This document shows positions 1-64,000 of a stretch of DNA of 64,000 nt, piece by piece. The notes under the pieces were generated by a model. That model ran no database searches and was not told the DNA's origin. It was given only the letters and a program-made list of their open reading frames with translations. The DNA is taken from positions 8,988 to 72,987 of the IMG/VR virus record IMGVR_UViG_3300035696_003004, one strand, 5' to 3'. A program made the translations under genes and the position numbers. Numbering within the stretch: position 1 is the stretch's first letter; each line of letters begins with the position of its first letter. The DNA is from a virus (lineage: Duplodnaviria; Caudoviricetes).

Positions 1-1
1 T

Positions 2-703
2 TCTAAACGGCGGCGAGTAGCGATTATTAGCCGTGAAGATGCGCCGCAAGAAACTGCTCGACGGCTGCGGCTACTTCAGGCTGGCTCAGCGGCGCGCGCC
101 GAATACAACTGGGGACAAGTCTGGATCAACACTGTGGCGCAAAGTCCGGAATTCCTTTTAAATTCCACCGAAGAAGTCGATGCCCTTATCAAAGAATTGC
201 AAATGGAGCAATTCGATCTGGCAATTTTCGATGTGTTGCGCGAACTACACACGGGCGATGAAAACGACAACACAATTATGGCTGCGGTATTGGCAACCTT
301 AAAACGCATTCAGGCGGAAGCGCGTTGCGCAATTTTGCTCCTTCACCATCTTTCAAAACAGCAAAGTTTAAATGTTTTCCGCGACGCCCGCGGTGCGGGG
401 GCAATCCATGGTTGGACGGAATGGGGCGTGGGATTAACAGTCGAAGACGAAAGTTTGCCACGTCGTGATTGGGTAAGAAAGGCGGATTTTGAACTTAAAT
501 ATGCTTGTCCCGCCGATCCGGTGTATTTCCGGTTTGTTGGCGATGATGCGGCTTTAAACATTGAGCTTACGGAACCACCGATTAAGCCGGTTTTGGTGCC
601 GCGCCGAAGTCAAGTGCGGGCAATGACTAGCTACAACGGATTTGACAACAAAAGCCGCGCATATAAACACGACGATGATGATGATGAAAGTAAAGCCTTA
701 TGA
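2..703 (+). CDS. RepA/AAA_25-like replicative helicase, C-terminal part (5' end outside window)
   Basis: Frame is open from base 2. Motifs VAIISRED, LAIFDVLRELH..DEND and ILLLHHLSK...RGAGAI are typical of the RepA (RSF1010-type) SF4 helicase fold. Confidence 0.75.
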   Translation, partial: SKRRRVAIISREDAPQETARRLRLLQAGSAARAEYNWGQVWINTVAQSPEFLLNSTEEVDALIKELQMEQFDLAIFDVLRELHTGDENDNTIMAAVLATLKRIQAEARCAILLLHHLSKQQSLNVFRDARGAGAIHGWTEWGVGLTVEDESLPRRDWVRKADFELKYACPADPVYFRFVGDDAALNIELTEPPIKPVLVPRRSQVRAMTSYNGFDNKSRAYKHDDDDDESKAL

Positions 704-2142
704 GTTATCGAATTTTGGAGGGCGATGTAATCGAGCAATTGAAAACGTTGGCCGATGCATCGGTTGATTCCATCGTTACGGACCCTCCTTACGGTTTGGA
801 ATTTATGGGCAAGGATTGGGATGCTCCGTGGAAGACAGATCGTCGGCAAGGATTCAACGGTACCATGCAGATGCCAAATAGCCCTTACGGCCGTAGCAAA
901 GTTCGCAATGGGAGCGGTGCCAGTTATGGTGCCGACGCGCGGGTGATGCAAGCGTTGCAAGAGTGGCATTTTTCTTGGGCCCAAGAGGCGCTGCGCGTGT
1001 TGAAGCCAGGCGGTTATTTGCTGGCTTTTGGCGGGAGCCGAACCTTCCATCGGCTAGCCTGTGCGATTGAAGATGCTGGCTTTGAGATCCGCGACCAAAT
1101 TCAATGGATCTATTCGAGTGGATTCCCGAAATCAGTGAACGTATCAAAGGCAATTGATAAGGCGATGAAGGCGGAGCGCGTTGTTGTTGCGCCAGCTCCT
1201 TACAAACGTGGAACAGCGACGCAACGATATAGCGAAACAAGAAATGTTAGCTATGATTATCCACCGTTACCTATCACCGCACCGGCGACTGCTTCTGCTA
1301 AGCAATGGACTGGTTGGGGTACTGCGCTAAAGCCAGCCCATGAAACAATTGTGGTGGCGCGTAAGCCGCTTGAAGGAACTGTAGCGGCGAATGTATTGAA
1401 GTACGGCACGGGAGCACTAAACATCGATGTTTGCCGAATTTCAAGCGAAGGTGGTACCCAGCGTAAAAACGAAGCTTCACAGAATCGGCGGTATAGCGGT
1501 AGCGGAAGTACAAGTTTTTCTTTAAAGCCTGGTCCACGTGGAGGAGACCCACTTGGTCGCTGGCCAGCCAACGTGATTCATGATGGCAGTGAAGAAGTAG
1601 TCAATCTGTTTCCGCAAACAACAAGCGGAATGATGAAGGCCGGAACGGTTCGTGCGGCTCAGGATGAACCGGGAAGTGTCTGCTTTGGAGTTTATGGCGG
1701 GAATGCGACAAGCGTAGACACCTATGGAGATTCGGGAAGTGCTGCACGGTTTTTTTATTGCGCTAAAGTGAGCCGAGAAGAGCGCAACAAAGGATGCGAA
1801 GGGCTTAATAAAAAGCCGATGTTATGGTCGGCGGGCACGCAGTCGCCTGGTACGTTTCAAAGCAAAGGAACAGATCGTAGCGCGAATAATGCACATCCCA
1901 CAGTAAAGCCTTTAGCTTTGATGACTTATCTCTGCCGATTGGTTACGCCGCCTAAAGGCACAGTTCTTGATTTGTTTATGGGTTCGGGGAGTACAGGAAT
2001 TGCGGCTTTGCGGGAAGGATTCGATTTTATTGGTATTGAATTGAATCCTGAATATGTAAAGATCGCGCGACTGCGAATCGAAGCGGATGCGCCATTGTTT
2101 AATGCGGCGCAAGAAGAGGGGGCACATGACCAAATTAATTGA
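700..2142 (+). CDS. Phage DNA N6/N4 methyltransferase (beta-type)
   Basis: Catalytic motif VTDPPY, HPTVKP motif, SAM-binding VLDLFMGSGSTG; ATGA overlap with the helicase. Confidence 0.93.
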   Translation: MSYRILEGDVIEQLKTLADASVDSIVTDPPYGLEFMGKDWDAPWKTDRRQGFNGTMQMPNSPYGRSKVRNGSGASYGADARVMQALQEWHFSWAQEALRVLKPGGYLLAFGGSRTFHRLACAIEDAGFEIRDQIQWIYSSGFPKSVNVSKAIDKAMKAERVVVAPAPYKRGTATQRYSETRNVSYDYPPLPITAPATASAKQWTGWGTALKPAHETIVVARKPLEGTVAANVLKYGTGALNIDVCRISSEGGTQRKNEASQNRRYSGSGSTSFSLKPGPRGGDPLGRWPANVIHDGSEEVVNLFPQTTSGMMKAGTVRAAQDEPGSVCFGVYGGNATSVDTYGDSGSAARFFYCAKVSREERNKGCEGLNKKPMLWSAGTQSPGTFQSKGTDRSANNAHPTVKPLALMTYLCRLVTPPKGTVLDLFMGSGSTGIAALREGFDFIGIELNPEYVKIARLRIEADAPLFNAAQEEGAHDQIN

Positions 2143-2362
2143 AAAAAATGCTTTGTTGTTGGCGGACAAACCAAGCGCAGAGGAAATTGTGCCAGAGTTA
2201 ATAAAAATTGAAACCGGCGATTCAATTTTTATTCCTAACGTAGACAACAGCGGATTTCCGCCGGTATCAAGTATTGCCGTTTATAAGTATGGCCTTAAAA
2301 GCGGCAAAGAGTTTATGGCGGAATACGATGATTGGGGGTTACGCGTATGGCGGACGAAGTAG
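2126..2362 (+). CDS. Hypothetical protein
   Basis: Start follows GAGGGG SD and overlaps the MTase end; operon context. Confidence 0.55.
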   Translation: MTKLIEKNALLLADKPSAEEIVPELIKIETGDSIFIPNVDNSGFPPVSSIAVYKYGLKSGKEFMAEYDDWGLRVWRTK

Positions 2363-2589
2363 TTGACGAAATAACAAACGAGGATGCATGCAGTCGGATT
2401 GCCTATCTCATTCTCGAAGAAGTTCCACATATTGCCAAGCTGCTGGTATTGATTGCCAGGCAAGATGGGACAGCACGTTCAATCGATAACGGTTTAAGCG
2501 CCGATGAAGCGAAGGCGCTGGTTATGAGTTTCCATTCTTGGACAGATCAATGCATTGGAAGAAATAAGGAAAAAGCGAAAGGTAGGTGA
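2347..2589 (+). CDS. Hypothetical protein
   Basis: Tightly packed ORF in the operon. Confidence 0.55.
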   Translation: MADEVVDEITNEDACSRIAYLILEEVPHIAKLLVLIARQDGTARSIDNGLSADEAKALVMSFHSWTDQCIGRNKEKAKGR

Positions 2590-2592
2590 AAC

Positions 2593-3378
2593 ATGGCAAG
2601 CGCAGATCAAGCATTGCTAATCGCTGAAACAATTGAGCCTTCAACAAAATTTTTGTCTATCAACGCGGATTTAGAAAAACGCGTGCAAGAAAGCGATCAT
2701 TGCATCCGACAAGCTTGGGTCAAGATGAGTAAGCGGTCAATGGAAATTGGCTGGGAAGGAGCTTTTTTGCGCTCAACAAATGCATGGCAAATTCTTGGAT
2801 ACGACACTGAAAAAAGTTATCGCGCGGCTGTTGGGATTGGCCGCTCAACTTGGTACAAAATGGTTGATTTGGCGGAACGATTTCAACATTTAACCAAAGA
2901 ACAGTTTATTTCAATGTCTATCGAGAATGCCGAGCAATTGGCGGCGGCACCTTTGGAAACGCGTAAAGACGTGGCAATGGTAAAAGCTGCGTCGGCGATG
3001 ACTGTACATGATTTTGAAAGTGTGCTTGTATTGGAAACCGCCACACGGGAAAATAAGCCAGTCGGCGAGGTCTATGTTTTGATGAAATGGCGCGTAAAGG
3101 AAGCGCAGCGGGAAGTAATTCAACGCGGGCTAAAAGATTGGCAAGAAGAGCATGGAATTGACGATGAAGGATACGCGCTCGAGCTAATGGTAGCCGAATT
3201 CCGTGATCGTCCAACCTTGATTGGTTTTTTAACTCAATCGATCCCTATGTTAACTCGTGAAGTAATGCAAGCGGAGAGGGTTGAAGACATAGAAGGACTC
3301 CGTAAAGTAATTGCGGCGCATATTCACGATATGGGAGAAATTTTAAAACTTTGCTGCGGCGAAAATTTAACTAACTAA
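2593..3378 (+). CDS. Hypothetical phage protein (possible DNA-binding)
   Basis: 261-aa ORF with AGGT SD; segment YRAAVGIGRSTWYKMV is HTH-like. Confidence 0.65.
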   Translation: MASADQALLIAETIEPSTKFLSINADLEKRVQESDHCIRQAWVKMSKRSMEIGWEGAFLRSTNAWQILGYDTEKSYRAAVGIGRSTWYKMVDLAERFQHLTKEQFISMSIENAEQLAAAPLETRKDVAMVKAASAMTVHDFESVLVLETATRENKPVGEVYVLMKWRVKEAQREVIQRGLKDWQEEHGIDDEGYALELMVAEFRDRPTLIGFLTQSIPMLTREVMQAERVEDIEGLRKVIAAHIHDMGEILKLCCGENLTN

Positions 3379-3391
3379 TAAAGGAGCATGA

Positions 3392-3640
3392 ATGTCTTTA
3401 CCGGCAAATGCAGAGGAAATGTGGAAGCATGGGTACCGTTTTTTAAACCATGATAAATGCGAGATTTGCCATCAATCGATTGAATTGTGGCTTAATCCAC
3501 AAGGCCGAAGCATCATAACGAATCCCATGCCCAATAAAAATTCTTCGGTTCAGTTGCATGCGGTGAATTGCAGCAATTATAAACCGACAAAAGAGCAGCG
3601 CAATGAAAAGCAATCTGAAGCCGGCGATTCGCGTTCTTAA
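3392..3640 (+). CDS. Small Zn-binding protein
   Basis: CEIC...HAVNC ligands; AAGGAG SD. Confidence 0.6.
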   Translation: MSLPANAEEMWKHGYRFLNHDKCEICHQSIELWLNPQGRSIITNPMPNKNSSVQLHAVNCSNYKPTKEQRNEKQSEAGDSRS

Positions 3641-3965
3641 AGACGGTAGAGAAATTTGTAACATGCTGACCACGGAAGGCCGGAACGAATATCTGCGGCG
3701 TATTCGCGTTATGTGGGAAAGACAAGGCCGTCGTTGTTGCTTGGAGAAATACGTGAAAGAGTGTCCTGGCAAGTTGCGGCTAGCCGACGCGACTTTCGAG
3801 CATCAAGATGGACGTGGTTATGATGGTGGCCATCGAGACGATAGGATTGAGCGCTTAAACCGTAAAACTGGGAAAATGGAGTTGTATAACGGCGCGGCGC
3901 ATTATGTATGTAACTCCCGTAAAGGTAGCGTACGGATCGATTACCACAAGGAGCTATCGCAATGA
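3603..3965 (+). CDS. HNH endonuclease
   Basis: RCC..C, TFEHQD, N.AAHYVCNSRKG pattern of the HNH beta-beta-alpha-metal fold. Confidence 0.75.
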   Translation: MKSNLKPAIRVLKDGREICNMLTTEGRNEYLRRIRVMWERQGRRCCLEKYVKECPGKLRLADATFEHQDGRGYDGGHRDDRIERLNRKTGKMELYNGAAHYVCNSRKGSVRIDYHKELSQ

Positions 3966-4162
3966 TTCGGAACATAAGCGATAAATTTGAAAAAAGGAAA
4001 TTGATCCAGGAGCAAACCGCACGTTTAGAAATGGACCGCGAATTCTGGTCGGACTGTCTTACTTGCCAGATTGAGGGCTCCGTAAATAACGATGAGGCAG
4101 CAAAAGCAGTTCAAATAGCTGATTTGTTGCTGGAAGCACGGCGAGAGCGGTTTCCGTTATGA
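3962..4162 (+). CDS. Hypothetical protein
   Basis: ATGA overlaps on both sides. Confidence 0.55.
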   Translation: MIRNISDKFEKRKLIQEQTARLEMDREFWSDCLTCQIEGSVNNDEAAKAVQIADLLLEARRERFPL

Positions 4163-4374
4163 CAATTCGGAGGGCGTATCTTTGTTCGATTTGTAATGTA
4201 GAGCGCAAAGAAACCAATCGATGGTTTGTTGCCGTGGAGTCATTGTACGATTTAAAAATTATGCGATGGAAAGATGCCAGTGGGGAAATACTAAATGCCA
4301 CGACAACGCAGCATCTTTGTGGCCAAGCGTGCACGCATAAGTTAGTTGATCGATTTTTAGCCAAAAACCCATAA
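4159..4374 (+). CDS. Small Zn-finger protein
   Basis: CSIC...HLCGQAC ligand set. Confidence 0.6.
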   Translation: MTIRRAYLCSICNVERKETNRWFVAVESLYDLKIMRWKDASGEILNATTTQHLCGQACTHKLVDRFLAKNP

Positions 4375-4389
4375 CAAAAAGGAGCCAAA

Positions 4390-4611
4390 ATGGCAAAAGG
4401 AAAGTTGTTTGAATATGCGGTGTTGTACCATCCAAAGTCTAAAAAAGATTTGGCGGGCAACGAAGAAGTTACAAAGTCAATAATTCTTACCGATGTTACG
4501 CGGCAGTTAGCGGCTACGCCAGATGAAGTATCGATTCTTGCCGCGCGATCAATACCACCTGAATATCTTGACAAGTTGGAGCAAGTTGAAATTGTTGTAC
4601 GACCTTTTTAG
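4390..4611 (+). CDS. Hypothetical protein
   Basis: AAGGAG SD; 73 aa. Confidence 0.65.
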   Translation: MAKGKLFEYAVLYHPKSKKDLAGNEEVTKSIILTDVTRQLAATPDEVSILAARSIPPEYLDKLEQVEIVVRPF

Positions 4612-4619
4612 TCCCCTTA

Positions 4620-4889
4620 ATGAAAAAGAACCGATCATTAGGGGCAACAACTTTAGCTCTTGCTAGTCTTGAAGATGAGTGCCAAACTAAGGAAGAGCGA
4701 GGTTCAGACATAATAACAAGTGCGGTGTATAACCCACCAGCGGGAATTAACCCTTGGGCATTTGTGAGCCCTAGCCCAGAGTTAAGAAATAGCGGGCTAA
4801 GCAATATGAACTATACGGTTTCAAATGCGATTCCCGCAACGGTTTACAGCGCGGCGCAAGTTGCACAACCCATGACTGGCGGCTTATAA
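4620..4889 (+). CDS. Hypothetical protein
   Basis: ORF fills the gap in the operon; SD weak. Confidence 0.35.
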   Translation: MKKNRSLGATTLALASLEDECQTKEERGSDIITSAVYNPPAGINPWAFVSPSPELRNSGLSNMNYTVSNAIPATVYSAAQVAQPMTGGL

Positions 4890-4916
4890 GCCAGCTTTTT
4901 AAATCGTGAGGATATT

Positions 4917-5468
4917 ATGAACAGACGATCATTTTTGCAAGCAGCTACGGTTGGCGGATGTGGCATTGCTTTTGTTCCGCTGGCTGGGATTGAAGGATGC
5001 ACGATAACCGCTTCAACGCTAAAAAGCTATCTTAATACCGTGCTGCAAAGTGCGGAAAACATTTTAGCGTTGTCCTCGTCATCAGATAGTTGGTATACCA
5101 CGTTATCGAACGCAATCAAGGCGCTCGAAGCGACGGAAAGTAATTGGAATGGTTCGACTGCTGTGAGCGTTGTTGTTAGTGCTTTGGATACGTTAGAAGC
5201 TGTTTTAGCGGTTATTCCGGTTACTGCAGCGTATTCTTCGCTGATCGATATATTGGTGAGCGCTATCGAAGTGATTTTGACGACCTTCGTTAAGTCGAGT
5301 ATTGCGGCGTTACCGGTGGAAATGAAGGCTTTAACAAGTGCGAATTCGCACAGAGGCCGTGTGCCTTTGCAAAATCCGCATTTTATGCAAAGTAAAGTTG
5401 GAGCGTATAAGCAGCAGTGGAATGAAGTTGTCAAGGGTATTGGGCTGGATAAGAAGTATCAGCTCTAA
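4917..5468 (+). CDS. Tat-exported (twin-arginine) periplasmic or lipoprotein-like protein
   Basis: N-terminus MNRRSFLQ matches the S/T-R-R-x-F-L Tat motif, followed by a hydrophobic stretch and Cys; GAGG SD. Confidence 0.7.
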   Translation: MNRRSFLQAATVGGCGIAFVPLAGIEGCTITASTLKSYLNTVLQSAENILALSSSSDSWYTTLSNAIKALEATESNWNGSTAVSVVVSALDTLEAVLAVIPVTAAYSSLIDILVSAIEVILTTFVKSSIAALPVEMKALTSANSHRGRVPLQNPHFMQSKVGAYKQQWNEVVKGIGLDKKYQL

Positions 5469-5546
5469 CGGGTGCGTCGGGCCTTCGGTTTTTTTATACA
5501 AAGTTTTGGGACACCGAAGGCCTGGCGTAGGACTATGGAGGATATA

Positions 5547-6401
5547 ATGGGAAACGTTTTTTTGACGCTATCACCGAAAGGACGGAGATACGGGCTATAT
5601 CGTGACAACATCTTTTCGCCAAGTAGAGAGTTGCTGGCGCTGCATGTGCCTGCGCAATTGCAATTACCACCTAAAGCCCAGACCTCGCAATGGATGGGCA
5701 AGATCCGCGATCAGGGGCAAGAAGGAAGCTGTTCTGGTCAGCTAGGCGCCGAGTATCGTGACGCGCTTTACAGAAAACTTTATTTGTTTGAAAAAGAGAA
5801 AGATGTAGCTCCCACCGATTTTATGGCATCGGCAGCCTTTGTTTATTTGTGTAATTTGATTGCCAGCGGCGATTTAGGCCAGGATGTAGGCTCAACGATT
5901 CATCAAACTTTTATTACGCTAAATCAAAAAGGCGCTTGTTTAAACACGAAGGAACCATACTCGGATACCAATTATGCGACACCGCCAAGTGACGAGCAAT
6001 ACTTAGAAGCGCTGATGTACAAAGGAGGTGCCTATCATTTTTTAGGCTCGTTAGAGGAGATTAAAGCGTCGATTGCTTCTGGTTATTCGGTGGGTTTTGG
6101 TATTGATGTGTACGAAAGCTTTGAAGGGGAGCAATTGGCGAAGACGGGCTTTATGCCGCTGCCAAAAGCGAATGAACAATTGCTTGGTAGCCATGCACAA
6201 CATGCGATGGACTACGACGATGAAATCAAGTTTTCTGATGGAATCGAAGGTGGAGTTTTTATTCAAAATTCGTGGGGTAGCAATTGGGGGATCTCGGCGT
6301 CCGGGCGCTCGGATCGCGGTTGCTATTGGATGCCATACGCTTATTTTGACGAGCATGTGCACGATGCTTGGATGATGCACTTGGGGGCAGCGTGGAATTA
6401 A
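5547..6401 (+). CDS. Papain-like (C1A) cysteine peptidase
   Basis: IRDQGQEGSC (oxyanion Gln and catalytic Cys), GSHA (His), QNSWG (Asn); GGAGG SD before 5547. Confidence 0.92.
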   Translation: MGNVFLTLSPKGRRYGLYRDNIFSPSRELLALHVPAQLQLPPKAQTSQWMGKIRDQGQEGSCSGQLGAEYRDALYRKLYLFEKEKDVAPTDFMASAAFVYLCNLIASGDLGQDVGSTIHQTFITLNQKGACLNTKEPYSDTNYATPPSDEQYLEALMYKGGAYHFLGSLEEIKASIASGYSVGFGIDVYESFEGEQLAKTGFMPLPKANEQLLGSHAQHAMDYDDEIKFSDGIEGGVFIQNSWGSNWGISASGRSDRGCYWMPYAYFDEHVHDAWMMHLGAAWN

Positions 6402-6421
6402 ACAGTCGGAAGTATTTCTTT

Positions 6422-6450
6422 TTGCTCTATAGAAACCGGTTTGTTATACT
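6422..6450 (+). promoter_or_regulatory. Sigma70-type promoter
   Basis: TTGCTC-17 bp-TATACT upstream of the 6472 ORF. Confidence 0.5.
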
Positions 6451-6471
6451 TTAAAAAGAAAGGATTATGCC

Positions 6472-6864
6472 ATGTTTTGCAAAATTCATCACGATGTGCA
6501 GCTTATTTGTCCCAAATGCATGGGTGCCCAAGGTGGCAGGATTGGCGGCAAGTCAACGTCAGAGGCTAAAAAACGGTCTTCGCAGCAAAATGCTTATAAA
6601 GCGTATCTAACACGTTTTGAGAAAATGCAGCATAGTTCTAACCCAGTTCCCTTTGATCGGGCGGCGATTTGGGGAAAAGACGATGCATTGGCTTATATTC
6701 GGCAGCATTCGGAAGAGGATGTGACTTCCGAGCTTCTTGTGAAGGCGGCATCCAAGCGAAAAAAAGCCAGTGCGCAGCGATATGCGTCTCAACGTCTTTC
6801 CTTGTTATGTAAAAAAGGCATTATCAAAAAGGTAAGCCGCGGTGTTTACCGACTGAATGCCTAG
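6472..6864 (+). CDS. Small basic protein with GGKSTSEAK motif and C-terminal winged-helix-like segment
   Basis: CPKC, GGKSTSEAKKRSSQQN motif common in small phage proteins; C-terminus GIIKKVSRGVY. Confidence 0.6.
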   Translation: MFCKIHHDVQLICPKCMGAQGGRIGGKSTSEAKKRSSQQNAYKAYLTRFEKMQHSSNPVPFDRAAIWGKDDALAYIRQHSEEDVTSELLVKAASKRKKASAQRYASQRLSLLCKKGIIKKVSRGVYRLNA

Positions 6865-7005
6865 TCAGGGTTGCCGAACAGACGCGCGCAAATTTTTCTG
6901 GACAAAAAGGTGAAAAAGTGGATAGAGTGTTTCTGTATTAGAACCCTTTTTGATCCAACGCCTCTACTTGCTGTAAAGGCAAAGGGGGAGGAAAGGTGAT
7001 GTATC

Positions 7006-8199
7006 ATGCGTAATACGACGATGCGTGATAAATTGTCTGCCGTGCTGGGGGGCTCGATTCCGGTACCCATGACAGGAGCTAAAGCGCGGCGACTGGTGTC
7101 CGCGGAATTGGCAACAAAACACCATAAAAAGCGCCCTTACATGGCTGATCGAAGGCCAGTTGAGTTTAATATTGAGGCTAGAGCTGAACCTGAGACTCAA
7201 GCTCTTCGCTACATAATACCGCCCAAAAAAAGAAAGCCTTTTGCGGTTCATGTATATCCAATTTCCCCTGTTCAACCAGAAATTCAGACACTAGATGAAC
7301 CGCTTGTTGAGGAAACGCCTCCTGTTGAGGTGGTGAAAGAGCCACCAAAGATGGAAGAAGAAGTCTCGCGGCAGTTCGTTGCCGCTTGGCATCGCGCGGA
7401 GCCAATAGCGGTTGTTGCGCCGGTGCCGGTATCCAAGCCGGAGTTAGCGCCTGAAACGCAAGTTGTTGTCAAGGAAGAACTTAACCTGAATCAGCAAAAC
7501 GCAATCGAGTCGCAAATTGCGTTGGAGCCGCAACCTTTAATTTCTTCTTCAAGTGAGACAGAGGTCATTTCAGCATCTGTTGTCCCTGATGAACAAGCTC
7601 CTACGAAACCGCCTCAAGTTGCTGGCTCATTACCGCCAAATTTAAATTGGTTAGAAAAGCAAACGCCATTTGCGCCAGATCTCAAGGGGATAGTGGATCG
7701 GGTACGTGACGCAAAGACGCGAATTGCTTTTACAATGGAGCAATTGCGGCATCGGGAAGAGGAAATCAAAAAACAATGTGAGAAGGCGCGCGCCGATTTG
7801 GATAGCGTTCAATTCCAGATAGAGCAACAGCGCGACTATACCCGTCAATTGGATGACATGATCGCTGCTTGTGCGATTGTTGCCAAACAAAGTGCGGCGA
7901 TAGACCCCGGTTTGTTTTCGCGCATGGTGACTAAGCAAATGAATAAAATCCATACGGTGACTACTCATACAGCCCGTTGGTCTGGCGATCCGTCATTTTG
8001 TCACCGTAAGGATGTTTTGGCGCTCTTGAAGACAAGTCCAAACGAAGAATGGAATGCTGACAAAGTGCGCAAGGGATTGCCAGCGATTATGCAGACTCAT
8101 GCACACAAAGTTGTGCCAGGGATTCTAGCTAATCTTACGAATGAAGGCATTCTGCAACGAGTTAGTGTTGGTTTCTACTGTCTGGCTAAGACAAACTAG
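7006..8199 (+). CDS. Hypothetical protein (Pro/Glu-rich linker, coiled coil, C-terminal wHTH-like)
   Basis: 397-aa ORF ending GILQRVSVGFY, similar to the wing end of the 6472 ORF. Confidence 0.65.
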   Translation: MRNTTMRDKLSAVLGGSIPVPMTGAKARRLVSAELATKHHKKRPYMADRRPVEFNIEARAEPETQALRYIIPPKKRKPFAVHVYPISPVQPEIQTLDEPLVEETPPVEVVKEPPKMEEEVSRQFVAAWHRAEPIAVVAPVPVSKPELAPETQVVVKEELNLNQQNAIESQIALEPQPLISSSSETEVISASVVPDEQAPTKPPQVAGSLPPNLNWLEKQTPFAPDLKGIVDRVRDAKTRIAFTMEQLRHREEEIKKQCEKARADLDSVQFQIEQQRDYTRQLDDMIAACAIVAKQSAAIDPGLFSRMVTKQMNKIHTVTTHTARWSGDPSFCHRKDVLALLKTSPNEEWNADKVRKGLPAIMQTHAHKVVPGILANLTNEGILQRVSVGFYCLAKTN

Positions 8200-8815
8200 C
8201 TTCAGGCTGCTTAGTATTTGCTTCAAAATAGCGCCAAATGGTAGTTTTGGAAACTCCGCACATGGAAGCTATTTTTTGGTAAGTTTTGCCTTGCGTGCGA
8301 AGTTGCCGGGCAAGTTTTTTATCGAATTTGGCTGGCGGAGCGCCTGGTCCTAAATATCCTTTAGGCCCTCGTGTACCTTTGACTTTTTGGTTTTGAAGTC
8401 CTCGCCTTGTGCGCTCGGAAATATAAACACGCTCCTGGTTAACAAAGGTGTTTAAAAGCGAGGTCACAATGGTGCTTGATTCGAGATAGGGATCGTTTAA
8501 AGAGTAAAATTTTATGTTCCACAAGCATAATTGGTGTAAAAGCTTGATTGTAGGCAAGATGCTTTGGCGCGAAAGGTGATTGAGTGACCCAAAAAGGAGT
8601 ATATCAAATTTATTTTTTTGGGCATCGATAAGCATTTTGTGAAATGTGGTTTTGTATGTATTTGGTGCCCCTTTTTGACTTTGCTTTTTCGCAATGTAAA
8701 TCCTTGTTATGGTCCACTTTTTTTGTTTAGCGAAGGTCCGCAATGCGGCGAGTTGATTGGTACTTTGTTGCCGGTGTTGAGGCTCCTCGACGTACAAGTA
8801 AATAGCTGTACGCAT
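8186..8815 (-). CDS. Small serine recombinase (resolvase/invertase)
   Basis: AIYLYV..Q..QLAALR, SLNHLSR, ERVYISERTRRGL and a C-terminal HTH (YQKIASMCGVSKTTIWRY). The usual catalytic R-x-S reads YVEE here, so activity is uncertain. Confidence 0.85.
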   Translation of the reverse strand: MRTAIYLYVEEPQHRQQSTNQLAALRTFAKQKKWTITRIYIAKKQSQKGAPNTYKTTFHKMLIDAQKNKFDILLFGSLNHLSRQSILPTIKLLHQLCLWNIKFYSLNDPYLESSTIVTSLLNTFVNQERVYISERTRRGLQNQKVKGTRGPKGYLGPGAPPAKFDKKLARQLRTQGKTYQKIASMCGVSKTTIWRYFEANTKQPEASLS

Positions 8816-8908
8816 AGGTACTCCTTTCTGGCACAGTGTACCATATAAACGGGCTAAAAATACCCGATAGTTTGGGATTTTGTGCCCGAGCGTGCGAAAA
8901 TTGGAGCG

Positions 8909-9145
8909 ATGATAATACCTGGAAAAATTTGCGTTTGCGATGTATGCGGGGAACGTTGGGTATTTGATCCAACGATTTCTTTACGTGATCGCTGTAAAAA
9001 TCGAAATTGTCGTTCTCGAAAATGGAATTCAGGTGGGAAGGATCGGCGATTTCTTAGCACAACTGGTCAACGTGTCGTAGTTTCATGTGATGAGTCTACA
9101 TCTTTGCCGAAGCTACAGGAGAAAGGGGGAATCGGCAATGACTGA
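8909..9145 (+). CDS. Zn-ribbon protein
   Basis: CDVC..W...C.N..CRSRKWN; paralogous to 13110-13316. Confidence 0.6.
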   Translation: MIIPGKICVCDVCGERWVFDPTISLRDRCKNRNCRSRKWNSGGKDRRFLSTTGQRVVVSCDESTSLPKLQEKGGIGND

Positions 9146-9237
9146 GTTTTTGTTTTAAATGGGTCATGCGCGCAAATTATTTTGTGCATTGCAGTTCAAA
9201 TAGGGTATTGTAGCTAAATGGTAGGGAGGACTTTGTT

Positions 9238-9468
9238 GTGGCGAATCAGCACGATGAAGAAGTTGTTTTGCTCGTTGATATTCGCGCTTTACGCGCGCAA
9301 GCGAAAATTGCCGTTATTGAGGCCGCCAGAATTATTGGAGTCGGGAAGTCGACGCTTGAGCGGGTGGAAACTGGACGTATGCCAAGTTTAAGTGTCGCGC
9401 TGAAAATAGCCGCTTCCTATGGCATTCCGGTAGAACAGATTTGGGGAATACCGGAAGAAAAAGGATAA
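9238..9468 (+). CDS. XRE/Cro-family HTH regulator
   Basis: IEAARIIGVGKSTLERVETGRMPSLSVALKIA is a canonical XRE HTH. Confidence 0.85.
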   Translation: MANQHDEEVVLLVDIRALRAQAKIAVIEAARIIGVGKSTLERVETGRMPSLSVALKIAASYGIPVEQIWGIPEEKG

Positions 9469-9621
9469 TCGCATGAAATCGGCCATTATGAGAAAGCGGC
9501 TTGAAACTCTTTACGAGGAAAATAATCTTGCGCGCTGAGTATCATTGCAATTTTGCAGGGACGAGGGCTCGATTAGCGTAAGCCATCTTTGACATAGGCA
9601 GTAAAGTTTTGGAGATGCGCC

Positions 9622-10332
9622 GTGAAAGTGATTGTTGCTGGAAGCCGTTCCGTTAATGATTCAGCCCTCGTTGACTTGGCCATTCAAAAAAGTGGTTTTG
9701 AGATTACCGAGGAAGTTTGTGGAATGGCCATAGGCGTTGATCTTTTAGGTAGAGGTTGGGCGAAAGCGCACAACATTCCGGTCAAGGAAATGCCGGCCAA
9801 TTGGCGACCAAACGGAACGCTTGAACGTGATGCTGGTTATCGGTGAAATGAGCAAATGGCGGAATACGCCGAGGCATTGATAGCTGTTTGGGACGGCGAA
9901 AGCCACGGTATTAAACAGATGATTGAAGTAGCTCAAAAGGCGGGGCTCAAGGTATTTGTCTATCGCCTTCCTATTTTTGTATTTGGAAGCAATCTAAAAG
10001 GCATTCATGGGGCTGGTGCCGCCCGTACAGCGTGCAAAGAATATGGAGCCCAACCAGGGGTTGGCGAAGGACGTACTGGCCGCGCTTACGCGATCCCTAC
10101 TAAAGATGCACCGTATCAGCGCCGGGACATTTGGAAGATCCGCGCTAGCATACAAAATTTTTTAGAATACGCCAAGTATCATTCTGAATTGGATTTTTGG
10201 GTGACTCGTGTTGGTTGCGGGCTTGCTGGGTACAAAGATTCCGACATTGCGCCTTCGTTCGCAGATGCACCTCCAAACTGCCAATTTGATCCTGCCTGGA
10301 AAAAATTTGGTTTAAAAAGTTGGGAAATTTAG
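9622..10332 (+). pseudogene. SLOG (YspA/DUF2493-like) domain fused to an IFVFGSN-family phage domain, interrupted by in-frame TGA at 9844-9846
   Basis: VIVAGSR..VCGMA.GVD..G..WA and NEQMAEYAEALIAVWDG are one domain split by CGG-TGA-AAT in frame; second domain IFVFGSNLKGIHGAGAA...YAIPTK. Confidence 0.75.
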
Positions 10333-10334
10333 CT

Positions 10335-10955
10335 ATGGAAATTGCTGCTATCTCGGATACGCATGGCTATGATTTCGATCTGCCGACGGCGGATGTATTA
10401 GTGTGTGCCGGCGATATGACGGCGACGGGTCGATGGGAGCAAATGATTGCCGTTGGCGAATATATAAAATCCGCAGCTTACGATCATGTAATTTTGGTGC
10501 CGGGCAATCACGATTTATGTTTTGAGAAAGCTTTGGAGTTGGCTGCTTACAACTTCCCATACAACTTTCATTTGCTGGTAGACCAAGCTTGTGAGTATCA
10601 AGAGCATGTTTTTTATGGATAACCGTGGACTCCGCCATTTATGAATTGGGCGTTTATGCGTTCAGAAGACGAGTTGCGATGCTTGTATCGCAATATGCCG
10701 GCCGAGATTGATGTATTGATAACCCATGGACCCCCTGCTGGCGTGCTAGATAATCATTGTGGCTCGACTGCGTTGCGGGAAGCCGTGGAAGCGCGTAAAG
10801 TTCATTATCATGTTTTCGGTCATATACATGAATGCGGTGGTCTTCACCAACAACTAACAAGTAATGGCCAAAAAACCGATTGCTATAATGTGGCGGCGCT
10901 GGGGCTAGACTATCGGCCACCAACGCGCGCGCCACGTATTATTCACGCTGTCTAA
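10335..10955 (+). pseudogene. Metallophosphoesterase interrupted by in-frame TAA at 10620-10622
   Basis: SDTH, AGD, PGNHD, then FYG*PWTP, THGPP and GHIHE motifs in the same frame. Confidence 0.85.
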
Positions 10956-10974
10956 AACAGTTTTATGTGAAGGA

Positions 10975-11388
10975 GTGAAAATGAACAAGCAAGGAAATTC
11001 AAAGGTGGCTGATCCTGAATTTAAGTGTTTGGAACCTGGATGTGGAGAAGTTTGCAAAGATAAACGCTCGTTGGGAATGCATCGCTGGTTTAAACATCAT
11101 ATAAGGGGCGTCTCTTATCGTGGCGTTAATACGGCTCGTAAGGCAGTGGGTCGGCCTAAAGGCTCGGGAATACAAAAAGGGTTAGCCATGCCAGCGACTA
11201 GTCAAGTGATTCCGCCCTTTCTAGCCGTTCGGACCACCTCGGTACCTGCCATCAGCGCGGAATTGGTGGGATATGCGCTTGGAAAAATCGAAAGTCTTGC
11301 CGAGCAAATTGCGCATGACAATGAGGTTCCTACACGGGAATTTGTCGGGCGAATAATGACATATTATGCCGAAATGGCAAGGCGATAG
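10975..11388 (+). CDS. C2H2 Zn-finger protein
   Basis: FKCLEPGCGEVCKDKRSLGMHRWFKH; AAGGAG SD. Confidence 0.65.
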   Translation: MKMNKQGNSKVADPEFKCLEPGCGEVCKDKRSLGMHRWFKHHIRGVSYRGVNTARKAVGRPKGSGIQKGLAMPATSQVIPPFLAVRTTSVPAISAELVGYALGKIESLAEQIAHDNEVPTREFVGRIMTYYAEMARR

Positions 11389-11458
11389 GGCGTCCAAGTA
11401 ATCGCCGTCAAAATTTGTTTTGGCGGCGATTTTTGGGATTTATTGCATGGGGGAAGTA

Positions 11459-11707
11459 ATGGAAAGAGATTCAACCACTCTACCGCATATAGAAATGATG
11501 ATGTGGGTTGTATACGATCACCCACTTGATTATCCTCAAAAATATGTCGCAAGGTTGTGGAATATTAATGGAGATCATCCGGCTGCAACTAACGTAATCG
11601 CTTTAGCGGATACTCTTGTGGAGATTCGGCAAATGCTACCCGAAGGGCTATCTCGATTGGAGCGATTTGACGGCGATGATGAATGCATTGTAGAGGTATG
11701 GTTATGA
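11459..11707 (+). CDS. Hypothetical protein
   Basis: GGGGG SD; VVYDHPLDYP..YVAR..DDECIVEVWL. Confidence 0.6.
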   Translation: MERDSTTLPHIEMMMWVVYDHPLDYPQKYVARLWNINGDHPAATNVIALADTLVEIRQMLPEGLSRLERFDGDDECIVEVWL

Positions 11708-12129
11708 AAATCAATTTGAAAAATTTCGAGAGCAAAATTTTTTGGAAGCATATGCGTATGTTTTTGCCCGCGATTATTGTTCTTTGGGCGGTTATTGCAG
11801 GCGTGCAAATAACACTTGATATTACAGCGCACAATTTTATTGGAGTAGCTTGTATTTCTGCTATAGCATTGTTTTTAGTTGCACTTGTTTTTGTGTATGA
11901 TTATTGGACCATAAAACTTATGGAGATTATGTATAAAGATAGAGATAGTATGCTAAAAGTGGTAAGGCATTTGGCAAATGAACTAGTTGCCTTGCACAAC
12001 ATAGCTTTATGTGCGATGGCGATGCAGACATCAATTGAGAAAGGTTTAGTGCCTAACACGGGAGCATTAAAGCATTATTTAGAAATTTATGAAATGATGC
12101 GTCCTAAAGAAAATGAAAAACCTAATTGA
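11704..12129 (+). CDS. Membrane protein (2 TM)
   Basis: Two hydrophobic helices at the N-terminus; GAGG SD. Confidence 0.6.
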   Translation: MKINLKNFESKIFWKHMRMFLPAIIVLWAVIAGVQITLDITAHNFIGVACISAIALFLVALVFVYDYWTIKLMEIMYKDRDSMLKVVRHLANELVALHNIALCAMAMQTSIEKGLVPNTGALKHYLEIYEMMRPKENEKPN

Positions 12130-12186
12130 CTAAGTGCGTTATGATACTTTACAGAATCCGCCTAGCGGCGAGAAGTAAGGTGCAAT

Positions 12187-12624
12187 ATGGCAAAGAGCGT
12201 AAACAAAGTCATTTTGTTAGGCAACGTTGGGAAAGACCCGGAGATTCGGGCGTTGCCAAGCGGTACAAAAGTTGCTAGCTGGACGTTGGCGACGAGCGAG
12301 CGCTTTAAGGACAGTTCCGGCAACTGGCAAGAGCGTACGGAATGGCATAATTTGGTTGCATATGCCCGGTTAGCCGAAGTTGTTGAAAAGTTTGTGACCA
12401 AAGGCGGCAAGCTGTACATTGAAGGCAAGATCGAAACGCATTCCTGGAACGATACGCGGTCTGGTGAGAAGAAATATCAAACGCAGATCAAGGTGGAAGA
12501 TTTGTTGTTGCTGAATGCGCAGCCAAACAGTGAGCCAACGCATGCAGAGGCGCAGCCGCAGCGCCAAACACAAGCGAGAACGGCAACAATGGCGCAAGTT
12601 GATGATTGGGATGATTTTCGCTAG
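12187..12624 (+). CDS. ssb: Single-stranded DNA-binding protein
   Basis: SVNKVILLGNVGKDPEIR...TEWHNLV...LYIEGKI; acidic C-terminal tail DDWDDF. Confidence 0.97.
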   Translation: MAKSVNKVILLGNVGKDPEIRALPSGTKVASWTLATSERFKDSSGNWQERTEWHNLVAYARLAEVVEKFVTKGGKLYIEGKIETHSWNDTRSGEKKYQTQIKVEDLLLLNAQPNSEPTHAEAQPQRQTQARTATMAQVDDWDDFR

Positions 12625-12768
12625 CGATCAGTTGTCGGCACTATTAGTAAGTTATTTGAAAACAAGGCATTACAATATAATGTAAATTTATTGGCGCAGA
12701 TTAGATGAAAAGTGGGCGCTAAATGGATGCCATGAGGTTTTTATTGGCCAATGTGGGCGGTAATGAAG

Positions 12769-13113
12769 CTATTTACCGCCCGCTTTGGCTATGACAATTG
12801 CTGCCTTTAGTGCTTCAATGAGTGTGTTTTCATTGGCGATTACGCCATGTCCGCACATACCGCCCCTACAGTTTACAATGCCGAACGGCCAGCTATTGAA
12901 TTCAATGTAAATGGAAAATGGGAAAACAGTGACACTGTGAGAGGAAGCTATGGATTTGTCATGGGGATTGATAGCAAACCACCATTGCTTATCGACTTGG
13001 TGCTCTAGACAACCGGGCAAATCTTTGATGCTTTGGTAGCCCAGCTCAATGCATAGATCGCAAATAGTGGCGAAGACGGCGTTGACTTCTTCTGGCTGTT
13101 TGGCTTCGATCAT
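12769..13113 (-). CDS. Hypothetical protein
   Basis: GAGG SD; overlaps the stop of the upstream minus-strand ORF. Confidence 0.6.
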   Translation of the reverse strand: MIEAKQPEEVNAVFATICDLCIELGYQSIKDLPGCLEHQVDKQWWFAINPHDKSIASSHSVTVFPFSIYIEFNSWPFGIVNCRGGMCGHGVIANENTLIEALKAAIVIAKAGGK

Positions 13114-13316
13114 AAGTCGTATCCTCTAACTTTGTGGGGCGTTGGCAAGACGATGATTGGTCGCTGGCGCTGCTGCAGCTTGTGCCCATTCCATTCGCGT
13201 GAGCGGCAAGTGTGATTGGCGCAGACCGTTGGCGGGTGCTTATTTAGTGAATCCCATTTGTACTGGCAGACATTGCAAACGCAATGCCAGCAACGAACAT
13301 AACCGCGGCGAATCAT
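13110..13316 (-). CDS. Zn-ribbon protein
   Basis: CNVC..W...C.N..CRSREWN; paralogous to 8909-9145. Confidence 0.6.
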   Translation of the reverse strand: MIRRGYVRCWHCVCNVCQYKWDSLNKHPPTVCANHTCRSREWNGHKLQQRQRPIIVLPTPHKVRGYDL

Positions 13317-13464
13317 TGTTCCTCACTTGCTTGTCCTTTGGTTTGGCTTGATTATGTCTCTACAATATCAATTTCTTAATTACCCAAAGAACAAATAGTA
13401 GCGTACAAAGTACACCAATGATAAATCCAACTGTAAAAGCCTCAAGTATTGTCATAATGTCCAT

Positions 13465-13686
13465 TTAAAGATTGTTTGTAAGTACCTCGTTTTTGTAGTG
13501 TTTGGCGCGAAGACGAAGATTTGGATTATGCGCGAACGGGGACACGGCGATAAACTTTTCGGCGGCGTACTGCCGCAATTCAATGTCGTCCCACTCTGTC
13601 GGCATGGCATCGATTTTTGACAAAACGAGATTCTGAACTGCGCTAAACAGTTCACGGATAAAGTCTGCTTTTTGGATATTGGTCAT
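13465..13686 (-). CDS. Hypothetical protein
   Basis: GAGG SD; 73 aa. Confidence 0.55.
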   Translation of the reverse strand: MTNIQKADFIRELFSAVQNLVLSKIDAMPTEWDDIELRQYAAEKFIAVSPFAHNPNLRLRAKHYKNEVLTNNL

Positions 13687-13835
13687 AAGTTTTTACCTCG
13701 ATTCTCCACCCTTTCTGAAACACGATACTTCTTATATACGCCTTTTTTCCTGTTTTTGCTATACCCCTTTATATATTATATTTTAATTGACGATACAAAC
13801 GGGTTTATGTATATTGTTGTAGGGGAACAAAAGAG

Positions 13836-14042
13836 ATGCCGAAAACAATTGTGGGGATTTTGCCGGAGATCGAGAATTTGGGGCGTTTAGCCGCGCAGTA
13901 TAGAGACAAGGCGGCAGCGTGTCCTGCTGGCACGTGGGAGCGATACAACCTTATGATCCTGGCGGAAATGTATACTCAAGCGCAAGCCGATTTGCTGCTG
14001 AACACGCCGCCGCAGCCGTTCCAACTTGGCACGCAGTGCTGA
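13836..14042 (+). CDS. Hypothetical protein
   Basis: 68-aa ORF after an AT-rich divergent promoter region. Confidence 0.45.
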   Translation: MPKTIVGILPEIENLGRLAAQYRDKAAACPAGTWERYNLMILAEMYTQAQADLLLNTPPQPFQLGTQC

Positions 14043-14098
14043 AAAATTTAAATGGTTTATTTGGGTTCAGGTATACTGAAAAGGTCAAGGGGTCGATT

Positions 14099-14362
14099 AT
14101 GACGGATACACAATTGTGGCTGGCAATAGGCATTCCGAGTTTTATGGTGTTGCTCGGGATTTTCCTGAACATGAATTCCATTAAAGCGCTGCGGAACGAA
14201 ATGGAAAGCCGCTTTACTGGGATAGAAAACTGTTTTACAGGAATTGAAGCACGGCTGATTGCGATTGAAGGGGATATGCGGCGTTTCTACGAGATTTTGG
14301 GCGAGCATTCCGGGAAGATCGAGAGCTATAACGCGCGCCTTACGAACCTTGAGCGGAAATAG
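14099..14362 (+). CDS. Small N-terminal TM plus coiled-coil protein (type I recall from Acidobacteria genomes)
   Basis: MTDTQLWLAIGIPSFMVLLGIFLN followed by heptads (RFTGIENCFTGIEARL). Confidence 0.65.
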   Translation: MTDTQLWLAIGIPSFMVLLGIFLNMNSIKALRNEMESRFTGIENCFTGIEARLIAIEGDMRRFYEILGEHSGKIESYNARLTNLERK

Positions 14363-14385
14363 AACGCGCTAAATACAAGTTCAGG

Positions 14386-14410
14386 CCGGGCCACGTGCCC
14401 GGATTTTTTG
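14386..14410 (+). terminator. Intrinsic terminator
   Basis: CCGGGC-cacgt-GCCCGG followed by ATTTTTTG. Confidence 0.65.
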
Positions 14411-14411
14411 T

Positions 14412-14426
14412 GTCCAGGATCTGGAC
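14412..14426. promoter_or_regulatory. 15-bp palindrome GTCCA-N5-TGGAC, copy 1 of 4
   Basis: GTCCAGGATCTGGAC; also at 18597, 19207 and 20640. Confidence 0.55.
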
Positions 14427-14805
14427 TGAAACAGAACGCGCCCCTTGCGGGGCGCGAGCGTGCAACACTTTTATACAGTGAACAGCGGTGTTTTACACAG
14501 CAGATGCCGTCATCTGTCGCCGACAACGGCTAGAGGTTATTTTAGGGCTTTTACGATCTTTGTCAACAAAAAACCGGGCCGAAGCCGGCCCGGCACAAGT
14601 GGTGCAGTGGTGAAAACCGTTAATCTGCCAATCCCAATTGCTAGGCGCGGGCGTGGTAAGGCATTATACGCGCGGGCAATCAGAGCACGCCATCTTCACA
14701 CGCTGCGGCTTGTGTATCGATGTAATCCATACCTCGTGCCCGCAGCTCAGCAAGACGCACCAACGTAATGGATTGACTGGCGATTGGTCGATACGCTGGA
14801 CAGTT

Positions 14806-15072
14806 TTAATCTGCAATTGTTTCATCTTGATCCTTCTCTGACACTGCGTTTTTCCGACAAATGTCGTACAGCTCTGTTGTCGTTTTGGGCTCGACATCGG
14901 CGACGATCATGTTGACGAAAGCCTCTTCGGGCGGTTCGTCGCCAAGTTTGATGGTGGTGCGCATGGCGGGTTCTACGTCTTCAACATCGTAGTCTACAAC
15001 AGCCACAGAGACGGGTTCATTGCTCAAAACTTGCTGCACAATTCCGCCTTCCATAATCAAAACGATTTTCAT
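14806..15072 (-). CDS. Hypothetical protein
   Basis: AGGAG SD; MKIVLIMEGGIVQQV..VVDYD is a common small phage ORF type. Confidence 0.65.
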   Translation of the reverse strand: MKIVLIMEGGIVQQVLSNEPVSVAVVDYDVEDVEPAMRTTIKLGDEPPEEAFVNMIVADVEPKTTTELYDICRKNAVSEKDQDETIAD

Positions 15073-15503
15073 TGTTTATGCTCCTGTCCGAAATTTGGTT
15101 GATAAAGAACATGATTATTCTGGATGTGGAGTACCAATTGTTCGATTTCGCGCCGCCGCGGTTTTTCGAGTAGCCCGGCCCTAATGTAGGCATGTACCTT
15201 TGCGGCAGTAAGAAACTCAATTTCCGTGTAGTTGGACTCGTCTCCATAATCGTTATAGAGTTGTTTCCTGGTAATTTCTCCGGAGGCGTCCACCATTTGA
15301 CCGTCTAAGCAGCGGCAATAAGCGTGGACCAAAACGCGACTGTTGTCTGTTTTATCTTTATCCAGCGCCTTGTTATTCCAAAGAAATTCGATGGTATAGT
15401 AAAAAGCCTGATTGAGCGCCAGCGCAAAGATGTGGGAGCGTTTGTGCAAATAAATTCCTGCGTTAAATGGTTGTATTTTTTTGTCGCCTATCATGAGCGT
15501 CAA
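15069..15503 (-). CDS. Hypothetical protein
   Basis: Coupled minus-strand ORF with a good SD. Confidence 0.6.
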   Translation of the reverse strand: MTLMIGDKKIQPFNAGIYLHKRSHIFALALNQAFYYTIEFLWNNKALDKDKTDNSRVLVHAYCRCLDGQMVDASGEITRKQLYNDYGDESNYTEIEFLTAAKVHAYIRAGLLEKPRRREIEQLVLHIQNNHVLYQPNFGQEHKQ

Positions 15504-15521
15504 ATTCCCTTGTTGGTTGAG

Positions 15522-16046
15522 TTAGCTGTTTTTGGGTTGGGGCGGCATGGCCGCAGTGACAGCATTCAAGGTCATGAGGATGGCCAGGCCGGTAATGCTC
15601 AGCCATTCGACGGCCGAAAGGGTAAGAATGCCCTCGAGCAGTACGACAAAGCCAATCGCCTTGAGTTTACTGTGGAAGTAGCTGAGCGCCCAAAGAAAAA
15701 CGCTGGTGGAAGAATAGAGCAAGCCACCGGCCACCAGCGCCCACAAATAAGGCCGTTTGGCGACTTCCTGGTGGATAAGGGTATAGCTGCCCAAAGGAAT
15801 GAAGCCGCCGACTAAAAGGCCGCCAATGGCGAACAGGCGATTGCCGCGGCGAAAGGCATAGAGCAGTTGATCGGTGAGGTTGTTGCTGGTTGCAAGATCC
15901 CGCGCACGGCGTTGAGTCGTTGTCAGCTTGGGGCGTCCCCGGCGGCGCTTGGGCGCGCGCAGGACAGGCTGTTCGGCCGCTTCGGGCCTCTCGATACTCT
16001 CTTGGGCTGGAATCACGGATAGCATGGAAACATCCCCCTCGATCAA
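15522..16046 (-). CDS. Membrane protein with basic N-terminus (4 TM)
   Basis: RRRGRPK followed by four hydrophobic segments; likely start 16025. Confidence 0.6.
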   Translation of the reverse strand: MIEGDVSMLSVIPAQESIERPEAAEQPVLRAPKRRRGRPKLTTTQRRARDLATSNNLTDQLLYAFRRGNRLFAIGGLLVGGFIPLGSYTLIHQEVAKRPYLWALVAGGLLYSSTSVFLWALSYFHSKLKAIGFVVLLEGILTLSAVEWLSITGLAILMTLNAVTAAMPPQPKNS

Positions 16047-16058
16047 ACTTTATTATCA

Positions 16059-16087
16059 ACTATACCAAAGGGGTTTATATTTGTCAA
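16059..16087 (-). promoter_or_regulatory. Strong sigma70-type early promoter
   Basis: Minus strand TTGACA-17 bp-TATAGT. Confidence 0.75.
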
Positions 16088-16206
16088 TAAAAAAGATTGA
16101 GGAAGAAAAATTGGGCGCATATCAAAAGCAAAAAAGCCGGGATTACGTACCCGGCCCCCGTTACCAACGGGACGTTTTGCCTACCTTGGAGTTGGCGCAG
16201 CAAAAA

Positions 16207-16503
16207 TCAAGCTTGTGAGTCTCTATAGTCTTTCCAGCGTCCGTGCTGGCGGAAAAATGCGATGCCGGCCAGCTCTTCGTTAAGTTTTTCTATGAGCTGC
16301 TTGGCTTCGGCTTCGCTTAGCTCGAGGCACATATGCTGGGTTTCGTGATTTTTGGCGCGCTTGGCGTCTTGGGAATCGCGTTCAAAGGTAAAGGTAATTT
16401 TGGCCGCGTCTTCGATTCGGCTCACGCTGTAAGCGGCAATTCTGCTCTCGATCATCGGCACACGGTTGCATCCGCTGTCGTACCATCGCTTAGATGTTTG
16501 CAT
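16207..16503 (-). CDS. Hypothetical protein
   Basis: GGAG SD; 98 aa. Confidence 0.55.
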   Translation of the reverse strand: MQTSKRWYDSGCNRVPMIESRIAAYSVSRIEDAAKITFTFERDSQDAKRAKNHETQHMCLELSEAEAKQLIEKLNEELAGIAFFRQHGRWKDYRDSQA

Positions 16504-16829
16504 AAGGTTGCTCCATGCCTGTGGTAAGGCTGTAGACGGCGGGGGAGGGCCGCAGTATTGATATTAACTCTTCACTTGCGCACGGCGCGCTACTGGTTCA
16601 ACTGTTCGCAAAGCGTGTCAATGTCTTCGCTGCCCAAGGGCTCGATGGCGCGGCCGTCGTCGAGATAGACGTGCTGTAGCGGGCCCCATAGGATGCGGGA
16701 ATGTTCGCAGTTGGGATCTACAAAAAGGTTTGCGGGTTTGGCTTCAAGATGCTTTTTCATCGCTTTAGGATAACGCAGACAAAAAAGGGTGAAGAAAAAA
16801 TCTCCACCCTTGAAAAAAGTCGACCGGGG

Positions 16830-17084
16830 CTATTCGATGCGCCGTGCGCGCCCGATTCTTCGACCTTCCGCTAAAAATCGACGTTGCCAATAGGCGGAGA
16901 GCTGCATAGCTTCGCTACGCTTTGCCGTCCAGCCCCAATCCGAGTTTTGTTCGGCGCTGGTTTTCGGCGCGCGTTGTGAGCCTTTTGTGCATTGCGGCAA
17001 ACTGCAAACATACCAAACCGGATGAAAAGCGCTTCCGTTTGCCCGTCTGCCGATGTGTGTCTGGACTTCGCTTCCAATTGCCAT
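16830..17084 (-). CDS. Hypothetical protein
   Basis: GGGGG SD; 84 aa. Confidence 0.5.
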   Translation of the reverse strand: MAIGSEVQTHIGRRANGSAFHPVWYVCSLPQCTKGSQRAPKTSAEQNSDWGWTAKRSEAMQLSAYWQRRFLAEGRRIGRARRIE

Positions 17085-17095
17085 TTTTCCCCCCC

Positions 17096-17767
17096 CTATT
17101 TATAGATAGCGCCAAGAGTGCCGTTCCCGCCGGCGCGGGCCATGGCTACGCCTACGCCTACGCGAAAACCTTCGTCGACGTCGCGTTCGCGGGCGATGGT
17201 TTGCTTGGCGTCCGTCGCGTCCGAATCATAGACCGGCCGCACGGAATAGCCGCCGCGGTTTACGAAAATGCCAATGTGGTCGGCGAGCCGATTTTCTTTG
17301 TTGGCGACTTTGCACAGTTGCGTATAGCGTTCTTCGCCCTTCACCTTGTCGATGAGAGCTTCATCGGACATGCCGGCGGCCGCGCCGTAATCGGTGCAGC
17401 TATATACGCATCCGATTCCGAGCAAATACTCGTTATAGGTTTGGTTACGTTCCTGCCGATAGACTTTGAAGGTGAACGATTCCCACCATTCAGGGGGAAT
17501 GGCGTCGCAATTGTTTTCCGGTTCGTGGCCGGTTCCGTGGCAGTTGGGGCAGGTCTCGAGCTGTTGAGTCTGGACGATTATCTCGCCCGTGCCGTGGCAT
17601 TTTTGACAACCACGGCGGCCGCCGCGCTTGCCGCGGCCTGTACCGTGGCATTCCCGGCAAGTCTGCCATTCGTTCGCATAGCGCTTGCCGGTGCTGCCGT
17701 TTTCGCTGCAGCCCCAACAGGGTTTCGATTCGAGAATCACGGTATGCGTTTCGGAATCAAGTCTCAT
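17096..17767 (-). CDS. DnaJ-type Zn-finger (CxxCxGxG repeat) protein
   Basis: CWGC, CRECHGTG, CQKCHGTG, CPNCHGTG; no J domain. Confidence 0.7.
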   Translation of the reverse strand: MRLDSETHTVILESKPCWGCSENGSTGKRYANEWQTCRECHGTGRGKRGGRRGCQKCHGTGEIIVQTQQLETCPNCHGTGHEPENNCDAIPPEWWESFTFKVYRQERNQTYNEYLLGIGCVYSCTDYGAAAGMSDEALIDKVKGEERYTQLCKVANKENRLADHIGIFVNRGGYSVRPVYDSDATDAKQTIARERDVDEGFRVGVGVAMARAGGNGTLGAIYK

Positions 17768-17773
17768 GGTGTT

Positions 17774-17839
17774 CGCTCCATAGCAGCTGGCAGCTGCTAG
17801 AGAAACTATATCATAAAGCGCTTTAGGTTATGCAAGAAA
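17774..17839 (-). repeat. Duplicated early promoter/leader cassette, copy 1
   Basis: Near-identical to 18527-18592; carries extended -10 TGATATAGT, a leader hairpin and GGAG SD. Confidence 0.75.
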
Positions 17840-17895
17840 AAAGAAAAGGCCGATACAGAATGACTGTACCGGCCGCGGCGGGAAAAATTCGCCGA

Positions 17896-18111
17896 CTAAA
17901 GCAGCTGTGAAACCAGTTTTGAGTTTAGGGGCACAATGCCAGTCATTCCCCAAACTTCCACATAATCGCCGTTTGCCGCAAGGACAAAAAACGAGTCATA
18001 ATCTTTCGCGCCGGCGATGGAATCCTTGATTGGGGCGGTATCTTGGCTATCCGATACAAAAGCGTATTCCGGCCCCATTTGAGCAACAATTTTCAATTTG
18101 CGCTCTGCCAT
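17896..18111 (-). CDS. Hypothetical protein
   Basis: AAGG SD; 71 aa. Confidence 0.55.
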   Translation of the reverse strand: MAERKLKIVAQMGPEYAFVSDSQDTAPIKDSIAGAKDYDSFFVLAANGDYVEVWGMTGIVPLNSKLVSQLL

Positions 18112-18175
18112 GACGTTTCCTTACTGCCCGCGAATCAAGCCCACGGGCGGGCAGATTTTAAAAATCGGCAGTGAG

Positions 18176-18520
18176 TTAAACTTTGGGGCTGTTCGCGCGG
18201 CGGCGGACTTCGGCGCGCCATTGCGCGGCGTCGCCGTGGGCGGGCAAGGGAACTTCATCAAACCACGCGATGGGGCAATGGTAGTAAAACGGGCCGCATG
18301 CTTCGTCGATTTCTTTGTGCGAGCCGGCGTCCCATATCATAACCATAATGAACTTTTCAATGGCATTACCGTCTTTCTCGACCTGATAGAGAAACCAGTC
18401 TTCATTGCCGGTGCGAGAATGCTTGATGGCGGTTACGGTAGCGCCGCCCGCCGACTTCCACGGGCCTTTTTGTTGTTTGACGACTTCATCGCGCGATGCA
18501 TGTTCCGTGGTCCACCCCAT
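18176..18520 (-). CDS. Hypothetical protein (DUF6927-like)
   Basis: MGWT...KEIDEACGPFYYHCP..W..W..WR pattern seen in mobile-element early genes. Confidence 0.6.
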   Translation of the reverse strand: MGWTTEHASRDEVVKQQKGPWKSAGGATVTAIKHSRTGNEDWFLYQVEKDGNAIEKFIMVMIWDAGSHKEIDEACGPFYYHCPIAWFDEVPLPAHGDAAQWRAEVRRRANSPKV

Positions 18521-18526
18521 TGTGTA

Positions 18527-18592
18527 CGCTCCATAGCAGCTGGTTGCCGCTAGAGAAACTATATCATAAAGCGGATTGGGTGCGTCAAGAAA
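18527..18592 (-). repeat. Duplicated early promoter/leader cassette, copy 2
   Basis: Matches 17774-17839. Confidence 0.75.
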
Positions 18593-18594
18593 AT

Positions 18595-18611
18595 AAGTCC
18601 ATAATCTGGAC
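18595..18611. repeat. 17-bp direct repeat AAGTCCATAATCTGGAC (left flank of TA module; contains the palindrome)
   Basis: Identical copy at 19205-19221. Confidence 0.8.
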
Positions 18612-18667
18612 GGTTACAAGATGCCCGAACCGTATTACAATGTAATTCAGTGGGAAGGGGAATTGCC

Positions 18668-18928
18668 ATGGCCGCGAATGCACTCGTTCAAACTCGAATC
18701 AACTTCAAAATTAAACAGGAAGCGACGACGGTTCTCGAGTCAATCGGTCTCACCGTTTCGGATGCGGTACGGCTCATGCTTACCCGCGTGGCGCGGGACA
18801 AGGCGCTACCGTTTGAGCCGTTGACTCCGAACAAAAAGACGATTGCGGCCATGCGCGCGGTTCGCGCCGGCAAACTCGAAACCGTTTCGTTAGACGACAT
18901 GCAGGCGATGCTCGATGCGAACGATTAA
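18668..18928 (+). CDS. dinJ: RelB/DinJ-family antitoxin
   Basis: VQTRI..IK.EA..VL..IGLTVSDAVRLMLTRVARDKALPF. Confidence 0.9.
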   Translation: MAANALVQTRINFKIKQEATTVLESIGLTVSDAVRLMLTRVARDKALPFEPLTPNKKTIAAMRAVRAGKLETVSLDDMQAMLDAND

Positions 18929-19196
18929 ACAATCATCCCGCTTTAAACGGGACTTTAAGCGCGAAGCGCGCGGCCCTCATCGCCGGTTTCTCCAAGAAAA
19001 TTGGGCCAAGATCCTGAAAATGTTGGCGGAAGACGAAGCGTTACCGCCGCCGTACTACGATCATGCGCTCTCGGGGGATTGGGCGGATTTTCGGGATTGC
19101 CACATTCGCCCCGACCTGGTTTTGATCTACAGCAAACCGGCTGATGGTACATTGCAGCTAGCGCGAATGGGCTCGCATGCGGAGCTGGGCCTGTAA
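18915..19196 (+). CDS. yafQ: YafQ-family mRNA interferase toxin
   Basis: FKRDFKR...DHALSGDW..FRDCHIRPDLVLIY...RMGSHAEL; overlaps the antitoxin. Confidence 0.93.
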   Translation: MRTIKQSSRFKRDFKREARGPHRRFLQENWAKILKMLAEDEALPPPYYDHALSGDWADFRDCHIRPDLVLIYSKPADGTLQLARMGSHAELGL

Positions 19197-19204
19197 GGCG
19201 CGAA

Positions 19205-19221
19205 AAGTCCATAATCTGGAC
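19205..19221. repeat. 17-bp direct repeat (right flank of TA module)
   Basis: AAGTCCATAATCTGGAC. Confidence 0.8.
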
Positions 19222-19887
19222 AGCCGCTTAGATCCGCGGCCCCCGAAAACCGGCCCAAAACCGTGCAGCGAAAACCGTACAGCAAAAAATCCCCCCCGAA
19301 AACCGTTCAGCGATTGGCAATCAATCCATACCACAAAGGGAAGCAAGGCACAGACAACATACGCCATGGCAAGCAAGCCGACCACGCCGGCCCGCGCGCG
19401 GCATCCTACAACGCTACACGGCAGCGCTCTGCAATCCGAAACCATTAAAGTGTGTACACGTTCACAGGTAAACCAACTTTGAAAACAAAGGAGAAAAGAC
19501 GTTTCGTCGTTCCATCAAAAAAAATGGTCACCTATCAAAGTGAGCGCAATCCAGGGCAGAGGGGGGCTCCTGCGCGTAAGAGACCCTAGGCGCGGCCGGC
19601 GCTGCGGCGGGCAGGGAAGGGGGCAAGCGTGCAGCGGTAACGCGTCCTAAGGGCAGAGAAGTCTTCAGTTAAGGCATGATTGGGGGCATGATTGGGGGCA
19701 TTGTTAGCGTTACTGGTTGCAAGTGCAACAAAATAAAGGGAACGCGCATGCTGATTCGGCAGGAAGACGGCGGGCGCTGAGCGAGTGGCGCGCCGTGTAG
19801 GCCGTCTAGCGTGTCTGGTTGGCGCGTTATCGGACGTTGGGCAGTTGTCCGGCCCCTGGGGGGGGCACGTAGTCGACGACGCCTCAG

Positions 19888-19980
19888 GCGCAATTGATTT
19901 TGGCTGGGGTTTTGGGTCTAAGGCGCAGAATAAGCGCAATTGATTTTGGCTGAGATTTGAGGATTGAGGCGCAATTTTGG
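19888..19980. repeat. Iteron-like direct repeats GCGCAATTGATTTTGGCTG x2 plus a partial third
   Basis: 19888-19906 and 19934-19952 are identical; GCGCAATTTTGG at 19969-19980. Confidence 0.6.
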
Positions 19981-20179
19981 CGCAGGTGTTAATGGATTAA
20001 AAACTGGATAGGTTTTTGGTGATAGAGCGCAAAAAGAGCGCAGTTGGCATGGATTGTAAAAAGGGGGGTGATGTTGTAGGGAGTAAGCGCGGTGGGGGGT
20101 ACGGTTTGGGGGAGGGCTGCGCGGGCTGGCGTGAGTTCAGGGCATGCCGTTTGGGGGAACGTCATCTAGGCGTTTAGAT

Positions 20180-20385
20180 GACAGCCCGCGCGAGATTGCA
20201 GAAGGCCCATATTACGGCGTCGTCTTTCCGCTGTGCGCCTTCACTGCGCATCGGATTCCCTGGCACCAGGTATAGCGTACTCGACTGGTAAGCAACGGGC
20301 GTCTGTCGCGACCACGAGAGTGCTTCTGCAATGTGCTGACGCGTATAGGCTACCGGGTTAAAGTAGTCTATGGGGCACAGCACGA
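20180..20385 (+). ncRNA. Candidate structured non-coding RNA
   Basis: ATTGCAGAAG(20195)/CTTCTGCAAT(20323) 10-bp stem, plus nested GTGCTG/CAGCAC and ATAGGCTAC/GTAGTCTAT stems; no convincing ORF. Confidence 0.35.
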
Positions 20386-20639
20386 ATTGATTATAGCGCG
20401 GTTTTGGGCAGGAAAAAGCCAGCCCGGGGCGAAGTGGGCTGGCTCATTAGGTGGTGAAGCAAGCAGATTTAAGTGTAGCAAGGGCGGTGTCTCTCAACCA
20501 AGAAAGTATGACCCAATGACCCCAAGAGGTCGGCCGCCCTTGCATGAAGATCATTATAGTCGAGAATGATTGTTTATAACCAAAAATATTAATTTTCTGC
20601 TGTGAGGTAGCTTGTTGTTCATTATGATACGGTTTATCT

Positions 20640-20654
20640 GTCCAGATTCTGGAC
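20640..20654. promoter_or_regulatory. 15-bp palindrome, copy 4, between a putative -10 and the SD of the 20665 ORF
   Basis: GTCCAGATTCTGGAC directly followed by TGGAGG SD. Confidence 0.6.
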
Positions 20655-20664
20655 TGGAGGACGT

Positions 20665-21111
20665 GTGGGCAAAAAGTTATGTACAGCGAGTAGAAAGCAG
20701 GTTCCGGCGATTGTTGCGGAGGTGCTGGCGGCTTTAAGTTTGTCTGATGAAAAGGAGATTGTGTCGGAGATCCAGCGTCTGCAAGAGTGTGCGCTCGAAC
20801 TGATCGAATTGAAGCGATCCTTTTTTCGTATTGCGCAGATGTTCCTCGTGGAACATAAAGGGCTTCACCCTTTGAAGCTTACGGCTGAAGAAAGCTACCA
20901 GATAAATCGGATCATTACGGATGCGGATATGATGGTTGAGGAACTACAGTTTGAAAATTACCGGTTGCGGAAGGAACTAAAAAATCTTATTGGCAAGGCG
21001 CAAAATAAGAGGCAAAATGTCAAGAAGCAGGTGCATCATGGCAACAAAAGCGGAAAAAGAAAAACAAGCACTTCACAAAGAGTGCAGGGCCCGACGAAGC
21101 GAATGGATTGA
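20665..21111 (+). CDS. Hypothetical coiled-coil protein
   Basis: GGAGG SD and GTG start; 148 aa. Confidence 0.65.
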   Translation: MGKKLCTASRKQVPAIVAEVLAALSLSDEKEIVSEIQRLQECALELIELKRSFFRIAQMFLVEHKGLHPLKLTAEESYQINRIITDADMMVEELQFENYRLRKELKNLIGKAQNKRQNVKKQVHHGNKSGKRKTSTSQRVQGPTKRMD

Positions 21112-21280
21112 ATTTCGGAGAAAGTATTTGTTTACGCAGAAGCGGCTGGCGGAAGTTTTAGGGATCAGCCGGCGAACGGTACAGATGATCGAAGGTGAGC
21201 GGGTTGAAAGGCCGCATCCGGACACGCTGCGGGCATTCCTTACGCTCAAGATCAAGCACGAGCGCGGCGAAACGATGTAG
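21038..21280 (+). CDS. XRE-family HTH protein
   Basis: TQKRLAEVLGISRRTVQMIEGE; its TAG stop is part of the first array repeat. Confidence 0.85.
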   Translation: MATKAEKEKQALHKECRARRSEWIEFRRKYLFTQKRLAEVLGISRRTVQMIEGERVERPHPDTLRAFLTLKIKHERGETM

Positions 21281-21941
21281 CGCTTGGCAGTGCATCGGAC
21301 AGATGCAACCGCTGCGTCGAAGGTCCGAGTATGCAACAACCAAATGGCAATGGTTTTGTAGTGCATTGAGCTAATGCAACTCCGATGTATTGGAACTTAC
21401 AAACGACAACGTGGAGTAGCAACAAATTTGCAGTGCATTGAAAAATGCAACGGTATTTTCCACGACGAAAGCTTTGTAGTGCATCGAATGGATGCAACAG
21501 ATAGGGGATATCCGCGTATACTTTTCCCGACACGTATCAAGTAATTTGTAGTGTATCGGATGAATGCAACCTAATACTGTATCTACTCCGGCTCAAGCTA
21601 AGGCGCGTATCAAGTAATTTGTAGTGCATCGGATGGATGCAACGTCAAACGTACAATTGTCAAAACGTTAATTTGATCGGCACAACAAAGTCGCAGTGCA
21701 TTGAATAGATGCAACCCCCACATCGCTGCGTTTGTAGGATTGGAAATACGTGGCAACAAACAAGCTGTGCATCGGGCAGATGTAACACCGGCCAATCCGC
21801 AAGCAGTGTGCTGCAAAGCACAACGACATGGCCTCTACGCTAGTGAGTTCACTGAATAAGTGAAACAACTCAAGGTGAATGCAGAGCGTTGGACAAACGC
21901 AACGGCTTCGAGAAATCGGGAGTGCATCAAACAAATGCAAC
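21277..21941 (+). CRISPR. Degenerate CRISPR-like array: 8 divergent ~37-nt repeats (mostly 34-36-nt spacers, one shortened unit), then 4 tandem ~38-nt hairpin units
   Basis: Repeats end at 21309, 21380, 21451, 21498, 21570, 21643, 21715 and 21786 (GTAGTGCATCGNNNGATGCAAC core). Later hairpin-AAC units end at 21824, 21866, 21903 and 21941. Same family as the reverse complement of the 53894 array. Confidence 0.8.
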
Positions 21942-22042
21942 AATTGCACTGGATGCATAAATAGGGCATTACACAAATTCATTTTTGTGCTAGTGATATA
22001 GTAAGTGTGCAAAAATGCACCAACTTAGAAAGGCGGTTTTCT

Positions 22043-22456
22043 ATGCCTGAAGACGAAGGCTATACGGAAGGTTTAACGGGAGAAGAGATCATTTTGGACG
22101 TTCTCGATCAACTAGACAAGAAACTTCACACTGATTGCAATTTGCGTGAAACGGATGCCTATCCCGGCGGCTACGATGGTTGGATTGAATACTTTTTACG
22201 CCCACGCGGCTTGGATACGGTCGAAGTTCGATCAAAAATTATTGTCGGCTCACCCGCGCTTTCCGGCCAAGTGAAAAAGGTTGTGGAAGGTCGTATTGAC
22301 ATTCCACTTGAAACAAGTCTAAATGTCGTTCGTGAACGGAGTAGCCAAGGCGTTCCTACGTTATCTAAAGATGAAAACGGTCAGCCCATTGTCGTAAAGC
22401 GCCAATATCGACGTCGTAACGTAGAAACAACCGCAGTACCAGAAGAAACAAAATAG
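22043..22456 (+). CDS. Hypothetical protein (start of late operon)
   Basis: AAGG SD; TGATATAGT extended -10 near 21993. Confidence 0.65.
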   Translation: MPEDEGYTEGLTGEEIILDVLDQLDKKLHTDCNLRETDAYPGGYDGWIEYFLRPRGLDTVEVRSKIIVGSPALSGQVKKVVEGRIDIPLETSLNVVRERSSQGVPTLSKDENGQPIVVKRQYRRRNVETTAVPEETK

Positions 22457-22459
22457 TCT

Positions 22460-22831
22460 TTGAGCGTATACGGAGAAATGCTTATGCTCTTAGAACAGGA
22501 TGAACGATTCGTACACGCCCTCGAACAAATCGCGGCAGCGCTAAAGGGTATCGATGAAACCAGGAAACAAGAATTCGAACGGCGGTTCCCGGTCCGGAAA
22601 GAATTCCGGGAAGCCATTGTTACACGTGTCCCTTCCGAAGAAGACCGAATCCGCGAAGAGCACGGCGCCAGCACAGGATCGCTTGAAGAATGGCTTGGCG
22701 AACTTGGGGGGGAGGAATTCATTGGAACGCGAGAGCGCGAGTTCCTTGAACGCAATGCCAGTTCCCCAAAAATTGAAAATCCAGACGAAGCGAACGACGG
22801 GGGCTCTAAAGCGTCTGAAGGTACAGCCTGA
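22460..22831 (+). CDS. Hypothetical protein
   Basis: 123-aa acidic ORF; start uncertain. Confidence 0.5.
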   Translation: MSVYGEMLMLLEQDERFVHALEQIAAALKGIDETRKQEFERRFPVRKEFREAIVTRVPSEEDRIREEHGASTGSLEEWLGELGGEEFIGTREREFLERNASSPKIENPDEANDGGSKASEGTA

Positions 22832-23393
22832 AGACGTTGCCAAAGCTCCACAAATAACTCCCCTGTTAAGACAAGCCGAAGGTGGTCTCGATGCCGTCCT
22901 AAGCGCTATGCGCTTTGCCCCCCAAAACGAGGCAATCAACGCTTTTCTCAAAAAATATGATTCCATCCCGCCTAGCGATCGTGAACGATTGCCTTGGGAA
23001 GCAATCGCTCTATCCGCCGCAATTGATATCAATCAGCTCCTCGGTTCCATTATGTTTGCGATCCAGTCCCAAACCGCCAATACCGTAAAACTGATCGCAA
23101 TGACTTCTCAGCCATTAGTAACTCGTGCCCGAGTTCGCTATGCTCAGTTGCCTAGTGGCGACCGTGATCGCACGGCACTCGATACAGCCTATGGCTTCCT
23201 GCCATCTCCTAAAGGTCCAACTTTTATCGGTAAAGCCGTCTTCGGCGCACAATCCGCCAAAAACGATAACGACGATGCAATTGATGCACAAGAAACCTTC
23301 GGCGAAGATGACGACCTGGACGATCTTTTCCCCTCCTGCGCGGCTATGCAGGAAAGACTATTGCCCATTCGGCAACGGCAGCTTCCGTCATGA
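22755..23393 (+). CDS. Possible terminase small subunit
   Basis: Position upstream of TerL, helical body, acidic C-terminus. Start uncertain (track gives 22554). Confidence 0.4.
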   Translation: MPVPQKLKIQTKRTTGALKRLKVQPEDVAKAPQITPLLRQAEGGLDAVLSAMRFAPQNEAINAFLKKYDSIPPSDRERLPWEAIALSAAIDINQLLGSIMFAIQSQTANTVKLIAMTSQPLVTRARVRYAQLPSGDRDRTALDTAYGFLPSPKGPTFIGKAVFGAQSAKNDNDDAIDAQETFGEDDDLDDLFPSCAAMQERLLPIRQRQLPS

Positions 23394-23812
23394 AAATTGT
23401 TTTTCTGGACTTTGATGGACCAATTATCCCGCAAATGTCCCACGATGATAATCATCCTATGGATGCATGGCCTTCCTGCATTGCCGCTTTAAACCGAATT
23501 ACTGATACAACAGATGCCAAAATCGTTGTTAGCAGTACTTGGCGGGCAGGCGGATTGTCCGAAATGCGTAATTTGCTATCCAAATGGGGCGCAAACGCCG
23601 AAGTGATTGGTCTTACCCCCGTTCTCTTAAACGAAACTCGCGGTAAAGAAATTGCCGAATACTTGAAAGCGCATCCAGAAACCGAATCCTTTGTTATTCT
23701 GGATGATGACGATGACATGGATGAATCGCTGCCGTTTTTGGTTATAACTCCGTTTGCAACCGGCTTAACAGAAAAACATGCTGACCGGGCGATTAAGATA
23801 TTGAACGGCTAA
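23390..23812 (+). CDS. HAD-superfamily (Swiss Army Knife RNA-repair-like) protein
   Basis: VFLDFDGPI, IVVSSTWR, RGKEI, FVILDDDDDM. Confidence 0.88.
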   Translation: MKIVFLDFDGPIIPQMSHDDNHPMDAWPSCIAALNRITDTTDAKIVVSSTWRAGGLSEMRNLLSKWGANAEVIGLTPVLLNETRGKEIAEYLKAHPETESFVILDDDDDMDESLPFLVITPFATGLTEKHADRAIKILNG

Positions 23813-24041
23813 TTATCAATCATGAAGGTGCAAAATGGTTCTACTTGATATGCGTTCCTTTTGGGATGGATTTGCTTGCGGAAGTCTTGCAATTATATTC
23901 ATTTGCATGGGCTTGATGTTTCTTGTGCAACACTTCAATAGCAAATAGATAAAATACCGCGATCGCAAAACTACTTCAAAGTAGCTTTTGAAAGAACTAC
24001 TTGACACCACGCACAATTCGGCTTAAATGTAAAAGCAATCG

Positions 24042-24120
24042 TTGAGCGACATGCCCCTCGCCTTTGGCGGGAACAAGCAATGGCTCAAGACCAGCAATGG
24101 CCTTGGGCCATTGTTGTTTT
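24042..24120 (+). promoter_or_regulatory. Conserved structured late leader/attenuator, copy A
   Basis: TTGAGCgaCATGC-hairpin-GAACAAGC-AATGGCTCAAG...CTTGGGCCATT plus T-rich tail; TTGACA at 24001. Confidence 0.8.
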
Positions 24121-24148
24121 TGCGCCAAATATCCCCAAGGAGGAAATT

Positions 24149-24262
24149 ATGGCATCTCGCAAACGTATCAGTTCGGCTAAATGTGCACAGGTCCGCAAGG
24201 GCACCGACCGCATTAAAAAGCTCGGCAAACGCGCCAGCAAAACCATTGCCGTAAAAGGTTAG
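24149..24262 (+). CDS. 37-aa Lys/Arg-rich microprotein
   Basis: AAGGAGG SD; MASRKRISSAKCAQVRKGTDRIKKLGKRASKTIAVKG. Confidence 0.7.
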   Translation: MASRKRISSAKCAQVRKGTDRIKKLGKRASKTIAVKG

Positions 24263-24285
24263 CGGCATAAGCCCCGGAGACCGAA

Positions 24286-24411
24286 ATGAAATCGACCAAG
24301 CGTGTAGGCAAAGTAAACCTTGTGCAACTTAAAAAAATGCGTCCACCTGTTCATGACGTTAGCAAGCGAATGGATAAAGCACCAGGCAAAACAGCTCGGG
24401 GAAAACTTTAA
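24286..24411 (+). CDS. 41-aa Lys/Arg-rich microprotein (not in ORF track)
   Basis: GGAG SD; MKSTKRVGKVNLVQLKKMRPPVHDVSKRMDKAPGKTARGKL. Confidence 0.6.
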   Translation: MKSTKRVGKVNLVQLKKMRPPVHDVSKRMDKAPGKTARGKL

Positions 24412-24439
24412 CTTACACGCTCCGGTATTCCGGAGCTAA

Positions 24440-26587
24440 ATGTATTCAGAACGCGTTATCTTGGCCAATTTGGACGAGTTTGCAGCTCGTGAAGGATGGA
24501 TGCCAGTCTATCATTCGCTCGATCAAGTAGAGGAATTTAAGAAGTATATCGACTCTATTGTAAAAGTTGAAAGCAATTCTCGATCTTCCTATGTAACTCT
24601 TATTCGTACCATCACCGAAAAACGGCGCAAGGAGATCTGGCATTGGATCGAAAACGAACAGGCATTGTGCGGACTCGATTCGAACTATTTCGAATCTCGC
24701 TACGCCTATGTGTGCGATGAAAAAGGGCAGATATTTAAATTTAAAAATCGGCTTTCCCAACAAATTTTCGATTCCGTAATTGCCGACTTCGATGAACGGC
24801 AAGTATCAATCGAGTTACTAATAATCAAGGCAAGACAAGTCGGAGTAACCACAAAAACAGCACTAAAGTTTATTCAAAAATTACTTTTTATTCCACATAC
24901 GCAAGCCGTAATGGCTTCTGTCCAATCGGATAAATCCGAGTTGATTGGTCGCATTTTGAATACCGTCTATAACCATTGTCCTTGGTGGCTGGTACCACGT
25001 TCGCTGCCCAAAGGTGCTTATGATAATGGCTCAATTCTTTCAATTCAGTCAGGTATGCAAGCGACCGGAATCGCTCAAGGATGGACTCCAACAGCCATAC
25101 ACGTCTCGGAGCTGGCTGATATACCGAAACCGAAAAAAGTGATCGAAGAGGGTTTACTTAGGGCCACTCACTCTTCCCGCAACTTGTTTTTGGTTTTTGA
25201 AGGAACTGGCGGCGGTAATACTGGCTGGCTGGCAGATACTTGGCGTGCATCCAAAGAAGATTGGCCTAAAGGCCGCGCACGGCTTTGCCCGATTTTTATT
25301 CCTTGGGTAATGGTACCAGATCTGTATCCGGAACCAGATTGGATTCGTAAATTCCCCGTTCCAGGCGGTTGGCATCCAAATGAAGCTACGCATAAGCATA
25401 TAACGCGCTGCGAACTTTATGTTCGTAATACTCCATATTTAACCAAAGTTGTTGGCAAAGATTGGAGAATGCCAGTCGAACAAAAGTGGTTTTGGGAATT
25501 TAACTACATGCAAGCATGCAAGAACCATACTCAAAAAATTTGGCTCGCGCAGATGGCTGCCGATGATCATGAAGCATTAACCGGTGTTTACGATAGTGTA
25601 TTTGAACCAGAAACAATCGACGAGATCGAAAAGTTTAATTACGTAATTCATACGGATGGAAGAACGCGACGGAAAAAATCGCTTCAGGCATATGCAATCA
25701 CAGGTGATTCGATCGATGATAGCTTTAATCCAGATGAATCGTTAATTGATTACGAAAAAATGCATATTCGTGTCTCGTGGCAATCCGATCGTGGACAAAA
25801 ATTTTTTTGGACGCTTGTTCCTTTAAAACCAATAGACGAAGAAGATGAAAACGACACGCTCGACAAACTTTTGGTATACGAAGAACCTCAATCGGGCTGC
25901 GACTATAGCTGCGGAATCGATACGGCCGATGGCCTAGGAAAAGAAGACGAAGACCGTACTTGCGTTTCAATGACGCGAAATCGGTTTGGTGATGAGTGCG
26001 ATTATCAGGTCTGCGAACTAACTTCAAATAGGATAAATTCTGCACAAATTGTAGGCTTTGCCGCATGCATGGCGGCTTGGTATGGCGAACATACAAAAAA
26101 TCCGCTTGGCGTCAAATTCTGTGTCGAACAGATCAGTCGGCCGGGGGATACCTGCCAGCATCAGCTAAAGTTAATGGGCTTTCATTATCATCACAAGCCG
26201 CGGCGCTACGACAGTAAGAAAATCAAAGATGATTCCGGGAAAAAGGAAGGTTGGTTTTCCAACGTATGGAGCGTACCTATCTTGATGACGCGTTTTACCG
26301 AAGCCGTGAATGGCGGTTGGTACCGGCCAGCGTCAAAATGGCTAATCGAGGAATTAAAAACACTAGAACGCCATGAAGCTGCAGGCCGGGCTTCGAAAAT
26401 GATCCATCGTAGTGGCTATCACGATGATCGTGTACGTGCCGCTGCGCAGTCTTACTTCACCATTCACGATATGGATGTGTTAGCAGATCGGGCGCAACGG
26501 CGTTATTCGCCCCCGACAGATAGCAATCCACCGCTTAGTCGATCAAAATGCTCGGTCAACAACGTATGTGTAGGAGGATGGGATTGA
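24440..26587 (+). CDS. terL: Terminase large subunit
   Basis: Walker A IIKARQVGVTT, Walker B-like HVSE, motif EGTG, nuclease GIDTADG and HDDRV; lies upstream of the portal. Confidence 0.9.
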   Translation: MYSERVILANLDEFAAREGWMPVYHSLDQVEEFKKYIDSIVKVESNSRSSYVTLIRTITEKRRKEIWHWIENEQALCGLDSNYFESRYAYVCDEKGQIFKFKNRLSQQIFDSVIADFDERQVSIELLIIKARQVGVTTKTALKFIQKLLFIPHTQAVMASVQSDKSELIGRILNTVYNHCPWWLVPRSLPKGAYDNGSILSIQSGMQATGIAQGWTPTAIHVSELADIPKPKKVIEEGLLRATHSSRNLFLVFEGTGGGNTGWLADTWRASKEDWPKGRARLCPIFIPWVMVPDLYPEPDWIRKFPVPGGWHPNEATHKHITRCELYVRNTPYLTKVVGKDWRMPVEQKWFWEFNYMQACKNHTQKIWLAQMAADDHEALTGVYDSVFEPETIDEIEKFNYVIHTDGRTRRKKSLQAYAITGDSIDDSFNPDESLIDYEKMHIRVSWQSDRGQKFFWTLVPLKPIDEEDENDTLDKLLVYEEPQSGCDYSCGIDTADGLGKEDEDRTCVSMTRNRFGDECDYQVCELTSNRINSAQIVGFAACMAAWYGEHTKNPLGVKFCVEQISRPGDTCQHQLKLMGFHYHHKPRRYDSKKIKDDSGKKEGWFSNVWSVPILMTRFTEAVNGGWYRPASKWLIEELKTLERHEAAGRASKMIHRSGYHDDRVRAAAQSYFTIHDMDVLADRAQRRYSPPTDSNPPLSRSKCSVNNVCVGGWD

Positions 26588-26594
26588 TTTAGCC

Positions 26595-26975
26595 ATGCTA
26601 AGCAGAAAAATTGTATTTTGGTTTAATCCGACAACAAAGGAATGGCGTATGGGATTACCGGAAATATATCCGGCACCCTATGGTTATGAAAAGGTTGTCT
26701 GTAATACGGCGCACGAGGCCGAATTGTGTTCGGAAAAAATGCGTTGGTGGGAATCAATGAACGGCGAAATTGAAAATCAAAGGCGCGAAATGGTTGAAGG
26801 TCCGATCAGGGATGCATTGCGTAAAGAAATTCTGTGGCTGGCGTCGAACGCTCGCAATGAAATCAACCGGGAGTTTCTGCTACGGCATTTAGCACTATAT
26901 GACAAGCGGGAAGATCGCACTAAAGAAAAACGTGTTAGCTATTTACACAGTGAAGCTTACGAAAAGGGTCGATAA
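26595..26975 (+). CDS. Hypothetical protein between TerL and portal
   Basis: 126-aa ORF after GGAGG. Confidence 0.65.
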   Translation: MLSRKIVFWFNPTTKEWRMGLPEIYPAPYGYEKVVCNTAHEAELCSEKMRWWESMNGEIENQRREMVEGPIRDALRKEILWLASNARNEINREFLLRHLALYDKREDRTKEKRVSYLHSEAYEKGR

Positions 26976-27044
26976 TTAACTTAATGTAGACGCGAAACTA
27001 AAATTTTATTACTATGACTTTACCGAGGAGGAAAGTGGTTATGA

Positions 27045-29096
27045 ATGGAGTTGGAAACAACCGAGTGGCAATGTCCAAAGTTTGAAACTTCCCCTAGCAT
27101 TCGTGCTGGATGGGTTGAAGAACAAATTCAAGAGGGCGAAGGCTTTCTGGAAGGCCAGACTTGCTACAAAAATTTAGGTGCCAATTTACGTGTATTTGAT
27201 GCTATTTTTCGTGATAAGTCGCGTTCGACCTTAATAACAAACGAACTTAAATACGATATACGTAAATTCTGCGAAACGCTTGCCGAAGTTCGTGAAATTG
27301 CCGCTTATGGATCGGATTTTCCCGCCTATAAAAAATTTGCTGAGATGCTTACCAAGGTTGCGCGATGTGTTTATCTAGAGTCTGATTTTCCCTTCCAGAT
27401 TTTAAAAGTTTTGCAATATGCCAGCGTAATGGGTATTGGTTACTTGTGGCCAAAAGTGCGAGCCGATGAATATGGCTATGGTGAACGCAAGATCGTTTTC
27501 GACGCACTTGGACTTTTAGATGTTGTTCCGGTTCAAATTCCGCGAACTAACGATGTTCAAGATGCTTATGCAAACACAGTTTATGACTACATGCCGATTG
27601 CGGAAGCGCACGGACGTTTTCCGCTTTTTCAGGGTCTTTTACAAACAGTTGGCCCTCGTAGTTATAAAACCAAAGTACAAGCACGACGCTTAGACTATGC
27701 TGAACGCTATCGTTACGGCGAACAAGGTCGAAGTTTTGGCAATTTGTATACAGAAATTCGTTACACATTTATTCGGGATCTTCGTATCAATAATACCGGC
27801 TATGAATTGCCAATGGGCGATCCTGGTACTAGCTGGTTCTACAAAGTACCGTTTGTTGGCCAAATGATATTTGGTGGCATGCGTAACGGAATGCCCTATA
27901 TGCGTCCGGCATCCATTGAGGACTGCCGCGTGTATCCCAATCTGCGGCTCATTATCACATCGGCTGGTCTCGATCGACCGATGTACGACGGACCGGCATT
28001 CGATTGGGATGGGAAAATGCCGATCATTCAGTACGTTGTTGATGATTGGGCGTGGGAGCCGATGGGTCGTTCGCTCGTTGGCGATGTAGGCTCAATCGAA
28101 ATTACAACGCGAAAAATTGAACGAAAAATCGATCAGGTGATTACTGCCACGCTAAATCCGCCGATTGGTTACGATCACACCGCAACGGGCGGTCCGAAAA
28201 TCGAACACTTCGACATTTTTGAAGAAGATGTGCGCTACGGTGTGGATGGCGAACCACGGAAAATTATGCAATCCATCCTTCCCGAAGAAGTTCGTGTTCA
28301 AGGAGAACATTTTAAGTTTTTAGAATACCTAAAAAATTGCAAACAGGCTCAACTTGGCTTGCAAGATCTTGGAAATCTGCAAAATATCAAAATGAATTTG
28401 GCCAATGATACCGCCGATAAAATGCTGGAATCAATTGGCCCGATTGCAAAGGGTATTGCGGCTAGGATCGAAAAAGCGAATAAAGCCATTGGCCAGCGTA
28501 TGAAGTTTCTTATTTTGCAATGGTTTAATGTGCCGAGAATTATGGAATATGTTGGCCCCGATCAAATTGATCGTGCGGTTTTTGATTTTAATCCTGACGA
28601 TTTAGTTCCGAGCCATATGCCCGATGAGCTGATTGGCGGTACTTTTCCGTCATCTCCATCACAGTACGATCGGTTAACGCGCGCGCGTTGGTTTACACGG
28701 CAAATTCGCTTAGTTTCCGTGCCAAGCACGCTGTTACGCATTACGCAAATGCAAGAGCAATTGAAGTATTTGCAGCTAAAACGTGGAAATGCTCCAATTT
28801 CTTGGGCAACAGTTATGAAAAAGCTTGATGTACCGAACTATGGCGACGTGAACGGTAATACAGAACGTGAAAAGTGGTTTAACGAAGAACTTGAAATGCA
28901 GAAACTTAAGATCATTGCCGCCGCAGCTGCCCAGCAATTGATGCAACAACTTGGCGTGCAACCGCCACAAGGTGCTGGTGGCGGGAAAGGCGGCGGCGGA
29001 AAAGGTGGTCGTCCACCGAGTGGAGCAAAAGCACCGCAGTTAAAACAAAAAGGAGCACAGGGTGGAACGCCTCGTTCAGTTGTCACTGAATCGTAG
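27045..29096 (+). CDS. Portal protein
   Basis: 683 aa directly after TerL, helical, Gln/Gly-rich C-terminal tail; assigned mainly by synteny. Confidence 0.75.
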   Translation: MELETTEWQCPKFETSPSIRAGWVEEQIQEGEGFLEGQTCYKNLGANLRVFDAIFRDKSRSTLITNELKYDIRKFCETLAEVREIAAYGSDFPAYKKFAEMLTKVARCVYLESDFPFQILKVLQYASVMGIGYLWPKVRADEYGYGERKIVFDALGLLDVVPVQIPRTNDVQDAYANTVYDYMPIAEAHGRFPLFQGLLQTVGPRSYKTKVQARRLDYAERYRYGEQGRSFGNLYTEIRYTFIRDLRINNTGYELPMGDPGTSWFYKVPFVGQMIFGGMRNGMPYMRPASIEDCRVYPNLRLIITSAGLDRPMYDGPAFDWDGKMPIIQYVVDDWAWEPMGRSLVGDVGSIEITTRKIERKIDQVITATLNPPIGYDHTATGGPKIEHFDIFEEDVRYGVDGEPRKIMQSILPEEVRVQGEHFKFLEYLKNCKQAQLGLQDLGNLQNIKMNLANDTADKMLESIGPIAKGIAARIEKANKAIGQRMKFLILQWFNVPRIMEYVGPDQIDRAVFDFNPDDLVPSHMPDELIGGTFPSSPSQYDRLTRARWFTRQIRLVSVPSTLLRITQMQEQLKYLQLKRGNAPISWATVMKKLDVPNYGDVNGNTEREKWFNEELEMQKLKIIAAAAAQQLMQQLGVQPPQGAGGGKGGGGKGGRPPSGAKAPQLKQKGAQGGTPRSVVTES

Positions 29097-29118
29097 TGAA
29101 TAAAAGGGAGAGAGATGT

Positions 29119-29358
29119 ATGCCTGTAAAGATCAAAGTACAAAAAGATTACTTTATGACCGAAGTAAGTGCTGATTTGCCAGCAGATGTTGGTGAACTTA
29201 ATGACGAACTTTTGGCAATTGGAACGACTGGAAAAATGGTTGTGCAGTATAACCACGGCAGTGTACAAGGCATTAACGTGGAGCAAAGAACAAAGATTCC
29301 GGACAATGTAGCGGATGAAATCAGAAAATTATTAGGCATTGGGACAAAAATTTCGTAA
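29119..29358 (+). CDS. Hypothetical protein
   Basis: GGGAG SD; 79 aa. Confidence 0.65.
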   Translation: MPVKIKVQKDYFMTEVSADLPADVGELNDELLAIGTTGKMVVQYNHGSVQGINVEQRTKIPDNVADEIRKLLGIGTKIS

Positions 29359-29365
29359 TTAGGAC

Positions 29366-29394
29366 TTGACATGAAACAAGATAAGTCCTATACA
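29366..29394 (+). promoter_or_regulatory. Promoter feeding leader copy B
   Basis: TTGACA-17 bp-TATACA, overlapped by inverted repeat TAGGACTT...AAGTCCTA (29360-29390). Confidence 0.55.
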
Positions 29395-29405
29395 TCGAAA
29401 AGATA

Positions 29406-29480
29406 TTGAGCGGCATGCCCCCCCTCCTTGGGGAAGAAGCAATGGCTCAGGACCGAAATGGCCTTGAGCCATTTCTATTT
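29406..29480 (+). promoter_or_regulatory. Conserved structured late leader/attenuator, copy B
   Basis: TTGAGCggCATGC-CCCC tcctt GGGG-AAGAAGC-AATGGCTCAGG...CTTGAGCCATT-TCTATTT. Confidence 0.85.
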
Positions 29481-29498
29481 CAACCCAAGGAGATAACC

Positions 29499-29609
29499 AT
29501 GGCGAAGAGACACAAAATCGGAATGGTTAAGGCAAGCCACTTAAAGAAGGGCAGAGGCCGCAAGCGTGGTCGCAAACGTGGTGGCAAAAAGAGCGCCATT
29601 AAGGCTTAA
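29499..29609 (+). CDS. 36-aa Lys/Arg-rich microprotein
   Basis: AAGGAG SD; MAKRHKIGMVKASHLKKGRGRKRGRKRGGKKSAIKA. Confidence 0.75.
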   Translation: MAKRHKIGMVKASHLKKGRGRKRGRKRGGKKSAIKA

Positions 29610-29622
29610 GTAAAGGAACCCA

Positions 29623-29937
29623 ATGGCGAGTACACCTACAGCAATGCCCGATCAACAAACGCAAGGCGCCGCTCCTCCAACAGGGGGCGGCGCGCCCCCG
29701 CAGAATGCGCCTGTTCAAACTCCACCTCCTGAACAAGCAGCGGCCCCGTCACAAGGACCAACTAGCGGATTGCAACAATTGCTTTTCCAATGGTCACAAG
29801 TAGTGAAACAGATTGCTGCATCGGATCCCCGGCTAGCACCTGGAGCCGAAAAGATTTCTCAGGGTATTCAAGACATGCAGACGGCGATTATTTCGCCACC
29901 GCAACCGACGCCGATGGGTCAGCAACCACAATACTAA
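29623..29937 (+). CDS. Pro/Gln-rich hypothetical protein
   Basis: AAGG SD; 104 aa. Confidence 0.7.
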   Translation: MASTPTAMPDQQTQGAAPPTGGGAPPQNAPVQTPPPEQAAAPSQGPTSGLQQLLFQWSQVVKQIAASDPRLAPGAEKISQGIQDMQTAIISPPQPTPMGQQPQY

Positions 29938-29961
29938 AAAATTGCGGGAGAAGAAAAGGTT

Positions 29962-30990
29962 ATGCCTACAGTTTCAGAGTTACTAAAGCAATCCGGTCTT
30001 ACCGATGAACAGATCGCGGCACTTGATCCAAAGATGGTCAGTTCATTTAGTGGCATTTTGACGTCCGCCGACAGTGAACGCCAAGCCGCACAGCAAGCAG
30101 CAGCTAAAGCTGAAGCGGAACGTAAAGCCGCAGCCGAAGATGCGGCAAAGGCCGAACAAGAACATCAAGCAGCTATGAAAGCCAAAGAAGAAGCGGAATT
30201 GGCTGATCGTAGTTGGCGCCAGTTTTACGATGAAAGCGTTACGCCGGCACTAAATACATGGGGAACTGAAAAGGCCAATCTTGAAGCGCAATTAGCTTTT
30301 TACCGTGCGCAAAATGATGCTGCCCGCGCTGGTGGTTTTGTTCCGCAAGATGCGCCAGGTTATGTGCCACAAGCTTTAGATCCATCCAATGCTTCGGCCG
30401 CACAACCGCGTGATCCCAAAGGTCGTTATGTGGCAGGTGCCGCAACTGGAACGCCAGGCTCGCCTGTTTTTACGGTGGATGCAATTGAAGAACGTCTTGG
30501 CAATGGCATCAGTAATATCGGCTGGGCGATGCAGGAATATGCCAGATTGAACGAAGGCAAGATTTTACCTGATCCTTTTGATTCGCTAGCAAAAGAAGCA
30601 ACAAATATGCGCCTCCCGTTTCGCGATTATGTCGCGCGGAAATACGACTTTGCTGGCAAACAGGCGGAAATGCAGCAAAAAATGCAGCAAGAACATGATG
30701 CTCAAGTCGCTGCTAGCGCTGTGAAGCCATTGCAAGAACAGTTGGCGGTAAAAGAAAAAGAATGGCAGGAAAAGTTATCAGCCAAAGATAAGGAATGGGC
30801 CGAAAAGATTGGCTCTAACCCGGACGTTCGTATTGCGCAACCATCGCGGTTTGCTGATGTTGCGCGCGCCGTAAAGGCAAATGAACGTCCAGATCCGTTG
30901 AATTTGAATGAACAACAACGTCGACTAGCTACTTCGCAAGCGATCCGCCATGAAATTGTAGAGCAAAACATGGAACAAGCGGCTGCGTAA
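29962..30990 (+). CDS. Capsid scaffolding protein
   Basis: Ala/Glu/Gln-rich coiled coil immediately upstream of the capsid gene. Confidence 0.65.
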   Translation: MPTVSELLKQSGLTDEQIAALDPKMVSSFSGILTSADSERQAAQQAAAKAEAERKAAAEDAAKAEQEHQAAMKAKEEAELADRSWRQFYDESVTPALNTWGTEKANLEAQLAFYRAQNDAARAGGFVPQDAPGYVPQALDPSNASAAQPRDPKGRYVAGAATGTPGSPVFTVDAIEERLGNGISNIGWAMQEYARLNEGKILPDPFDSLAKEATNMRLPFRDYVARKYDFAGKQAEMQQKMQQEHDAQVAASAVKPLQEQLAVKEKEWQEKLSAKDKEWAEKIGSNPDVRIAQPSRFADVARAVKANERPDPLNLNEQQRRLATSQAIRHEIVEQNMEQAAA

Positions 30991-31016
30991 AGTAACGACG
31001 CTGAATTAAGTTTTTC

Positions 31017-31088
31017 GAGACGCATGCCCCCCTTCGGGGAATAAGCAATGGCTCAAAACCATTAATGGTTTTGGGCCTTTTTTATTTT
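31017..31088 (+). promoter_or_regulatory. Conserved structured late leader/attenuator, copy C
   Basis: GAGAcgCATGC-CCCC cttc GGGG-AATAAGC-AATGGCTCAAAACCAttaaTGGTTTTGGGCC-TTTTTTATTTT. Confidence 0.8.
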
Positions 31089-31192
31089 GGAAGAAAAACG
31101 GTGATTGTAAGCAAAAATTTCAAGATCCGACTTGGATGGATTGTCGTCGGAGAAACACCCAGCAATGGAGACACTTTCGAAAGGAGCAGCAA

Positions 31193-31228
31193 ATGGCAAA
31201 AGTTAAGAAAGTTCTAGCTATTGCCTAG
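31193..31228 (+). CDS. 11-aa basic mini-ORF ahead of the capsid gene
   Basis: AAAGGAG SD; MAKVKKVLAIA*. Confidence 0.4.
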   Translation: MAKVKKVLAIA

Positions 31229-31239
31229 CTGACCGTATT

Positions 31240-32472
31240 ATGCCAACTGATCCTCTCTACAACGAAATAGACGCTTCTAACTTAGAAAGTGTCAGAAAGA
31301 ACGTGGTATATAACAATCTGTTTGTCGATACCCCGTTCCAGGCTAAGTTGCGCCGTGCTGGTGTTTGGGATGAGTTCCTTGGTGGCGCCGGCATGATGGA
31401 AGGCATCTTGTACGGGCGCACGCAGGGAGCTGCGGTGAACCCGGGCCAGACCGTCACCGTAACCCGCCAGCAAATCAACACCGGCATCAAGTTCCTGCCC
31501 AAGGCTTATGCCGCGTGGTATCCGCTGGATGACTGGGAAATGGATGATGGTTCCGGTACAGGCGGCGTCATCAATTCCGGTCCATCGAAGATTGTGGACG
31601 AATACCAACTCTACATGGAAGCGATGGTAATGACTATCAACACCATGCAAGAGATGGATTCGTTCCGCCATGGGCAACCGTCCTCAACAACCGTTCAGGA
31701 TAACCGTATTAAGACGATCAACGGCCTGGACGAAGCGCTGAATAACGGTATTGATAACTCGGTGTATGGCAATATCTACACCAATTACGGCGGACAAGCG
31801 CGCAACGGGAATATTGGAACTGCGCTCAATGCTACGCCGCTATTTCTGGGTACATCGGCCGGTGCTCCTGGGCTGATCGATTTTGCCTCGTTGATGCAGC
31901 TCTGGTCGCAGTGCAAAGTTACCGGCGGCAATCCGACGCTGGGTATTACGAATGTGTTTGGTTTTAAGGCTATCGCCATCGCGCTCGATGCGCAGCGGCG
32001 TGACGTTTCTAATACCAAACACGACATCAAGTGGGATGGTATGAACTTTAATGGCGTCGACATTTATGCCGATCCGCTAGCACCATCCGCCCAAGCACAA
32101 AACTATCTTGAATTGGCACCGGCCAACGGCGCAGCAGGAAACACGAATCTTGCTGACGGCGTTGGATCGAGCACGGCAACGGTTACCTTTACTACGCCGC
32201 AATTTACAAAAAATGGTGCGCCTGTATCTGTATCGCCGACCGGTTCTGGTTTGCCGTCAAATACGACAATTCAGCCTTCCGAAGTCCTTTACTTCCTGGA
32301 GCCGGAAAGCTTCAAGATCCGCCCGACAAACAAAAAGGGCTGGAACTTTGGATTGCGCCGCGCACCAATGCCAAACAACGTAAGCATTGATGCTTTGTTT
32401 ATGCGGCTTGGCACAAATCTCTACAACACTCAGCCTCGTCACAATGGCTACGCATTTGGCTTTACTGCCTGA
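31240..32472 (+). CDS. Major capsid protein
   Basis: 410 aa after the scaffold; size, synteny and Gly/Asn-rich HK97-like composition. Confidence 0.75.
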   Translation: MPTDPLYNEIDASNLESVRKNVVYNNLFVDTPFQAKLRRAGVWDEFLGGAGMMEGILYGRTQGAAVNPGQTVTVTRQQINTGIKFLPKAYAAWYPLDDWEMDDGSGTGGVINSGPSKIVDEYQLYMEAMVMTINTMQEMDSFRHGQPSSTTVQDNRIKTINGLDEALNNGIDNSVYGNIYTNYGGQARNGNIGTALNATPLFLGTSAGAPGLIDFASLMQLWSQCKVTGGNPTLGITNVFGFKAIAIALDAQRRDVSNTKHDIKWDGMNFNGVDIYADPLAPSAQAQNYLELAPANGAAGNTNLADGVGSSTATVTFTTPQFTKNGAPVSVSPTGSGLPSNTTIQPSEVLYFLEPESFKIRPTNKKGWNFGLRRAPMPNNVSIDALFMRLGTNLYNTQPRHNGYAFGFTA

Positions 32473-32487
32473 AATTAGGAGACGATC

Positions 32488-33321
32488 ATGCCTTTTCAAC
32501 CAATTTTGCCGACTTGGTTAGCTATTAACAATGCGAACTTTACGTCGCCGACGGCATTGACCGATCCTCGTACTGGCTTGCCATTTGCTGCTGGCGGCTT
32601 GAACCTCGGCGATTATTTCGATTTAACCGAGCAGGAAGCGAATAGCGCATCCTATACCACCAATGGCACGCTTCATTCCGGTCGGTATCGCTTTGTGCTA
32701 GTTGATTCTGGTGCTAATTCCACAAATGTGAAAACCGGTACCGTGGGATATCTGCGGCCTGGCTTCTCTGTATCAAACGTTGTTATCACGGCGGCAGGAA
32801 CGGGTGCGACAACAGGCGTATACAATATTGCGGCCACGACAGGCACCGGTGGCGGAACTGGCGCAATGATCCAAGTTGTCGTTGGCTCTACTGGAACTAT
32901 TACTTCGGCAACTGTGTTGCAAGGTGGCAATTACTACGTTTCGGTTCCAACTTTTTCGCTGACGATTACTGGAACAAGTGGTGGCACGGTTGCAGCTGAA
33001 TTGTCTACTTCGCCCAATGTGATAACTGACTTTTCCAACAAGGTTACCGCAGTACGACCGGTTGTGTTCCTGAATTCAATTACACCTGGAAATTATGGGT
33101 TTATTCAGGAATTGGGAGTGGCTACAGTACTTGGCCAATCCTCTTCGTTTACAGATACGACTATCGGTGACTGGATCGATGCGGTTTCTGGTGGCGTTGT
33201 CAATTCGCGCGCGGCTTCCGGTAGTCCGACTGGCGTGACGATTGGTCAAGCGATCGATTTGCCAGTGGTATCGAACTTGTTCAAAATTTACATGAACAAC
33301 GTGCCTGTGGTTCAGGACTAA
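32488..33321 (+). CDS. Capsid decoration/minor structural protein
   Basis: Thr/Gly-rich beta protein following the MCP; AGGAG SD. Confidence 0.6.
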   Translation: MPFQPILPTWLAINNANFTSPTALTDPRTGLPFAAGGLNLGDYFDLTEQEANSASYTTNGTLHSGRYRFVLVDSGANSTNVKTGTVGYLRPGFSVSNVVITAAGTGATTGVYNIAATTGTGGGTGAMIQVVVGSTGTITSATVLQGGNYYVSVPTFSLTITGTSGGTVAAELSTSPNVITDFSNKVTAVRPVVFLNSITPGNYGFIQELGVATVLGQSSSFTDTTIGDWIDAVSGGVVNSRAASGSPTGVTIGQAIDLPVVSNLFKIYMNNVPVVQD

Positions 33322-33331
33322 CAGCTCGTTA

Positions 33332-33364
33332 CGGCGAAGCAGATCATAAAAGTCTGCTTCGCCG
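33332..33364 (+). other. 12-bp hairpin (processing or stability element, or terminator without U-tract)
   Basis: CGGCGAAGCAGA-N9-TCTGCTTCGCCG. Confidence 0.5.
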
Positions 33365-33386
33365 AGCAGCTTGAGTAGGAGCGGTT

Positions 33387-33722
33387 ATGGTTCTCAATGT
33401 GCTTTACGGGCTGTATCCGGATTTTGTCGGTCGCCGCGCAATCATTGTCGGCAATGGCACGGGCCCAGCTTTGTATGTAACTGGTGGCGATACAGTTACG
33501 CTTAATTTGCCCAATTACTACATTGATGCACTTGCGGGCGAAGTTTTGACGGTAAGTGGAAACTACTATGTGCGACCAATTCCGTCTGCAGTTGGACCTC
33601 GAGCCGTTTGGAAACTGAAATGGTACTACGCAACTGGCGCTTCGGCAAATACTGAAGTGACTGCAAGTACCGTTTTGTCGTCCGAGCAACTTCAAATTGG
33701 CGGATTTTGTGGGCAATTTTAA
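33387..33722 (+). CDS. Virion structural protein
   Basis: AGGAG SD; 111 aa in the head module. Confidence 0.6.
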   Translation: MVLNVLYGLYPDFVGRRAIIVGNGTGPALYVTGGDTVTLNLPNYYIDALAGEVLTVSGNYYVRPIPSAVGPRAVWKLKWYYATGASANTEVTASTVLSSEQLQIGGFCGQF

Positions 33723-33808
33723 GCAGGAATAAAGCGTCTTTCTCCCGGAGACACTTACCCGGCTCTTGTGGGGAAATCCCATAAGAGCCGTTTTGTTAGG
33801 AGCGCAAC

Positions 33809-34822
33809 GTGGCTCTTCAAAACATGCGACAAGAGTTACTTGGAATTCCGGGAACAAACTTTGGCTTAGTAACCACTAAAGTCAATGAAGCTTTTGCTGC
33901 AATTCAAAATGAAAACGTTTGGAGTTTTCAGTTAACCGATGGTGGATGGCTTACGCCTGGATTGCTTGGTGGTCCTAATACACAATTTCTTAGTCCAGGA
34001 ACAATTACGGTTACACCATTTACCAACACTATTACAGGAGATGCAACTGCTTCTGCCGCATGGATTGCTGCTTTAATTAGCCCTCCATTGCTTACGCAAC
34101 AACAAATACGCGTTCCGTATTATTCGCTGTACAGCATTATTGCCGCAAATGTGACAAACCCCAGTGCGGTTGTATTAACCATTGATCGGCCATGGATGGA
34201 GCCAAAACAAACTAATGGTACATACATGATTTATCAGGCATATTATGCCGCACCGGTTGGATTTAAACGTTGGTACAACATTCGCGATACCACCAATAAC
34301 AACTATATGGACTGGTGGAGCAAAACTGAAATTGATTTAGCAAATGAAGATGCTGAGCGAACCGATTTTGATGAGCCGCTTTATGTAGTGCCGTACAAAA
34401 TGGATACACGCGTGGGAAGCGCAACGTATGGCCAAATGCTTTTTGAACTTTGGCCACATCCGATTACGCAACTTCCTTATACGTTTGCTTGTCAAGCAAA
34501 TTGGCCAGTGCTTAGTAGCCCTTCTGCTACTGTACCGTACCCGCTTAACGACGAGTTGGTTAAGTTACGTGCATACGAAATGCTTTATTTGTGGAAAGAA
34601 TCGCAAAAGGGCGATGAGATGGAGCGCGGCGCAGGAGCTAATTGGCAATTTCTTTTACAAGCCGCACGAGCTGAATATGATGACCGGCTTAAACATATTC
34701 GCGTGATGGACAAAAGTATTGTTGATCTTTATTTCAGCAAGATGGAACGGTTGCCGTCCGCGTTTGGCGAACCGTATGCGACGGTCGAAGGTCAATTGAA
34801 TATTGGCGGATGGGGAGCATAA
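33809..34822 (+). CDS. Head-tail adaptor-like protein
   Basis: 337 aa; position and FELWPHP...YTF motif resemble podovirus adaptors. Confidence 0.5.
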   Translation: MALQNMRQELLGIPGTNFGLVTTKVNEAFAAIQNENVWSFQLTDGGWLTPGLLGGPNTQFLSPGTITVTPFTNTITGDATASAAWIAALISPPLLTQQQIRVPYYSLYSIIAANVTNPSAVVLTIDRPWMEPKQTNGTYMIYQAYYAAPVGFKRWYNIRDTTNNNYMDWWSKTEIDLANEDAERTDFDEPLYVVPYKMDTRVGSATYGQMLFELWPHPITQLPYTFACQANWPVLSSPSATVPYPLNDELVKLRAYEMLYLWKESQKGDEMERGAGANWQFLLQAARAEYDDRLKHIRVMDKSIVDLYFSKMERLPSAFGEPYATVEGQLNIGGWGA

Positions 34823-34824
34823 CT

Positions 34825-35202
34825 ATGCCAGGATATGCGGGAACAGCACAAGCTGCATTAATTCGTGACAACCAGCAGAAATACTTGTGGAACAACGAAA
34901 CGGTCGCGGTGGGAGAGGCAAGCATTGCTTTTCAAATCGAAAGAGTCAACCGCACATTTTACCCGTGGGGCATTTCGTTGGAAATTTTTTTTAATGGAAA
35001 TCCTGGTGCTTTTGAAGTTGATCTTCAAGACGCAGATATTGATATGGACTCGCACTACGTAACGGTGGATGCGATTACTGTCGGACTAAATTCTTCGTAT
35101 GTAACACGGATAGAATTGCCGTCATTTTATGCAAAGTATGTCCGCGTAAAGTTAGTTGCTTTAACTTATCCGGTAAATGTATCGGTGCTGTTAACGAGGT
35201 GA
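34825..35202 (+). CDS. Virion structural protein
   Basis: GGAG SD; beta-rich, 125 aa. Confidence 0.6.
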   Translation: MPGYAGTAQAALIRDNQQKYLWNNETVAVGEASIAFQIERVNRTFYPWGISLEIFFNGNPGAFEVDLQDADIDMDSHYVTVDAITVGLNSSYVTRIELPSFYAKYVRVKLVALTYPVNVSVLLTR

Positions 35203-35205
35203 GCG

Positions 35206-36483
35206 ATGAAGAAGCTAATTTTAATTTTGTCGGCAATATTTGTAACGGGCACGTTGATCACAGCGTTGCATGGACAAATTATCGTCGGGAATTATACAGC
35301 TACTTCATTTCAGTCAGGCGCAGCCCTTCCTGCTTCGTGCAGTGGAAGCGCCATATTTACTTTAACTACAACATGGGCACCATATTATTGCAACAATGGA
35401 ACATATACTTTATTTTCAAACGGCGGATCGTCGTTAACTTCTGCAAATTTATTAAATGGTTCTGTTGGGGCGCTACCGTATCAAACTGCAGTTAGCACAA
35501 CGGCTTTTGTGTATCCAACTACTGATTCACAAATGATTTACTTAGACGGAAATCGTACAGATTACTATATACCAGACGGCACTTTTGAGCGACCGTATAA
35601 AACTTTAGATCAATTAGGCTCTGGTTTAACAAGTTATATAAGCGGCGGAGGCACAGGGCCGATTGCCATATGGGCTAGCCCAAATAGTGCATATAGCACA
35701 GCGATCGCGTTTACGTTTCCTGCAATTGCAACTACAATTTTCGCTAATAACTCTACATGGACGTTTTCCGCTGGAGTAACTGTCAATGCTGTCCCAATGA
35801 CAATTTATGACTTAAATACGGTTGGCAATGTTACTTATTCAACTTGCTCTTCTACTACAAGAAGCGAGCGTCATGGAGGTAGTTATAGCGGCGGCAATGT
35901 AACTCTCGGAATTGGATGCTATAACCACCAGTACGGTGTAAATTTGTCTGGCAGTTCATACATTTTTACTGTAAATGGCTTGCTTTATGCAGAAGCTACT
36001 ACAGGGTCAATGACATTTGCGTCTGGTGGACCAAACGCATTTATAGCTCTTTATAACACCAATATGGCAAAAGCCACTAACTCCACTATGTACAACGTTG
36101 ACATGACGCTAGGAGGCAGAACACTTATTAGCGGCGGAATAATGGCGGCTGGAAAGTCTACTGTTGCTAACGTATATCTTCCTTTGGCAAATACTACAAC
36201 AACGGCACATGCAATTTCTGGAGTTGCCTTTACAACTGGTCTTGGAGTGCTTTGTACTAATGGTTTAACAACCTATGTAGCCATGGGGCAATTATTGGGT
36301 GCTGCTACCTATTGCACACTTCCAGCGACTTATACAGGACCAATTAATATTATGGGACAAACAATTGGAGCACAAACAATATATCGTTGTACGACTGCGG
36401 GAACTGTTCTCCCTGTCGGTTCTTTGACAACAGTAGCAGCAAATTGCGGCGCAAGTACAGCGATTGGTTTAACTGTTCAATAA
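35206..36483 (+). CDS. Ser/Thr/Gly-rich fibre or adhesin-like protein with N-terminal signal peptide
   Basis: MKKLILILSAIFVTGTLITALHG-Q signal; C-terminal YRCTTAG.LPVG.LT...NC.ASTA.GL motif shared with 36795-39320. Confidence 0.65.
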   Translation: MKKLILILSAIFVTGTLITALHGQIIVGNYTATSFQSGAALPASCSGSAIFTLTTTWAPYYCNNGTYTLFSNGGSSLTSANLLNGSVGALPYQTAVSTTAFVYPTTDSQMIYLDGNRTDYYIPDGTFERPYKTLDQLGSGLTSYISGGGTGPIAIWASPNSAYSTAIAFTFPAIATTIFANNSTWTFSAGVTVNAVPMTIYDLNTVGNVTYSTCSSTTRSERHGGSYSGGNVTLGIGCYNHQYGVNLSGSSYIFTVNGLLYAEATTGSMTFASGGPNAFIALYNTNMAKATNSTMYNVDMTLGGRTLISGGIMAAGKSTVANVYLPLANTTTTAHAISGVAFTTGLGVLCTNGLTTYVAMGQLLGAATYCTLPATYTGPINIMGQTIGAQTIYRCTTAGTVLPVGSLTTVAANCGASTAIGLTVQ

Positions 36484-36501
36484 AGAAACTAGGAGAAAAA
36501 A

Positions 36502-36777
36502 ATGAAAAAAATTGTATTTGAATTGTTGTTGTTTTTGGCTATTCCAGTTTTAGCCCAACAAGCAGCTGAACCAACTGTAACTGAGCTGAAGGCTCAAATT
36601 GCGCAGCTTAAATTGCAAATATTGCAGTTACAGTCTGCATTATTGCAATGTCAAGCTCCGCAAGTGCAACAAGAGGTTCAAAGCACACAATCGGCTTTGC
36701 GGGCTGAACAAGAAAAGAAAAAGCCAGAAGAAAAAAAGCTAGAAAGCAAAGAAGTAAAGCCGACTGGAATTAAGTAG
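36502..36777 (+). CDS. Signal-peptide/TM plus coiled-coil protein (spanin-like or fibre chaperone)
   Basis: MKKIVFELLLFLAIPVLA then Gln/Leu heptads. Confidence 0.55.
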   Translation: MKKIVFELLLFLAIPVLAQQAAEPTVTELKAQIAQLKLQILQLQSALLQCQAPQVQQEVQSTQSALRAEQEKKKPEEKKLESKEVKPTGIK

Positions 36778-36794
36778 TCGCAAAGGAAAAAACG

Positions 36795-39320
36795 ATGAAG
36801 CATCTATATGCTTTATGCGTGTTTATTTTTACTGCTAGCGCATCTGCTCAAGTTGCCGCAGCCAACGGATATTGCAACCTTGGTGGCGCGCAGTCTGTTA
36901 CGTCTGGATTGTCGTCGTCAAATTATTTGCAAGGAATAATTCCTAGTTGCTCAGTAACGGTATATTTGACGGGTACGACTACATTAGCGACGATCTATGC
37001 TGATTCAAATCTAACCATATTAAACAATCCCTTTACTGCGAATGCGGCGTCGTCAACCAATCCTGGATATTGGCTATTTTTCGCGGCAATTAATCAAGGA
37101 TACGATGTTGTGCTGAGTGGCGGCGTAAGCCCAAATATTTACCCATCGGCGGTTACGCTTACAGCTTTATATCCAGGAACGGATATTATTGCCGGCATCA
37201 CTCAATTGACAGGCGATGTGACAGCAGGGCCTGGAAATGGGGCCCAGGTGGCTACTGTAGTACGAGTAAATGGCGCTGCAATACCGACTTTAGCAACTGT
37301 GCTTGGCAGTAATAGCTCATCGCAATTAATTGCGGCAAGCACAACTGGTAGTGGCAACGTGGTTCTTTCCGCTAGTCCGACGCTTACTGGCACATTAACG
37401 GCGGCGGCAGCAAATTTATCGGGAGCGATCACTTTACAAAACTACACTGGTTATCTTTACTGTAACGGATCATCTTCCATTTGCAACGCATCGACTACAG
37501 TTCCATATTCTTCATTAAGCGGTACTGTTCCAACTTGGAATCAAAATACGACCGGAACAGCGGCAAACATTACTGCAACTTCAAACACAACACTTACTTC
37601 TCTTGTAAATCTTGCAACGGTAGGAACTATTACTACGGGAACATGGAATGGCACAGTTGTTAGTACTACTTTTGGCGGTACAGGTCAAAACTGGTCATCT
37701 TCTACAGGCATTCCTTCGTTGTCAAGTGGAACATTCTCATTATTAAGCACGACAGGCAGTGGCAGTGTAGTGTTAGCAAATGGCCCTACAATTGGATCAA
37801 TCTACATTACAGGTGTTGTAACTGTAGGTACTTTATCAGTTCAACCAGTCAGTTATTTCTACGGGCCTATTGATGCAACGGCTACTGGTGGAGCAACGTC
37901 CAGCTTAAATGCTAGTAGTCCAGTTTTAAGTTTTATTGGTTCTTACTACAATTCTTTATCAACAGATTCTGACGATACTTGGACCGTTAAAAACGTTGTT
38001 GGAACTGGAACTACTCCAACTTCTACATTTACTTTTGCTCATTTGGGATCTACCGGCACAGCAAGTATTTCCATGCATTATTCAATTAGCACGGGAGTAA
38101 TTACGGAAAGCGGATCAACAACCAATACGTTTAGTGGATCAGTAGCAGGAGTAGCTCTACTTTCCGCTATCAATAGTGGTAGTGCCGGAGTTGGCATAGT
38201 TGGATCAATAACGGGAGCAGGGGGAGTAGGTATACAAGGAAGCGCTACTAGTGGAACAGCAATATGGGGGAACGCCACTAGCGGTGAAGGAGTATATGGA
38301 TCAAGCACAACCAATTTAGGTGTACATGGTGGAAGTTTAAGTGGATCAGCAGGATATTTTGTTCAGGAAGGAACACTTACATCTTCTACTACAAATTCGA
38401 CTTTATATGTTTACAGAAATCAAACGTTAGGATCTTATACATCAACTGGAGCAATAATTAGCGCTAATGACGCTAGTGGTAGTGGCACTGATTTAATGGA
38501 TTTAGCGGTGTCGAGCAGTAATAAATTTAGCGTAAGTGCTTTAGGAGCAATTAGCACGGGAGTAATTACAGAAAGTGGAAGTGGCACAAACTTGTTTACA
38601 AATACTACAAGCACTGGCTATTCATTTGTTGCTAGTTTTTATCAACCAAATTTACCAACTTCATTACCAACATATATAAGCATCGGAGTAAATAGTGGAA
38701 CATATAATCAGTCAAATTTAGGATTTACTTATATAAATAATAATAGCACTGCTAATAATGGATGGGCTGGAGTGTCTAACGTCGATCATATAATTAATTG
38801 GTTTGGTACCGGCGATGTAACCATTGGCACCACTACAGATTCCGGCTATAAGTTGGAAGTAAACGGTAGCTTAGCATCTGGAGCAATTACAGAAAGCAGT
38901 ACATCAAGCAATACATTTATAAACACTTTATCTGCAAGTACCATCAATTCGGTTTTTAGTTGTCCCAACATTCCAACATCTAACGGAATTTGTTCATTAG
39001 CGCTTGGGCAAGCACATTCAAACTGGAATGAAATACTTATGTATTTTAATTTTAACGGAAGTGGAAGTACAACAAATTCCGGATCGTTGGGGCTTTATGG
39101 AAATAACAATATGATTAACTGGTTTGGTACTGGAGATGTAACGGTTGCTACATTTACGGATTCTGGATATAAGTTTCAAGTTGCTGGCACTACATCAGTA
39201 AATAGCGGCACAAATCAAGTTTATCGTTGTACAACAGCAAGCACGCTTCCCGTAGGCGCGCTTACGATAAATACTGCGAATTGCTCTGCGTCTACCGCGA
39301 CTGGCTTGTATGTACCTTAA
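36795..39320 (+). CDS. Long tail fibre/spike-like protein with N-terminal signal peptide
   Basis: MKHLYALCVFIFTASASA-Q signal; fibre anchor-like TVYLTGTTTLATIYAD..NPFTA; ITQLTGDVTA; internal repeats INWFGTGDVT x2 and TG(V)ITESG. Confidence 0.7.
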   Translation: MKHLYALCVFIFTASASAQVAAANGYCNLGGAQSVTSGLSSSNYLQGIIPSCSVTVYLTGTTTLATIYADSNLTILNNPFTANAASSTNPGYWLFFAAINQGYDVVLSGGVSPNIYPSAVTLTALYPGTDIIAGITQLTGDVTAGPGNGAQVATVVRVNGAAIPTLATVLGSNSSSQLIAASTTGSGNVVLSASPTLTGTLTAAAANLSGAITLQNYTGYLYCNGSSSICNASTTVPYSSLSGTVPTWNQNTTGTAANITATSNTTLTSLVNLATVGTITTGTWNGTVVSTTFGGTGQNWSSSTGIPSLSSGTFSLLSTTGSGSVVLANGPTIGSIYITGVVTVGTLSVQPVSYFYGPIDATATGGATSSLNASSPVLSFIGSYYNSLSTDSDDTWTVKNVVGTGTTPTSTFTFAHLGSTGTASISMHYSISTGVITESGSTTNTFSGSVAGVALLSAINSGSAGVGIVGSITGAGGVGIQGSATSGTAIWGNATSGEGVYGSSTTNLGVHGGSLSGSAGYFVQEGTLTSSTTNSTLYVYRNQTLGSYTSTGAIISANDASGSGTDLMDLAVSSSNKFSVSALGAISTGVITESGSGTNLFTNTTSTGYSFVASFYQPNLPTSLPTYISIGVNSGTYNQSNLGFTYINNNSTANNGWAGVSNVDHIINWFGTGDVTIGTTTDSGYKLEVNGSLASGAITESSTSSNTFINTLSASTINSVFSCPNIPTSNGICSLALGQAHSNWNEILMYFNFNGSGSTTNSGSLGLYGNNNMINWFGTGDVTVATFTDSGYKFQVAGTTSVNSGTNQVYRCTTASTLPVGALTINTANCSASTATGLYVP

Positions 39321-39354
39321 TCAACAAAACTACTAAAGCATTAAAAGGAGAAAA

Positions 39355-39723
39355 ATGGCATACCAATTGAGTAATTACAAAGATGAATTTGGTACAACAC
39401 ATTCTGCCGCATATTTGCGTATAACGGATGTGCAAATATTACATAGAAAACAGCAAGCAATTGTCTCTTTTGAAATATATGCCGATGCAGCCTCGGCAGA
39501 TGATGGATCGAGTTTGCCACTAAAAAGCGATGGTTATGTGTTCGCCGATAATAGTACAAGTGGCACCACGCTTTATACAAGTAGTTTTGTAACAACATTA
39601 GGAACTGATCCGCTAGGTACTCAACCGACGATTGTAAATAACATTATTCAGTGCCAATCATATTTAGCAATGAAAAACCATCCAAGCTTAACTAGTTTGC
39701 TAGCTGGAGCGACCGCCGTTTAA
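39355..39723 (+). CDS. Tail fibre-associated protein/chaperone
   Basis: AAGGAG SD; follows the fibre gene. Confidence 0.55.
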   Translation: MAYQLSNYKDEFGTTHSAAYLRITDVQILHRKQQAIVSFEIYADAASADDGSSLPLKSDGYVFADNSTSGTTLYTSSFVTTLGTDPLGTQPTIVNNIIQCQSYLAMKNHPSLTSLLAGATAV

Positions 39724-39775
39724 CAATATAAACATTAATTGTTAGCGTAAAAATTTAGTAATTTGGTAGCAAAAA

Positions 39776-40033
39776 ATGGATTGCAAAATGAGCCAATTCG
39801 AGCAGGAAATGCTAGATGGAATTACTGAAGTTAAAGTAGGAATGGCGGATCTTCGCGCCAAAATGAACATGTTAGTTGGAGTTGAAGGTACTAACGGAAG
39901 ACTAAGTGAAATTATTACTGACGTAAATTCGTTAAAAAAATCGCGGGATCAACAACGTGGTTTCATGGCTGCACTTAGTTTGATCGGGACTTGTATTGGT
40001 GGTGTATTGGAATGGTTTTTCAGTAGACGTTAA
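39776..40033 (+). CDS. Holin-like protein (coiled coil plus C-terminal TM)
   Basis: Hydrophobic C-terminal helix; immediately upstream of the endolysin. Confidence 0.55.
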   Translation: MDCKMSQFEQEMLDGITEVKVGMADLRAKMNMLVGVEGTNGRLSEIITDVNSLKKSRDQQRGFMAALSLIGTCIGGVLEWFFSRR

Positions 40034-40037
40034 AACT

Positions 40038-40553
40038 ATGCATATTGATGTTAAAATCCGCGCTTTTCTCGATACCATTGCTTGGTCCGAAGGAACTAGC
40101 ACGCATTTACTAACCAAAAATAATGGTTACGACGTAATTGTATCTGGTGATGAAGCAGCCGGAGAAATTGGACTAGAAATCTTTACCACCTATGTAGACC
40201 ATCCATTTGCATTTGGTCGTCCTGCAAAAGTTATACGTTTAACGCCAACGAGGCTTACATCGACGGCAAGCGGTCGCTATCAGTTAGAACTTAAATGGTG
40301 GGAAGCTTATAAGTTGATGCTGCATTTAAGCGATTTTAGCACAGCTAGTCAAGATGCTGTAGCTGTTCGGCAAATACAAGAACGCAGCGCTTTAGCAAGC
40401 ATTGAGGACGGACAAATTGCTGAGGCAATCAATAATTGTTCGAACATTTGGGCAAGTTTTCCTGGCAATGATTATGTACAGCCGGGCGGTAAAAACTTAA
40501 CTGAATTGGTTGATCGTTACCAGCAATTTTTAAATACTACAACAACTACATAG
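40038..40553 (+). CDS. Endolysin, lambda R-like lytic transglycosylase (GH104)
   Basis: RAFLDTIAWSEGT (catalytic Glu), GYDVIV, STASGRYQ, DFS..SQD..A, IWASFPG. Confidence 0.92.
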   Translation: MHIDVKIRAFLDTIAWSEGTSTHLLTKNNGYDVIVSGDEAAGEIGLEIFTTYVDHPFAFGRPAKVIRLTPTRLTSTASGRYQLELKWWEAYKLMLHLSDFSTASQDAVAVRQIQERSALASIEDGQIAEAINNCSNIWASFPGNDYVQPGGKNLTELVDRYQQFLNTTTTT

Positions 40554-40571
40554 GAGTTCAAAGGAGAATGT

Positions 40572-40904
40572 ATGGCAACAATATTGTTTTGGATAACACT
40601 TACAGTTCCACCTGCGGCAAAGATTCTTACAATTGCTGTAATTGTGTATGGCGTGTTGCAGACATTAAAGCAATCACCGTTGATTGGACCGTATATTTCG
40701 GGTTGGGTCGCAATCGCTCTAAATGTGATTTTGAATGCGTTAGGTGCAATGGTGGCTATCCCTTCCGATCAACTTTACACGACCAATTCACTGCTTACGA
40801 TTCTGACAGCGGCACTTGGTTCTGCTGGTATCCATGGAACAGTGTCAACGTTGGCAAATTCATCTAAACCTGCTGCTGTGTCAGGAGTCAACGCAGCAAA
40901 GTGA
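40572..40904 (+). CDS. Holin-like membrane protein (3-4 TM)
   Basis: Multiple hydrophobic helices directly after the endolysin. Confidence 0.6.
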   Translation: MATILFWITLTVPPAAKILTIAVIVYGVLQTLKQSPLIGPYISGWVAIALNVILNALGAMVAIPSDQLYTTNSLLTILTAALGSAGIHGTVSTLANSSKPAAVSGVNAAK

Positions 40905-40910
40905 GGGCTT

Positions 40911-41105
40911 ATGCCCGCTCGCGAAATTATGAAAAAGTTCCGCAAAGGTCAGTTGCATTCAGGAAAGGGCGGAAAGATCGTACGAAATAAAAAACAAGCT
41001 AAAGCGATTCTTTTGTCGTATCTGCGTAAGGAAGGTCGAATTGGGCCTCGTAAACCGCTAGCAAAAAAGAGTCGGCATAGAAAAAGGATTGCCACCAAGA
41101 AATAA
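40911..41105 (+). CDS. Lys/Arg-rich small protein (DUF6496-like)
   Basis: IMKKFRKGQLHSGKGGKIVRNKKQAKAILLS pattern. Confidence 0.7.
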   Translation: MPAREIMKKFRKGQLHSGKGGKIVRNKKQAKAILLSYLRKEGRIGPRKPLAKKSRHRKRIATKK

Positions 41106-41131
41106 GTGGTGGATGATTGTATAGATATCGC

Positions 41132-41205
41132 GAGCGGCATGCCCCCCCTCCTTGGGGAAGAAGCAATGGCTCAAGACCGAAATGGCCTTGGGCCATTTTC
41201 ATTTT
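41132..41205 (+). promoter_or_regulatory. Conserved structured late leader/attenuator, copy D
   Basis: GAGCggCATGC-CCCC tcctt GGGG-AAGAAGC-AATGGCTCAAG...CTTGGGCCATT-TTCATTTT. Confidence 0.85.
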
Positions 41206-41225
41206 GGCCGAAAGGAGGAAAATTG

Positions 41226-41486
41226 GTGGCAAAACTAAGTTACAAAAAACGGCAAAAACTGCCGAGCAAAGCGTTTGCTATTAAAGGGCGGCGCTACCCG
41301 ATTAATGATCCTGCGCATGCAAAAAACGCGTTAGCACGAGTGTCACAACACGGATCTCCGCAAGAAAAAGCTGAAGTACGACGTAAGGTGCATGCCAAGT
41401 TTCCTGGAATTGCCGTTAGCGGCTTGAAAAAGGGAAAGACCAAAGCTAAAAAGAAAGGCCGCAAGCGCGTGGCTGGAAAGGGATGA
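41226..41486 (+). CDS. Lys/Arg-rich protein (DUF6582-like core)
   Basis: AAAGGAGG SD; KL..K.R.KLP..AFA...RRYPI.D.AHA.NALARV.Q. Confidence 0.75.
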   Translation: MAKLSYKKRQKLPSKAFAIKGRRYPINDPAHAKNALARVSQHGSPQEKAEVRRKVHAKFPGIAVSGLKKGKTKAKKKGRKRVAGKG

Positions 41487-41489
41487 GCG

Positions 41490-41744
41490 ATGGCAAAGCG
41501 TACAAGGGCTGCTGCATCTGGATTGGAACGGTTAAACATAGGCGTGGAGCGCGCTGAGAATGGCGCAATAGTGCGTGTGAGCGGTGAGGGCAAAGGAAAA
41601 AACGCTTCCTATACCAGCCGCACTTTTATTGCTCCAAACGGCCGTGCCGCGATGAGAATTGCCACTACGCATATTCAAGGCATTGGCAAAAAGATAAAGT
41701 CCGGTAAAGCAAAAGCGACAAAAGGCCGCGCGCGCAAAAGCTGA
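41490..41744 (+). CDS. Lys/Arg-rich small protein
   Basis: 84 aa, strongly basic termini. Confidence 0.65.
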   Translation: MAKRTRAAASGLERLNIGVERAENGAIVRVSGEGKGKNASYTSRTFIAPNGRAAMRIATTHIQGIGKKIKSGKAKATKGRARKS

Positions 41745-41753
41745 AGGTTTGTA

Positions 41754-43076
41754 ATGGCTGGATATTCCTGGCTTACGTATTCAACGGCGCGCCAACAGCT
41801 TGCAGCTCGTTTGGCGGACAGTGGAAATGTGTTTTGGACAGATGCAGAATGTGGACTTTACATTATCGACGCTTTGCGAATGTTTAATGTGCTTACGTTT
41901 ACTTGGAAGCAAGATTATGTTTTTTATGCTACAAACCTTTGGAATACGTTGGGAACTTTGACAAATTCGCCGCGGATACGAACAGTTACAGATACCAACT
42001 GCTACACCTTGATGGAATACATGCTGTTAGAACCGCCGACAGGGGGTACGTGGACTGGAACCTCGCAATTTACAATCAATCAATTTTCGACGGCGTTGCA
42101 GCATCGTAGGGATGAAATGCTGCAAATTTCCAATTGCAACCAATTGTTGCTGAGTTCGATTGCGCTGACACCAAATACCAGACGTACGTACTTGCCGGAC
42201 ACAATAATCGATGTTGCGCGCGTTCGGTATTTGCCTGTAACAGGGTCGCCGACGACACTTTATCGCGATGATACAGTTGCGCAAGAATTTTATGAAGCGC
42301 CACTTTACGAACTAGGCTCAGGAACGCCGCAGACCTATATGTTGACTTCAGAGCCGCCGCTTACTTGGGATGTCGATATTACTCCAAATCTGCCGGGCAA
42401 ATACGAAGCAATTGTGCTTGAGTCTGGTGCTGCATTTATTCCGCCCACAGCGACGCTTTTAAATATTCCAAACGACTTTTCATGGGTGCTGATTTGGGGT
42501 GCAATTGCAGATTTGTTGGGTATGGAAAGTGAGGCTACTGATCGGCAGCGAGCGTCGTATTGCTTGCGCAGATACCAGGATGGTTTGAATTTGTTGCTGA
42601 AAACACCTTGGATTATGTTGGCAAAGGTAAATGGAGCAGCAACGGATATACCGTCGATTGCGGCCATGGATCGGTATCAGCCGGAGTGGGATTCAACTCC
42701 CGCAACTTTTGGGCCCTGCGTGGTAGCAGGCGGAATCGATATGATCGCGGCTCCCCAAGGCTCAAGTATCGGAGTGACGGTGCTGGCCAATGCGCCGGTG
42801 CCGTCCTCTGATACCGATTACGTGCAAGTTTCACGATCAGATTGGGATATTGTTTTGGATTTGGCTCAAGTTTTTGCAGCATTTAAGCAAGGAGGAGCTG
42901 AGTTTCAATCGGCATTGGAATTGGAATCGAGAGCAATTCAGGCATGCGCTGTTGAAAATACACGTTTAAAAAGTATGGGCAGCTTTAGCGACATTTTGGC
43001 ACAACGCGGACAAGCACAGGATCGCAATCAGGAAAGATTTAATAATGCCAACCAAAAAACTAGCGGGACAAAATAG
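41754..43076 (+). CDS. Tail adaptor/tubular-like protein
   Basis: 440 aa preceding the large tail protein; synteny. Confidence 0.5.
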   Translation: MAGYSWLTYSTARQQLAARLADSGNVFWTDAECGLYIIDALRMFNVLTFTWKQDYVFYATNLWNTLGTLTNSPRIRTVTDTNCYTLMEYMLLEPPTGGTWTGTSQFTINQFSTALQHRRDEMLQISNCNQLLLSSIALTPNTRRTYLPDTIIDVARVRYLPVTGSPTTLYRDDTVAQEFYEAPLYELGSGTPQTYMLTSEPPLTWDVDITPNLPGKYEAIVLESGAAFIPPTATLLNIPNDFSWVLIWGAIADLLGMESEATDRQRASYCLRRYQDGLNLLLKTPWIMLAKVNGAATDIPSIAAMDRYQPEWDSTPATFGPCVVAGGIDMIAAPQGSSIGVTVLANAPVPSSDTDYVQVSRSDWDIVLDLAQVFAAFKQGGAEFQSALELESRAIQACAVENTRLKSMGSFSDILAQRGQAQDRNQERFNNANQKTSGTK

Positions 43077-43078
43077 AT

Positions 43079-46000
43079 ATGGCAAATCCGCAAAATTACG
43101 GTCGGGCAAACGATGGTATTCGGTTTAAGCCAGGTGGCATAAATACTGTCAAGGCTGTTGACCAAATTACACAGCCAGGGGAATACTCCTATCTCCAAAA
43201 TGTTCGCGGCTATCTACAGAATCGATTGATTGGCCGGACAACGCAATCGAGCGCTCTCGATACGTTGAGTGCCGTACCGCACACAATGCGTCGACTTAAC
43301 GATTCGACGCCTAGTGGCCCAACATCAGGTTATGCTCGAATCATTGGCGCGGCTGGATTAATGTATATAAATTCGACGAAAGTAGCGTCTGGATTAAGTG
43401 GCAATCCTGTATCCATGGTACCATTTCGGCCGAATGCATCCGTACAGCCTTGGATGTATATAGGCGATTCATCTACAGACGTTACAATCACAAGTTCGTC
43501 ATTTGTTTGCGATGGAATGCTTAAAATTCGGTCTGATGGCTTGACATATAAAACTGGAATTGCTGAACCACAAGTTGCGCCGGTAGTGAGCACAGGAAGT
43601 TATACGACAAATGGCACCGATGTATTACCGGCGACGGCGATGCCGTGGACCAACCGCGGAGGCACCAACGCCAACTGGAATTTTGGAGGCATTGAAACCG
43701 CAGCAAACACAAATCCCGTAGTAATCAATACGCCAATTGAAGGGTCAACGGTTACCTTAAGTGTAACGGGGACGGCAACGCTGATTAACGGTGTAAGTAA
43801 TGCGACACCAAGTACCTCCAGCTCAAGTTGGGTTACATCTGTTTATCCCGGGCACTATTTGAAATCGGGAGCTAGCAGTTGTTCAGTAGTTGTAGCTGCA
43901 TTTACAGACATAAATGGAAATGTAATTGCTGAAGCGTCTTCTTCGACAACGGGATACATCTACAACGTGGGTGCAGGGGTCGTTTTAACTGTTCCTGTCA
44001 ATGCGGTGCAGCTGCATGTAGGCATTAACTCGCAAGGCGGCACTTTTCATTCCAACAGCGGTAATTTTACTCTTACTTGGACTGTAGTAACACCGGCTAC
44101 GGCAACGGTTGTTTCGCTTTACAACACTGTTACTGCGTATTATTGGGGCGACTCTCCACACTCTGGATCGGTATCTTTGTACATTTGGAAAAATCCGGAA
44201 GATTCCGGATCGGGTACTTCGCGTACAAGTAGCACAGCAGCAGGATCATCAACTAATAACTCGCTAATTTTCGATTCAACGCCAAATACGTCATCTAATC
44301 CTGTTTTATGGACAACGCTCAATACAGATGGAACTGTGGAAGGAACAATAGATTTATTTGCAACCGCATTGGAATCTCAAGGGTTTCAAGACTTTAACGT
44401 TTGTATAGTGGGAAGTTTGTATATTCCAGTAGCTGGAACTTACGCATTCCAAATGGTCAATAAAGATCAAGTCATGTTTGGAATTGGCGGTGGCGCAACG
44501 ACTTCCTTGGGAACGGTTAAAGGACCAAGCGCTCAAACCGAAACGGTGATAAGTGCATTGCCCTTAATGGCAGTTAGCAGTCCAAATGGCGAAGGTGGTG
44601 CAGTTACTACATCATTTAACGTTACTTTTAGCGAACCCGGTACTTATAGTTGCGAAGCTGATTGGGATTATTGGTATCACAATGGACGAACAATGGTTAT
44701 CACTTGCGCGCCGACGCCAGGAGCAGCTGTTGCAACGATTCCACCGCTCTCTACAAATGTGCGAACCAATGTTTCGTATGAATATGTTTATCGGTCTTCA
44801 AAGACAGGCGCAGTATCGAACCCTTCGCCAGCCTCCACTATTCAAGATACGCCGGTACTGGCAAACACGGTCACATCTTTATATTCGTCTGATCCGCAGG
44901 TCGATAAGGTTGACTATTACAGAATGGATGCTACTTTAACAAGTTATACGTACATTGCTACCGGGCCAAATGACAATTTGGGCGTGACAAGCGGTTATAA
45001 CACACCGATTCAAGATACTGTTACAGATTCAGCGGCGGAAGATAATAGCACGATCAGTACGGATAATTTTGAACCATTTCCATCGATTGATACGCCCAAA
45101 AGCGGAGTAATTAATATTTCTGGCGGAACAATTACATGGGTAAGTGGTGACACGTTCAACACAAGTTGGTTGCCAGGAACAATTATTTTGATCGGATCTC
45201 CTACGCAATTAGGATATACATTATATTCGCGCCCGACTTCAACAACAACAATGTATCTGCCTGATGCACCTGACGGAACTAATCTTAATTACAACATTGC
45301 CGAACCGATATTGGCAGCCCGGCCGCTGCCATCGATGTGGGGACCGACCGATAACACTGCTTATATGTTTGCTTGCAATGATCCGTACCGGCCAGGGACG
45401 CTTTATTTTACAAAAGGAAACAATCCGGACTCGGCACCGGATACGAATCAAATCGAAGTCACGTCGCCTTCCGAGCCGTTAATGAACGGATGCATTGTAA
45501 ACGGCGTAGGAATGGTGTTTTCAACGGAACGTGCATGGATTATCGATCCGACCTATACCTCTGCGCTGGCCACAGTTAGCGGAGTGCAGGGAAGCGCTTT
45601 TAATTTGATTGAGTCAATCACCAATCGCGGCCTTTACATACGCAGTTGCCTTTGCACGGAAGCGGGAATGAATGTTTTTTTCCGCGCCAAAGACGGAATT
45701 TACGTTTCGCCAAAGGGTTCGGGGAGCCAATCGATTACCGATTCTCAGCTCTACAATCTTTTTCCTCATGAAGGCTCAACGCCGGCAGCAGTCACGATTG
45801 CCAGCTATACAATCTATCCGCCCAATGACTTATTACCAAATAAACAAACTTTGTCGTTTGCCAATGGATACTTGTATTACGACTATGAAGACACCAGTGG
45901 AAATCCGCGAACGCTGGTTTATGATGTCGTAGCCAAGGGCTGGATTGTCGATGTTTATGGAACTACGGTTACCTGTCATGCGCTTGAAGAAGGAGTTGAA

Positions 46001-47041
46001 GTCAACGATACGCTGGTAGGATGCACGGACAGTACTGTGCGCGATTTGGAAAGTGGAGGAACAGAGACGGCAACTTCCGTAGTGGCGACTGGCGCGGTAA
46101 ACACCGGAGATGCGCGAGCATTTAAAAGACTAGGCGATGTATTTCTGAAAGCGTTTGTGGCAACCAGTAATCCGGTTACGGTCTCGCTATATACAGATCG
46201 CTACCAAACAGCACTGACCGGCTTTAGCCCGACAAGTTTAACCGGAAACGGAACGATTCAGCCCTACATCATCGATTTTACTTCTGGCTATGCGAAAGAC
46301 GTGATTGATGTTGAAGCGGTTTTAAGTTGGCCAACAAACTCTACGACTTATATCGATCTTTGGCAACCGACATTTATTGCTCTACCGGAAGCGACACAAG
46401 ATAGGCCCACGGATTGGGGCGATTTGGGAAGTGTGGGATTGAATTTTGTGCAGGGATTGATTTTGGAGGCCGACACTTTCAATGCCGCAAAAGCAATTTC
46501 TGTCGAGGATGAGCTGGGAAATCTTCATGTTCCCAATGAATCGCCCTTTACTCTAAACGGTCAGCAAAAAATTCCATTGACATTTACGCCGCCATTTACG
46601 AGCCATATTGGAAGAGTGGTGTCTACGGATGGAGTTCGGTGGAAATTGTGGGGCATCAACTGGGTCAGTTTGCCGTATCCAGAATCGACGGTAGAATGGC
46701 AAACAGAAATGCTTTCGCATGGAATGAAGGGTTGGTTTCATGTGCGAATGATGAATCTTCCAATGATTTCAACAACGGCAGTTACACTAACGTTGGTATT
46801 TGACGCTTGGCCAACAATCACCTTAGCGGTACCAAGTACAAGTGGATCGTTTATAAAGCAAAAAGTTCAAATTCCAGCAAATAAGACCAAGTTGTTGAGC
46901 TATCGATTGAGTTCGACAGCTCCGTTTTATTTGTTTAAAAATGATGTAGAGGTTTGGATTGGGCAGTGGGGCCGAACGGAGGCATATACGGTTTTAAAGC
47001 CATTTGGTGGATCAGCAGGAAACGCAGGAGCGCAAGTCTAA
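43079..47041 (+). CDS. Large tail nozzle/stabilisation-type protein with inserted beta-rich (PA14-like) segment
   Basis: 1320 aa; beta-propeller-like C-terminal half (LYFTKGNNPD, VFFRAKDGIY, LVYDV..GW..D) as in podovirus nozzles. Confidence 0.6.
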   Translation: MANPQNYGRANDGIRFKPGGINTVKAVDQITQPGEYSYLQNVRGYLQNRLIGRTTQSSALDTLSAVPHTMRRLNDSTPSGPTSGYARIIGAAGLMYINSTKVASGLSGNPVSMVPFRPNASVQPWMYIGDSSTDVTITSSSFVCDGMLKIRSDGLTYKTGIAEPQVAPVVSTGSYTTNGTDVLPATAMPWTNRGGTNANWNFGGIETAANTNPVVINTPIEGSTVTLSVTGTATLINGVSNATPSTSSSSWVTSVYPGHYLKSGASSCSVVVAAFTDINGNVIAEASSSTTGYIYNVGAGVVLTVPVNAVQLHVGINSQGGTFHSNSGNFTLTWTVVTPATATVVSLYNTVTAYYWGDSPHSGSVSLYIWKNPEDSGSGTSRTSSTAAGSSTNNSLIFDSTPNTSSNPVLWTTLNTDGTVEGTIDLFATALESQGFQDFNVCIVGSLYIPVAGTYAFQMVNKDQVMFGIGGGATTSLGTVKGPSAQTETVISALPLMAVSSPNGEGGAVTTSFNVTFSEPGTYSCEADWDYWYHNGRTMVITCAPTPGAAVATIPPLSTNVRTNVSYEYVYRSSKTGAVSNPSPASTIQDTPVLANTVTSLYSSDPQVDKVDYYRMDATLTSYTYIATGPNDNLGVTSGYNTPIQDTVTDSAAEDNSTISTDNFEPFPSIDTPKSGVINISGGTITWVSGDTFNTSWLPGTIILIGSPTQLGYTLYSRPTSTTTMYLPDAPDGTNLNYNIAEPILAARPLPSMWGPTDNTAYMFACNDPYRPGTLYFTKGNNPDSAPDTNQIEVTSPSEPLMNGCIVNGVGMVFSTERAWIIDPTYTSALATVSGVQGSAFNLIESITNRGLYIRSCLCTEAGMNVFFRAKDGIYVSPKGSGSQSITDSQLYNLFPHEGSTPAAVTIASYTIYPPNDLLPNKQTLSFANGYLYYDYEDTSGNPRTLVYDVVAKGWIVDVYGTTVTCHALEEGVEVNDTLVGCTDSTVRDLESGGTETATSVVATGAVNTGDARAFKRLGDVFLKAFVATSNPVTVSLYTDRYQTALTGFSPTSLTGNGTIQPYIIDFTSGYAKDVIDVEAVLSWPTNSTTYIDLWQPTFIALPEATQDRPTDWGDLGSVGLNFVQGLILEADTFNAAKAISVEDELGNLHVPNESPFTLNGQQKIPLTFTPPFTSHIGRVVSTDGVRWKLWGINWVSLPYPESTVEWQTEMLSHGMKGWFHVRMMNLPMISTTAVTLTLVFDAWPTITLAVPSTSGSFIKQKVQIPANKTKLLSYRLSSTAPFYLFKNDVEVWIGQWGRTEAYTVLKPFGGSAGNAGAQV

Positions 47042-47169
47042 TGCCAAAAATTACGATTACTGAACGTCGCTGCGATCGATGTGGGAAAATCGGCACAGTA
47101 CCGTGGCCGAACAAAAAATGTCCTGATTGTACGAAATGGGCCAAGCAAAATCCTACAAAGGCAAAGTAG
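47041..47169 (+). CDS. 42-aa Zn-finger microprotein
   Basis: CDRC...CPDC. Confidence 0.45.
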   Translation: MPKITITERRCDRCGKIGTVPWPNKKCPDCTKWAKQNPTKAK

Positions 47170-47177
47170 GCATTTAA

Positions 47178-48152
47178 ATGGCTGTTTACATTGCACCTAA
47201 AAAGTGGCCAGCATTAGACGACAACCCGTCGTCCGCAGAAGTCGCTTTAAATTTGCGAAGAGTTTTTAATACATTGAATGACCATGACCAAGCGATTAAC
47301 ACAATGTATGCAAACGGGACTACTGTTACCACCGAAACCGTCACAAAACTTATTACTGAGGCGGCTACTTCCTCTTCGTCTTCGCTTAATGTGGTCACAT
47401 CTTTTAATGGCAGCAAAGGCGATATTACATTTTTTAATTATTTGGGGACTGTTGACAATCAAGTCGGAGTTACAAGTTATACAACGCAAAGTTCCGATGA
47501 TGGCGCAATGATTCTAATCGATGATTCATCGGCTGTGGCTATTACTTTAAATTTTAACGTCTCGGCACCATGGTTTACAACTATCGTCAATTTGGGGACT
47601 GGTACAGCTACTCTTACGCCGTCAAGTGGTACGGTTAATGGTGCGGCTTCGGTAACACTTTATGGCGGAAGCTTTTCTATCGTTTACTTCGATAGTACAA
47701 ATTTTTGGGCTAGTTTGCTACCCATTGCTTCGACTAGTCAATTTGGATTAGTGAAGCCAGATAATTCCACAATTACTATATCAAATGGGGTTATATCATC
47801 TGTTTCTTCTTCGTGGTTAGGAGGTACATTATCGATAAGCAATATTACAATTGGTTCCGGTGCAGGAACCGGTGCTACTTATAGCATTGTGGGTACTGAT
47901 GGCAATCATACAGTTGCAATTGAAACAGGTACGTCACCAGCAGCTTCCTCTATGCTATTTACAATTACGTTCACAGCATCGAGAGGCCATACGACTTATC
48001 CAGTGATTTGGCAGGCGGGACTAAGTGGATATACATCGCTCGCTCAATCTGTATGGATTAATTCAAGTTCAAGTACATCATATACTATAAACTCTGGATC
48101 AACTGCATTAACGGCAGGTGTTGAATACTATTGGAATGTTGTTTGCCCGTAA
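47178..48152 (+). CDS. Short tail fibre-like protein
   Basis: VTSFNG, GTATLTP..GT.NG, FGLVKPDNSTITI fibre motifs. Confidence 0.65.
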   Translation: MAVYIAPKKWPALDDNPSSAEVALNLRRVFNTLNDHDQAINTMYANGTTVTTETVTKLITEAATSSSSSLNVVTSFNGSKGDITFFNYLGTVDNQVGVTSYTTQSSDDGAMILIDDSSAVAITLNFNVSAPWFTTIVNLGTGTATLTPSSGTVNGAASVTLYGGSFSIVYFDSTNFWASLLPIASTSQFGLVKPDNSTITISNGVISSVSSSWLGGTLSISNITIGSGAGTGATYSIVGTDGNHTVAIETGTSPAASSMLFTITFTASRGHTTYPVIWQAGLSGYTSLAQSVWINSSSSTSYTINSGSTALTAGVEYYWNVVCP

Positions 48153-48238
48153 GTATAATTGCATAAATAAGGTCGAAATAGGGCGAATTAGATATGTTGT
48201 TATAAATATAAACTAGGATTATTCTGTTGATACATTAG

Positions 48239-48311
48239 TGAGCAACATGCCTCCCCAACGGGGAACAAGCAATGGCTCAAAGTCCGAAATGGCTTTGAGC
48301 CATTTCTGTTT
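48239..48311 (+). promoter_or_regulatory. Conserved structured late leader/attenuator, copy E
   Basis: TGAGCaaCATGC-CCCC aac GGGG-AACAAGC-AATGGCTCAAAG...CTTTGAGCCATT-TCTGTTTT. Confidence 0.8.
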
Positions 48312-48327
48312 TGCGCGAGGGGGATTT

Positions 48328-48915
48328 ATGGGTTTTTGGTCGAGCCTATTTGGTGGTTCAAATCCGACCCTTGGTAGCGACATTAAGGACTTTGGCGCTA
48401 TCGGAAGTTTCGCCACAAACTTGGGTGAATCAAATCTTAATAAGTCTAGCAACTTTTGGTCTTCGATTCTAGGTGGTAACCAAGCCCAAATCAGTCAGAC
48501 ACTTGCCCCGGAAGTTAATGCAATGCAGCAGCAAGGTCAGCAGCAAAAACAGCAACTTGGGCAATTTGGAACGAGATCTGGTGGAACTGCCGCAGCCGCC
48601 GCTGGCATCGATACAAGCACGCGCGGCAATATCAGCAATATGGTTTCGTCCTTGCTAGGCAGTGCGGCAAGCAATTTGGGAAGTTTGGGGACTAGCAGTT
48701 TGGGCATGGGCATGCAAGCACTCGGTCAGCAGGCAACGTTATCGCAGGAACAGATGCAAAATTGGTCAAACAGCATTTTGGGACGCAGTATTACTGGTGG
48801 AATTGGAGCGGCAGAATCTTTTGGATTGGGTGCCGCTGGCGGTGCGCTTTCTAACACTGGAGCAGGTCGAGGCGCTATGAGTGGTCTGCAGGGCTATTGG
48901 TTGGGCGGTCAATAA
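48328..48915 (+). CDS. Ejection/DNA pilot-type internal virion protein
   Basis: MGFWSSLFGG start; Gly/Ser/Gln-rich. Confidence 0.6.
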   Translation: MGFWSSLFGGSNPTLGSDIKDFGAIGSFATNLGESNLNKSSNFWSSILGGNQAQISQTLAPEVNAMQQQGQQQKQQLGQFGTRSGGTAAAAAGIDTSTRGNISNMVSSLLGSAASNLGSLGTSSLGMGMQALGQQATLSQEQMQNWSNSILGRSITGGIGAAESFGLGAAGGALSNTGAGRGAMSGLQGYWLGGQ

Positions 48916-48925
48916 GGAGTGAAAC

Positions 48926-50647
48926 ATGGCAAGCGGCGAAGCATGGCAAAGTGGTTGGAATCTCGGTTCGCAACTTGCGCAGCAGCGCTCTGCCCGAAAG
49001 CAGGAAATATCTGACGAAGCATTTCAAACTCAATTCGGCGAATTACAGCAAAATATTGGCAATTTGCAGACAAAACTTTCAACGGTTCCTCCTGGAACCC
49101 CCGAATACTTAAAAACGCAGTATGCTCTGCAACAGGCGATCGAAAGCCGGAACGGCCTATTTGCGCAAAAGCCAGGTGCGCTGCAAAAATTTGGCCATTT
49201 GCTGCATTTGACGAAGGGGCCACAGCAGCCAGCGGCTACGACTCCGTTGATTGGACAACAAACAGTGGAAGTTGGTGGCGAAAGGGTTCCAACTGGTCCG
49301 GCCTATATGGTTCAAGGGCCACAGACGCCGGCACAGTTAAAAGCGCGAGCGGAGGCGCAAAGAATGGCGGCAGGGGCACCAGCATATGTTGCTCCACAAA
49401 CCGCTTGGGAAAAGTACGTAGCCAATTATCAAGAAGTAATGGGTCGTGAAGCTCAACCGCCCAAGGAAGTAAAGGAAGAGTTTGCGCGGACGGGGAAGGT
49501 TACGGAACCGAAGCCTACGGCTGAAAACTTTAAGACGCAAAGCATTATTTTGTCGGATGGAACGACTGTTACAGCTCAACAAGACACAAAAAGCGGGGAC
49601 TGGTTTTATTTGAGCAAAAAGCGGATTCCCGATGAGCTGCTGGATGGAGCCAAAAGTGCGCCTAAAGAATTACAACCAAAGACGGCATGGGCGCGAGACG
49701 AAAAAGGAAAGATTTATTCGGTCAATTTAGATGCAAGAACACACCAGGAGATTGCGGGTACAAGAAATTACGGTTTGGTGCCGCCAGCATCTTTAACGGG
49801 AAGAATTACGACTGGTTTTTATCACTATGTTGATCCAGCTACTGGACAAGTTTTTCAAGTTCCTGAGACGCATACTTCTGTTCCTGTGGGAGGTGGACGT
49901 GGCACCGCAGCTGCACCTTCCGCGCCGATGGCGGGTACAGCGGCACCAGCGGCTGTTCCTGCTGCTGCGCGTAGTGCTGCCAGTGCGCCGTCTGTGCCAA
50001 AAACTCCAGGGGAAGCGCGTCGTCAAATGCCGCGTCAAGTACCACCTAAAGCTGGTGGTGCTGTGACACCTACCGCTACTCCGTCACGCGCGCCAGGGGC
50101 TGCTGGACCAGGCCGCGTAATTGGATGGAAGGGAACGAAGGATTACATCGATACCAAAACGGCGTACGAGGCATCTGTAGACAGAACAAAAACAATGGAC
50201 GACAACCTGAGAAATGCCTTGCGCGGCGATCAGCAAGCAATGATTTCCCTTGTGGCAAACCATATTGGTATGACGCTAGGAGCGCAAAAAGGCGCTCGCA
50301 TCAACCAAGCGGTGTGGAATGAGGCTGTGGAATCCGCTCCGTGGTTGGCACGTGCCGTAGCGCGGTTTGATAATCGTGGCTTGTTGTCGGGCGTAACATT
50401 GGCTCCTGAACAGATGCGGCAAATGGTCGGATTGGCGCATGAAAAAGTGGATGTACTAAAGCAGCATTTGGATCGGCTAAATGCTGAACGTGGTATTGGT
50501 GTGAGAAATCCTGGTGCTGGCGATGGAACCCCCGGTAAAAAGACGGTGAGTTTGTCGGCGGCGCGCCGATTACCGCAAAATAAGGGAAAGGCAGATGCCC
50601 AAATTCGTGCAGACATTGAAGCACATGGCTATCTGGTAGGGCCGTAA
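48926..50647 (+). CDS. Internal virion (ejection) protein
   Basis: 573 aa, Ala/Pro/Gln-rich, between the pilot and a large helical protein. Confidence 0.55.
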   Translation: MASGEAWQSGWNLGSQLAQQRSARKQEISDEAFQTQFGELQQNIGNLQTKLSTVPPGTPEYLKTQYALQQAIESRNGLFAQKPGALQKFGHLLHLTKGPQQPAATTPLIGQQTVEVGGERVPTGPAYMVQGPQTPAQLKARAEAQRMAAGAPAYVAPQTAWEKYVANYQEVMGREAQPPKEVKEEFARTGKVTEPKPTAENFKTQSIILSDGTTVTAQQDTKSGDWFYLSKKRIPDELLDGAKSAPKELQPKTAWARDEKGKIYSVNLDARTHQEIAGTRNYGLVPPASLTGRITTGFYHYVDPATGQVFQVPETHTSVPVGGGRGTAAAPSAPMAGTAAPAAVPAAARSAASAPSVPKTPGEARRQMPRQVPPKAGGAVTPTATPSRAPGAAGPGRVIGWKGTKDYIDTKTAYEASVDRTKTMDDNLRNALRGDQQAMISLVANHIGMTLGAQKGARINQAVWNEAVESAPWLARAVARFDNRGLLSGVTLAPEQMRQMVGLAHEKVDVLKQHLDRLNAERGIGVRNPGAGDGTPGKKTVSLSAARRLPQNKGKADAQIRADIEAHGYLVGP

Positions 50648-52641
50648 TGGCAAATAAACAACTACAAACCGATCCTTATGCTTCGATTGCTGTGTCTGCT
50701 GCAACGGCAGATCCGTATTCTGAAATTGCATATCCGTCTGAACTGACGGCCAATCCACGTGGTGAAGGCATCTATCAGATGCGAACGCCGCAGGGGCAAG
50801 TAATTGGCTTGCCTTATAGCAATGTGCCCAAACGGCCACAAGGATGGAGTTTTGCTAACCAGACCGAACAGGAACGGTTTAATAAAGATTACGGTGCTGA
50901 TCCAGCGCGCCAAACTGAGGCTGGTCCATCTTTTGCTGCTGCGCCGTCTGGTAAAGAATGGGGCCGGGCGCTGCTTCGCCATCCGTTAAGAGCGACAGCA
51001 GCTCTTGCCGTTCCGAGACAACGGCCGAAGGGGGCAACAACTGGCGAAATGCTAGCCAGTGATGTTGGCAATGTTGCAGCTGGTGCGCTTAGCGTGCCAC
51101 GGCATCCTGTTCAAACGGCGCTTGGTGCCTTGGAGGGGATCGGCGGTGTCGTTACTGCACCCGTTGAAGCTGCAATGGGCAAACCAACCATTTTTAGCGA
51201 AACGGCCGAACAATTTAAAGAAAGTCCAGAAATAGTTCCTTTTGGCCTTGGGCAAGCCATTGCAATGGGCGGACTAGGAAAGAAAGCTGGCACGCTGGGG
51301 GGAAAAGGAATTCAAGCAATTCGTGAAGCGGCTGCAAAAAAATATGGACCGGTAAATGTTCCAATTGCTAAAGAAAAAGTTCCTGTACTAGTAGGAGAAG
51401 CACGGCCGGAGACCGCAGCGGGAAGAAAGCAAATTGGCTTTAAAAGAATGGGTGTAAGTCCAGCAAAGTTTGAAAAGGTAGCGCAAGCTCAACAAACTGC
51501 CGTCAAGAATGTAATTCGAAAAACAGCACAGCAGACTTCTGGATTAATTGGGCCAATGGCCGAAGAACCAGGAGAGGCCATGCAGGAAGCTGCTGATGCA
51601 ACTTTTGCCAAAGCACGGCCTATGTATGCTGCATTAGATAAGTCTTTGACCACCGTTCCTGATGGTCTTGAAAACGTATCAAAAATTACGCAGCAAGCAA
51701 TGTCGCGAGCTAAAAAATTGGGAGTTACTTTTGGCGATGAAAGTGTTGATTTAAGTAAAATTCGACCCGATAAAAATGGATCAATTCAGTGGGGAGGAAC
51801 ACGAATTTCTAAGGCGACAAATCCGGAACGTTGGAATGCGCTTGTTAAAGATGGAATTATTGACGATTCTGGGCATGGAACACCGATTTCTGCTTATATA
51901 AAAGTGCGTTCTCAACTTTTAAAGATGCAACGCTCGACTGCCGATGCGGCAACTCGAAATGCTATTTCAAACGAGATCCGTACAATGAATGAAGGCATGG
52001 AAACGGCACTTAAAGGTACGCCGCTTTACGAAAATTGGGTGCAAGCTAATCATCTATGGTCTAAAGGGTATGCATTGCGAGACGTAGCGGATGCTTTTAG
52101 AAAAGCTACCAAGGGAACGCCGGCAGCAGAACAAGCACCTGGACTTACACCAGTTCAGACTCGTATTTTGGGCCCCAACTTGGTAAATCGGTTGAACTCC
52201 CTTGAACAAGAAGGCATTCTTGGAAGGGCATTTACTCACGAGGAAATATCTAATCTGCGCCAAGCTGCGGATATTTTGGATCGCGCACGAGCTGCGGCAG
52301 GCTCGGGATATAGTTTTGTTCATGGCTATTCGTTGCGGAGTGTTTTTTGGCGTTCTTTAATTCGCATGCCAGCGATTCCCCTTGTCAATATAATGACTAA
52401 AATTGAGGGTGTTAATGCACTGAAGGCAGCTGAAGCTGCGCGTACTCCAGCCGAGCTTCAAACTGCATTGGTAGCATTAGGCGTTGCGGCTGCTAGCCCA
52501 TCTGCTACAAAACCTCTTGGACAGTTGCGGGAGCAAGCTAAGAAAATGGCACCTGTTGACATGCCAACTGACAATTTCGGGGAAACGCAGACTGAGGCAC
52601 CAGAAGAAACTGAAACTGGAGAATCGGAAGTAATGCCGTAA
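50647..52641 (+). CDS. Internal virion (ejection) protein
   Basis: 664 aa, Ala/Gly-rich helical; TAATG coupling. Confidence 0.55.
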   Translation: MANKQLQTDPYASIAVSAATADPYSEIAYPSELTANPRGEGIYQMRTPQGQVIGLPYSNVPKRPQGWSFANQTEQERFNKDYGADPARQTEAGPSFAAAPSGKEWGRALLRHPLRATAALAVPRQRPKGATTGEMLASDVGNVAAGALSVPRHPVQTALGALEGIGGVVTAPVEAAMGKPTIFSETAEQFKESPEIVPFGLGQAIAMGGLGKKAGTLGGKGIQAIREAAAKKYGPVNVPIAKEKVPVLVGEARPETAAGRKQIGFKRMGVSPAKFEKVAQAQQTAVKNVIRKTAQQTSGLIGPMAEEPGEAMQEAADATFAKARPMYAALDKSLTTVPDGLENVSKITQQAMSRAKKLGVTFGDESVDLSKIRPDKNGSIQWGGTRISKATNPERWNALVKDGIIDDSGHGTPISAYIKVRSQLLKMQRSTADAATRNAISNEIRTMNEGMETALKGTPLYENWVQANHLWSKGYALRDVADAFRKATKGTPAAEQAPGLTPVQTRILGPNLVNRLNSLEQEGILGRAFTHEEISNLRQAADILDRARAAAGSGYSFVHGYSLRSVFWRSLIRMPAIPLVNIMTKIEGVNALKAAEAARTPAELQTALVALGVAAASPSATKPLGQLREQAKKMAPVDMPTDNFGETQTEAPEETETGESEVMP

Positions 52642-52687
52642 TGTTTTATGCAACTGCATTCCGTAAAGCGTAAGGAGTTAAATAAAT

Positions 52688-52927
52688 ATGGATTTAATGT
52701 TTAGCCTGATTGAGATCGATGATGGTTTTTTTGTTAATCCGTTTAATGTAACGGTTGTGAAGGCGGCTGATAAAAAACAATGTGTGCTTTATGTATCGGG
52801 ACAGTCGGCTCTTGATGGCTTTGTAATTAAAAGATCAGCTTTGGAAGTTGCCACTGACATTGTCGAAGAAATTAGAGAAGTAGACGAATCAGATTCTGAA
52901 GAAGAAGAGCCCGAAACAGATAATTAG
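52688..52927 (+). CDS. Small acidic hypothetical protein
   Basis: AAGGAG SD; acidic tail. Confidence 0.65.
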   Translation: MDLMFSLIEIDDGFFVNPFNVTVVKAADKKQCVLYVSGQSALDGFVIKRSALEVATDIVEEIREVDESDSEEEEPETDN

Positions 52928-52948
52928 CTGAAAATATTAAGTCATAAT

Positions 52949-53887
52949 ATGGTCCTTATGCAACCAAGCGCTAAAATACTTGCTGCGTTCGAAAGATGTC
53001 CTCGCATGGCTTTTTGGATGCGTTCTTGGCAGCAATACAAAATGGATGACATTCAAATGCTTCAAGCGGGTATACGAATTGGTGTTATGGAAATGGAGCG
53101 TAAGGATTGGGGACAGGTTGCTGGTGAACAAGTTTATGCGCTCGGCCTCGAACCTGGTTTAGAAACAAATTACTTTAATGTGCATGACCAAGTTGTTCAT
53201 TTGGCTTCGATTGCCGACATTGTAACAACGGCTATACGAAAACAACAAGAAAAACCTTGGGGTATACCGCCACCAGTGCTATTGGGAAAGCAAGGGTTGC
53301 AATGGAATTCTTCTGCTTATATTGATCCGTCTGGTTCGCATTTGCGAAGGATTGTTTTAGTATCGAATTGGTCCGATGAACGGCATTACAGCGAAGCGCG
53401 ATCCTATTTTTCGTTAGGTGAAGTTTGTGCATATGGTTTGCCAATGCAGCAGGTAGTTATTGTGCTGGGTCAGAACCGAAGTGGAAAGCGACATTCGGCA
53501 TGGACAAAGGGATTTCGGCACCCACGAAATAAGAAACTGCGTTTTCGCAAAAAAAATGATGTCACTGTGCCATTTAATTCAAATTGGGATAAAGTATGGC
53601 GAGAGGATTTTAGCGATATTTCTACGCACGATTGGTTACAAGCAATGTTGGATGATGGCGTTCTTCAAGATCATTGCTTTACGGTTCAAATTGATGTGCC
53701 GATCCAGATTACTCGAAAACATATACTTGATTTAATGATGCGTAAGCTTGAAGCAATTGAAAAATTAAATACACTACCCGATGAACAAATGACCGGCTGT
53801 GACTGGCCTTATAAATGCCAATTTCGTAAGCCGTGTCATTCTGGCGGCGAGCCGAAAGAGGGGGTATTTAGAGTGATTGCGCAATAG
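52949..53887 (+). CDS. Cas4/PD-(D/E)XK-like protein with predicted Fe-S Cys staple
   Basis: N-terminal SAKILAAFERCPR and C-terminal C-x5-C-x5-C (CDWPYKCQFRKPC), the 1+3 Cys arrangement of Cas4/AddB-type nucleases; catalytic D..ExK not evident. Confidence 0.65.
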   Translation: MVLMQPSAKILAAFERCPRMAFWMRSWQQYKMDDIQMLQAGIRIGVMEMERKDWGQVAGEQVYALGLEPGLETNYFNVHDQVVHLASIADIVTTAIRKQQEKPWGIPPPVLLGKQGLQWNSSAYIDPSGSHLRRIVLVSNWSDERHYSEARSYFSLGEVCAYGLPMQQVVIVLGQNRSGKRHSAWTKGFRHPRNKKLRFRKKNDVTVPFNSNWDKVWREDFSDISTHDWLQAMLDDGVLQDHCFTVQIDVPIQITRKHILDLMMRKLEAIEKLNTLPDEQMTGCDWPYKCQFRKPCHSGGEPKEGVFRVIAQ

Positions 53888-53893
53888 TGCGTT

Positions 53894-54144
53894 GTTGCAT
53901 CTATTCGATGCATTACAAAACCGTTGCTACTCGAGCTGGTGGCTTGGATCTAGCCAAACCACATAGTTGCATCTGTTCGATGCACTACAAAACCGTTGCT
54001 ACGGAACAACTGCGACTTGAAAACGAGGCGTTTCTAATTGCATCTGTTCGATGCACTACAAACCGTTGCTACATACTCTTCCGCACGACCAAATCGTAAA
54101 TGGCCAAGTTGCATCTGTTCGATGCACTACAAAACCGTTGCTAC
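53894..54144 (-). CRISPR. CRISPR mini-array: 4 repeats (37/37/36/37 nt), 3 spacers (35/34/35 nt)
   Basis: Plus-strand repeat GTTGCATCTGTTCGATGCACTACAAAACCGTTGCTAC at 53894, 53966, 54037 and 54108. The most degenerate copy is leftmost and an AT-rich flank is on the right, implying minus-strand transcription (GTAGCAACGGTTTTGTAGTGCATCGAACAGATGCAAC). Confidence 0.92.
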
Positions 54145-54320
54145 AACACAATTATAACTATTTTGTTTTGAATGGCCACAAGCTGCTTTCCGCGAACCGC
54201 GTAAATTTGTGCTTTTCAATTGTAACGAGCGGCACAATACTCATTCTATCTCTTTCAAAATCAGCATATTATCCCTTCCGCAAACTTTTTGAAGTTTTAC
54301 CGAAACTGAAGGTTCGCGCA

Positions 54321-54968
54321 TTAGTGCCATTCGCCGCTGGCAACGTCACTGTCGTTAAGAAATTTGTTCTCGTCTTCATTATCTCCCAAGTTGGCGCTGA
54401 CTGCCGCACCGCGAGCACGTGAAGCTCGTGGTGGATGAATGACATTTTGAATAGAATTTGGCTGAATAACTGCGGGTAATGGGGAATCGGAAACGATTGC
54501 TGCAAGATCAGGCTGGTTGGCTTCTAAGCGATTTGGTAGATTATCGCTTAACGATGCTATCGCTGTCTGCTGATTCCTAAGTGCCGCAATTGTCTGCTGC
54601 AGCGAAGGAATTTCGGCATTAAGAACCGCCCAAAGATTTGCAGCTTTTGCGCGTTCTTCAATTGCTTTTGCCAACCTTTTTTCGGCCGCGCTTAGGGCAA
54701 CGCCAAAAACTTTATTATTACCCGATTGACGAAGGTGCCTGCGTGTCTTGTTACGTGTAGATACAGACTTATCATTTAATGCCCTACACGACAAAGTTGA
54801 ACTTTGGAGTATATCGCCAATCTTTTTGTTTCTATTAGACCATCTAGCTTTAGCTGCCTTACTTGCTAATTCATGTCGTTGCTCGCTGGTAAGGTTTTTC
54901 ATTCTTGCGGCACCTGCTTGAGCATTTTGACTAATAGATACTGGATTAATTACAGCTTGTTCATTCAT
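54321..54968 (-). CDS. Hypothetical protein with AARMKNLT.EQR.ELASKAAKARW motif and coiled coil
   Basis: Motif common in small mobile-element proteins; upstream of the array on the same strand. Confidence 0.6.
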   Translation of the reverse strand: MNEQAVINPVSISQNAQAGAARMKNLTSEQRHELASKAAKARWSNRNKKIGDILQSSTLSCRALNDKSVSTRNKTRRHLRQSGNNKVFGVALSAAEKRLAKAIEERAKAANLWAVLNAEIPSLQQTIAALRNQQTAIASLSDNLPNRLEANQPDLAAIVSDSPLPAVIQPNSIQNVIHPPRASRARGAAVSANLGDNEDENKFLNDSDVASGEWH

Positions 54969-55094
54969 AACCAATGCCTTTTTAAAACTATCTACGAATG
55001 CCAGCGAAAATGCAAGCATAAACTTAAAAAGTTATTGCCCAAAAAACAAAAATGCATGATACTGCCTATGACAAGCACTAATAGGAGAAGTAAG

Positions 55095-55343
55095 GTGGCT
55101 GAAGATAGCATTGATGCCAAGTTGGATCGCGTCGTTAATGTAAAAACAGGATGCATTTGTCGGTACGGGGGAAAATCGGTTGGTGGCTTAATTTATATTG
55201 ATCCTTGCTGTCGAGTGCATTTTGCTGAAACGAGGCTTCCTAAATGTCCCCCTGTACCGCCAATCACGAAAGCCGAGTTAGATGCATGGAAGCCCAAAAA
55301 GCGCGTTTCGTACCCGAAATTATCAATTGCAAAAGCGAAGTAA
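55095..55343 (+). CDS. Small Cys-rich protein
   Basis: AGGAG SD and GTG start; CIC, CCRVH, CP. Confidence 0.5.
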   Translation: MAEDSIDAKLDRVVNVKTGCICRYGGKSVGGLIYIDPCCRVHFAETRLPKCPPVPPITKAELDAWKPKKRVSYPKLSIAKAK

Positions 55344-55346
55344 AAA

Positions 55347-56591
55347 ATGAATGATACAGAGCCTATTCCGATTTTAATTATTAGCGATGCACCGTCTTCG
55401 ACTACCGGATTGGGTCGAATAACTCGTGATCTTGCTGTACGTATGAACGAAAGCCTAAAAGACATATGCCGTGTTGCAACGCTTGGATATGGTGGTGCTG
55501 GTTCTAGAAAATTAGGTTTTCAGCAATATGTGATCGAAGGTATGTCTGAATGGATTATTCCAACGCTTCCGGAAATTTGGGAAGATTTTGCTGGTAAACA
55601 AAAAGGCATTTGCATGACGATCTGGGATGCCTCACGGCTTATGTGGCTCTCCCAACCAGCACGATGCGAAATGTTGGGACCGTATCAGGTGTTACGTAAT
55701 TGGCTTATGCAAGCGCCCTTTCGCTTATGGGGATATTTCCCGATCGATGCCAGCGGCCCAAACGACAAATTAACTTATCCGCTTCATCAGACGCTCCTTG
55801 GGTTTGACCGTATTCTGGCTTATGGAAAGTGGGCGAAAGGGGTTGTTGAACAAACCATTGGCAGTGATGCAGCAAAAGTCCGGAATCTGGACTGGCTACC
55901 GCATGGAATCGACACCAGTGTCTTTTATGAACGTAATCGTCCAGTTTGCCGCTATAAGTTCGGTTCTATCACTAAAGCACAAACACTTCAAAGGGGCCCG
56001 CGACTTGGTTCCGTGCTTTCAGATGAAATTTTAATTGGCATTGTTGCAACAAACCAAGCCAGAAAAAATTGGGCTTTGGGTATTAAGACAGTAGCTTTGC
56101 TAGCAAAAAAGCACAAAGTGCGTCTTTGGATTCATACCGATGGCCTTGAACGAAATTGGTCGATTCCGTCGATGTTGGTTGATTACAATCTTGTAGACAA
56201 GGCTGCAATTTCGCTTGGAATTTTGTCTGATGACGAAATGGCGCAAGCGTATTCAGCTTGCAATTTGACACTGGGTATTGGCTCCGAAGGTTTTGGATTC
56301 CCGCTAGCGGAAAGCCAAGCTTGCGGCACGCCAGTCATTACCGGATCGTATGCTGGCGGCGCTGAACTTGTTCAAGACAAAATGCGTGTAGAGCCGATTG
56401 CTTATCAAGACGAAGGGCTATTCACATGTAAGCGTCCTGTTTTTCAAGCTTCAGATTGGGCAATGAGCGCAGAGCAATGGATGGGCAAACGCGTTGCGCT
56501 CAATCCGCAGTATAACTGGAACAATCTTTGGCCGAACTGGGAAAAATGGGTGATTGAAGGAATCAACTGTATCAATTTTAAAGGAGTTTAA
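55347..56591 (+). CDS. GT-B (GT4-like) glycosyltransferase
   Basis: ISDAPSSTTGLGR, PHGIDT, NQARKN, EGFGFPLAESQACGTPV. Confidence 0.9.
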   Translation: MNDTEPIPILIISDAPSSTTGLGRITRDLAVRMNESLKDICRVATLGYGGAGSRKLGFQQYVIEGMSEWIIPTLPEIWEDFAGKQKGICMTIWDASRLMWLSQPARCEMLGPYQVLRNWLMQAPFRLWGYFPIDASGPNDKLTYPLHQTLLGFDRILAYGKWAKGVVEQTIGSDAAKVRNLDWLPHGIDTSVFYERNRPVCRYKFGSITKAQTLQRGPRLGSVLSDEILIGIVATNQARKNWALGIKTVALLAKKHKVRLWIHTDGLERNWSIPSMLVDYNLVDKAAISLGILSDDEMAQAYSACNLTLGIGSEGFGFPLAESQACGTPVITGSYAGGAELVQDKMRVEPIAYQDEGLFTCKRPVFQASDWAMSAEQWMGKRVALNPQYNWNNLWPNWEKWVIEGINCINFKGV

Positions 56592-56592
56592 T

Positions 56593-57174
56593 ATGCCAGA
56601 TGTTCAAGTAATTAATTCGCTTCCATATTTTCCTGTAACCTTTGTCCATTCGGTTCATACAGTAGATGTTCCTACGGCATGGCGCCCGAATGAAGAAATT
56701 ATCAATGATATATTAACTCGTTACTCAATCGATCATCGTTCGATGATTGATTTTGGTGTAGACTACGGTTTTTCAACATCAGCATTTGCCAATTATTTTT
56801 CTGTTGTTTTGGGCATTGATAATTATAGCGTCGAAATGTGGAATCAAGCGCGCAAAACACTAAAGGATTTTAAAAATATCAGCCTACTTCGCGTTGACTA
56901 TAAGGATTGGATCAAAACGGTTAAGGATGCTTACTTTGACTTAATTCACATTGATATTATCCATACATTTGAAGATACGTATCAATGTGGCCGTTGGGCA
57001 GTGGATCATGCAAGCATCGTTTTATTTCACGATACGATTTCAAATCCTCCGGTACATGAAGCACTAATGGCAATTTCTTCGGAAACCGGAATTCCATATT
57101 ATAACTGGCCAGTTGCCTGTGGACTAGGAATTTTGACAAAGCAGGATTTGCATGAAAATCAGTTTGGATCTTGA
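56593..57174 (+). CDS. Class I SAM-dependent methyltransferase (Methyltransf_24-like)
   Basis: IDFGVDYGFST, FDLIHIDIIHTFE, VLFHD, CGLGI. Confidence 0.8.
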   Translation: MPDVQVINSLPYFPVTFVHSVHTVDVPTAWRPNEEIINDILTRYSIDHRSMIDFGVDYGFSTSAFANYFSVVLGIDNYSVEMWNQARKTLKDFKNISLLRVDYKDWIKTVKDAYFDLIHIDIIHTFEDTYQCGRWAVDHASIVLFHDTISNPPVHEALMAISSETGIPYYNWPVACGLGILTKQDLHENQFGS

Positions 57175-57538
57175 CGGTTCCGTATGGAGTCACAAGTCAT
57201 TTTTTCGTGAATTGATGATTGCCATGCAAGCGGCGGGGCATCAAGTAGGCATTCTAACTGCGCATCGCGATATACATAGAGATGCCGACTTGTTTCTTTT
57301 AACCGCCGAAAATTTCCCTATGCCGGATTTTTTTTATTGCCGGCCGTATAAGTCACACTTAACTTATGCCGAATTTAAAGCGCAAACAATTTTGAATGAA
57401 GGAATTGACATTGCCTTCGACGATTGTAATTTCGATGGAACCGAAGTTGAGGCGACAATTCGTGCTTTACTTGGCGATCAAAAACATCGGTTGATTAAGG
57501 TTACACCGCGGTTTCCGGAGAATGTGCGATATGAGTGA
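57152..57538 (+). CDS. HAD-like phosphatase
   Basis: SLDLDGSV, ILTA, AFDD motifs. Confidence 0.7.
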   Translation: MKISLDLDGSVWSHKSFFRELMIAMQAAGHQVGILTAHRDIHRDADLFLLTAENFPMPDFFYCRPYKSHLTYAEFKAQTILNEGIDIAFDDCNFDGTEVEATIRALLGDQKHRLIKVTPRFPENVRYE

Positions 57539-58148
57539 GCATCCGAAAATCAGCTTTATCATTACCGCTTGGGGGATAAAGCGTCCTCGCTCTTTACTAA
57601 CCATTTTGTCGGCTATTGAATGCCAAACAATTCCCGAATGGGAAGCTTTAGTTGTCGATTCGGATTTCACCCAAGATCATTTTAATTACACGCTGCTTGA
57701 TGAGGAGCGAATGTTTTATTTCCCAAAGCCTTTAGGAAAACCGCATCAGCATGAAGAGATGTATAAAGCATCGGAATGGGGGGCAGGGAAGGCTTTCGGT
57801 GAATGGTTGTGCTTCCCCAATGATGATTCTTATATTGTCCCCCAATTTGCCGAAAGGATGATTCAAGCAAGTGAAATTACAAATTCTGAATTTGTCATGT
57901 GCGACATGGTGCATGGTCGTTCTGATGCAGTTGATCCTACTGGCGTTCACATTTATTTATCTGTTGAGCCGCATTATGGAGCAATTGATAAAACATCATT
58001 TATTGTACGCAAAAAATCTTTTGAAAAAATCGGCGGATTTCCAATGAAGTACGGCTGGTATGGCGCAGATGGAGCATTTGCGGAAGCAGTAGTCAGTGCG
58101 CAAATGAAGGTTAGCAGAATTAGCCAGCCATTGGTAGTCCACAATTAA
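57531..58148 (+). CDS. GT-A (GT2) glycosyltransferase
   Basis: ISFIITA, WEALVVD, GEWLCFPNDDSY, ADG.F. Confidence 0.85.
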   Translation: MSEHPKISFIITAWGIKRPRSLLTILSAIECQTIPEWEALVVDSDFTQDHFNYTLLDEERMFYFPKPLGKPHQHEEMYKASEWGAGKAFGEWLCFPNDDSYIVPQFAERMIQASEITNSEFVMCDMVHGRSDAVDPTGVHIYLSVEPHYGAIDKTSFIVRKKSFEKIGGFPMKYGWYGADGAFAEAVVSAQMKVSRISQPLVVHN

Positions 58149-58157
58149 GGAGTTTAT

Positions 58158-58853
58158 ATGCGTCTTTCAAACGAAATGAGATATGCAATTGCAACTTGGT
58201 TTCATCCAGATCTAGAAAGATGTGAAGCGACTTGGGATAAAAACGCAAAATATTTATATCCTACCAGTATTGTGGGGGAAATGGATATTTTAGTTGCTTA
58301 TCAAGCAATGTATGAGGGCTCCGATGAACCAATTCTTGCCTATATTCATGACGACGTATTGATTACCGAAAAAGATTGGGATTTACGCGTGCTAAAGGAA
58401 TTTGGAAATCCATCCGTGGGACTCGTTGGATTTGGCGGTGGCCTTGGTCATGGAAACCCGCAGTTGTACAAGATACCCTATTCGCCTGACCAGCTTTATC
58501 GAATTCACTTTATGAGCAATTTGCGAAATGCCGAAGAGCATGGACGGAGATTTACTGGCGAGCATGATGTTGCAATACTAGATGGCTTTGCCATCTTTGT
58601 TCGTAAGGAATTGCTTGATAAAGCTGGTGGATGGCCACAAAATACTCCAATTGGCTATTGTGGCTATGACTATTGGATTTGCTGCATGGCACGGCGACTT
58701 GGTTATCGTATTCGATTGGTCGGCGTTGCCTGCGATCATCTTGGTGGTAGAAGCGTAGGTCTAAATCCCAATCTAAAAGCTGATGCTAAAGCGGTGGATC
58801 GCATTATTTACGATGAATTTCGTGATGTTTTGCCAGCAATGGTGGAGGAATGA
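58158..58853 (+). CDS. GT2-like glycosyltransferase
   Basis: AYQ, YIHDDV, LDGFAI, YDYWIC...G.RI...CDHLGG. Confidence 0.8.
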   Translation: MRLSNEMRYAIATWFHPDLERCEATWDKNAKYLYPTSIVGEMDILVAYQAMYEGSDEPILAYIHDDVLITEKDWDLRVLKEFGNPSVGLVGFGGGLGHGNPQLYKIPYSPDQLYRIHFMSNLRNAEEHGRRFTGEHDVAILDGFAIFVRKELLDKAGGWPQNTPIGYCGYDYWICCMARRLGYRIRLVGVACDHLGGRSVGLNPNLKADAKAVDRIIYDEFRDVLPAMVEE

Positions 58854-59584
58854 TGAATCCTATTTTGATACTAACGCACAACAATCTTGATCTTACCCAA
58901 AAATGTGTGGACAGCGCGGCGCGGCAAGATTGTGGTGATTTGTATTTAGCGATTATCGACAATCATTCGACTGATGGAACAAAAGAATGGCTCAGCTATT
59001 TGCTGTTCTTAAACCGTCAGTTCAATTTCAATGGTATCGAGATTATGTGCTGGATGGACAATAAGGGCGTTAGCCGTGGCTGGAATGCGGGACTGAATAA
59101 TTTGTTCTATGACCCGGATGTTGAGCACGTTCTGGTAATAAACAACGATGTTGTTCTACCGCCAATGTTCTATTCGGAAATGCTCAAGCGCAATGTGCCG
59201 TTTGTAACAGGTGCTGCAGTTGAAGAAATGGAGAGTATTGCGCAAGTGCCTATAGGTGCAAATTTAACTGTGGGTGCCAACTTTTCAGCTTTTTTGATTC
59301 GGCGCGAAGCATGGGAAAAGGTTGGGCCATTCGATGAACGGATGAAGTTTTATGCTCAGGACTGCGATTACGATATACGCGCCCACCAACTAGGCATTAC
59401 GCTATGGAATGCGCATGTTCATTTTTATCACGAACGTTCTTCGACTTTACGGCTGGCATCGCCGGAAGAAAAAGCTGCGATTTTGCAGCAGGCAAACAAA
59501 GACAGAGAAGTGTTTAGGCAAAAATGGAATTGTTTACCCGGAACAAAAGAATACAGCGAACTGCTTCAATCGGCCGTGTGTTAA
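58850..59584 (+). CDS. GT2 glycosyltransferase
   Basis: ILTHNN, IIDNHSTDGT, GWNAG, VINNDV, FDERM..YAQDCDY. Confidence 0.9.
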   Translation: MMNPILILTHNNLDLTQKCVDSAARQDCGDLYLAIIDNHSTDGTKEWLSYLLFLNRQFNFNGIEIMCWMDNKGVSRGWNAGLNNLFYDPDVEHVLVINNDVVLPPMFYSEMLKRNVPFVTGAAVEEMESIAQVPIGANLTVGANFSAFLIRREAWEKVGPFDERMKFYAQDCDYDIRAHQLGITLWNAHVHFYHERSSTLRLASPEEKAAILQQANKDREVFRQKWNCLPGTKEYSELLQSAVC

Positions 59585-59588
59585 CCGC

Positions 59589-59864
59589 TTACGATTGTTC
59601 CTCGCCCTTTTCTAGCTGCTTTTTCTCGTCGGATCCCTTGGGCAATTCTGTAGTGGGAACATCGAAAAAAGCGCTTTGCGGGATATTTTTATTGAGCTTG
59701 CGAATACCTACTTCAAGTTTGGCAGCATCGATGATGGCAGTTGCTGTTAAGCGAACTGCGGTCGCACGTTTGATTTCTGTTTCCAGCGATACAGGTTTTG
59801 CATCCTTAAGCGTTTCCATCGTTTCAAAAAGGTGGTTGTACAAATCACTAAGCTTGTTTTTCAT
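59589..59864 (-). CDS. Hypothetical phage protein (MKNKLSDL.NHLF family)
   Basis: N-terminal pattern of the small gene that often follows HNH_3 genes. Confidence 0.65.
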   Translation of the reverse strand: MKNKLSDLYNHLFETMETLKDAKPVSLETEIKRATAVRLTATAIIDAAKLEVGIRKLNKNIPQSAFFDVPTTELPKGSDEKKQLEKGEEQS

Positions 59865-60657
59865 TGAGTTCCCTCACTCGGCGTTTCAACGCGCCGTTTA
59901 GCATGATGACATCAACCAGTTCCTTTGGTAAATTGTGAATTGCATTGCGCCGCATCAAATCCGCGCGCGAAACCAATTCTAAATTATCAATCGTAATGTT
60001 GGTTTTGTTGCCGTCTTTAAAACAGACGGCATGACTTGGGGGAACGGGGCCATGATGCTTTTCCCATAGCAATATGTGCTCGCCAACCCAATTGTGTGGC
60101 GGATATCCAGTATCGTAAGCCTTACGTTCTTGATAACCATCTTTGGAATAGCGAATTGAGCCAATGGGTAGCCAATTTGGTGAACATTGACCCTTTTTAA
60201 ATTGGGTTTCGGCCATATGGCCGACAGCATAACCAGGATGACGTATGCCTTTGTTATAAGGAACATGTCCAGGCTGAAAAGTATGTTGTGACCCAAATTT
60301 TATCAATTTTTCTTTGGATAAAACGGATAGAAGTTCATGGCTTTTGTGAAGGCCAAGTCGATGGGCAATGTGTTGAAGGCATATTGGCGAACATTGAAAC
60401 TGCTTTGCAAGCAATTTGTTATCGGTATTAGCGTAAAGATGGCGTAGTTGCTCAAGTTCGGCTTGAGCCCAGATTCGATGTGCCTGATTCGAGCGCAACC
60501 CGAGTTGTGTTTGTTTTTTTTGTACTGTACGCACATGGCAACCAAGGAGATTAGCAATTGATTCGGCGCTTTCTTGCTTTTGTGTGCAAAAAATTAAAGT
60601 TTGGATGCTTTTTTCTGTCCAATTAACACGTGCGCGCTTGTTGTGTTTTCCCGTCAT
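59848..60657 (-). CDS. HNH_3-type endonuclease with N-terminal repeats
   Basis: FQPGHVPYNKG, FKKG..P.N..PIGS.R..DGY, H..W..HHGP.P..HAVCFKDGN.TN..IDNL. Confidence 0.88.
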   Translation of the reverse strand: MTGKHNKRARVNWTEKSIQTLIFCTQKQESAESIANLLGCHVRTVQKKQTQLGLRSNQAHRIWAQAELEQLRHLYANTDNKLLAKQFQCSPICLQHIAHRLGLHKSHELLSVLSKEKLIKFGSQHTFQPGHVPYNKGIRHPGYAVGHMAETQFKKGQCSPNWLPIGSIRYSKDGYQERKAYDTGYPPHNWVGEHILLWEKHHGPVPPSHAVCFKDGNKTNITIDNLELVSRADLMRRNAIHNLPKELVDVIMLNGALKRRVRELNEKQA

Positions 60658-61337
60658 CAGCGATCATTCCATATCCAAACACGATTTAGTTCCGGCTGGT
60701 TTGCCCGGCTGCGTAAAAAGGACAGTTTATATTCTTTGTGCGGGAGCGCCATAATTTTTTTATCGCCATGTACCGCTTGATTGCCGATAAAAATATACAC
60801 GCATCCTCGCTTAAGAATTTCGTCTTCCTTGACTCCATAAATGTTTCCGCCACCAAGCGGTGGTGGCAATTTGGGATCGATCCATTGCGTTACCCAAGAA
60901 GCAATAACCACTTCGGGATGATAATGGTTGATGGCATCGAGTGCATCCAGATTTTGAACAAAACCGGGATACTGAATTGTTGGCTGCTTGATCATTCGAT
61001 AATAAAACTGAATTTCTGGCCATTCCTGCATGCGATTGTCGGTGGCGGGAATGCTAAGATAGTGAGCTAGATCGCCGGTGCCAGCCCCGATCTCGATCGC
61101 GTTTCGATGGGCAATTCGTTCGCGCAGCCAAGCAATTAGTTCGCATGTCGGTAGGCCGTATCGAGCGTTAAAACAACACCATTCCCGCAAATTATCGAGT
61201 GGAATTTTGTCGTATTCTTCGGCTGGAAGTAAACGCAGAAAGCCGTTTGGATCAAGCAGATCAGGCAATTGAAGGTTGGCTGGCAAGCTATAAAATTCCA
61301 TTGCGAAATAGTCGCACACAGCAAGCCATGCGCGCAA
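60657..61337 (-). CDS. Methyltransferase-fold protein
   Basis: YGLPT.ELI.WL, AIEIGAGTG SAM motif. Confidence 0.6.
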   Translation of the reverse strand: MRAWLAVCDYFAMEFYSLPANLQLPDLLDPNGFLRLLPAEEYDKIPLDNLREWCCFNARYGLPTCELIAWLRERIAHRNAIEIGAGTGDLAHYLSIPATDNRMQEWPEIQFYYRMIKQPTIQYPGFVQNLDALDAINHYHPEVVIASWVTQWIDPKLPPPLGGGNIYGVKEDEILKRGCVYIFIGNQAVHGDKKIMALPHKEYKLSFLRSRANQPELNRVWIWNDR

Positions 61338-61495
61338 TAAAATGTTCCAAAAAGGGTAATAAAATCATTTTTAGTTGTGCTAGAATGATTTATCCCCCAT
61401 AGTGAATGGTGTCTTCCCTAGATTTGCACAACGGGCTTTTGATTCCACTTTAAAAGCTTGGGTTCATTATGGGGGATACATAACGGGAATTTGCG

Positions 61496-62170
61496 ATGAA
61501 GATCAAATCGGCATTTAAAGACTACTATGACTTCGTCGCCAATCAATATGGTGGTGGGGATCCGCGCATTGTTTATGAACGAAAACGATTAGCTCCGTTG
61601 GATGCGGAATTTGGTTCTGCTTACGGCGACAAAATAGTCGAAATGCAAGGTCTTTCGCTGGAAGATCCGGCAAATATAGGTTATTCGTTTGATATCCGTT
61701 TAATGTACCTTGTTATTGCGGGGAAGGCATACTTGATTTCCCGGCCAAATGACCATTCGCTTGACGATGTGAATTTGTACCATTTGCAAGCGCCCGACGA
61801 ACTTTTTAAAAAGAAAAAGTGGCGGTATTATTATCACAAAACTTTTGGCATCGAATTTGGAAAGGAATACCCTTTCCTTATTGTGCTTTCGCGGCTGGTT
61901 GAAGCCCCCGTTTTTGCAATACGTTCGATCAGCTGGCACACGACATGGGAGCCGGCTAAAGTTGCGATTTGCGGACAATGTCCGAATCTTGGGAAAATCG
62001 GTCTGCCGGCGATTATTTCACCGCAGCAAATGTACCAGGATCTCGCTTATTTTGTCGGAAACACGATGAAGCCGGTACCTGATACCGATCCCCCGGTGGC
62101 CGTGTCGAACCGTGAAAAGATATTGAAGGGTGGATTTGATCTGCGGTGGTCATTCAGGCATCGTGTTTAG
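61496..62170 (+). CDS. Hypothetical phage protein
   Basis: MKIKS.FKDYYD N-terminus; C-terminal GFD..WSFR. Confidence 0.7.
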   Translation: MKIKSAFKDYYDFVANQYGGGDPRIVYERKRLAPLDAEFGSAYGDKIVEMQGLSLEDPANIGYSFDIRLMYLVIAGKAYLISRPNDHSLDDVNLYHLQAPDELFKKKKWRYYYHKTFGIEFGKEYPFLIVLSRLVEAPVFAIRSISWHTTWEPAKVAICGQCPNLGKIGLPAIISPQQMYQDLAYFVGNTMKPVPDTDPPVAVSNREKILKGGFDLRWSFRHRV

Positions 62171-62213
62171 TTTTGCTTGTGCCACGCATAGAAGATCGCT
62201 TACGTGAATCAGG

Positions 62214-62726
62214 ATGGACCTCATTTCCAAAGCTGTTTTGGTGCTGAACGCCGCCCATGAAGCGGTGTTGATCGCTAACGCTCGCCGAGCCCTTAAGCTG
62301 ATTGTAAAGAAAAAGGCAGTGATTGAAGAGGGCCTTGGCTGGGAGATTTATCCCGGTATCGAAATGCCTTCTGTCGTGCGGCTTGCGGAATACAACTACG
62401 TTCCCAGGCTTCGAACGTTAGTAAGCCGGAAGAACATCTATGCGCGCGATCATTATTGTTGCCAGTATTGTGGACGACGTTGCGATCCTCTCAAATTGAC
62501 GCTTGACCACGTTGTGCCCAAAGCACAAGGAGGCCAGAGCGTATGGGAGAATTTGGTCGCCTGCTGCCAAAAGTGCAATCAGCGGAAAGACGATAAAACG
62601 CCCGAAGAAGCTGGAATGACGTTGTTGCATAAACCGCGGCATCTGACGGTTCACACGAGCCGACAATTGCTGCGAATGATCGGCCTGGAAGAAGATAAGC
62701 GATGGGCGAAATACTTGTACGCCTAG
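62214..62726 (+). CDS. HNH endonuclease (McrA/HNH_5 type)
   Basis: VLVLNA, N..ARD...CQYCG, TLDHVVP.AQGG..WENLV.CC..CN..K. Confidence 0.95.
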   Translation: MDLISKAVLVLNAAHEAVLIANARRALKLIVKKKAVIEEGLGWEIYPGIEMPSVVRLAEYNYVPRLRTLVSRKNIYARDHYCCQYCGRRCDPLKLTLDHVVPKAQGGQSVWENLVACCQKCNQRKDDKTPEEAGMTLLHKPRHLTVHTSRQLLRMIGLEEDKRWAKYLYA

Positions 62727-62848
62727 TTGACTTATTTGACAAATGTGGCTACGATGACTTTTATGAAGTGCTTGTCGCTCAGTTCGTATCTTTCTTCACT
62801 GTATGTGCGGGGGTGCGTTTGAGCGAGGGTCATTTCGAGCAGACATAT

Positions 62849-62877
62849 CCCCGGCCAACCAGCCGGGGTTTTTGTTT
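62849..62877 (+). terminator. Terminator-like hairpin 2 nt before the tRNA cluster
   Basis: CCCCGGC-caacca-GCCGGGG-TTTTTGTTT. Confidence 0.6.
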
Positions 62878-62879
62878 GC

Positions 62880-62964
62880 GCGCGCATGGCGGAGTTGGTA
62901 GACGCAACCGGCCTAAAACCGAATGGCTTCGGCCGTGGGGGTTCGAGTCCCTCTGCGCGCACCA
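62880..62964 (+). tRNA. tRNA-Leu (anticodon UAA), atypical anticodon arm
   Basis: GCGCGCA/TGCGCGC acceptor, long variable arm, TTCGAGT T-loop, encoded CCA; C33 and two stem mismatches. Confidence 0.85.
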
Positions 62965-62968
62965 AATT

Positions 62969-63054
62969 GGAGAGTGGGCAGGACGGTAATGCAACGGTCT
63001 GCTAAACCGTGCGGGTGAAAGCCCGAGCCGGTTCAACTCCGGCACTCTCCGCCA
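62969..63054 (+). tRNA. tRNA-Ser (GCU)
   Basis: GGAGAGT/ACTCTCC acceptor, ACGGT-CT GCT AA-ACCGT, G73, CCA. Confidence 0.95.
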
Positions 63055-63068
63055 GATTGAAGGACGAA

Positions 63069-63251
63069 ATGCAAAAAGGCAAGAATGACTGCGACGAATT
63101 GCCGAGTGGAAAATGGGTGCAGCGCGTACCGCGGAGTTTGCATGCAAAGCTACAAAAATTGGCCATACGCGAGGGCGTGAGTATGAATACTTTGGTAACC
63201 GCTATTCTTGCCGAGCGAGTTGGAGTAAAAAATTTAAAACGGAAGGGTTGA
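63069..63251 (+). CDS. HicB-like ribbon-helix-helix protein (no HicA adjacent)
   Basis: SGKWVQRVPRSLHAKL...A..EGVSMNTLV; stop lies inside the next tRNA. Confidence 0.7.
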   Translation: MQKGKNDCDELPSGKWVQRVPRSLHAKLQKLAIREGVSMNTLVTAILAERVGVKNLKRKG

Positions 63252-63329
63252 GCAATGGTCGCTTCTCCGCTTGGAAAGCGGACGGTCCTCTTCAAGGCCA
63301 TGCGCGTTCGAATCGCGTCCCTTCCGCCA
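63241..63329 (+). tRNA. tRNA-Ser (GGA)
   Basis: GGAAGGG/CCCTTCC acceptor, TCCGC-TT GGA AA-GCGGA, G73, CCA. Confidence 0.95.
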
Positions 63330-63330
63330 C

Positions 63331-63418
63331 GGTAGCGTTGGGCATATGGTAAGCCCACCTCGTTCGAAGCGAGACACGGTGAAAACCGTTGCGTGTTCGA
63401 CTCACGCCGCTACCGCCA
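63331..63418 (+). tRNA. tRNA-Ser (CGA)
   Basis: GGTAGCG/CGCTACC acceptor, CTCG-TT CGA AG-CGAG, G73, CCA. Confidence 0.92.
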
Positions 63419-63428
63419 GGTTGGATGC

Positions 63429-63635
63429 ATGATGGCGCATTGGATCGTTGAAACAACGAAATGTAGACTTTGCGGCAAGGTAAGCTACGAAAGCCGCGAG
63501 GATGCAAAGTATGCGGCAAAAGCAATAGTTGCGACGATGGTTCCGTATGAATGTCCTTACGGAAACGGCTGGCATTTGACGACAGTACGGAAGCGTGGGC
63601 GAGTGGTTGATGCCAGCGGTTTTGAAAACCGCTAG
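63429..63635 (+). CDS. Small Zn-finger-like protein overlapping tRNA-Ser(UGA)
   Basis: CRLCGK.SY.S..DA..A...YECP..NGWHLT. Confidence 0.55.
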   Translation: MMAHWIVETTKCRLCGKVSYESREDAKYAAKAIVATMVPYECPYGNGWHLTTVRKRGRVVDASGFENR

Positions 63636-63676
63636 GCCGAAAGGTCTCGTGAGTCCGAATCTCACCGCTTCCGCCA
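63589..63676 (+). tRNA. tRNA-Ser (UGA)
   Basis: GGAAGCG/CGCTTCC acceptor, GCGGT-TT TGA AA-ACCGC, G73, CCA; T-loop TCCGAAT. Confidence 0.93.
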
Positions 63677-63682
63677 AATTGG

Positions 63683-63774
63683 GCGCCGGTGGCAGAGTGG
63701 CGAATGCGGCAGGCTGTAGCCGTGCCCTCCTGAGTTAGCTAACACCGTGGGTTCGATTCCTACCCGGCGCACCA
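63683..63774 (+). tRNA. tRNA-Tyr (GUA), atypical anticodon arm
   Basis: GCGCCGG/CCGGCGC acceptor, GCAGG-CT GTA GC-CGTGC, 21-nt variable region, A73, CCA. Confidence 0.8.
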
Positions 63775-63796
63775 CCTTCTGTGATATATTTCGCCC

Positions 63797-64000
63797 ATGC
63801 CGGAAGGAAAAGGGAAATACGATGATCTGTGCACGGCCGCGCGCCAAACTGCGGAAGCAGATGCGGCGCTCTTGGTTATTTTTGACGGCAATAAGGGAAG
63901 TGGGTTTTCCGCTCAGATTCCTTCTGAGCTTCTTTTTGGTATTCCTGCTATCCTGCGCGCTATAGCTGATGATCTTGAAAAATCACTTCCAAAGTTGTGA
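63797..64000 (+). CDS. Hypothetical protein
   Basis: 67-aa ORF GKGKYDDLCT...GNKGSGFS ending at the window edge. Confidence 0.55.
   Translation: MPEGKGKYDDLCTAARQTAEADAALLVIFDGNKGSGFSAQIPSELLFGIPAILRAIADDLEKSLPKL

Follow-up and report, generated by a model that had tools for sequence, protein, structure and literature searches.

What does a phage gain from an array of CRISPR-like repeats, no two of them alike, placed between a regulatory gene and its packaging genes? The array in question lies in 64,000 nt of the IMG/VR virus record IMGVR_UViG_3300035696_003004 (Duplodnaviria; Caudoviricetes; positions 8,988 to 72,987 of the record), hereafter the window. The phage falls within a clade of peat-soil phages with ~130-kb genomes, whose hosts are probably Acidobacteriaceae. 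The initial annotation read the array as structure-selected crRNA mimics or regulatory guides which, under the control of an HTH protein, exploit a host Cas protein.

Array 1 (21273-21941) has at least ten units; the HTH stop codon lies on one side of it and the packaging genes on the other (Table 1). Its main part comprises eight units, all different (3' ends as in Table 1), of the same repeat family as a second array at 53.9 kb (array 2), as originally proposed. A covariance model trained on 148 family members and scanned across the 64-kb window finds all eight, each with E <= 0.003, and repeat 2 differs from the array-2 repeat at 7/37 positions, reproducing the 30/37 match reported earlier. 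The model also detects units 9 and 10 and the four repeats of array 2, and no further units, lone ones included, in the 64 kb. A 20-nt hairpin pattern has eight matches in the window versus none in 100 shuffles. The main units follow each other at periods of 71, 71, 47, 72, 73, 72 and 71 nt, which leaves spacers of 34, 34, 10, 35, 36, 35 and 34 nt; as had been noticed, most (six out of seven) are 34-36 nt long. All spacers of array 1 are unique and separate regularly spaced direct repeats. The array had been placed at 21038-21786. Its assigned start is the start codon of the HTH gene, and the array proper runs from 21273 to 21941, followed by a truncated unit. The first repeat does begin in the TAG of the HTH gene: what remains of repeat 1 starts at 21277, and the stop codon occupies 21278-21280 (0-nt gap). 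In the tail, unit 8b scores below the threshold of the covariance model, and the hairpin that follows it has counterparts in the orthologous tails of two relatives (L041 and L165), which keep the loop and carry different paired stems. Both of these tails have a complete unit between the -10-like motif and the start of the next gene. The motif itself was aligned by eye with the two tails and received no call in a promoter scan.

Table 1. Features of the two arrays and of the adjoining genes (window coordinates)
Feature	Position	Strand	Remarks
148-aa ORF, first gene of putative operon	20665..21111	+	tblastn: 37-39% identical homologues, same position in relatives
80-aa XRE-type HTH gene	21038..21280	+	Pfam HTH_3, E 2e-5, above cut-off
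Main degenerate array, eight units, 37-nt register	21273..21786	+	covariance model E 2e-8 to 0.003
Main-array units 1-4	21273-21309, 21344-21380, 21416-21451, 21462-21498	+	
Main-array units 5-8	21534-21570, 21607-21643, 21679-21715, 21750-21786	+	
Candidate guide, first 20 nt of spacer after unit 7 (guide 7)	21716..21735	+	host protospacer lead
17-nt guide after unit 8	21787..21803	+	16/17 common to a guide in the L177 array
Tail inter-unit guides of 17, 17, 16 and 17 nt	21787-21803, 21825-21841, 21867-21882, 21904-21920	+	
Unit 8b: A-G, 6-bp stem, 4-nt loop, A-C; stem rewritten	21805..21824	+	fold -8.1 kcal/mol, same register
Hairpin, 7-nt loop	21847..21866	+	fold -5.8 kcal/mol
Tail unit 9	21867-21903	+	covariance model E 0.033; two compensatory stem pairs
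Tail unit 10	21905-21941	+	covariance model E 3e-6
Extended -10-like motif	21994-22002	+	conserved in orthologues
Truncated terminal unit	about 22007-22024	+	just 5' of the next gene's RBS
137-aa gene 3' of array	22043..22456	+	53-66% identical homologues, same order in relatives
Canonical mini-array (array 2), four 37-nt repeats, three spacers, last repeat diverged	53894..54144	-	E 5e-9 to 0.002
Putative leader of mini-array	54145..54320	-	non-coding stretch between 232-aa gene and repeat 1

The repeats of array 1 have worn unevenly. Unlike the near-identical repeats by which CRISPR arrays are usually recognized, they show mismatches to the array-2 repeat at 48% of their first 16 positions. 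The kept part is the last 21 nt of the ancestral 37-nt repeat, consisting of A-G, a 6-bp stem, a 5-nt loop and A-C. Substitutions per site amount to 0.48 in the 5' 16 nt and 0.36 in the loop, versus 0.09 in the stem and its flanks (Fisher p = 1e-13), in agreement with the earlier observation that the 5' halves drift while the 3' hairpin persists with compensatory swaps. Twelve substitutions fall in the stem: six make up three compensatory doubles, three produce G-U wobbles on the plus strand and three are mismatches. The same folding register was obtained for 12 of the 14 units tested (13 from array 1, one from array 2). Unit 5 hardly folds; the loop-closing pair is a C.A mismatch in units 5 and 10, and the outermost pair is A.A in unit 9. 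Since the stem and flanks carry about five-fold fewer substitutions than the adjacent 16 nt of the same repeats, neutral decay is ruled out.

This conclusion is not limited to a single locus. The same wear pattern is found in more than 200 arrays on peat phage contigs. The HTH-array-packaging order is kept in diverged relatives. A logo of 987 unique units shows 85-100% conservation over positions -21 to -14 and -8 to -1, including -21 to -19, which played no part in unit detection; the spacers and positions -28 and -22 do not rise above background. Pair counts were drawn with unbiased anchors from ~1000 distinct family units. Pair -15:-7 is TA in 843 cases, CG in 150, TG in 15 and CA in 7; pair -14:-8 is CG in 879, TA in 96, TG in 25 and CA in 14; and pair -16:-6 is AT in 951, GC in 38, GT in 22 and AC in 4. 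Double-change cells number 75 versus 19.7 +/- 3.4 after shuffling, and none of 500 shuffles reaches the observed value. Because ~1000 distinct units show compensatory changes in the stem, an RNA hairpin is under selection. The proposal of structure selection is thus borne out; neutral decay and absence from related phages, two of the three outcomes that the initial annotation named as refuting it, are not what the data show. Variable sites in closely related arrays make up 2.6% of the scaffold, 4.7% of guide positions 1-17, 7.0% of the distal spacer and 8.9% of the 5' half, the lower value for the guide relative to the distal spacer being a trend that is not significant (p = 0.18).

The covariation bears directly on a reading of the repeats as DNA sites, either for the HTH protein or the small terminase (pac-type) or as replication iterons. 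Such a role would suit a position directly 5' of the packaging genes and 3' of a gene for a DNA-binding protein. However, covariation keeps the pairing and not the sequence, G-U type intermediates outnumber those of the A-C type on the given strand (62 versus 25), and the same units form canonical arrays beside cas genes elsewhere, which leaves DNA sites hardly credible. Selection on structure also makes it unlikely that array 1 is a relic whose effector was lost or never present, and whose hairpins survive slow decay because too little time has passed. Several observations are in keeping with a relic. The handles of the window, with an identity of 0.71 in the 3' part versus about 0.9 in relatives, are more worn; a weak unit 5 and a truncated terminal unit point the same way; decay does occur in the family, a decayed copy of unit 8 and its guide being present on a MAG contig (G161, L186). 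Moreover, protein and domain searches found no Cas12-like gene, TNB domain or Cas1, and hence no effector, in the 73-kb record, which is 54% complete; the effector search in five closer relatives, which covered record fragments that are 10-33% complete, carries little information either way. Against this, the five-fold lower substitution density in the stem and flanks cannot arise without selection, and compensatory doubles account for half of the stem changes, G-U wobbles for a quarter. In addition, since the genome also has a canonical mini-array with its leader, the phage can be expected to have access to an effector, whether encoded in the missing half of its genome or supplied by a co-resident relative.

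The likely nature of that effector can be gathered from the relatives, where a protein of 679-770 aa recurs in 11 array loci. It contains the Pfam Cas12f1-like TNB domain and matches the PADLOC Cas12u1 profile with E 7e-23, Cas12u1 and Cas12f scoring equally. For its AlphaFold model (pLDDT 86), the four best PDB matches are Cas12m2 and GoCas12m (E 4e-19 to 8e-16), and a PDB profile match to UnCas12m4a (E 9e-12) covers the C-terminus only. By predicted fold, the protein is thus nearest to Cas12m and is most likely Cas12m-like. Its RuvC residues are mostly D/E-E-D, because of which a binding-only mode in the style of Cas12m is an assumption. Cas-lambda was also considered and rejected: it gives no sequence match, ranks below Cas12m, Cas12f and TnpB by fold, and differs in crRNA layout, its whole 36-nt repeat with a terminal stem being used (PMC12141684). 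Arrays lie directly 3' of the effector gene on the same strand in L048, L116, L037, L128, L167 and L016/L084. In L016 the order is cas12-cas4-cas1-cas2-array and the repeats are identical; in L135, which belongs to the same 130-kb genome as the L016/L084 effector locus, the 5' halves of the remote arrays have an identity of 0.49-0.67. Where the HTH locus and the effector occur on one contig (L070 and L116), they are ~45 kb apart.

These loci speak against the idea that the array exploits a Cas protein of the host, since the repeat family belongs to the related phages' own Cas12m-like effector, with co-oriented arrays. A host-type array or effector with this repeat was found neither in 185,579 species (20-mer search) nor in three MAGs (protein) nor in 401 Acidobacteriaceae genomes (array DNA). 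The 20-mer scan of the 185,579 species representatives gave five single matches, which is about chance, three of them in Acidobacteriaceae; one 20-mer match, in a Terracidiphilus MAG (L015), is an eight-unit degenerate array. A host CRISPR system carrying this repeat, anticipated in the initial annotation, is accordingly not seen in the 401 Acidobacteriaceae genomes, where only phage-like array fragments and lone units match. None of the conclusions depends on the genomes flagged as unpublished (G271, G176, G250 and G005). The units might instead be RNA decoys, that is, Racr-like mimics of the handle that protect the phage by soaking up a Cas12m-like effector of the host, of a prophage or of a rival phage. 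Consistent with decoys, the record has handles and no cognate effector gene, an HTH gene is adjacent as in acr-aca loci, and possible rivals that carry the effector exist among related phages from the same habitat. However, spacers held at 34-36 nt or at exactly 16-17 nt would be superfluous for a decoy; one 17-nt guide is shared with the array of another phage; degenerate arrays also occur in genomes that encode their own effector (L135 with L084, L070 with L116), and the genomes searched hold no host-encoded system with this repeat. Decoys therefore seem quite improbable. Of the two roles first suggested, mimics or guides, we favor the latter because of the regular spacers, the guide shared with L177 and the canonical mini-array with its leader.

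The surroundings of array 1 are conserved. The order 148-aa ORF, HTH, array, 137-aa gene, 279-aa gene, HAD and TerL is kept in the L041 group (11 perfect handles) and in L165 (16), so that diverged relatives, too, carry their array at this point, after the HTH gene and ahead of the packaging block, which consists of the 137-aa, 279-aa, HAD_SAK_2 and large terminase genes. The 148-aa ORF belongs to no Pfam or PHROG family, and HTH homologues that are 54-63% identical are found in 14 related loci. The array may be under HTH control, given that the two are co-oriented with a 0-nt gap, that no terminator-like site was found between the HTH stop and unit 1, and that gene order is conserved. However, the HTH gene is not dedicated to the array, since in the relative L067 it is followed directly by the next gene, with no array between them. 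The same surroundings suggest another possibility, namely that the units are handles within messenger RNA by which the effector binds or cuts phage transcripts. Such handles might, for instance, keep the early HTH transcript apart from the late packaging one or regulate how the 137-aa gene is translated, and the 'spacers' would have no guide role. The last complete unit of the orthologues indeed falls between the conserved -10-like motif and the point where the 137-aa gene starts, and in L116 and L037 units are found immediately 5' of the effector gene. Nevertheless, ten tandem units exceed what a processing site needs and the 64-kb window has no lone units elsewhere, making this possibility very unlikely.

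Guide 7 matches a site at G069:C13:109268 (L189:1501-1520) over 20/20 nt from spacer position 1, with a 5' TTG flank, inside a gene for a 494-aa DUF2971 / PADLOC PDC-S31-like protein. About 0.04 such matches are expected by chance, or ~0.002 if a TTN PAM is required. This single host match comes from the 401 Acidobacteriaceae genomes, in which the window array otherwise gave mostly chance-level matches; the only homologue found does not preserve the site. The guide after unit 8 has a counterpart at the same position after a unit in another phage (L177). Spacer matching, as suggested initially, yielded this one host lead and no convincing targets. The window guides match neither ~1.3 Mb of related phage loci nor INPHARED, a BLAST search with 20600-22100 against INPHARED phages found no match, and the first 17 nt of any array-1 guide have no site with <=2 mismatches in the window. 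In viral contigs, the shared 17-mer has four matches, about chance, one of them with a TTC flank, and the guide-7 19-mer has none. When ~1800 family spacers were compared with the ~1.3 Mb of fetched loci, nearly all matches were array-to-array, and the sole phage-to-phage match (L165 to L179) has a non-TTN flank. For the 24-unit array of L010, no anchored protospacer was found in the 401 Acidobacteriaceae genomes; its recurrent matches are to repeat sequence or to the distal portion of a single GC-rich spacer.

Taken together, worn repeats with a kept handle suggest fixed guide RNAs held by selection and not a dead array or a decoy for a host system. At a probability of roughly 0.68, we regard array 1 as a remote, non-acquiring guide array of a phage-borne type V system with a Cas12m-like effector, worn down to the crRNA handle. 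The array would be transcribed by read-through from the operon of the 148-aa ORF and the HTH gene, and the effector would bind each 21-nt handle. A cut upstream of the handle would then discard the distal spacer along with the worn 5' half of the next repeat, so that each crRNA would consist of the 21-nt handle plus ~17-20 nt of guide. Since presumably only spacer integration by Cas1-Cas2 requires the repeat's 5' half, this half would decay in non-acquiring arrays while the handle stays. The fixed guides may steer the effector to DNA flanked by a TTN-type PAM, and there it could bind and block transcription as Cas12m does, or possibly cut. A more far-reaching version is tentative and, in our view, rather doubtful. 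It holds that the array is a hard-wired innate guide set, co-transcribed with the early HTH regulator, that loads a Cas12m-like binder with fixed 17-20-nt guides to silence host genes (the DUF2971 / PDC-S31-like putative defence gene being a candidate) or rival phages, and that the last unit ties the effector to the messenger of the packaging operon. CRISPR would then act as a programmable repressor regulon and not as adaptive immunity, with repeats stripped to the minimal handle.

Repeats in normal arrays are kept identical by way of spacer acquisition, and for this reason sequence alone hides which part of the repeat the effector needs. Here, hundreds of arrays seem to have stopped acquiring and are still selected, so that evolution itself would mark the 21-nt handle and, in the compact units, a useful guide length of 16-17 nt. 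Long-lived fixed guides in phage genomes are implied, which points to non-adaptive use of a Cas12m-like binder, for example in silencing host or rival genes or in regulating the phage's own genes. For the window, the anti-CRISPR reading would be replaced by one of guides directed against the host or used between phages. The family also offers non-repetitive natural array designs and a large set of compact effectors (about 750 aa).

Among known systems, comparison is first due with type V-M (Cas12m2, PDB 8HHL/8HIO; GoCas12m, 8PM4), formerly V-U1. Shared features are the crRNA-only layout with the handle at the 3' end of the repeat and the effector of the relatives, which is closest to the Cas12m fold and matches PADLOC Cas12u1. 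In the Cas12m2 crRNA, positions -8 to -3 take part in a 6-bp stem, A(-2) forms a G.A pair, C(-1) is recognised and the 5' end is disordered; the heteroduplex spans 17 bp, and ~17 nt of guide are effective in Cas12m (PMC10442227). Judged by sequence and predicted pairing, the units described here have the same scaffold layout (G.A, the -8 to -3 helix and C at -1), and the 16-17-nt tail guides match the published guide length. Plasmids and some prophages are known to carry V-M systems (PMC11656645). The phage system differs in its effector, which has 690-770 aa versus about 600, is only ~14% identical and has RuvC residues that are mostly D/E-E-D; in its 5-nt loop, without the upstream stem described for Cas12m2; and in its many arrays scattered over a genome, whose repeats keep only the handle, with no effector gene in this record. 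No description of scattered handle-only arrays was found in the literature searched, and a full-text search with the repeat sequence returned only unrelated primers.

Known virus-borne mini-arrays have one or two spacers, directed mostly against related viruses, and repeats that are exact copies of the host's (Medvedeva et al. 2019; PMC11656645). Their likeness to the present case lies in a cas-less array in a virus genome, a leader (array 2) and unique spacers, whereas here the repeat family is that of a phage effector, at least ten units are degenerate and no related-virus targets were found for the window. CreR/CreA and crlRNA mini-arrays reside inside cas loci, consist of one or two units and target a cas promoter or a toxin (Shmakov et al. 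2023, bioRxiv 10.1101/2023.03.03.530964). They likewise combine degenerate repeats with kept function, and their guides bind by partial complementarity; by contrast, array 1 is far from any cas gene, none having been found in the window, and no partial self-target was found in the window. Racrs (solitary repeat units; PMC11656645), reportedly described by Camara-Wilpert and colleagues in 2023, are said to be solitary or few, to lack maintained spacers and to mimic a host system. They share with array 1 diverged phage repeat units, a kept Cas-binding hairpin and an HTH gene next door, but here ten tandem units are separated by spacers of 34-36 or 16-17 nt and no host-encoded repeat was found. 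Finally, in CRISPR-associated transposons (V-K, I-F3), atypical repeats that still load the effector flank fixed homing guides, with one guide per element and a known chromosomal target. Diverged repeats and fixed guides are thus common to these transposons and to array 1, and what distinguishes the latter is a long array carried by a phage.

The source record is a 72,987-base IMG/VR provirus with an estimated completeness of 54%; the window covers its positions 8988-72987. The degenerate CRISPR-like array studied here (array 1) starts within the stop codon region of an XRE-type HTH gene: TAG occupies positions 21278-21280 and the remnant of the first repeat begins at 21277. The first eight units (repeat copies) follow periods of 71, 71, 47, 72, 73, 72 and 71 nt. 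Past unit 8 the array turns compact, with spacings of 17, 17, 16 and 17 nt between handles, i.e. the 3' 21 nt of a unit comprising the hairpin and its flanks. A covariance model of the repeat family, trained on 148 members, matches ten units within 21273-21941 and the four repeats of the canonical mini-array (array 2), with no further units anywhere else in the window. The initial annotation had recognized a retained hairpin, compensatory stem changes and diverged 5' halves, and this structural insight is correct. When the nine in-register units are compared with the array 2 repeat, substitutions per site amount to 0.48 in the 5' 16 nt and 0.36 in the 5-nt loop, versus 0.09 in the stem and flanks (Fisher p = 1e-13). 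The 12 stem changes include six that form three compensatory doubles, three G-U wobbles (+ strand) and three mismatches. A common fold of two free bases, six pairs, loop, six pairs and two free bases is shared by 12 of the 14 units tested, 13 from array 1 and one from array 2. Since the handles of array 1 are more worn than the copies in relatives, the array may have partly lost its function in this phage. True neutral decay within the family is exemplified by a MAG contig (L186, G161:C117) carrying a decayed copy of unit 8 and its 17-nt guide (the spacer part 3' of a handle; 16/17), where the hairpin no longer pairs.

Features of the window and of a related phage locus
Feature	Position	Strand	Evidence or remark
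XRE-type HTH gene, 80 aa	21038-21280	+	Pfam HTH_3
Handle with rewritten stem, same folding register	21805-21824	+	RNA fold
Hairpin with conserved 7-nt loop	21847-21866	+	Orthologous tails of relatives L041 and L165
Truncated terminal unit of array 1	Directly before RBS of gene starting 22043		
HAD domain, 'Swiss Army Knife' RNA-repair type, 140 aa	23390-23812	+	Pfam HAD_SAK_2, E 6e-27
312-aa gene convergent with array 2	52949-53887	+	Recurrent neighbour
Array 2, canonical mini-array, same repeat family as array 1	53894-54144	-	Four 37-nt repeats, three spacers, leader
cas12m-like, cas4, cas1, cas2 and identical-repeat array	L016:8332-12906		Related peat phage

Relatives were sought with a two-unit pattern, which hit 47 loci among viral contigs and at least 120 among metagenome contigs. 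Most of the array-bearing contigs derive from peat and bog, and several are 120-130 kb long; together they contain 233 arrays with at least three units, which grade continuously from identical repeats to repeats whose 5' halves are 20-50% alike and whose 3' 21 nt are ~90% alike. Positions -21 to -14 and -8 to -1, counted back from the repeat 3' end, are 85-100% conserved across 987 distinct units, including three positions that played no part in finding the units; spacer conservation is at background level. Covariation was counted on 1026 units found with anchors that put no constraint on the inner stem. Each of the three pairs there is formed in 98-99% of these units, and doubles far exceed single changes, with pair -15:-7 being TA in 843 units, CG in 150, TG in 15 and CA in 7. 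Double-change cells number 75, versus 19.7 +/- 3.4 in shuffles. G-U type intermediates outnumber the A-C type on the given strand (62 vs 25), consistent with an RNA transcribed in the same direction as the HTH gene. Between closely related arrays, variable sites amount to 2.6% in the scaffold, 4.7% in guide positions 1-17, 7.0% in the distal spacer and 8.9% in the 5' half, the rank order predicted for functional crRNAs, in which the guide step is not significant. Lone perfect 21-nt handles, with no neighbour units within the loci fetched, occur in Acidobacteriaceae genomes or MAGs (L012:about 7465-7501, L014:about 2940-2976 and G051:C1:1310670-1310690) and may represent either solitary units or remnants of prophages.

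When large ORFs from the fetched loci were clustered, a 679-770-aa protein emerged in 11 loci; it carries a Cas12f1-like TNB domain. Its sequence matches the C-termini of Cas12m, TnpB and Cas12f in the PDB, and Cas12f and Cas12u1 (the former name of V-M) in PADLOC. The four best PDB fold matches of its AlphaFold model (pLDDT 86) are to Cas12m2 and GoCas12m (E 4e-19 to 8e-16), with Cas12f and TnpB behind. By predicted fold, this likely partner protein of the repeat family is closest to Cas12m. At 90% identity the effector family splits into at least 111 clusters, some with annotations from Terracidiphilus MAGs. In all loci checked, arrays of the repeat family lie downstream of the effector gene and share its strand. 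One phage (L016/L084, a 130-kb contig) combines cas12-cas4-cas1-cas2 with a downstream array of identical repeats, and its remote arrays (L135) are degenerate. The loci fetched from other relatives contain the effector gene and arrays but no adaptation genes. A handle unit, or else the final unit of an array upstream, stops 0-43 nt short of the effector gene start at L116:3147-3183 (-) and L037:12427-12463 (-), and might serve as an autoregulatory handle within the leader of that gene. The 73-kb record of the window contains no Cas12-like gene, TNB domain or Cas1.

Array 1 is most likely a remote guide array belonging to a Cas12m-like system carried by phages. The anti-CRISPR role and the exploitation of a host Cas protein proposed in the initial annotation are not supported. 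Array 1 would no longer acquire spacers, so that the repeat portion needed only for integration would have decayed, with the crRNA handle held by selection. Because there is neither a gap nor a terminator-like site between the HTH stop and the array start, array 1 is probably transcribed from the HTH operon. The gene order 148-aa ORF, HTH, array, 137-aa gene, 279-aa gene, HAD_SAK_2 and large terminase recurs in two other lineages, with proteins 54-71% identical to those of the window, arrays of 11 and 16 perfect handles and spacers not alignable between the lineages. Also conserved is the tail layout: 7-nt-loop hairpin with covarying stems, unit, -10-like motif, last unit and 137-aa gene. The stems of this hairpin are wholly different yet still paired across three lineages; lacking the terminal A-A-C, its orthologues are not crRNA handles. 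In relative L067, the 137-aa gene directly follows the HTH gene, which makes the array an insertion between these two genes and means that the HTH is not dedicated to it. Contig Ga0255348_1000020 bears the effector (L116) about 45 kb away from an HTH homologue (L070). The HAD_SAK_2 gene lies between array 1 and the terminase gene, as in relatives. In the closest relatives (L106:5153-9301, L035 and L018), the large terminase matches the 715-aa protein of the window in three pieces over ~4 kb, pointing to inteins, introns or gene insertions absent from the window copy. The 312-aa gene beside array 2 is the most recurrent array neighbour in the phage clade (14 loci, 54-66% identity). A Pfam search gave no match for it; as a lead, a protein atlas groups it with viral PD-(D/E)XK/RecB/Cas4-like nucleases (score 0.95).

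The sole target lead for array 1 comes from the spacer after unit 7, whose first 20 nt match an Acidobacteriaceae genome exactly, from guide position 1 and with a 5' TTG flank. Such a match is expected by chance about 0.04 times, or 0.002 if a TTN PAM is needed, as reported for Cas12m (PMC11013384). The site falls within a 494-aa DUF2971 gene matching the PADLOC candidate defence family PDC-S31, and is not conserved in the single homologue of this gene found. The 24 guides of one relative's array gave no comparable match. At the corresponding position, the array of another phage (L177) contains a 16/17 match to the 17-nt guide that follows unit 8. Guides on two other contigs, L127 (after the unit ending 8039) and L118 (after the unit ending 2206), are reverse complements (23/24), and therefore different phages would target the same sequence on both strands.

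Plasmids and some prophages are already known to carry V-M systems (PMC11656645), and cas loci to contain degenerate regulatory mini-arrays (Shmakov et al. 2023); our literature search found no description of long phage arrays with repeats reduced to the Cas12m handle. In the Cas12m2 crRNA, the 5' end is disordered, a G.A pair involves A(-2), six pairs use positions -8 to -3, C(-1) is recognized and the heteroduplex is 17 bp (PMC10442227). In sequence and predicted pairing, the conserved 21 nt of the family share this layout, and the compact units of array 1 leave 16-17 nt for the guide.

Follow-up and report, generated by a model that had tools for sequence, protein, structure and literature searches.

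Compact hairpin units at the end of a provirus array: a probable source of short guides for a Cas12m (type V-M)-like protein

The analysed stretch of 64,000 nucleotides, hereafter the window, corresponds to bases 8988-72987 of a 72,987-base IMG/VR provirus record which is rated 54% complete. This record encodes an ERF recombinase, a P4-type integrase, DNA methylases, and a primase-helicase. Three tRNA genes close to its right end (62880-63771) are the only elements that Rfam reports at gathering thresholds. The INPHARED phage collection yielded no DNA match for the region 20600-24400, which contains the features described below. An XRE-type HTH gene (20990..21280, + strand; Pfam HTH_3, E 2.7e-5) ends with the stop codon TAG at 21278-21280, and the first handle of a hairpin array, termed array A, follows after 8 nt. 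Array A (21289-21941, + strand) consists of 12 hairpin units and lies between this stop codon and a gene which starts at 22043. No terminator-like site is found between the XRE gene and the array. The gene-array junction is the same in the related loci L031 and L182, where the stop codon of the XRE gene overlaps the first handle. The first gene downstream of the array (22043..22456, + strand), which has no assigned function, leads towards the large terminase gene (24440-26587).

The long-period part of array A (21289..21786, + strand) carries eight handles (21289-21309, 21360-21380, 21432-21451, 21478-21498, 21550-21570, 21623-21643, 21695-21715, and 21766-21786) which score 18.6-33.7 bits with the covariance model R1 (see below). 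Periods are 71-73 nt, with a single one of 46-47 nt, and the long units contain inserts of spacer length (34-36 nt). From one unit to the next, the 3′ hairpin is retained but the 5′ half of the repeat has drifted, and Tandem Repeats Finder reported nothing in the array. The spacer at 21499-21533 has a 15-nt identical core and further similarity in common with a spacer in an unrelated locus (L152:206-284), which suggests that the arrays are vertically inherited rather than newly acquired.

A second array, array B (53890..54145, - strand), is regular. It has four near-identical repeats of 36-37 nt (GTAGCAACGGTTTTGTAGTGCATCGAACAGATGCAAC) and three spacers of 34-35 nt, its R1 scores are 24.4-34.3 bits, and a TATAAT is located just upstream. 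The last 21 nt at the 3′ side of its repeat form the handle that array A also carries. Because this 3′ handle is common to both and the 5′ halves have drifted in only one of them, array A is considered a degenerate version of array B. Near-identical repeats of ~23-50 nt, as are generic for CRISPR, are present in array B but not in array A and its tail, where only the fold and the AG/AC flanks are common to the units. Nor does the tail have uniform unique spacers, its segments being 16-21 nt long where array B and most members of the family have 34-36 nt.

The tail of array A (21787-21941) attracted attention in an initial annotation, in which four hairpin units were listed that end at 21824, 21866, 21903, and 21941 (steps of 38, 42, 37, and 38). 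Upon rereading of the sequence, these positions and steps proved to be exact. The stems are indeed paired, occupy the same position in each unit, and differ in sequence, but they comprise 6 bp, one pair more than the 4-5 bp originally given. All four units follow one plan: AG, a 6-bp stem, a loop of 4-5 nt, and AC. The variable part, estimated at ~15 nt, is in fact short, with 16-21 nt measured between handles.

The units, all on the + strand, are arranged as follows. Variable segment 1 (21787..21804, 18 nt) has a weak resemblance to a repeat 5′ half (GGC-CAAT...CAAGC, compared with the 5′ half of unit 8), so that at least one tail unit may be a spacer-less repeat. It is followed by tail handle 1 (21805..21824; stem TGTGCT/AGCACA, loop GCAA), which has six Watson-Crick pairs and an R1 score of 21.1 bits (E 0.022). 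Segment 2 (21825..21845, 21 nt), which has no match in its own record at ≤3 mismatches, precedes tail handle 2 (21846..21866; TTCACT/AGTGAA, loop GAATA), also with six Watson-Crick pairs (R1 21.7 bits). Segment 3 (21867..21882) is 16 nt long and obtains a score of -3.8 with a matrix for repeat 5′ halves. In tail handle 3 (21883..21903; AGCGTT/AACGCA, loop GGACA; R1 17.0 bits, E 0.16), the outer pair is an A·A mismatch. Segment 4 (21904..21920, 17 nt) starts with CTTCGAGAA, for which L031 and L182 have a weakly similar ATTCAAAAC at the corresponding position. Finally, tail handle 4 (21921..21941; TGCATC/AATGCA, loop AAACA) reaches 26.0 bits (E 0.002) with a C·A mismatch as its inner pair. Thus, two of the four tail handles carry one mismatch each.

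The 5′ strand of tail handle 4, TGCATC, pairs perfectly also with GATGCA at 21952-21957 (region 21923-21957). The predicted minimum-energy fold takes this alternative, which is not conserved in L182. The folding energy of 21760-22045 as a whole is ordinary (z = -1.46), so that the signal is one of repeated architecture and not of stability. The architecture itself was searched for with a sequence-blind scan (AG, six pairs with ≤1 mismatch and ≤1 G·U, a loop of 4-5 nt, AC). Dinucleotide-shuffled 64-kb windows contain 9.4 ± 3.1 matches per window on both strands. Within the 155-nt tail, four matches are observed compared to 0.02 expected per tail shuffle, and three or more matches were reached in 0 of 5000 shuffles. 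Shuffled controls, which had been proposed together with the initial annotation, therefore do not generate similar periodic hairpins. The covariance model that had been suggested alongside was also built. Model R1 was trained on 139 distinct units, all of them from other contigs, and its top 16 matches in the 64-kb window are exactly the units of arrays A and B. All four tail units are recovered above the best match outside the arrays (14.1 bits). Together with the presence in the same record of array B, which has the same handle, this ranking supports the assignment of the tail units to a CRISPR-type array.

The handle core was found in IMG/VR contigs (41 stretches) as well as in JGI metagenome contigs (>120 stretches), often with several arrays per contig. 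These contigs are from peat phage and metagenome sources, and the dominant array period is 70-73 nt. Among the 139 distinct units, the outer three stem pairs are ~95% conserved and the inner three covary (AU/GC 99/24, UA/CG 81/44, CG/UA 82/30), with the observed level reached in 0 of 500 shuffles of units that had been preselected for pairing. On the sense strand, G·U-type pairs outnumber A·C-type pairs by 42 to 20, which favours an RNA read in the direction of the repeat over a site in duplex DNA. The tail stems are one or two compensatory base pairs away from variants of the family such as TGCGCT/AGCGCA, TGCACT/AGTGCA, and TGCGTC/GACGCA. Their sequences do differ, but to call them "wholly rewritten", as had been done, is an overstatement. 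The outer TGC/GCA pairs, ~95% conserved in the family, are altered in three of the four tail handles, so binding of an effector to these handles is not assured.

Counterparts of the tail are found in related phages. The layout of XRE gene, array, promoter, and gene is syntenic in L182 and in the L031 group, and so is the tail, with stems that differ by paired changes. Short units with non-canonical paired stems are present there at corresponding places; the counterpart of tail handle 2 is GGTGCT/AGCACC in L182 and GGTACT/AGTATC in L031. One 18-nt segment is identical at 15 of 18 positions between these two loci while their other spacers differ. With compensatory changes seen within the window, across the family, and at the syntenic positions in L182 and L031, the earlier proposal that fold rather than sequence is kept is borne out, and these substitutions show that selection keeps the handle fold.

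Short units recur elsewhere in the family: among 746 unique inter-handle segments, 23 have a length of 16-24 nt and ~22 have a length of 26-29 nt. When scored with the 5′-half matrix, true repeat 5′ halves average +11.7 and spacers -16.2, and the short segments are placed between these values, mostly from -14 to 0. This indicates that most short units have lost the 5′ half of the repeat and keep a short variable stretch. The closest relative, IMGVR_UViG_3300036421_000021 (represented by L010 and L013), is colinear from the ERF gene to the primase gene, and one of its arrays (L013:1507-1932) intersperses three short units (37-39 nt) with units of 70-74 nt. Its three arrays are located elsewhere: before the ERF gene, after a block of small genes, and directly before the integrase gene (L010:1-570, L013:1507-1932, and L013:2380-3470). 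As array positions differ in the closest relative, arrays either move or arise independently within this phage group. Some arrays of the family (L070, L152, L180, L091, L187) are interrupted by inserts of 130-190 nt which carry motifs of the TTTGGGGGCAT type and a GGTTTGAATCC that resembles a tRNA T-arm. Near the integrase gene of our record (L009:3660-3930), there are comparable motifs which may be attachment-site or arm-site sequences.

Downstream of the tail, a promoter-like element (TTTTTGTGCTAGTGATATAGTAA; 21982..22004, + strand) with an extended -10 (TGaTATAGT) is conserved with ≤3 mismatches at the same place in L031, L043, L049, L104, L116, L128, and L182. It was not called by a simple sigma-70 scan. 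Between this element and the ribosome-binding site of the next gene, there is a degenerate handle-like hairpin (22004..22024, + strand; GTGCA, AAAA, TGCAC, then CAAC), which R1 does not detect in the window. L031 and L182 carry a canonical handle at this position. As the handle follows a conserved promoter-like element there (21982-22042 in our window), the mRNA of the downstream gene may begin with a handle of the Cas12m type, in which case the "guide" would consist of the 5′ UTR and the ribosome-binding site.

A candidate effector was found by clustering all ORFs near arrays. This family of proteins (690-770 aa; ~100 clusters at 90% identity), which the sources name only as "hypothetical" or "zinc ribbon", has a C-terminal Cas12f1-like TNB domain (E 3e-13). 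Using a profile of 17 members, the best solved relative is Cas12m (23vw, E 4.9e-20), and an AlphaFold model (pLDDT 81) has Cas12m2/Cas12m as its first matches (8hhl, E 4.9e-19, TM 0.44/0.53; 8pm4), while the identity to solved Cas12m proteins is only ~14%. Most members have the RuvC triad (D/E)-E-D, with D and E alternating in RuvC-I. All three catalytic residues have been lost in member P0097. In nine of nine distinct loci, which encode proteins of 730-770 aa, the effector gene is followed by handle arrays of its own strand, and in five of these loci the first array begins within ~230 nt; L192 has a handle array also upstream. The arrays which adjoin the effector gene have identical repeats. 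The effector loci (L055:1735-3972, L126:841-3153 on the - strand, L184:3513-5702, and L188-L195) belong to phages from peat samples, and the sources attribute two homologues, from MAGs, to Terracidiphilus sp. Neither the effector gene nor any cas gene is found in the 73-kb record that carries the window, which is 54% complete. A weak PF07282 match in a 232-aa ORF upstream of array B was dismissed as noise since this ORF has no cysteines and no profile similarity to the effector. The protein atlas yielded no usable information on this ORF.

Matches to the variable segments were sought in several datasets. Protospacers for the short or long segments were found neither in our record nor outside arrays in 1.1 Mb of related contigs; the thresholds were ≤3 mismatches in 17 nt for tail segments against the record (54% complete) and ≤1 mismatch in 16 nt against the relatives. 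The first 22 nt of array B spacers 1 and 3 have no exact match in IMG/VR. Any guide function is thus putative. When one genome per species was searched (185,579 species), CRISPR arrays with the handle repeat were not encountered and only single chance matches were obtained. The variant stems of the tail, used as patterns against IMG/VR, likewise gave isolated chance matches and no arrays. The initial annotation had envisaged processing by a Cas6/Cas12-type protein of the host; in relatives, the protein associated with the arrays is a Cas12m-like effector carried by the phages themselves, and no host array with this repeat was encountered among the species genomes searched.

That selection maintains the tail as part of a Cas12m-like array is, in our view, very likely. 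The more specific reading that we prefer, to which we assign a probability of about 0.6, is that it represents the distal, compacted end of a phage-borne Cas12m (type V-M)-like array which gives compact crRNAs with guides of 16-21 nt. By its sequence, each tail unit is a minimal crRNA handle: a G·A pair closes a 6-bp helix at -8..-3, the loop of 4-5 nt is usually G-first, and C occupies position -1. Rightward transcription would run through both the XRE gene and array A. Each handle would be bound by a Cas12m-like effector, which would cut upstream of it; the effector might be supplied in trans by the missing part of the prophage, by a co-resident phage, or by the host. Each tail unit would then give a crRNA of a 21-nt handle and a 16-21-nt guide, which is about the 17-bp full R-loop of Cas12m2. 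Binding of DNA by the effector without cutting is assumed by analogy to the solved Cas12m proteins, and the tail crRNAs would accordingly silence their targets rather than have them cut. A bolder version, which we consider unlikely, holds that the tail contains hard-wired, vertically inherited guides of ~17 nt by which a temperate phage programmes a non-cutting Cas12m-like protein to silence genes of the host or of rival phages. If this were true, the sequence of the handles could vary freely provided that their fold is preserved, and the tail would be an RNA-guided gene-control module and not an immune memory.

Other explanations have to be weighed against this. One is that the hairpins are functionless leftovers, the tail being the trailer end of an old array that is losing its spacers and its repeat sequence by neutral decay. 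Degeneration is common in trailer repeats of CRISPR arrays, and repeats have drifted across the whole of array A. Tail handles 3 and 4 are mismatched, the AAACA loop departs from the G-first consensus, and R1 gives lower scores here than for the other units of the array. However, stem positions that are ~95% conserved elsewhere have changed on both sides in handles 1 and 2 with all six pairs intact, the AG and AC flanks are retained in four of four units, and a similar layout with stems that differ and yet are paired is seen in L182 and L031. Four intact architectures in 155 nt are not expected under drift, and we give little credence to decay. That the hairpins act as double-stranded DNA, namely as palindromic operators, packaging sites, or origin repeats for a phage protein such as the adjacent XRE regulator, is very improbable. 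The palindromes lie beside an HTH gene, and the terminase gene follows 2.5 kb downstream, as might be the case for such sites, but stem sequences differ within one array, all copies have a single orientation, the bias towards G·U-type pairs (42 compared to 20) points to RNA, and units of this kind are also arranged as regular repeat-spacer arrays immediately downstream of a cas12-like gene.

Two further explanations retain the link to a Cas12m-like protein. The units could be regulatory and crRNA-like, in the style of CreR or tracr-L, with fixed guides of partial complementarity through which a non-cutting Cas12m-like protein represses promoters of phage or host, for example to time the expression of the operon from 22043. 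We regard this as rather improbable. The tail is located just upstream of the promoter-like element, relatives have a canonical handle between that element and the ribosome-binding site, the 18-nt segment is retained at 15 of 18 positions between L031 and L182 despite differing other spacers, and degenerate-repeat regulatory mini-arrays are known for types I, II, and V-A (PMC10120712). Set against these observations are the lack of a match at ≤3 mismatches in 17 nt in our record (where partial matches cannot be judged as the PAM is unknown) and the failure of the 1.1 Mb of related contigs to give a match at ≤1 mismatch in 16 nt. Alternatively, the handles might be Racr-like RNA decoys which soak up or mis-load a Cas12m-like effector, be it from the host or from a rival phage, with the variable segments as mere linkers. 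That single viral repeat units can inhibit Cas proteins is established (PMC11656645), arrays are present in the record but the effector is not, and the position of array A after an ORF of unknown function and an XRE gene is reminiscent of acr-aca layouts. This explanation, too, we find quite improbable. One 90-kb contig (Ga0255348_1000020) has both the effector locus L126 and an irregular short-unit array (L075), the repeat occurs in no array of the 185,579 species genomes, and the long units of array A retain guide-like inserts of 34-36 nt. The variant stems of the tail correspond to the repeat of no other IMG/VR array, which weakens the case for decoys tuned to other effectors.

If the tail is a compacted array end as we prefer to assume, type V-M-like phage arrays can shrink to units of a handle and 17 nt and lose their repeat identity in the process. 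CRISPR finders based on repeats would probably miss such compact arrays, so that virus-borne RNA-guided systems may be undercounted. The data also indicate a large, apparently unnamed family of Cas12m-like effectors in peat-derived phages. Were the conserved short guides beside promoters functional, they would provide a natural case in which a virus controls genes in the manner of CRISPR interference. For the engineering of compact DNA-binding Cas12m tools, the 21-nt minimal handle might be of interest. In the literature that we searched, there is no description of a V-M-like array with units of a 21-nt handle and ~17 nt and with stems that drift by compensation; a search with the repeat core retrieved unrelated primers only.

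Precedents exist for type V-M systems, for viral mini-arrays, and for degenerate regulatory repeats, and the array was compared to each of them. Lambda-like boxB antitermination hairpins and REP/RAYT elements, which were considered in view of loops that start with G and of a GTAG that precedes some stems, were dropped given array B and the cas12-linked arrays. The Cas12 "hacker" (bioRxiv 10.1101/2025.01.20.633832) does not match as it needs a tracrRNA and has 500-700 aa. As in CreR, CreA, tracr-L, and scaRNA (PMC10120712), there are degenerate repeats and short conserved spacer-like segments near promoters, but no partially complementary target was found here, and elements of this kind are not described for type V-M. 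Like viral mini-arrays and RNA anti-CRISPRs (PMC11656645), the repeat units are carried on a virus record without cas genes and follow a small ORF and an HTH gene. The known cases copy a host repeat, in contrast to the one analysed here, for which none was found in 185,579 species genomes; in addition, the cognate effector is encoded by related phages, and there are 12 units in a single array and not 1-2.

The closest correspondence is to type V-M, for which MmCas12m2 and GoCas12m have been studied (PMC10442227, PMC11013384). Cas12m functions with a crRNA alone, processes it within the repeat, and binds DNA without cutting (PMC11013384), and V-M systems are carried by mobile elements, namely plasmids and some prophages (PMC11656645). 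There are differences: the effector of relatives has 730-770 aa and ~14% identity compared to a Cas12m of ~600 aa, the handles in the window have a loop of 4-5 nt in place of the longer inner stem-loop of the Cas12m scaffold, array A repeats are unlike one another, the tail has no repeat 5′ half and only 16-21 nt between handles, and the record has no effector gene. Common to both are a repeat-derived handle located 5′ of the guide and, by prediction, the use of 17 bp of guide. In the Cas12m2 scaffold, G(-23) and A(-2) form a non-canonical pair, C(-22)-C(-17) is paired with G(-8)-G(-3), C(-1) precedes the guide, and the full R-loop has 17 bp (PMC10442227). Handles of the window have G(-20)·A(-2), six pairs between -19..-14 and -8..-3, and C(-1). 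This geometry explains the "AG before, AAC after" of the initial annotation, and the short-guide format that it suggested is not new in kind, as the handle has the known Cas12m scaffold geometry and 17 bp are the full R-loop of Cas12m2. By sequence logic, the 3′ 6-bp helix at -8..-3, the G·A pair, and C(-1) of the type V-M scaffold (PMC10442227) are present in all four tail units.

Follow-up and report, generated by a model that had tools for sequence, protein, structure and literature searches.

A leader RNA of ~95 nt with two mutually exclusive folds heads five late-gene blocks in the window, a 64,000-nucleotide stretch of DNA from a tailed phage of a soil bacterium (Duplodnaviria; Caudoviricetes). 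This leader appears to be a hitherto undescribed on/off switch for the timing of virion gene expression. As a kind of attenuation it belongs to a known mechanism; the RNA family itself matches none described.

Occurrence of the leader in the window and in related genomes

All five copies are on the + strand, with the GAG of their 5' arm at 24044, 29408, 31017, 41132 and 48240, as had been noticed in a first-pass annotation of the letters. An exact pattern (CATGCC, the hairpin and AANAAGCAATGGCTCA) gave five matches on the + strand and none in 100 shuffles, and a covariance model run with filters off scored the same copies at 78-91 bits. No sixth copy was found in the window, since the model gave nothing else above 12 bits on the + strand. 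The wider covariance-model search, which the annotation had proposed, returned 125 matches in 24 related viral records and one Acidobacteriota MAG, 76 of them distinct and representing a partial survey of the family. The viral records and the MAG hold from 1 to 10 copies each, on one strand only and always the coding strand. A covariance search of 150 other Acidobacteriota genomes did not find the element.

The motif had not been recognised on first reading, and the searches agree with this. With Rfam 15 only tRNAs passed the gathering threshold over the whole window, and permissive Rfam scans of the surroundings of copy 1 and of eight divergent copies gave nothing near threshold, the best score being that of ctRNA_p42d, at 27 bits against the 50 needed and covering only the terminator hairpin. 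A literature search by keyword returned no description of the leader element.

In complete genomes the copies are clustered in the structural region. Their placement before virion genes, as first claimed, does not hold throughout: in two relatives a single copy sits before a PD-(D/E)XK nuclease gene. Among the gene labels originally proposed, those of the large terminase (24440-26587, after copy 1) and the major capsid protein (31240-32472) are retained with weak family support, and those of the scaffold, tail and ejection genes follow from position only. Copies 1, 2, 4 and 5 are found 13-16 nt downstream of sigma-70-like promoters, as are at least 34 of 75 distinct copies in the family, and the first gene behind the leader encodes a tiny basic protein in 26 of 55 copies. 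Just ahead of the first late promoter there is a conserved gene block. A conserved 279-aa helical protein of no recognised family (22554..23393, + strand), encoded just upstream of copy 1, is a candidate regulator by its position only.

Three competing helices

The leader contains three competing helices, P1, A and B, which share strands and each carry compensatory changes, the arrangement by which attenuators and riboswitch platforms are recognised. P1 closes a sensor domain of 40-46 nt with an inner C/G hairpin (h), fixed bulges and an AA-N-A/C-A junction, and in most copies the sensor on its own folds into P1+h. Since helix A takes its 5' arm from the core strand of P1, the two global folds, sensor plus B and A alone (Fold II), exclude each other. 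In the alignment of relatives 99.5% of the P1 cells are paired, and compensatory changes occur at three of the five inner pairs (C-G to U-A, A-U to G-C and U-A to C-G), in only a few sequences each (1, 4 and 2 distinct rows); the outer GAG:CUC and GC:GC pairs are invariant, hence outside the reach of the covariation test. In L227 the bulge is shifted and the pairing is kept. Helix B displays the strongest covariation of all, with compensatory changes in eight of its ten pairs. None of 500 shuffles reached the values observed for P1 and B and slid controls dropped to 25-40% paired, on an alignment (A4) that was fitted to the P1+h+B model and thus favours that structure. In helix A two pairs vary (AT/GC/GT and GC/AT/GT/CG), with 71 of 73 paired. 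The G-U pairs, together with the strand bias, indicate a structure at the level of RNA and not of DNA. We regard the three helices, their mutual exclusion and their covariation as established, together with the promoter and gene context.

The first-pass annotation had proposed attenuation by two alternative helices. Its core stands, namely the pairing of the GAG..CATGC arm with the GC-A-ATG-G-CTC core, and the exclusion of one fold by the other through a strand shared with the covarying helix A, but the architecture had to be redrawn with a third helix: B had been missed, and what was taken for a mere terminator loop is its 5' arm, the 3' arm being the CCATTTCTG-type tail. The 5' arm, given as GAGC-NN-CATGC, actually reads GAG-NNN-CATGC, with GAGAC in copy 3 and in about half of the relatives. 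The junction, given as AANAA followed by GC, reads AA-N-(A/C)-A-GC in the wider family. The dedicated ligand of the annotation is conjectural.

Helix B is intrinsic-terminator-like, with 9-11 bp, -10 to -18 kcal/mol and 3-5 U directly after it, and in copy 1 a terminator scanner picks B and not A. The consensus of intrinsic terminators is matched by helix A of copy 3 (31050-31077 with TTTTTTATTT) and by helix B of copy 1 (24092-24116 with TTTTTGCG), whereas copies 2, 4 and 5 have weaker tails. Since B combines the strongest covariation with a position abutting the T-run, sequence alone cannot name the terminating hairpin in copies 1, 2, 4 and 5; being terminator-like, B might also terminate in the sensor fold, or the polarity might be reversed.

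The individual copies

All the features described here are on the + strand. Copy 1 follows a promoter-like site read from the sequence (TTGACA, a 16-17 nt spacer and TTAAAT/TAAATG; 24001..24029), which stops ~15 nt before the GAG, in a layout that recurs in relatives. Its sensor (24044..24086) is formed by P1 (GAG:CTC, CAT:ATG and GC:GC) round hairpin h (CCCCTCGCC/GGCGGG) and the AACAA junction, and alone it folds to P1+h at -14.5 kcal/mol. Helix A (AATGGCTCAAGACC / GGCCTTGGGCCATT; 24079..24112) has its 5' arm in common with P1 and its 3' arm in common with helix B (CAGCAATGGCC-TTG-GGCCATTGTTG plus a TTTTT run; 24092..24121), which a separate scan reported as terminator-like. The first gene (24149..24262), with AAGGAGG upstream, encodes a 37-aa Lys/Arg-rich protein. 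Copy 2 has a promoter-like site TTGACA-17-TATACA (29366..29394), a sensor domain at 29408..29448 and a helix A (29441-29473) that overlaps helix B (29455-29475), followed by the tail TATTTCAACC. Its inner hairpin carries CTCCTTGGG (29424-29432), which is complementary to the RBS region at 29484-29492; this region (CCCAAGGAG) and the first gene, which starts with ATG 29499 and encodes a 36-aa Lys/Arg-rich protein, span 29484..29609.

Copy 3, which has no promoter, begins 26 nt past the stop codon (30988-30990) of the ORF 29962-30990. Its sensor domain is of the GAGACGCATGC type (31017..31054) and its helix A (GGCTCAAAACCAT-TA-ATGGTTTTGGGCC, then directly TTTTTTATTTT; 31050..31088) was terminator-like in the scan. 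Helix B is absent, helix A is by sequence a canonical intrinsic terminator, and the capsid gene starts at 31240. Copy 4 is preceded by TTGCCA-17-GATGAT (41089..41117); from GAG to CTC its sensor (41132..41172) is the same as that of copy 2, and helix A (41165-41197), helix B (41179-41199) and the tail CATTTTGG occupy 41165..41207. Its first gene starts at 41223/41226 and has a DUF6582-like product with a basic N-terminus. For copy 5 the corresponding elements are the promoter-like site TTGTTA-17-TATTCT (48197..48225), the sensor domain (48240..48278), and helix A (48271-48304), helix B (48286-48306) and the tail TGTTTTGCG, together 48271..48315, ahead of a first gene with ATG 48328.

Folding energies and expression platforms

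According to the energies computed for the five copies, A is 5-8 kcal/mol more stable once its 3' arm emerges, and the step from P1 to A faces a barrier of just 3.7-7.6 kcal/mol. Once B has been made, the difference between the two folds is 2-4 kcal/mol, with computed barriers of 14-22 kcal/mol between them. These predicted values fit a choice made co-transcriptionally.

One sensor is joined to several platforms: a terminator with B, a terminator without B (the copy-3 type) and a terminator-less type masking the SD and AUG, represented by two distinct copies in three records. A search of five genomes with a sensor-only model gave no additional platform types. In many copies Fold II buries the Shine-Dalgarno sequence, and this burial of the RBS gains a computed 5-16 kcal/mol. 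In the terminator-less copies the 5' arm of P1 and the C-run pair with the SD and AUG at -26 to -33 kcal/mol, a pairing avoided only if the sensor fold (-14 kcal/mol) forms. The anti-SD complementarity is class-specific, own partners having a mean of -13.75 against -11.56 kcal/mol for cross partners, with only 16 of 68 copies in the best 10%. Translation is probably controlled as well in many copies.

Discussion

The reading that we favour, with moderate confidence, is a cis-acting ON switch whose default fold would terminate transcription and mask the SD, and whose sensor fold, locked by B, would lead to expression. A phage-specific, bistable leader RNA would thus be repeated at the head of every late transcription unit, made from a sigma-70-type promoter or, for copy 3, by read-through from the upstream gene. 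Its first 40-46 nt would fold into the sensor domain, in which the 3' strand of P1 doubles as the 5' strand of the longer and more stable helix A, with a U-rich tract behind it. With nothing to hold the sensor, A would displace P1 within a few nt of synthesis and transcription would stop; in many copies, RNA that reads through would extend A into a long rod in which the C/U-rich inner hairpin pairs with the Shine-Dalgarno sequence. If a trans-acting factor holds the sensor, A would be blocked and its 3' strand captured by helix B, leaving the RNA locked in the sensor fold with a free ribosome-binding site. We infer termination at A, the lock by B and the factor, which is most likely a phage-encoded protein of a family not recognised here, as well as the polarity, by which a folded sensor would mean ON. 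Three arguments favour this polarity: in the copy-3 type A is a canonical terminator and P1 its competitor, Fold II gains stability by burying the RBS, and the terminator-less copies hide SD and AUG unless the sensor forms.

It is possible, though we consider it unlikely, that the sensor is read by the Lys/Arg-rich peptide of the first gene or by a small molecule reflecting the cell state, with B as an irreversible latch, which would make the leaders the first riboswitch-like late-gene regulon. One sensor would then serve 5-10 operon heads and one intra-operon site, and the latch would tie transcription read-through to ribosome access. By the peptide route this would give a self-amplifying late burst, like that of an arginine-rich-motif antiterminator with positive feedback.

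If the sign were reversed, as for PyrR or an OFF riboswitch, the sensor would be an anti-antiterminator, A the antiterminator and B with its U-run the terminator, so that a factor on the sensor would silence the late operons, for instance during lysogeny or early in infection. We judge this improbable. B is indeed compact, directly abuts the U-run, has the most covariation and is the choice of the scanner in copy 1, while in copies 1, 2, 4 and 5 the A stem ends 4-7 nt short of the U-run; however, the base of the B stem is A/U-rich and only 3-5 U follow before G/C. Read-through would be the default, given that A forms fast without a factor, but with strong constitutive promoters this is a poor fit for late genes, and since Fold II hides the RBS in many copies such RNA would be poorly translated. 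Furthermore, leaders of the copy-3 type have no B and a canonical terminator in A, the same factor would turn the capsid gene on and the promoter-proximal leader of its operon off, and the terminator-less copies expose SD and AUG in the sensor fold only.

Cis-acting antiterminator RNAs are known from phage HK022, the Bacillus eps operon, pLS20 and Tn916, and the leader resembles put (HK022), EAR, conAn2 (pLS20) and canT (Tn916) in that these are structured RNAs letting transcription pass terminators (PMC11658703). A put/EAR/canT- or nut-like sensor, with or without a protein, would make RNA polymerase terminator-resistant, the hairpins being terminators to override. The near-invariant sequence over hosts with 47-60% GC would fit recognition by a conserved machine, and there are two types of copy that have the sensor but no terminator. 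Processive antitermination systems, however, use one or two sites and act over long distances (PMC11658703); those four RNAs act once, over many kilobases and with no terminator overlap, whereas the phage leader overlaps its own terminator, is reiterated and matches no Rfam model. One copy per terminator and the sharing of strands argue against a processive antiterminator RNA; the 3' strand of the sensor is part of the terminator hairpin and covaries with it, a hallmark of local attenuation. If the RNA worked free of any factor, read-through would be constitutive and the terminators pointless. Neither the NusG-like family PF02357 (LoaP type), searched in four phage genomes, nor PF06530, the one Q family searched, was found, and the controls responded in both cases. 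We hold this explanation to be quite improbable.

Processing or stability of the RNA deserves still less weight: the Fold II rod would be cut by RNase III, like the T7 intergenic R sites, or the leaders would be trans-acting RNAs of ~95 nt. Fold II in copy-2-type leaders is a nearly continuous duplex of 25-35 bp, strong promoters with terminator-like hairpins within 100 nt would give short RNAs, and there are several copies per genome, but neither idea accounts for P1 and B being selected as competitors of A. Copy-3-type copies have no promoter, terminator-less copies are joined straight to the RBS, and a search of the rest of the window for complementary targets gave nothing above chance. RNA processing could be an added layer over the switch. 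A cause other than RNA structure, either a coding start or leader peptide (core ATG GCT CA) or a DNA site, for instance a late promoter that responds to a phage factor, is very unlikely, for despite the very high identity of the core, its GGGGAA with an ATG 7 nt on and the frame shared with the downstream gene in copies 1, 2 and 4, the ATG is in frame in only about one third of 47 instances, the 'peptides' range from 4 to 180 aa with a frame that shifts with the length of the inner hairpin, GCT is without any synonymous variation, and compensatory and G-U changes preserve three helices on one strand.

Among known systems, the ON switch that we favour resembles protein-dependent antitermination at the RAT sites of the BglG, SacY and LicT family. 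In both, each regulated terminator has a copy of its own: a small conserved hairpin, interrupted by internal loops, with a 3' strand that overlaps the 5' side of the intrinsic terminator. The first gene after the leader terminator of the bgl operon encodes the regulator, and here this place is taken by the gene for the tiny basic protein in the 26 of 55 copies. The sensor appears unrelated to the RAT consensus in sequence and shape, and the leader adds the locking hairpin B and a coupled masking of the SD; RAT serves sugar operons and the leader a phage late regulon. The CAT_RBD domain (PF03123) was not found in four genomes (G000, G001, G014 and G003), while control genomes responded. ANTAR (PF03861) gave no match in the phage genomes and likewise none in control genomes, and the leader does not have the two tandem hexaloop hairpins of the ANTAR RNA type.

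With riboswitches, pyr/PyrR and trp attenuators the leader shares a conserved sensor closed by P1, variable platforms (mostly terminator, few masking SD or AUG), exclusive helices that share strands and a kinetic decision during transcription. Metabolite riboswitch classes normally occur on cellular genes. The leader, in contrast, was not found in the 150 sampled genomes of the host phylum, a mild argument against a common metabolite ligand; its sensor has only 40-46 nt, and it is present in up to 10 copies per genome before late phage genes. The lambda PR'-tR'/Q system likewise has a strong constitutive host-type promoter with a terminator to overcome within ~100 nt, and the conserved gene block just upstream of the first late promoter is a further likeness. 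However, Q binds DNA at one promoter and is processive, whereas the leader is an RNA structure at every unit, with one copy inside an operon; the conserved element lies downstream of the promoter, is RNA-structured and is present 5-10 times.

In the tailed phages known so far, proteins that act on promoters or on RNA polymerase, such as Q, N, late sigma factors and activators, set the time of late-gene expression. A structured RNA switch before each late unit would, if true, solve this problem in another way. It comes from the phylum Acidobacteriota, in which to our knowledge both the phages and gene regulation are almost unstudied. The 76 distinct sequences are enough for rigorous covariation work, and a compact three-helix bistable design of ~95 nt, with a latch and a dual output on transcription and translation, would be of interest for RNA folding and synthetic biology. 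A ligand, if found, would reveal a new family of RNA-binding proteins or a peptide, or else define the first phage-only riboswitch class.

Copies of the leader in the window and in Rfam

The five-copy repeat claimed in the first-pass annotation is real; all copies of this ~ 95-nt RNA leader lie on the plus strand, with their GAG at 24044, 29408, 31017, 41132 and 48240. Read directly from the sequence, each copy displays, in order, GAG-NNN-CATGCC, a C/G hairpin, GGGAANAAGCAATGGCTCA, a second hairpin region and a T-rich tail. An exact pattern spanning both halves matches five times in the window and not once in 100 shuffles. A covariance model run with filters off scores the five copies at 78–91 bits, the rest of the plus strand reaching 12 bits at most. 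The motif had been described as unrecognised and indeed Rfam 15 holds no family for it: none was found in the window at gathering thresholds, and permissive thresholds pointed to none around copy 1 or eight divergent relatives. Elsewhere in the window, a tRNA gene cluster is located near the right end (62880-63771; three genes by Rfam) and a serine recombinase/DNA invertase gene is found on the minus strand at 8186-8815.

Three helices and two global folds

The alignment comprised 46 instances at first and later 125, of which 76 are distinct. The sensor (40–46 nt) is formed by helix P1, in which GAG pairs with CUC, CAU with AUG and GC with GC, and by the inner hairpin h that P1 encloses, both the sequence and the length of h being variable. 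Helix A, the terminator of the first-pass annotation, pairs (AAU)GGCUCARG..CC with GG..CYUGRGCC(AUU). In helix B, a segment in the loop of A (e.g. CAGAAAUGGCC) pairs with the tail (GGCCAUUUCUG) to give 9–11 bp with a 3–5-nt loop at -10 to -18 kcal/mol, directly followed by a U-run. Given that the core strand is common to P1 and A, and the 3' strand of A to A and B, two global folds result, Fold I (P1 + h + B) and Fold II (h + A). The leader had been proposed to adopt two mutually exclusive folds, which is right at its core since P1 and A share a strand, but incomplete since helix B was overlooked. An extension of helix A, by pairing of the N of AANAA with the tail, was discarded as the by-eye count was inconsistent.

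Within P1, two-sided changes are observed in three of the five inner pairs (C-G to U-A once, A-U to G-C four times, U-A to C-G twice); these come from few sequences, and the outer GAG:CUC pairs are invariant. In the model-based alignment, which was fitted to Fold I, 99.5% of P1 cells are paired and RNAalifold yields P1 + h + B. The locus L227 retains P1 by a shifted bulged A. Helix B shows two-sided changes in 8 of 10 pairs. The observed covariation values of P1 and B were matched by none of 500 shuffles, and slid partners give 25–40% pairing. For helix A, which has two variable pairs (AT/GC/GT and GC/AT/GT/CG), a sequence-anchor count found 71 of 73 paired. The G-U pairs, together with the strict strand bias, show that selection on the element acts at the RNA level.

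The invariant core contains ATG GCT CA after GGGGAA, and copies 1, 2 and 4 have this ATG in the reading frame of the next gene. A coding core was nevertheless rejected, given that the ATG is in frame in only about one third of 47 instances, that the putative peptides range from 4 to 180 aa and that the length of h shifts the frame. A K-turn, a T-box-like UGGN/NCCA pairing with phage tRNAs and an Hfq A-R-N motif were dropped on inspection, as was a CRISPR-repeat mimic, the inner hairpin sequence not being conserved. Complementarity to a trans-acting RNA encoded in the window was only at chance level.

Distribution of the element

The element core is present in 53 IMG/VR contig stretches, and the covariance model finds 1–10 copies per related record, on a single strand throughout. 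Two complete genomes of ~ 133 kb, G001 and G014 (the latter with terminal repeats), carry eight copies each, inside a 33–37-kb region with the terminase and capsid genes. The G+C content is 47% in the window and 59–60% in these two relatives; despite this gap the capsid protein is ~ 90% identical and the leader core is the same. Another related record, G005 (L248 and L249, 26.9 kb), is classed as complete with terminal repeats in IMG/VR. It is collinear with the non-structural half of 55–134-kb relatives and so probably does not represent one of their genomes in full; given this collinearity, the idea of an independent small genome sharing a trans-acting factor was dropped.

Over 596 Gb of prokaryotic genomes, the core pattern gave 25 matches, about chance level, and the sole true carrier is L193, an Acidobacteriota MAG with two element copies 2 kb apart. 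A looser pattern, CATGCC..GGGAANAAGC, matched viral contigs nearly always by chance and added one true copy, L127. The covariance model found no match in 150 other sampled Acidobacteriota genomes, and megablast against the phage GenBank collection gave none. Proteins of the window phage are mostly without assignable annotation, and protein homologues derive from peat and Sphagnum data. The single MAG carrier, the lack of matches in the 150 genomes and the peat and Sphagnum homologues therefore indicate a phage-restricted element, whose carriers probably represent a little-known group of Acidobacteriota phages.

Promoters and genes associated with the leaders

Under a strict rule, a TTGACA-N16-18-TAnnnT promoter lies 13–16 nt upstream of at least 34 of the 75 distinct copies, and several more fit by eye. 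About 15 copies, including copy 3, have no promoter and follow the stop codon of the gene preceding the capsid gene. Leaders of the copy-3 type are without a good B, and UUUUUUAUUUU is found directly 3' of their helix A, which an independent terminator scanner flagged. A strong stand-alone terminator-like hairpin of 14 bp (CGGCTCTTGTGGGG..CCCATAAGAGCCG followed by TTTTG) is also present in the structural region at 33760-33790, without a sensor. Two further copy types, found in three records, consist of the sensor only and lead straight to a ribosome binding site (RBS) without a terminator. These are L232 (G002:21890-21955) and L010 (8412-8491, also in G016); each has a full copy ~ 200 nt downstream, and the RBS to which each is fused belongs to a basic protein of ~ 64 aa that carries FRKHKLHSGKGGKIVR.

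The first gene in 26 of 55 copies encodes a 34–40-aa protein with 32–49% Lys+Arg, belonging to one of two paralogous families with the C-termini ...KRASKTIAVKG and ...GKKSAIKA. Such basic mini-proteins of 36–37 aa are encoded behind copies 1 and 2 (24149-24262 and 29499-29609). Leaders of the copy-4 type precede a DUF6582-like protein related to the mini-proteins; in the window, the first gene behind copy 4 (41223-41486; an 86-aa protein when read from 41226) encodes a basic N-terminus related to them, joined to the DUF6582-like part. Queries of the protein atlas and a homologue search with these mini-proteins returned only unnamed clusters and DUF6582. The one copy carried by each of the related records G005 and G013 lies in front of a PD-(D/E)XK nuclease gene.

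Folding energetics and predicted polarity of the proposed switch

The computed energy of the sensor alone is -10 to -14.5 kcal/mol. Just as the 3' arm of A emerges, the A state is favoured by 5–8 kcal/mol and the direct path from P1 to A crosses a barrier of only 3.7–7.6 kcal/mol, which suggests that A should displace an unheld sensor before more than a few further nucleotides are made. With the tail transcribed, copies 1, 2, 4 and 5 show a difference of 2–4 kcal/mol between Fold I and Fold II and a barrier of 14–22 kcal/mol between them, while copy 3 shows no such trap. From these barriers, B would behave as a latch committing the RNA to the sensor fold. When the RBS is included, Fold II gains a further 5–16 kcal/mol from pairing between the C/U-rich h region and the Shine-Dalgarno (SD) sequence. 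The copy-2 class shows strong complementarity of this kind (-18 to -22 kcal/mol), as do the terminator-less copies, and the capsid class shows none; overall, own partners are only modestly better than cross partners.

In these folding models, the three platform types agree on the sensor fold as the predicted ON state. In leaders of the copy-3 type, A is an unambiguous predicted terminator with which P1 competes. In the second type the RBS is masked in Fold II. In the terminator-less copies, the SD and AUG are bound to the P1 5' arm and the C-run in the fold of lowest energy (-26 to -33 kcal/mol) and become free only in the sensor fold (-14 kcal/mol). A PyrR-like opposite sign, with B as terminator, A as antiterminator and the sensor as anti-antiterminator, is a less likely reading, prompted by the terminator-like look of B, which the scanner flags in copy 1; however, one factor would then turn the capsid gene on and the promoter-proximal leader of the same operon off.

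Candidate trans-acting factors

With the sensor fold taken as the ON state, a factor holding the sensor would lead to expression. Genes for CAT_RBD, Q-family or NusG-like proteins were not found in four genomes. The genes of BglG and PyrR lie directly behind the leader in their own operons and, by position, the mini-proteins directly behind the leaders are candidates. A second positional candidate is the syntenic block adjoining the first leader upstream (20990-23393), which comprises an ORF, a 149-aa protein (22007-22456) and a 279-aa protein (22554-23393); the block is also conserved in the two complete genomes. More than 379 unnamed homologues of the 279-aa protein exist, and its AlphaFold model displays a confident all-helical core (residues ~ 70–215). 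It has no Pfam or PHROG match, a PDB sequence search returned only a designed repeat protein, and comparison of the model by Foldseek (PDB and viral structures) and VIA-align gave nothing significant, the best Z being 4.6 with weak HTH-like overlaps. A HAD_SAK_2 protein, named for the HAD domain of the 'Swiss Army Knife' proteins of RNA repair, is encoded at 23390-23812, after the 279-aa gene and before copy 1; it is present in only six of the motif-bearing loci.

Comparison with known systems

Judging from its sequence, the element appears closest in mechanism to RAT/BglG-type and riboswitch-type attenuation; as in these, the 3' strand of the sensor is the 5' strand of the terminator and there is one sensor per terminator. 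Lambda Q is different in that it relies on a DNA site, one promoter and processive action. The put, EAR, conAn2 and canT RNAs act processively from one or two sites and have no overlap with a terminator (PMC11658703), whereas here the sensor strand overlaps the terminator and each terminator has its own sensor. The novelty lies in the RNA family and in its reiteration as a proposed phage late regulon, together with the proposed latch hairpin and the predicted coupling to SD masking.
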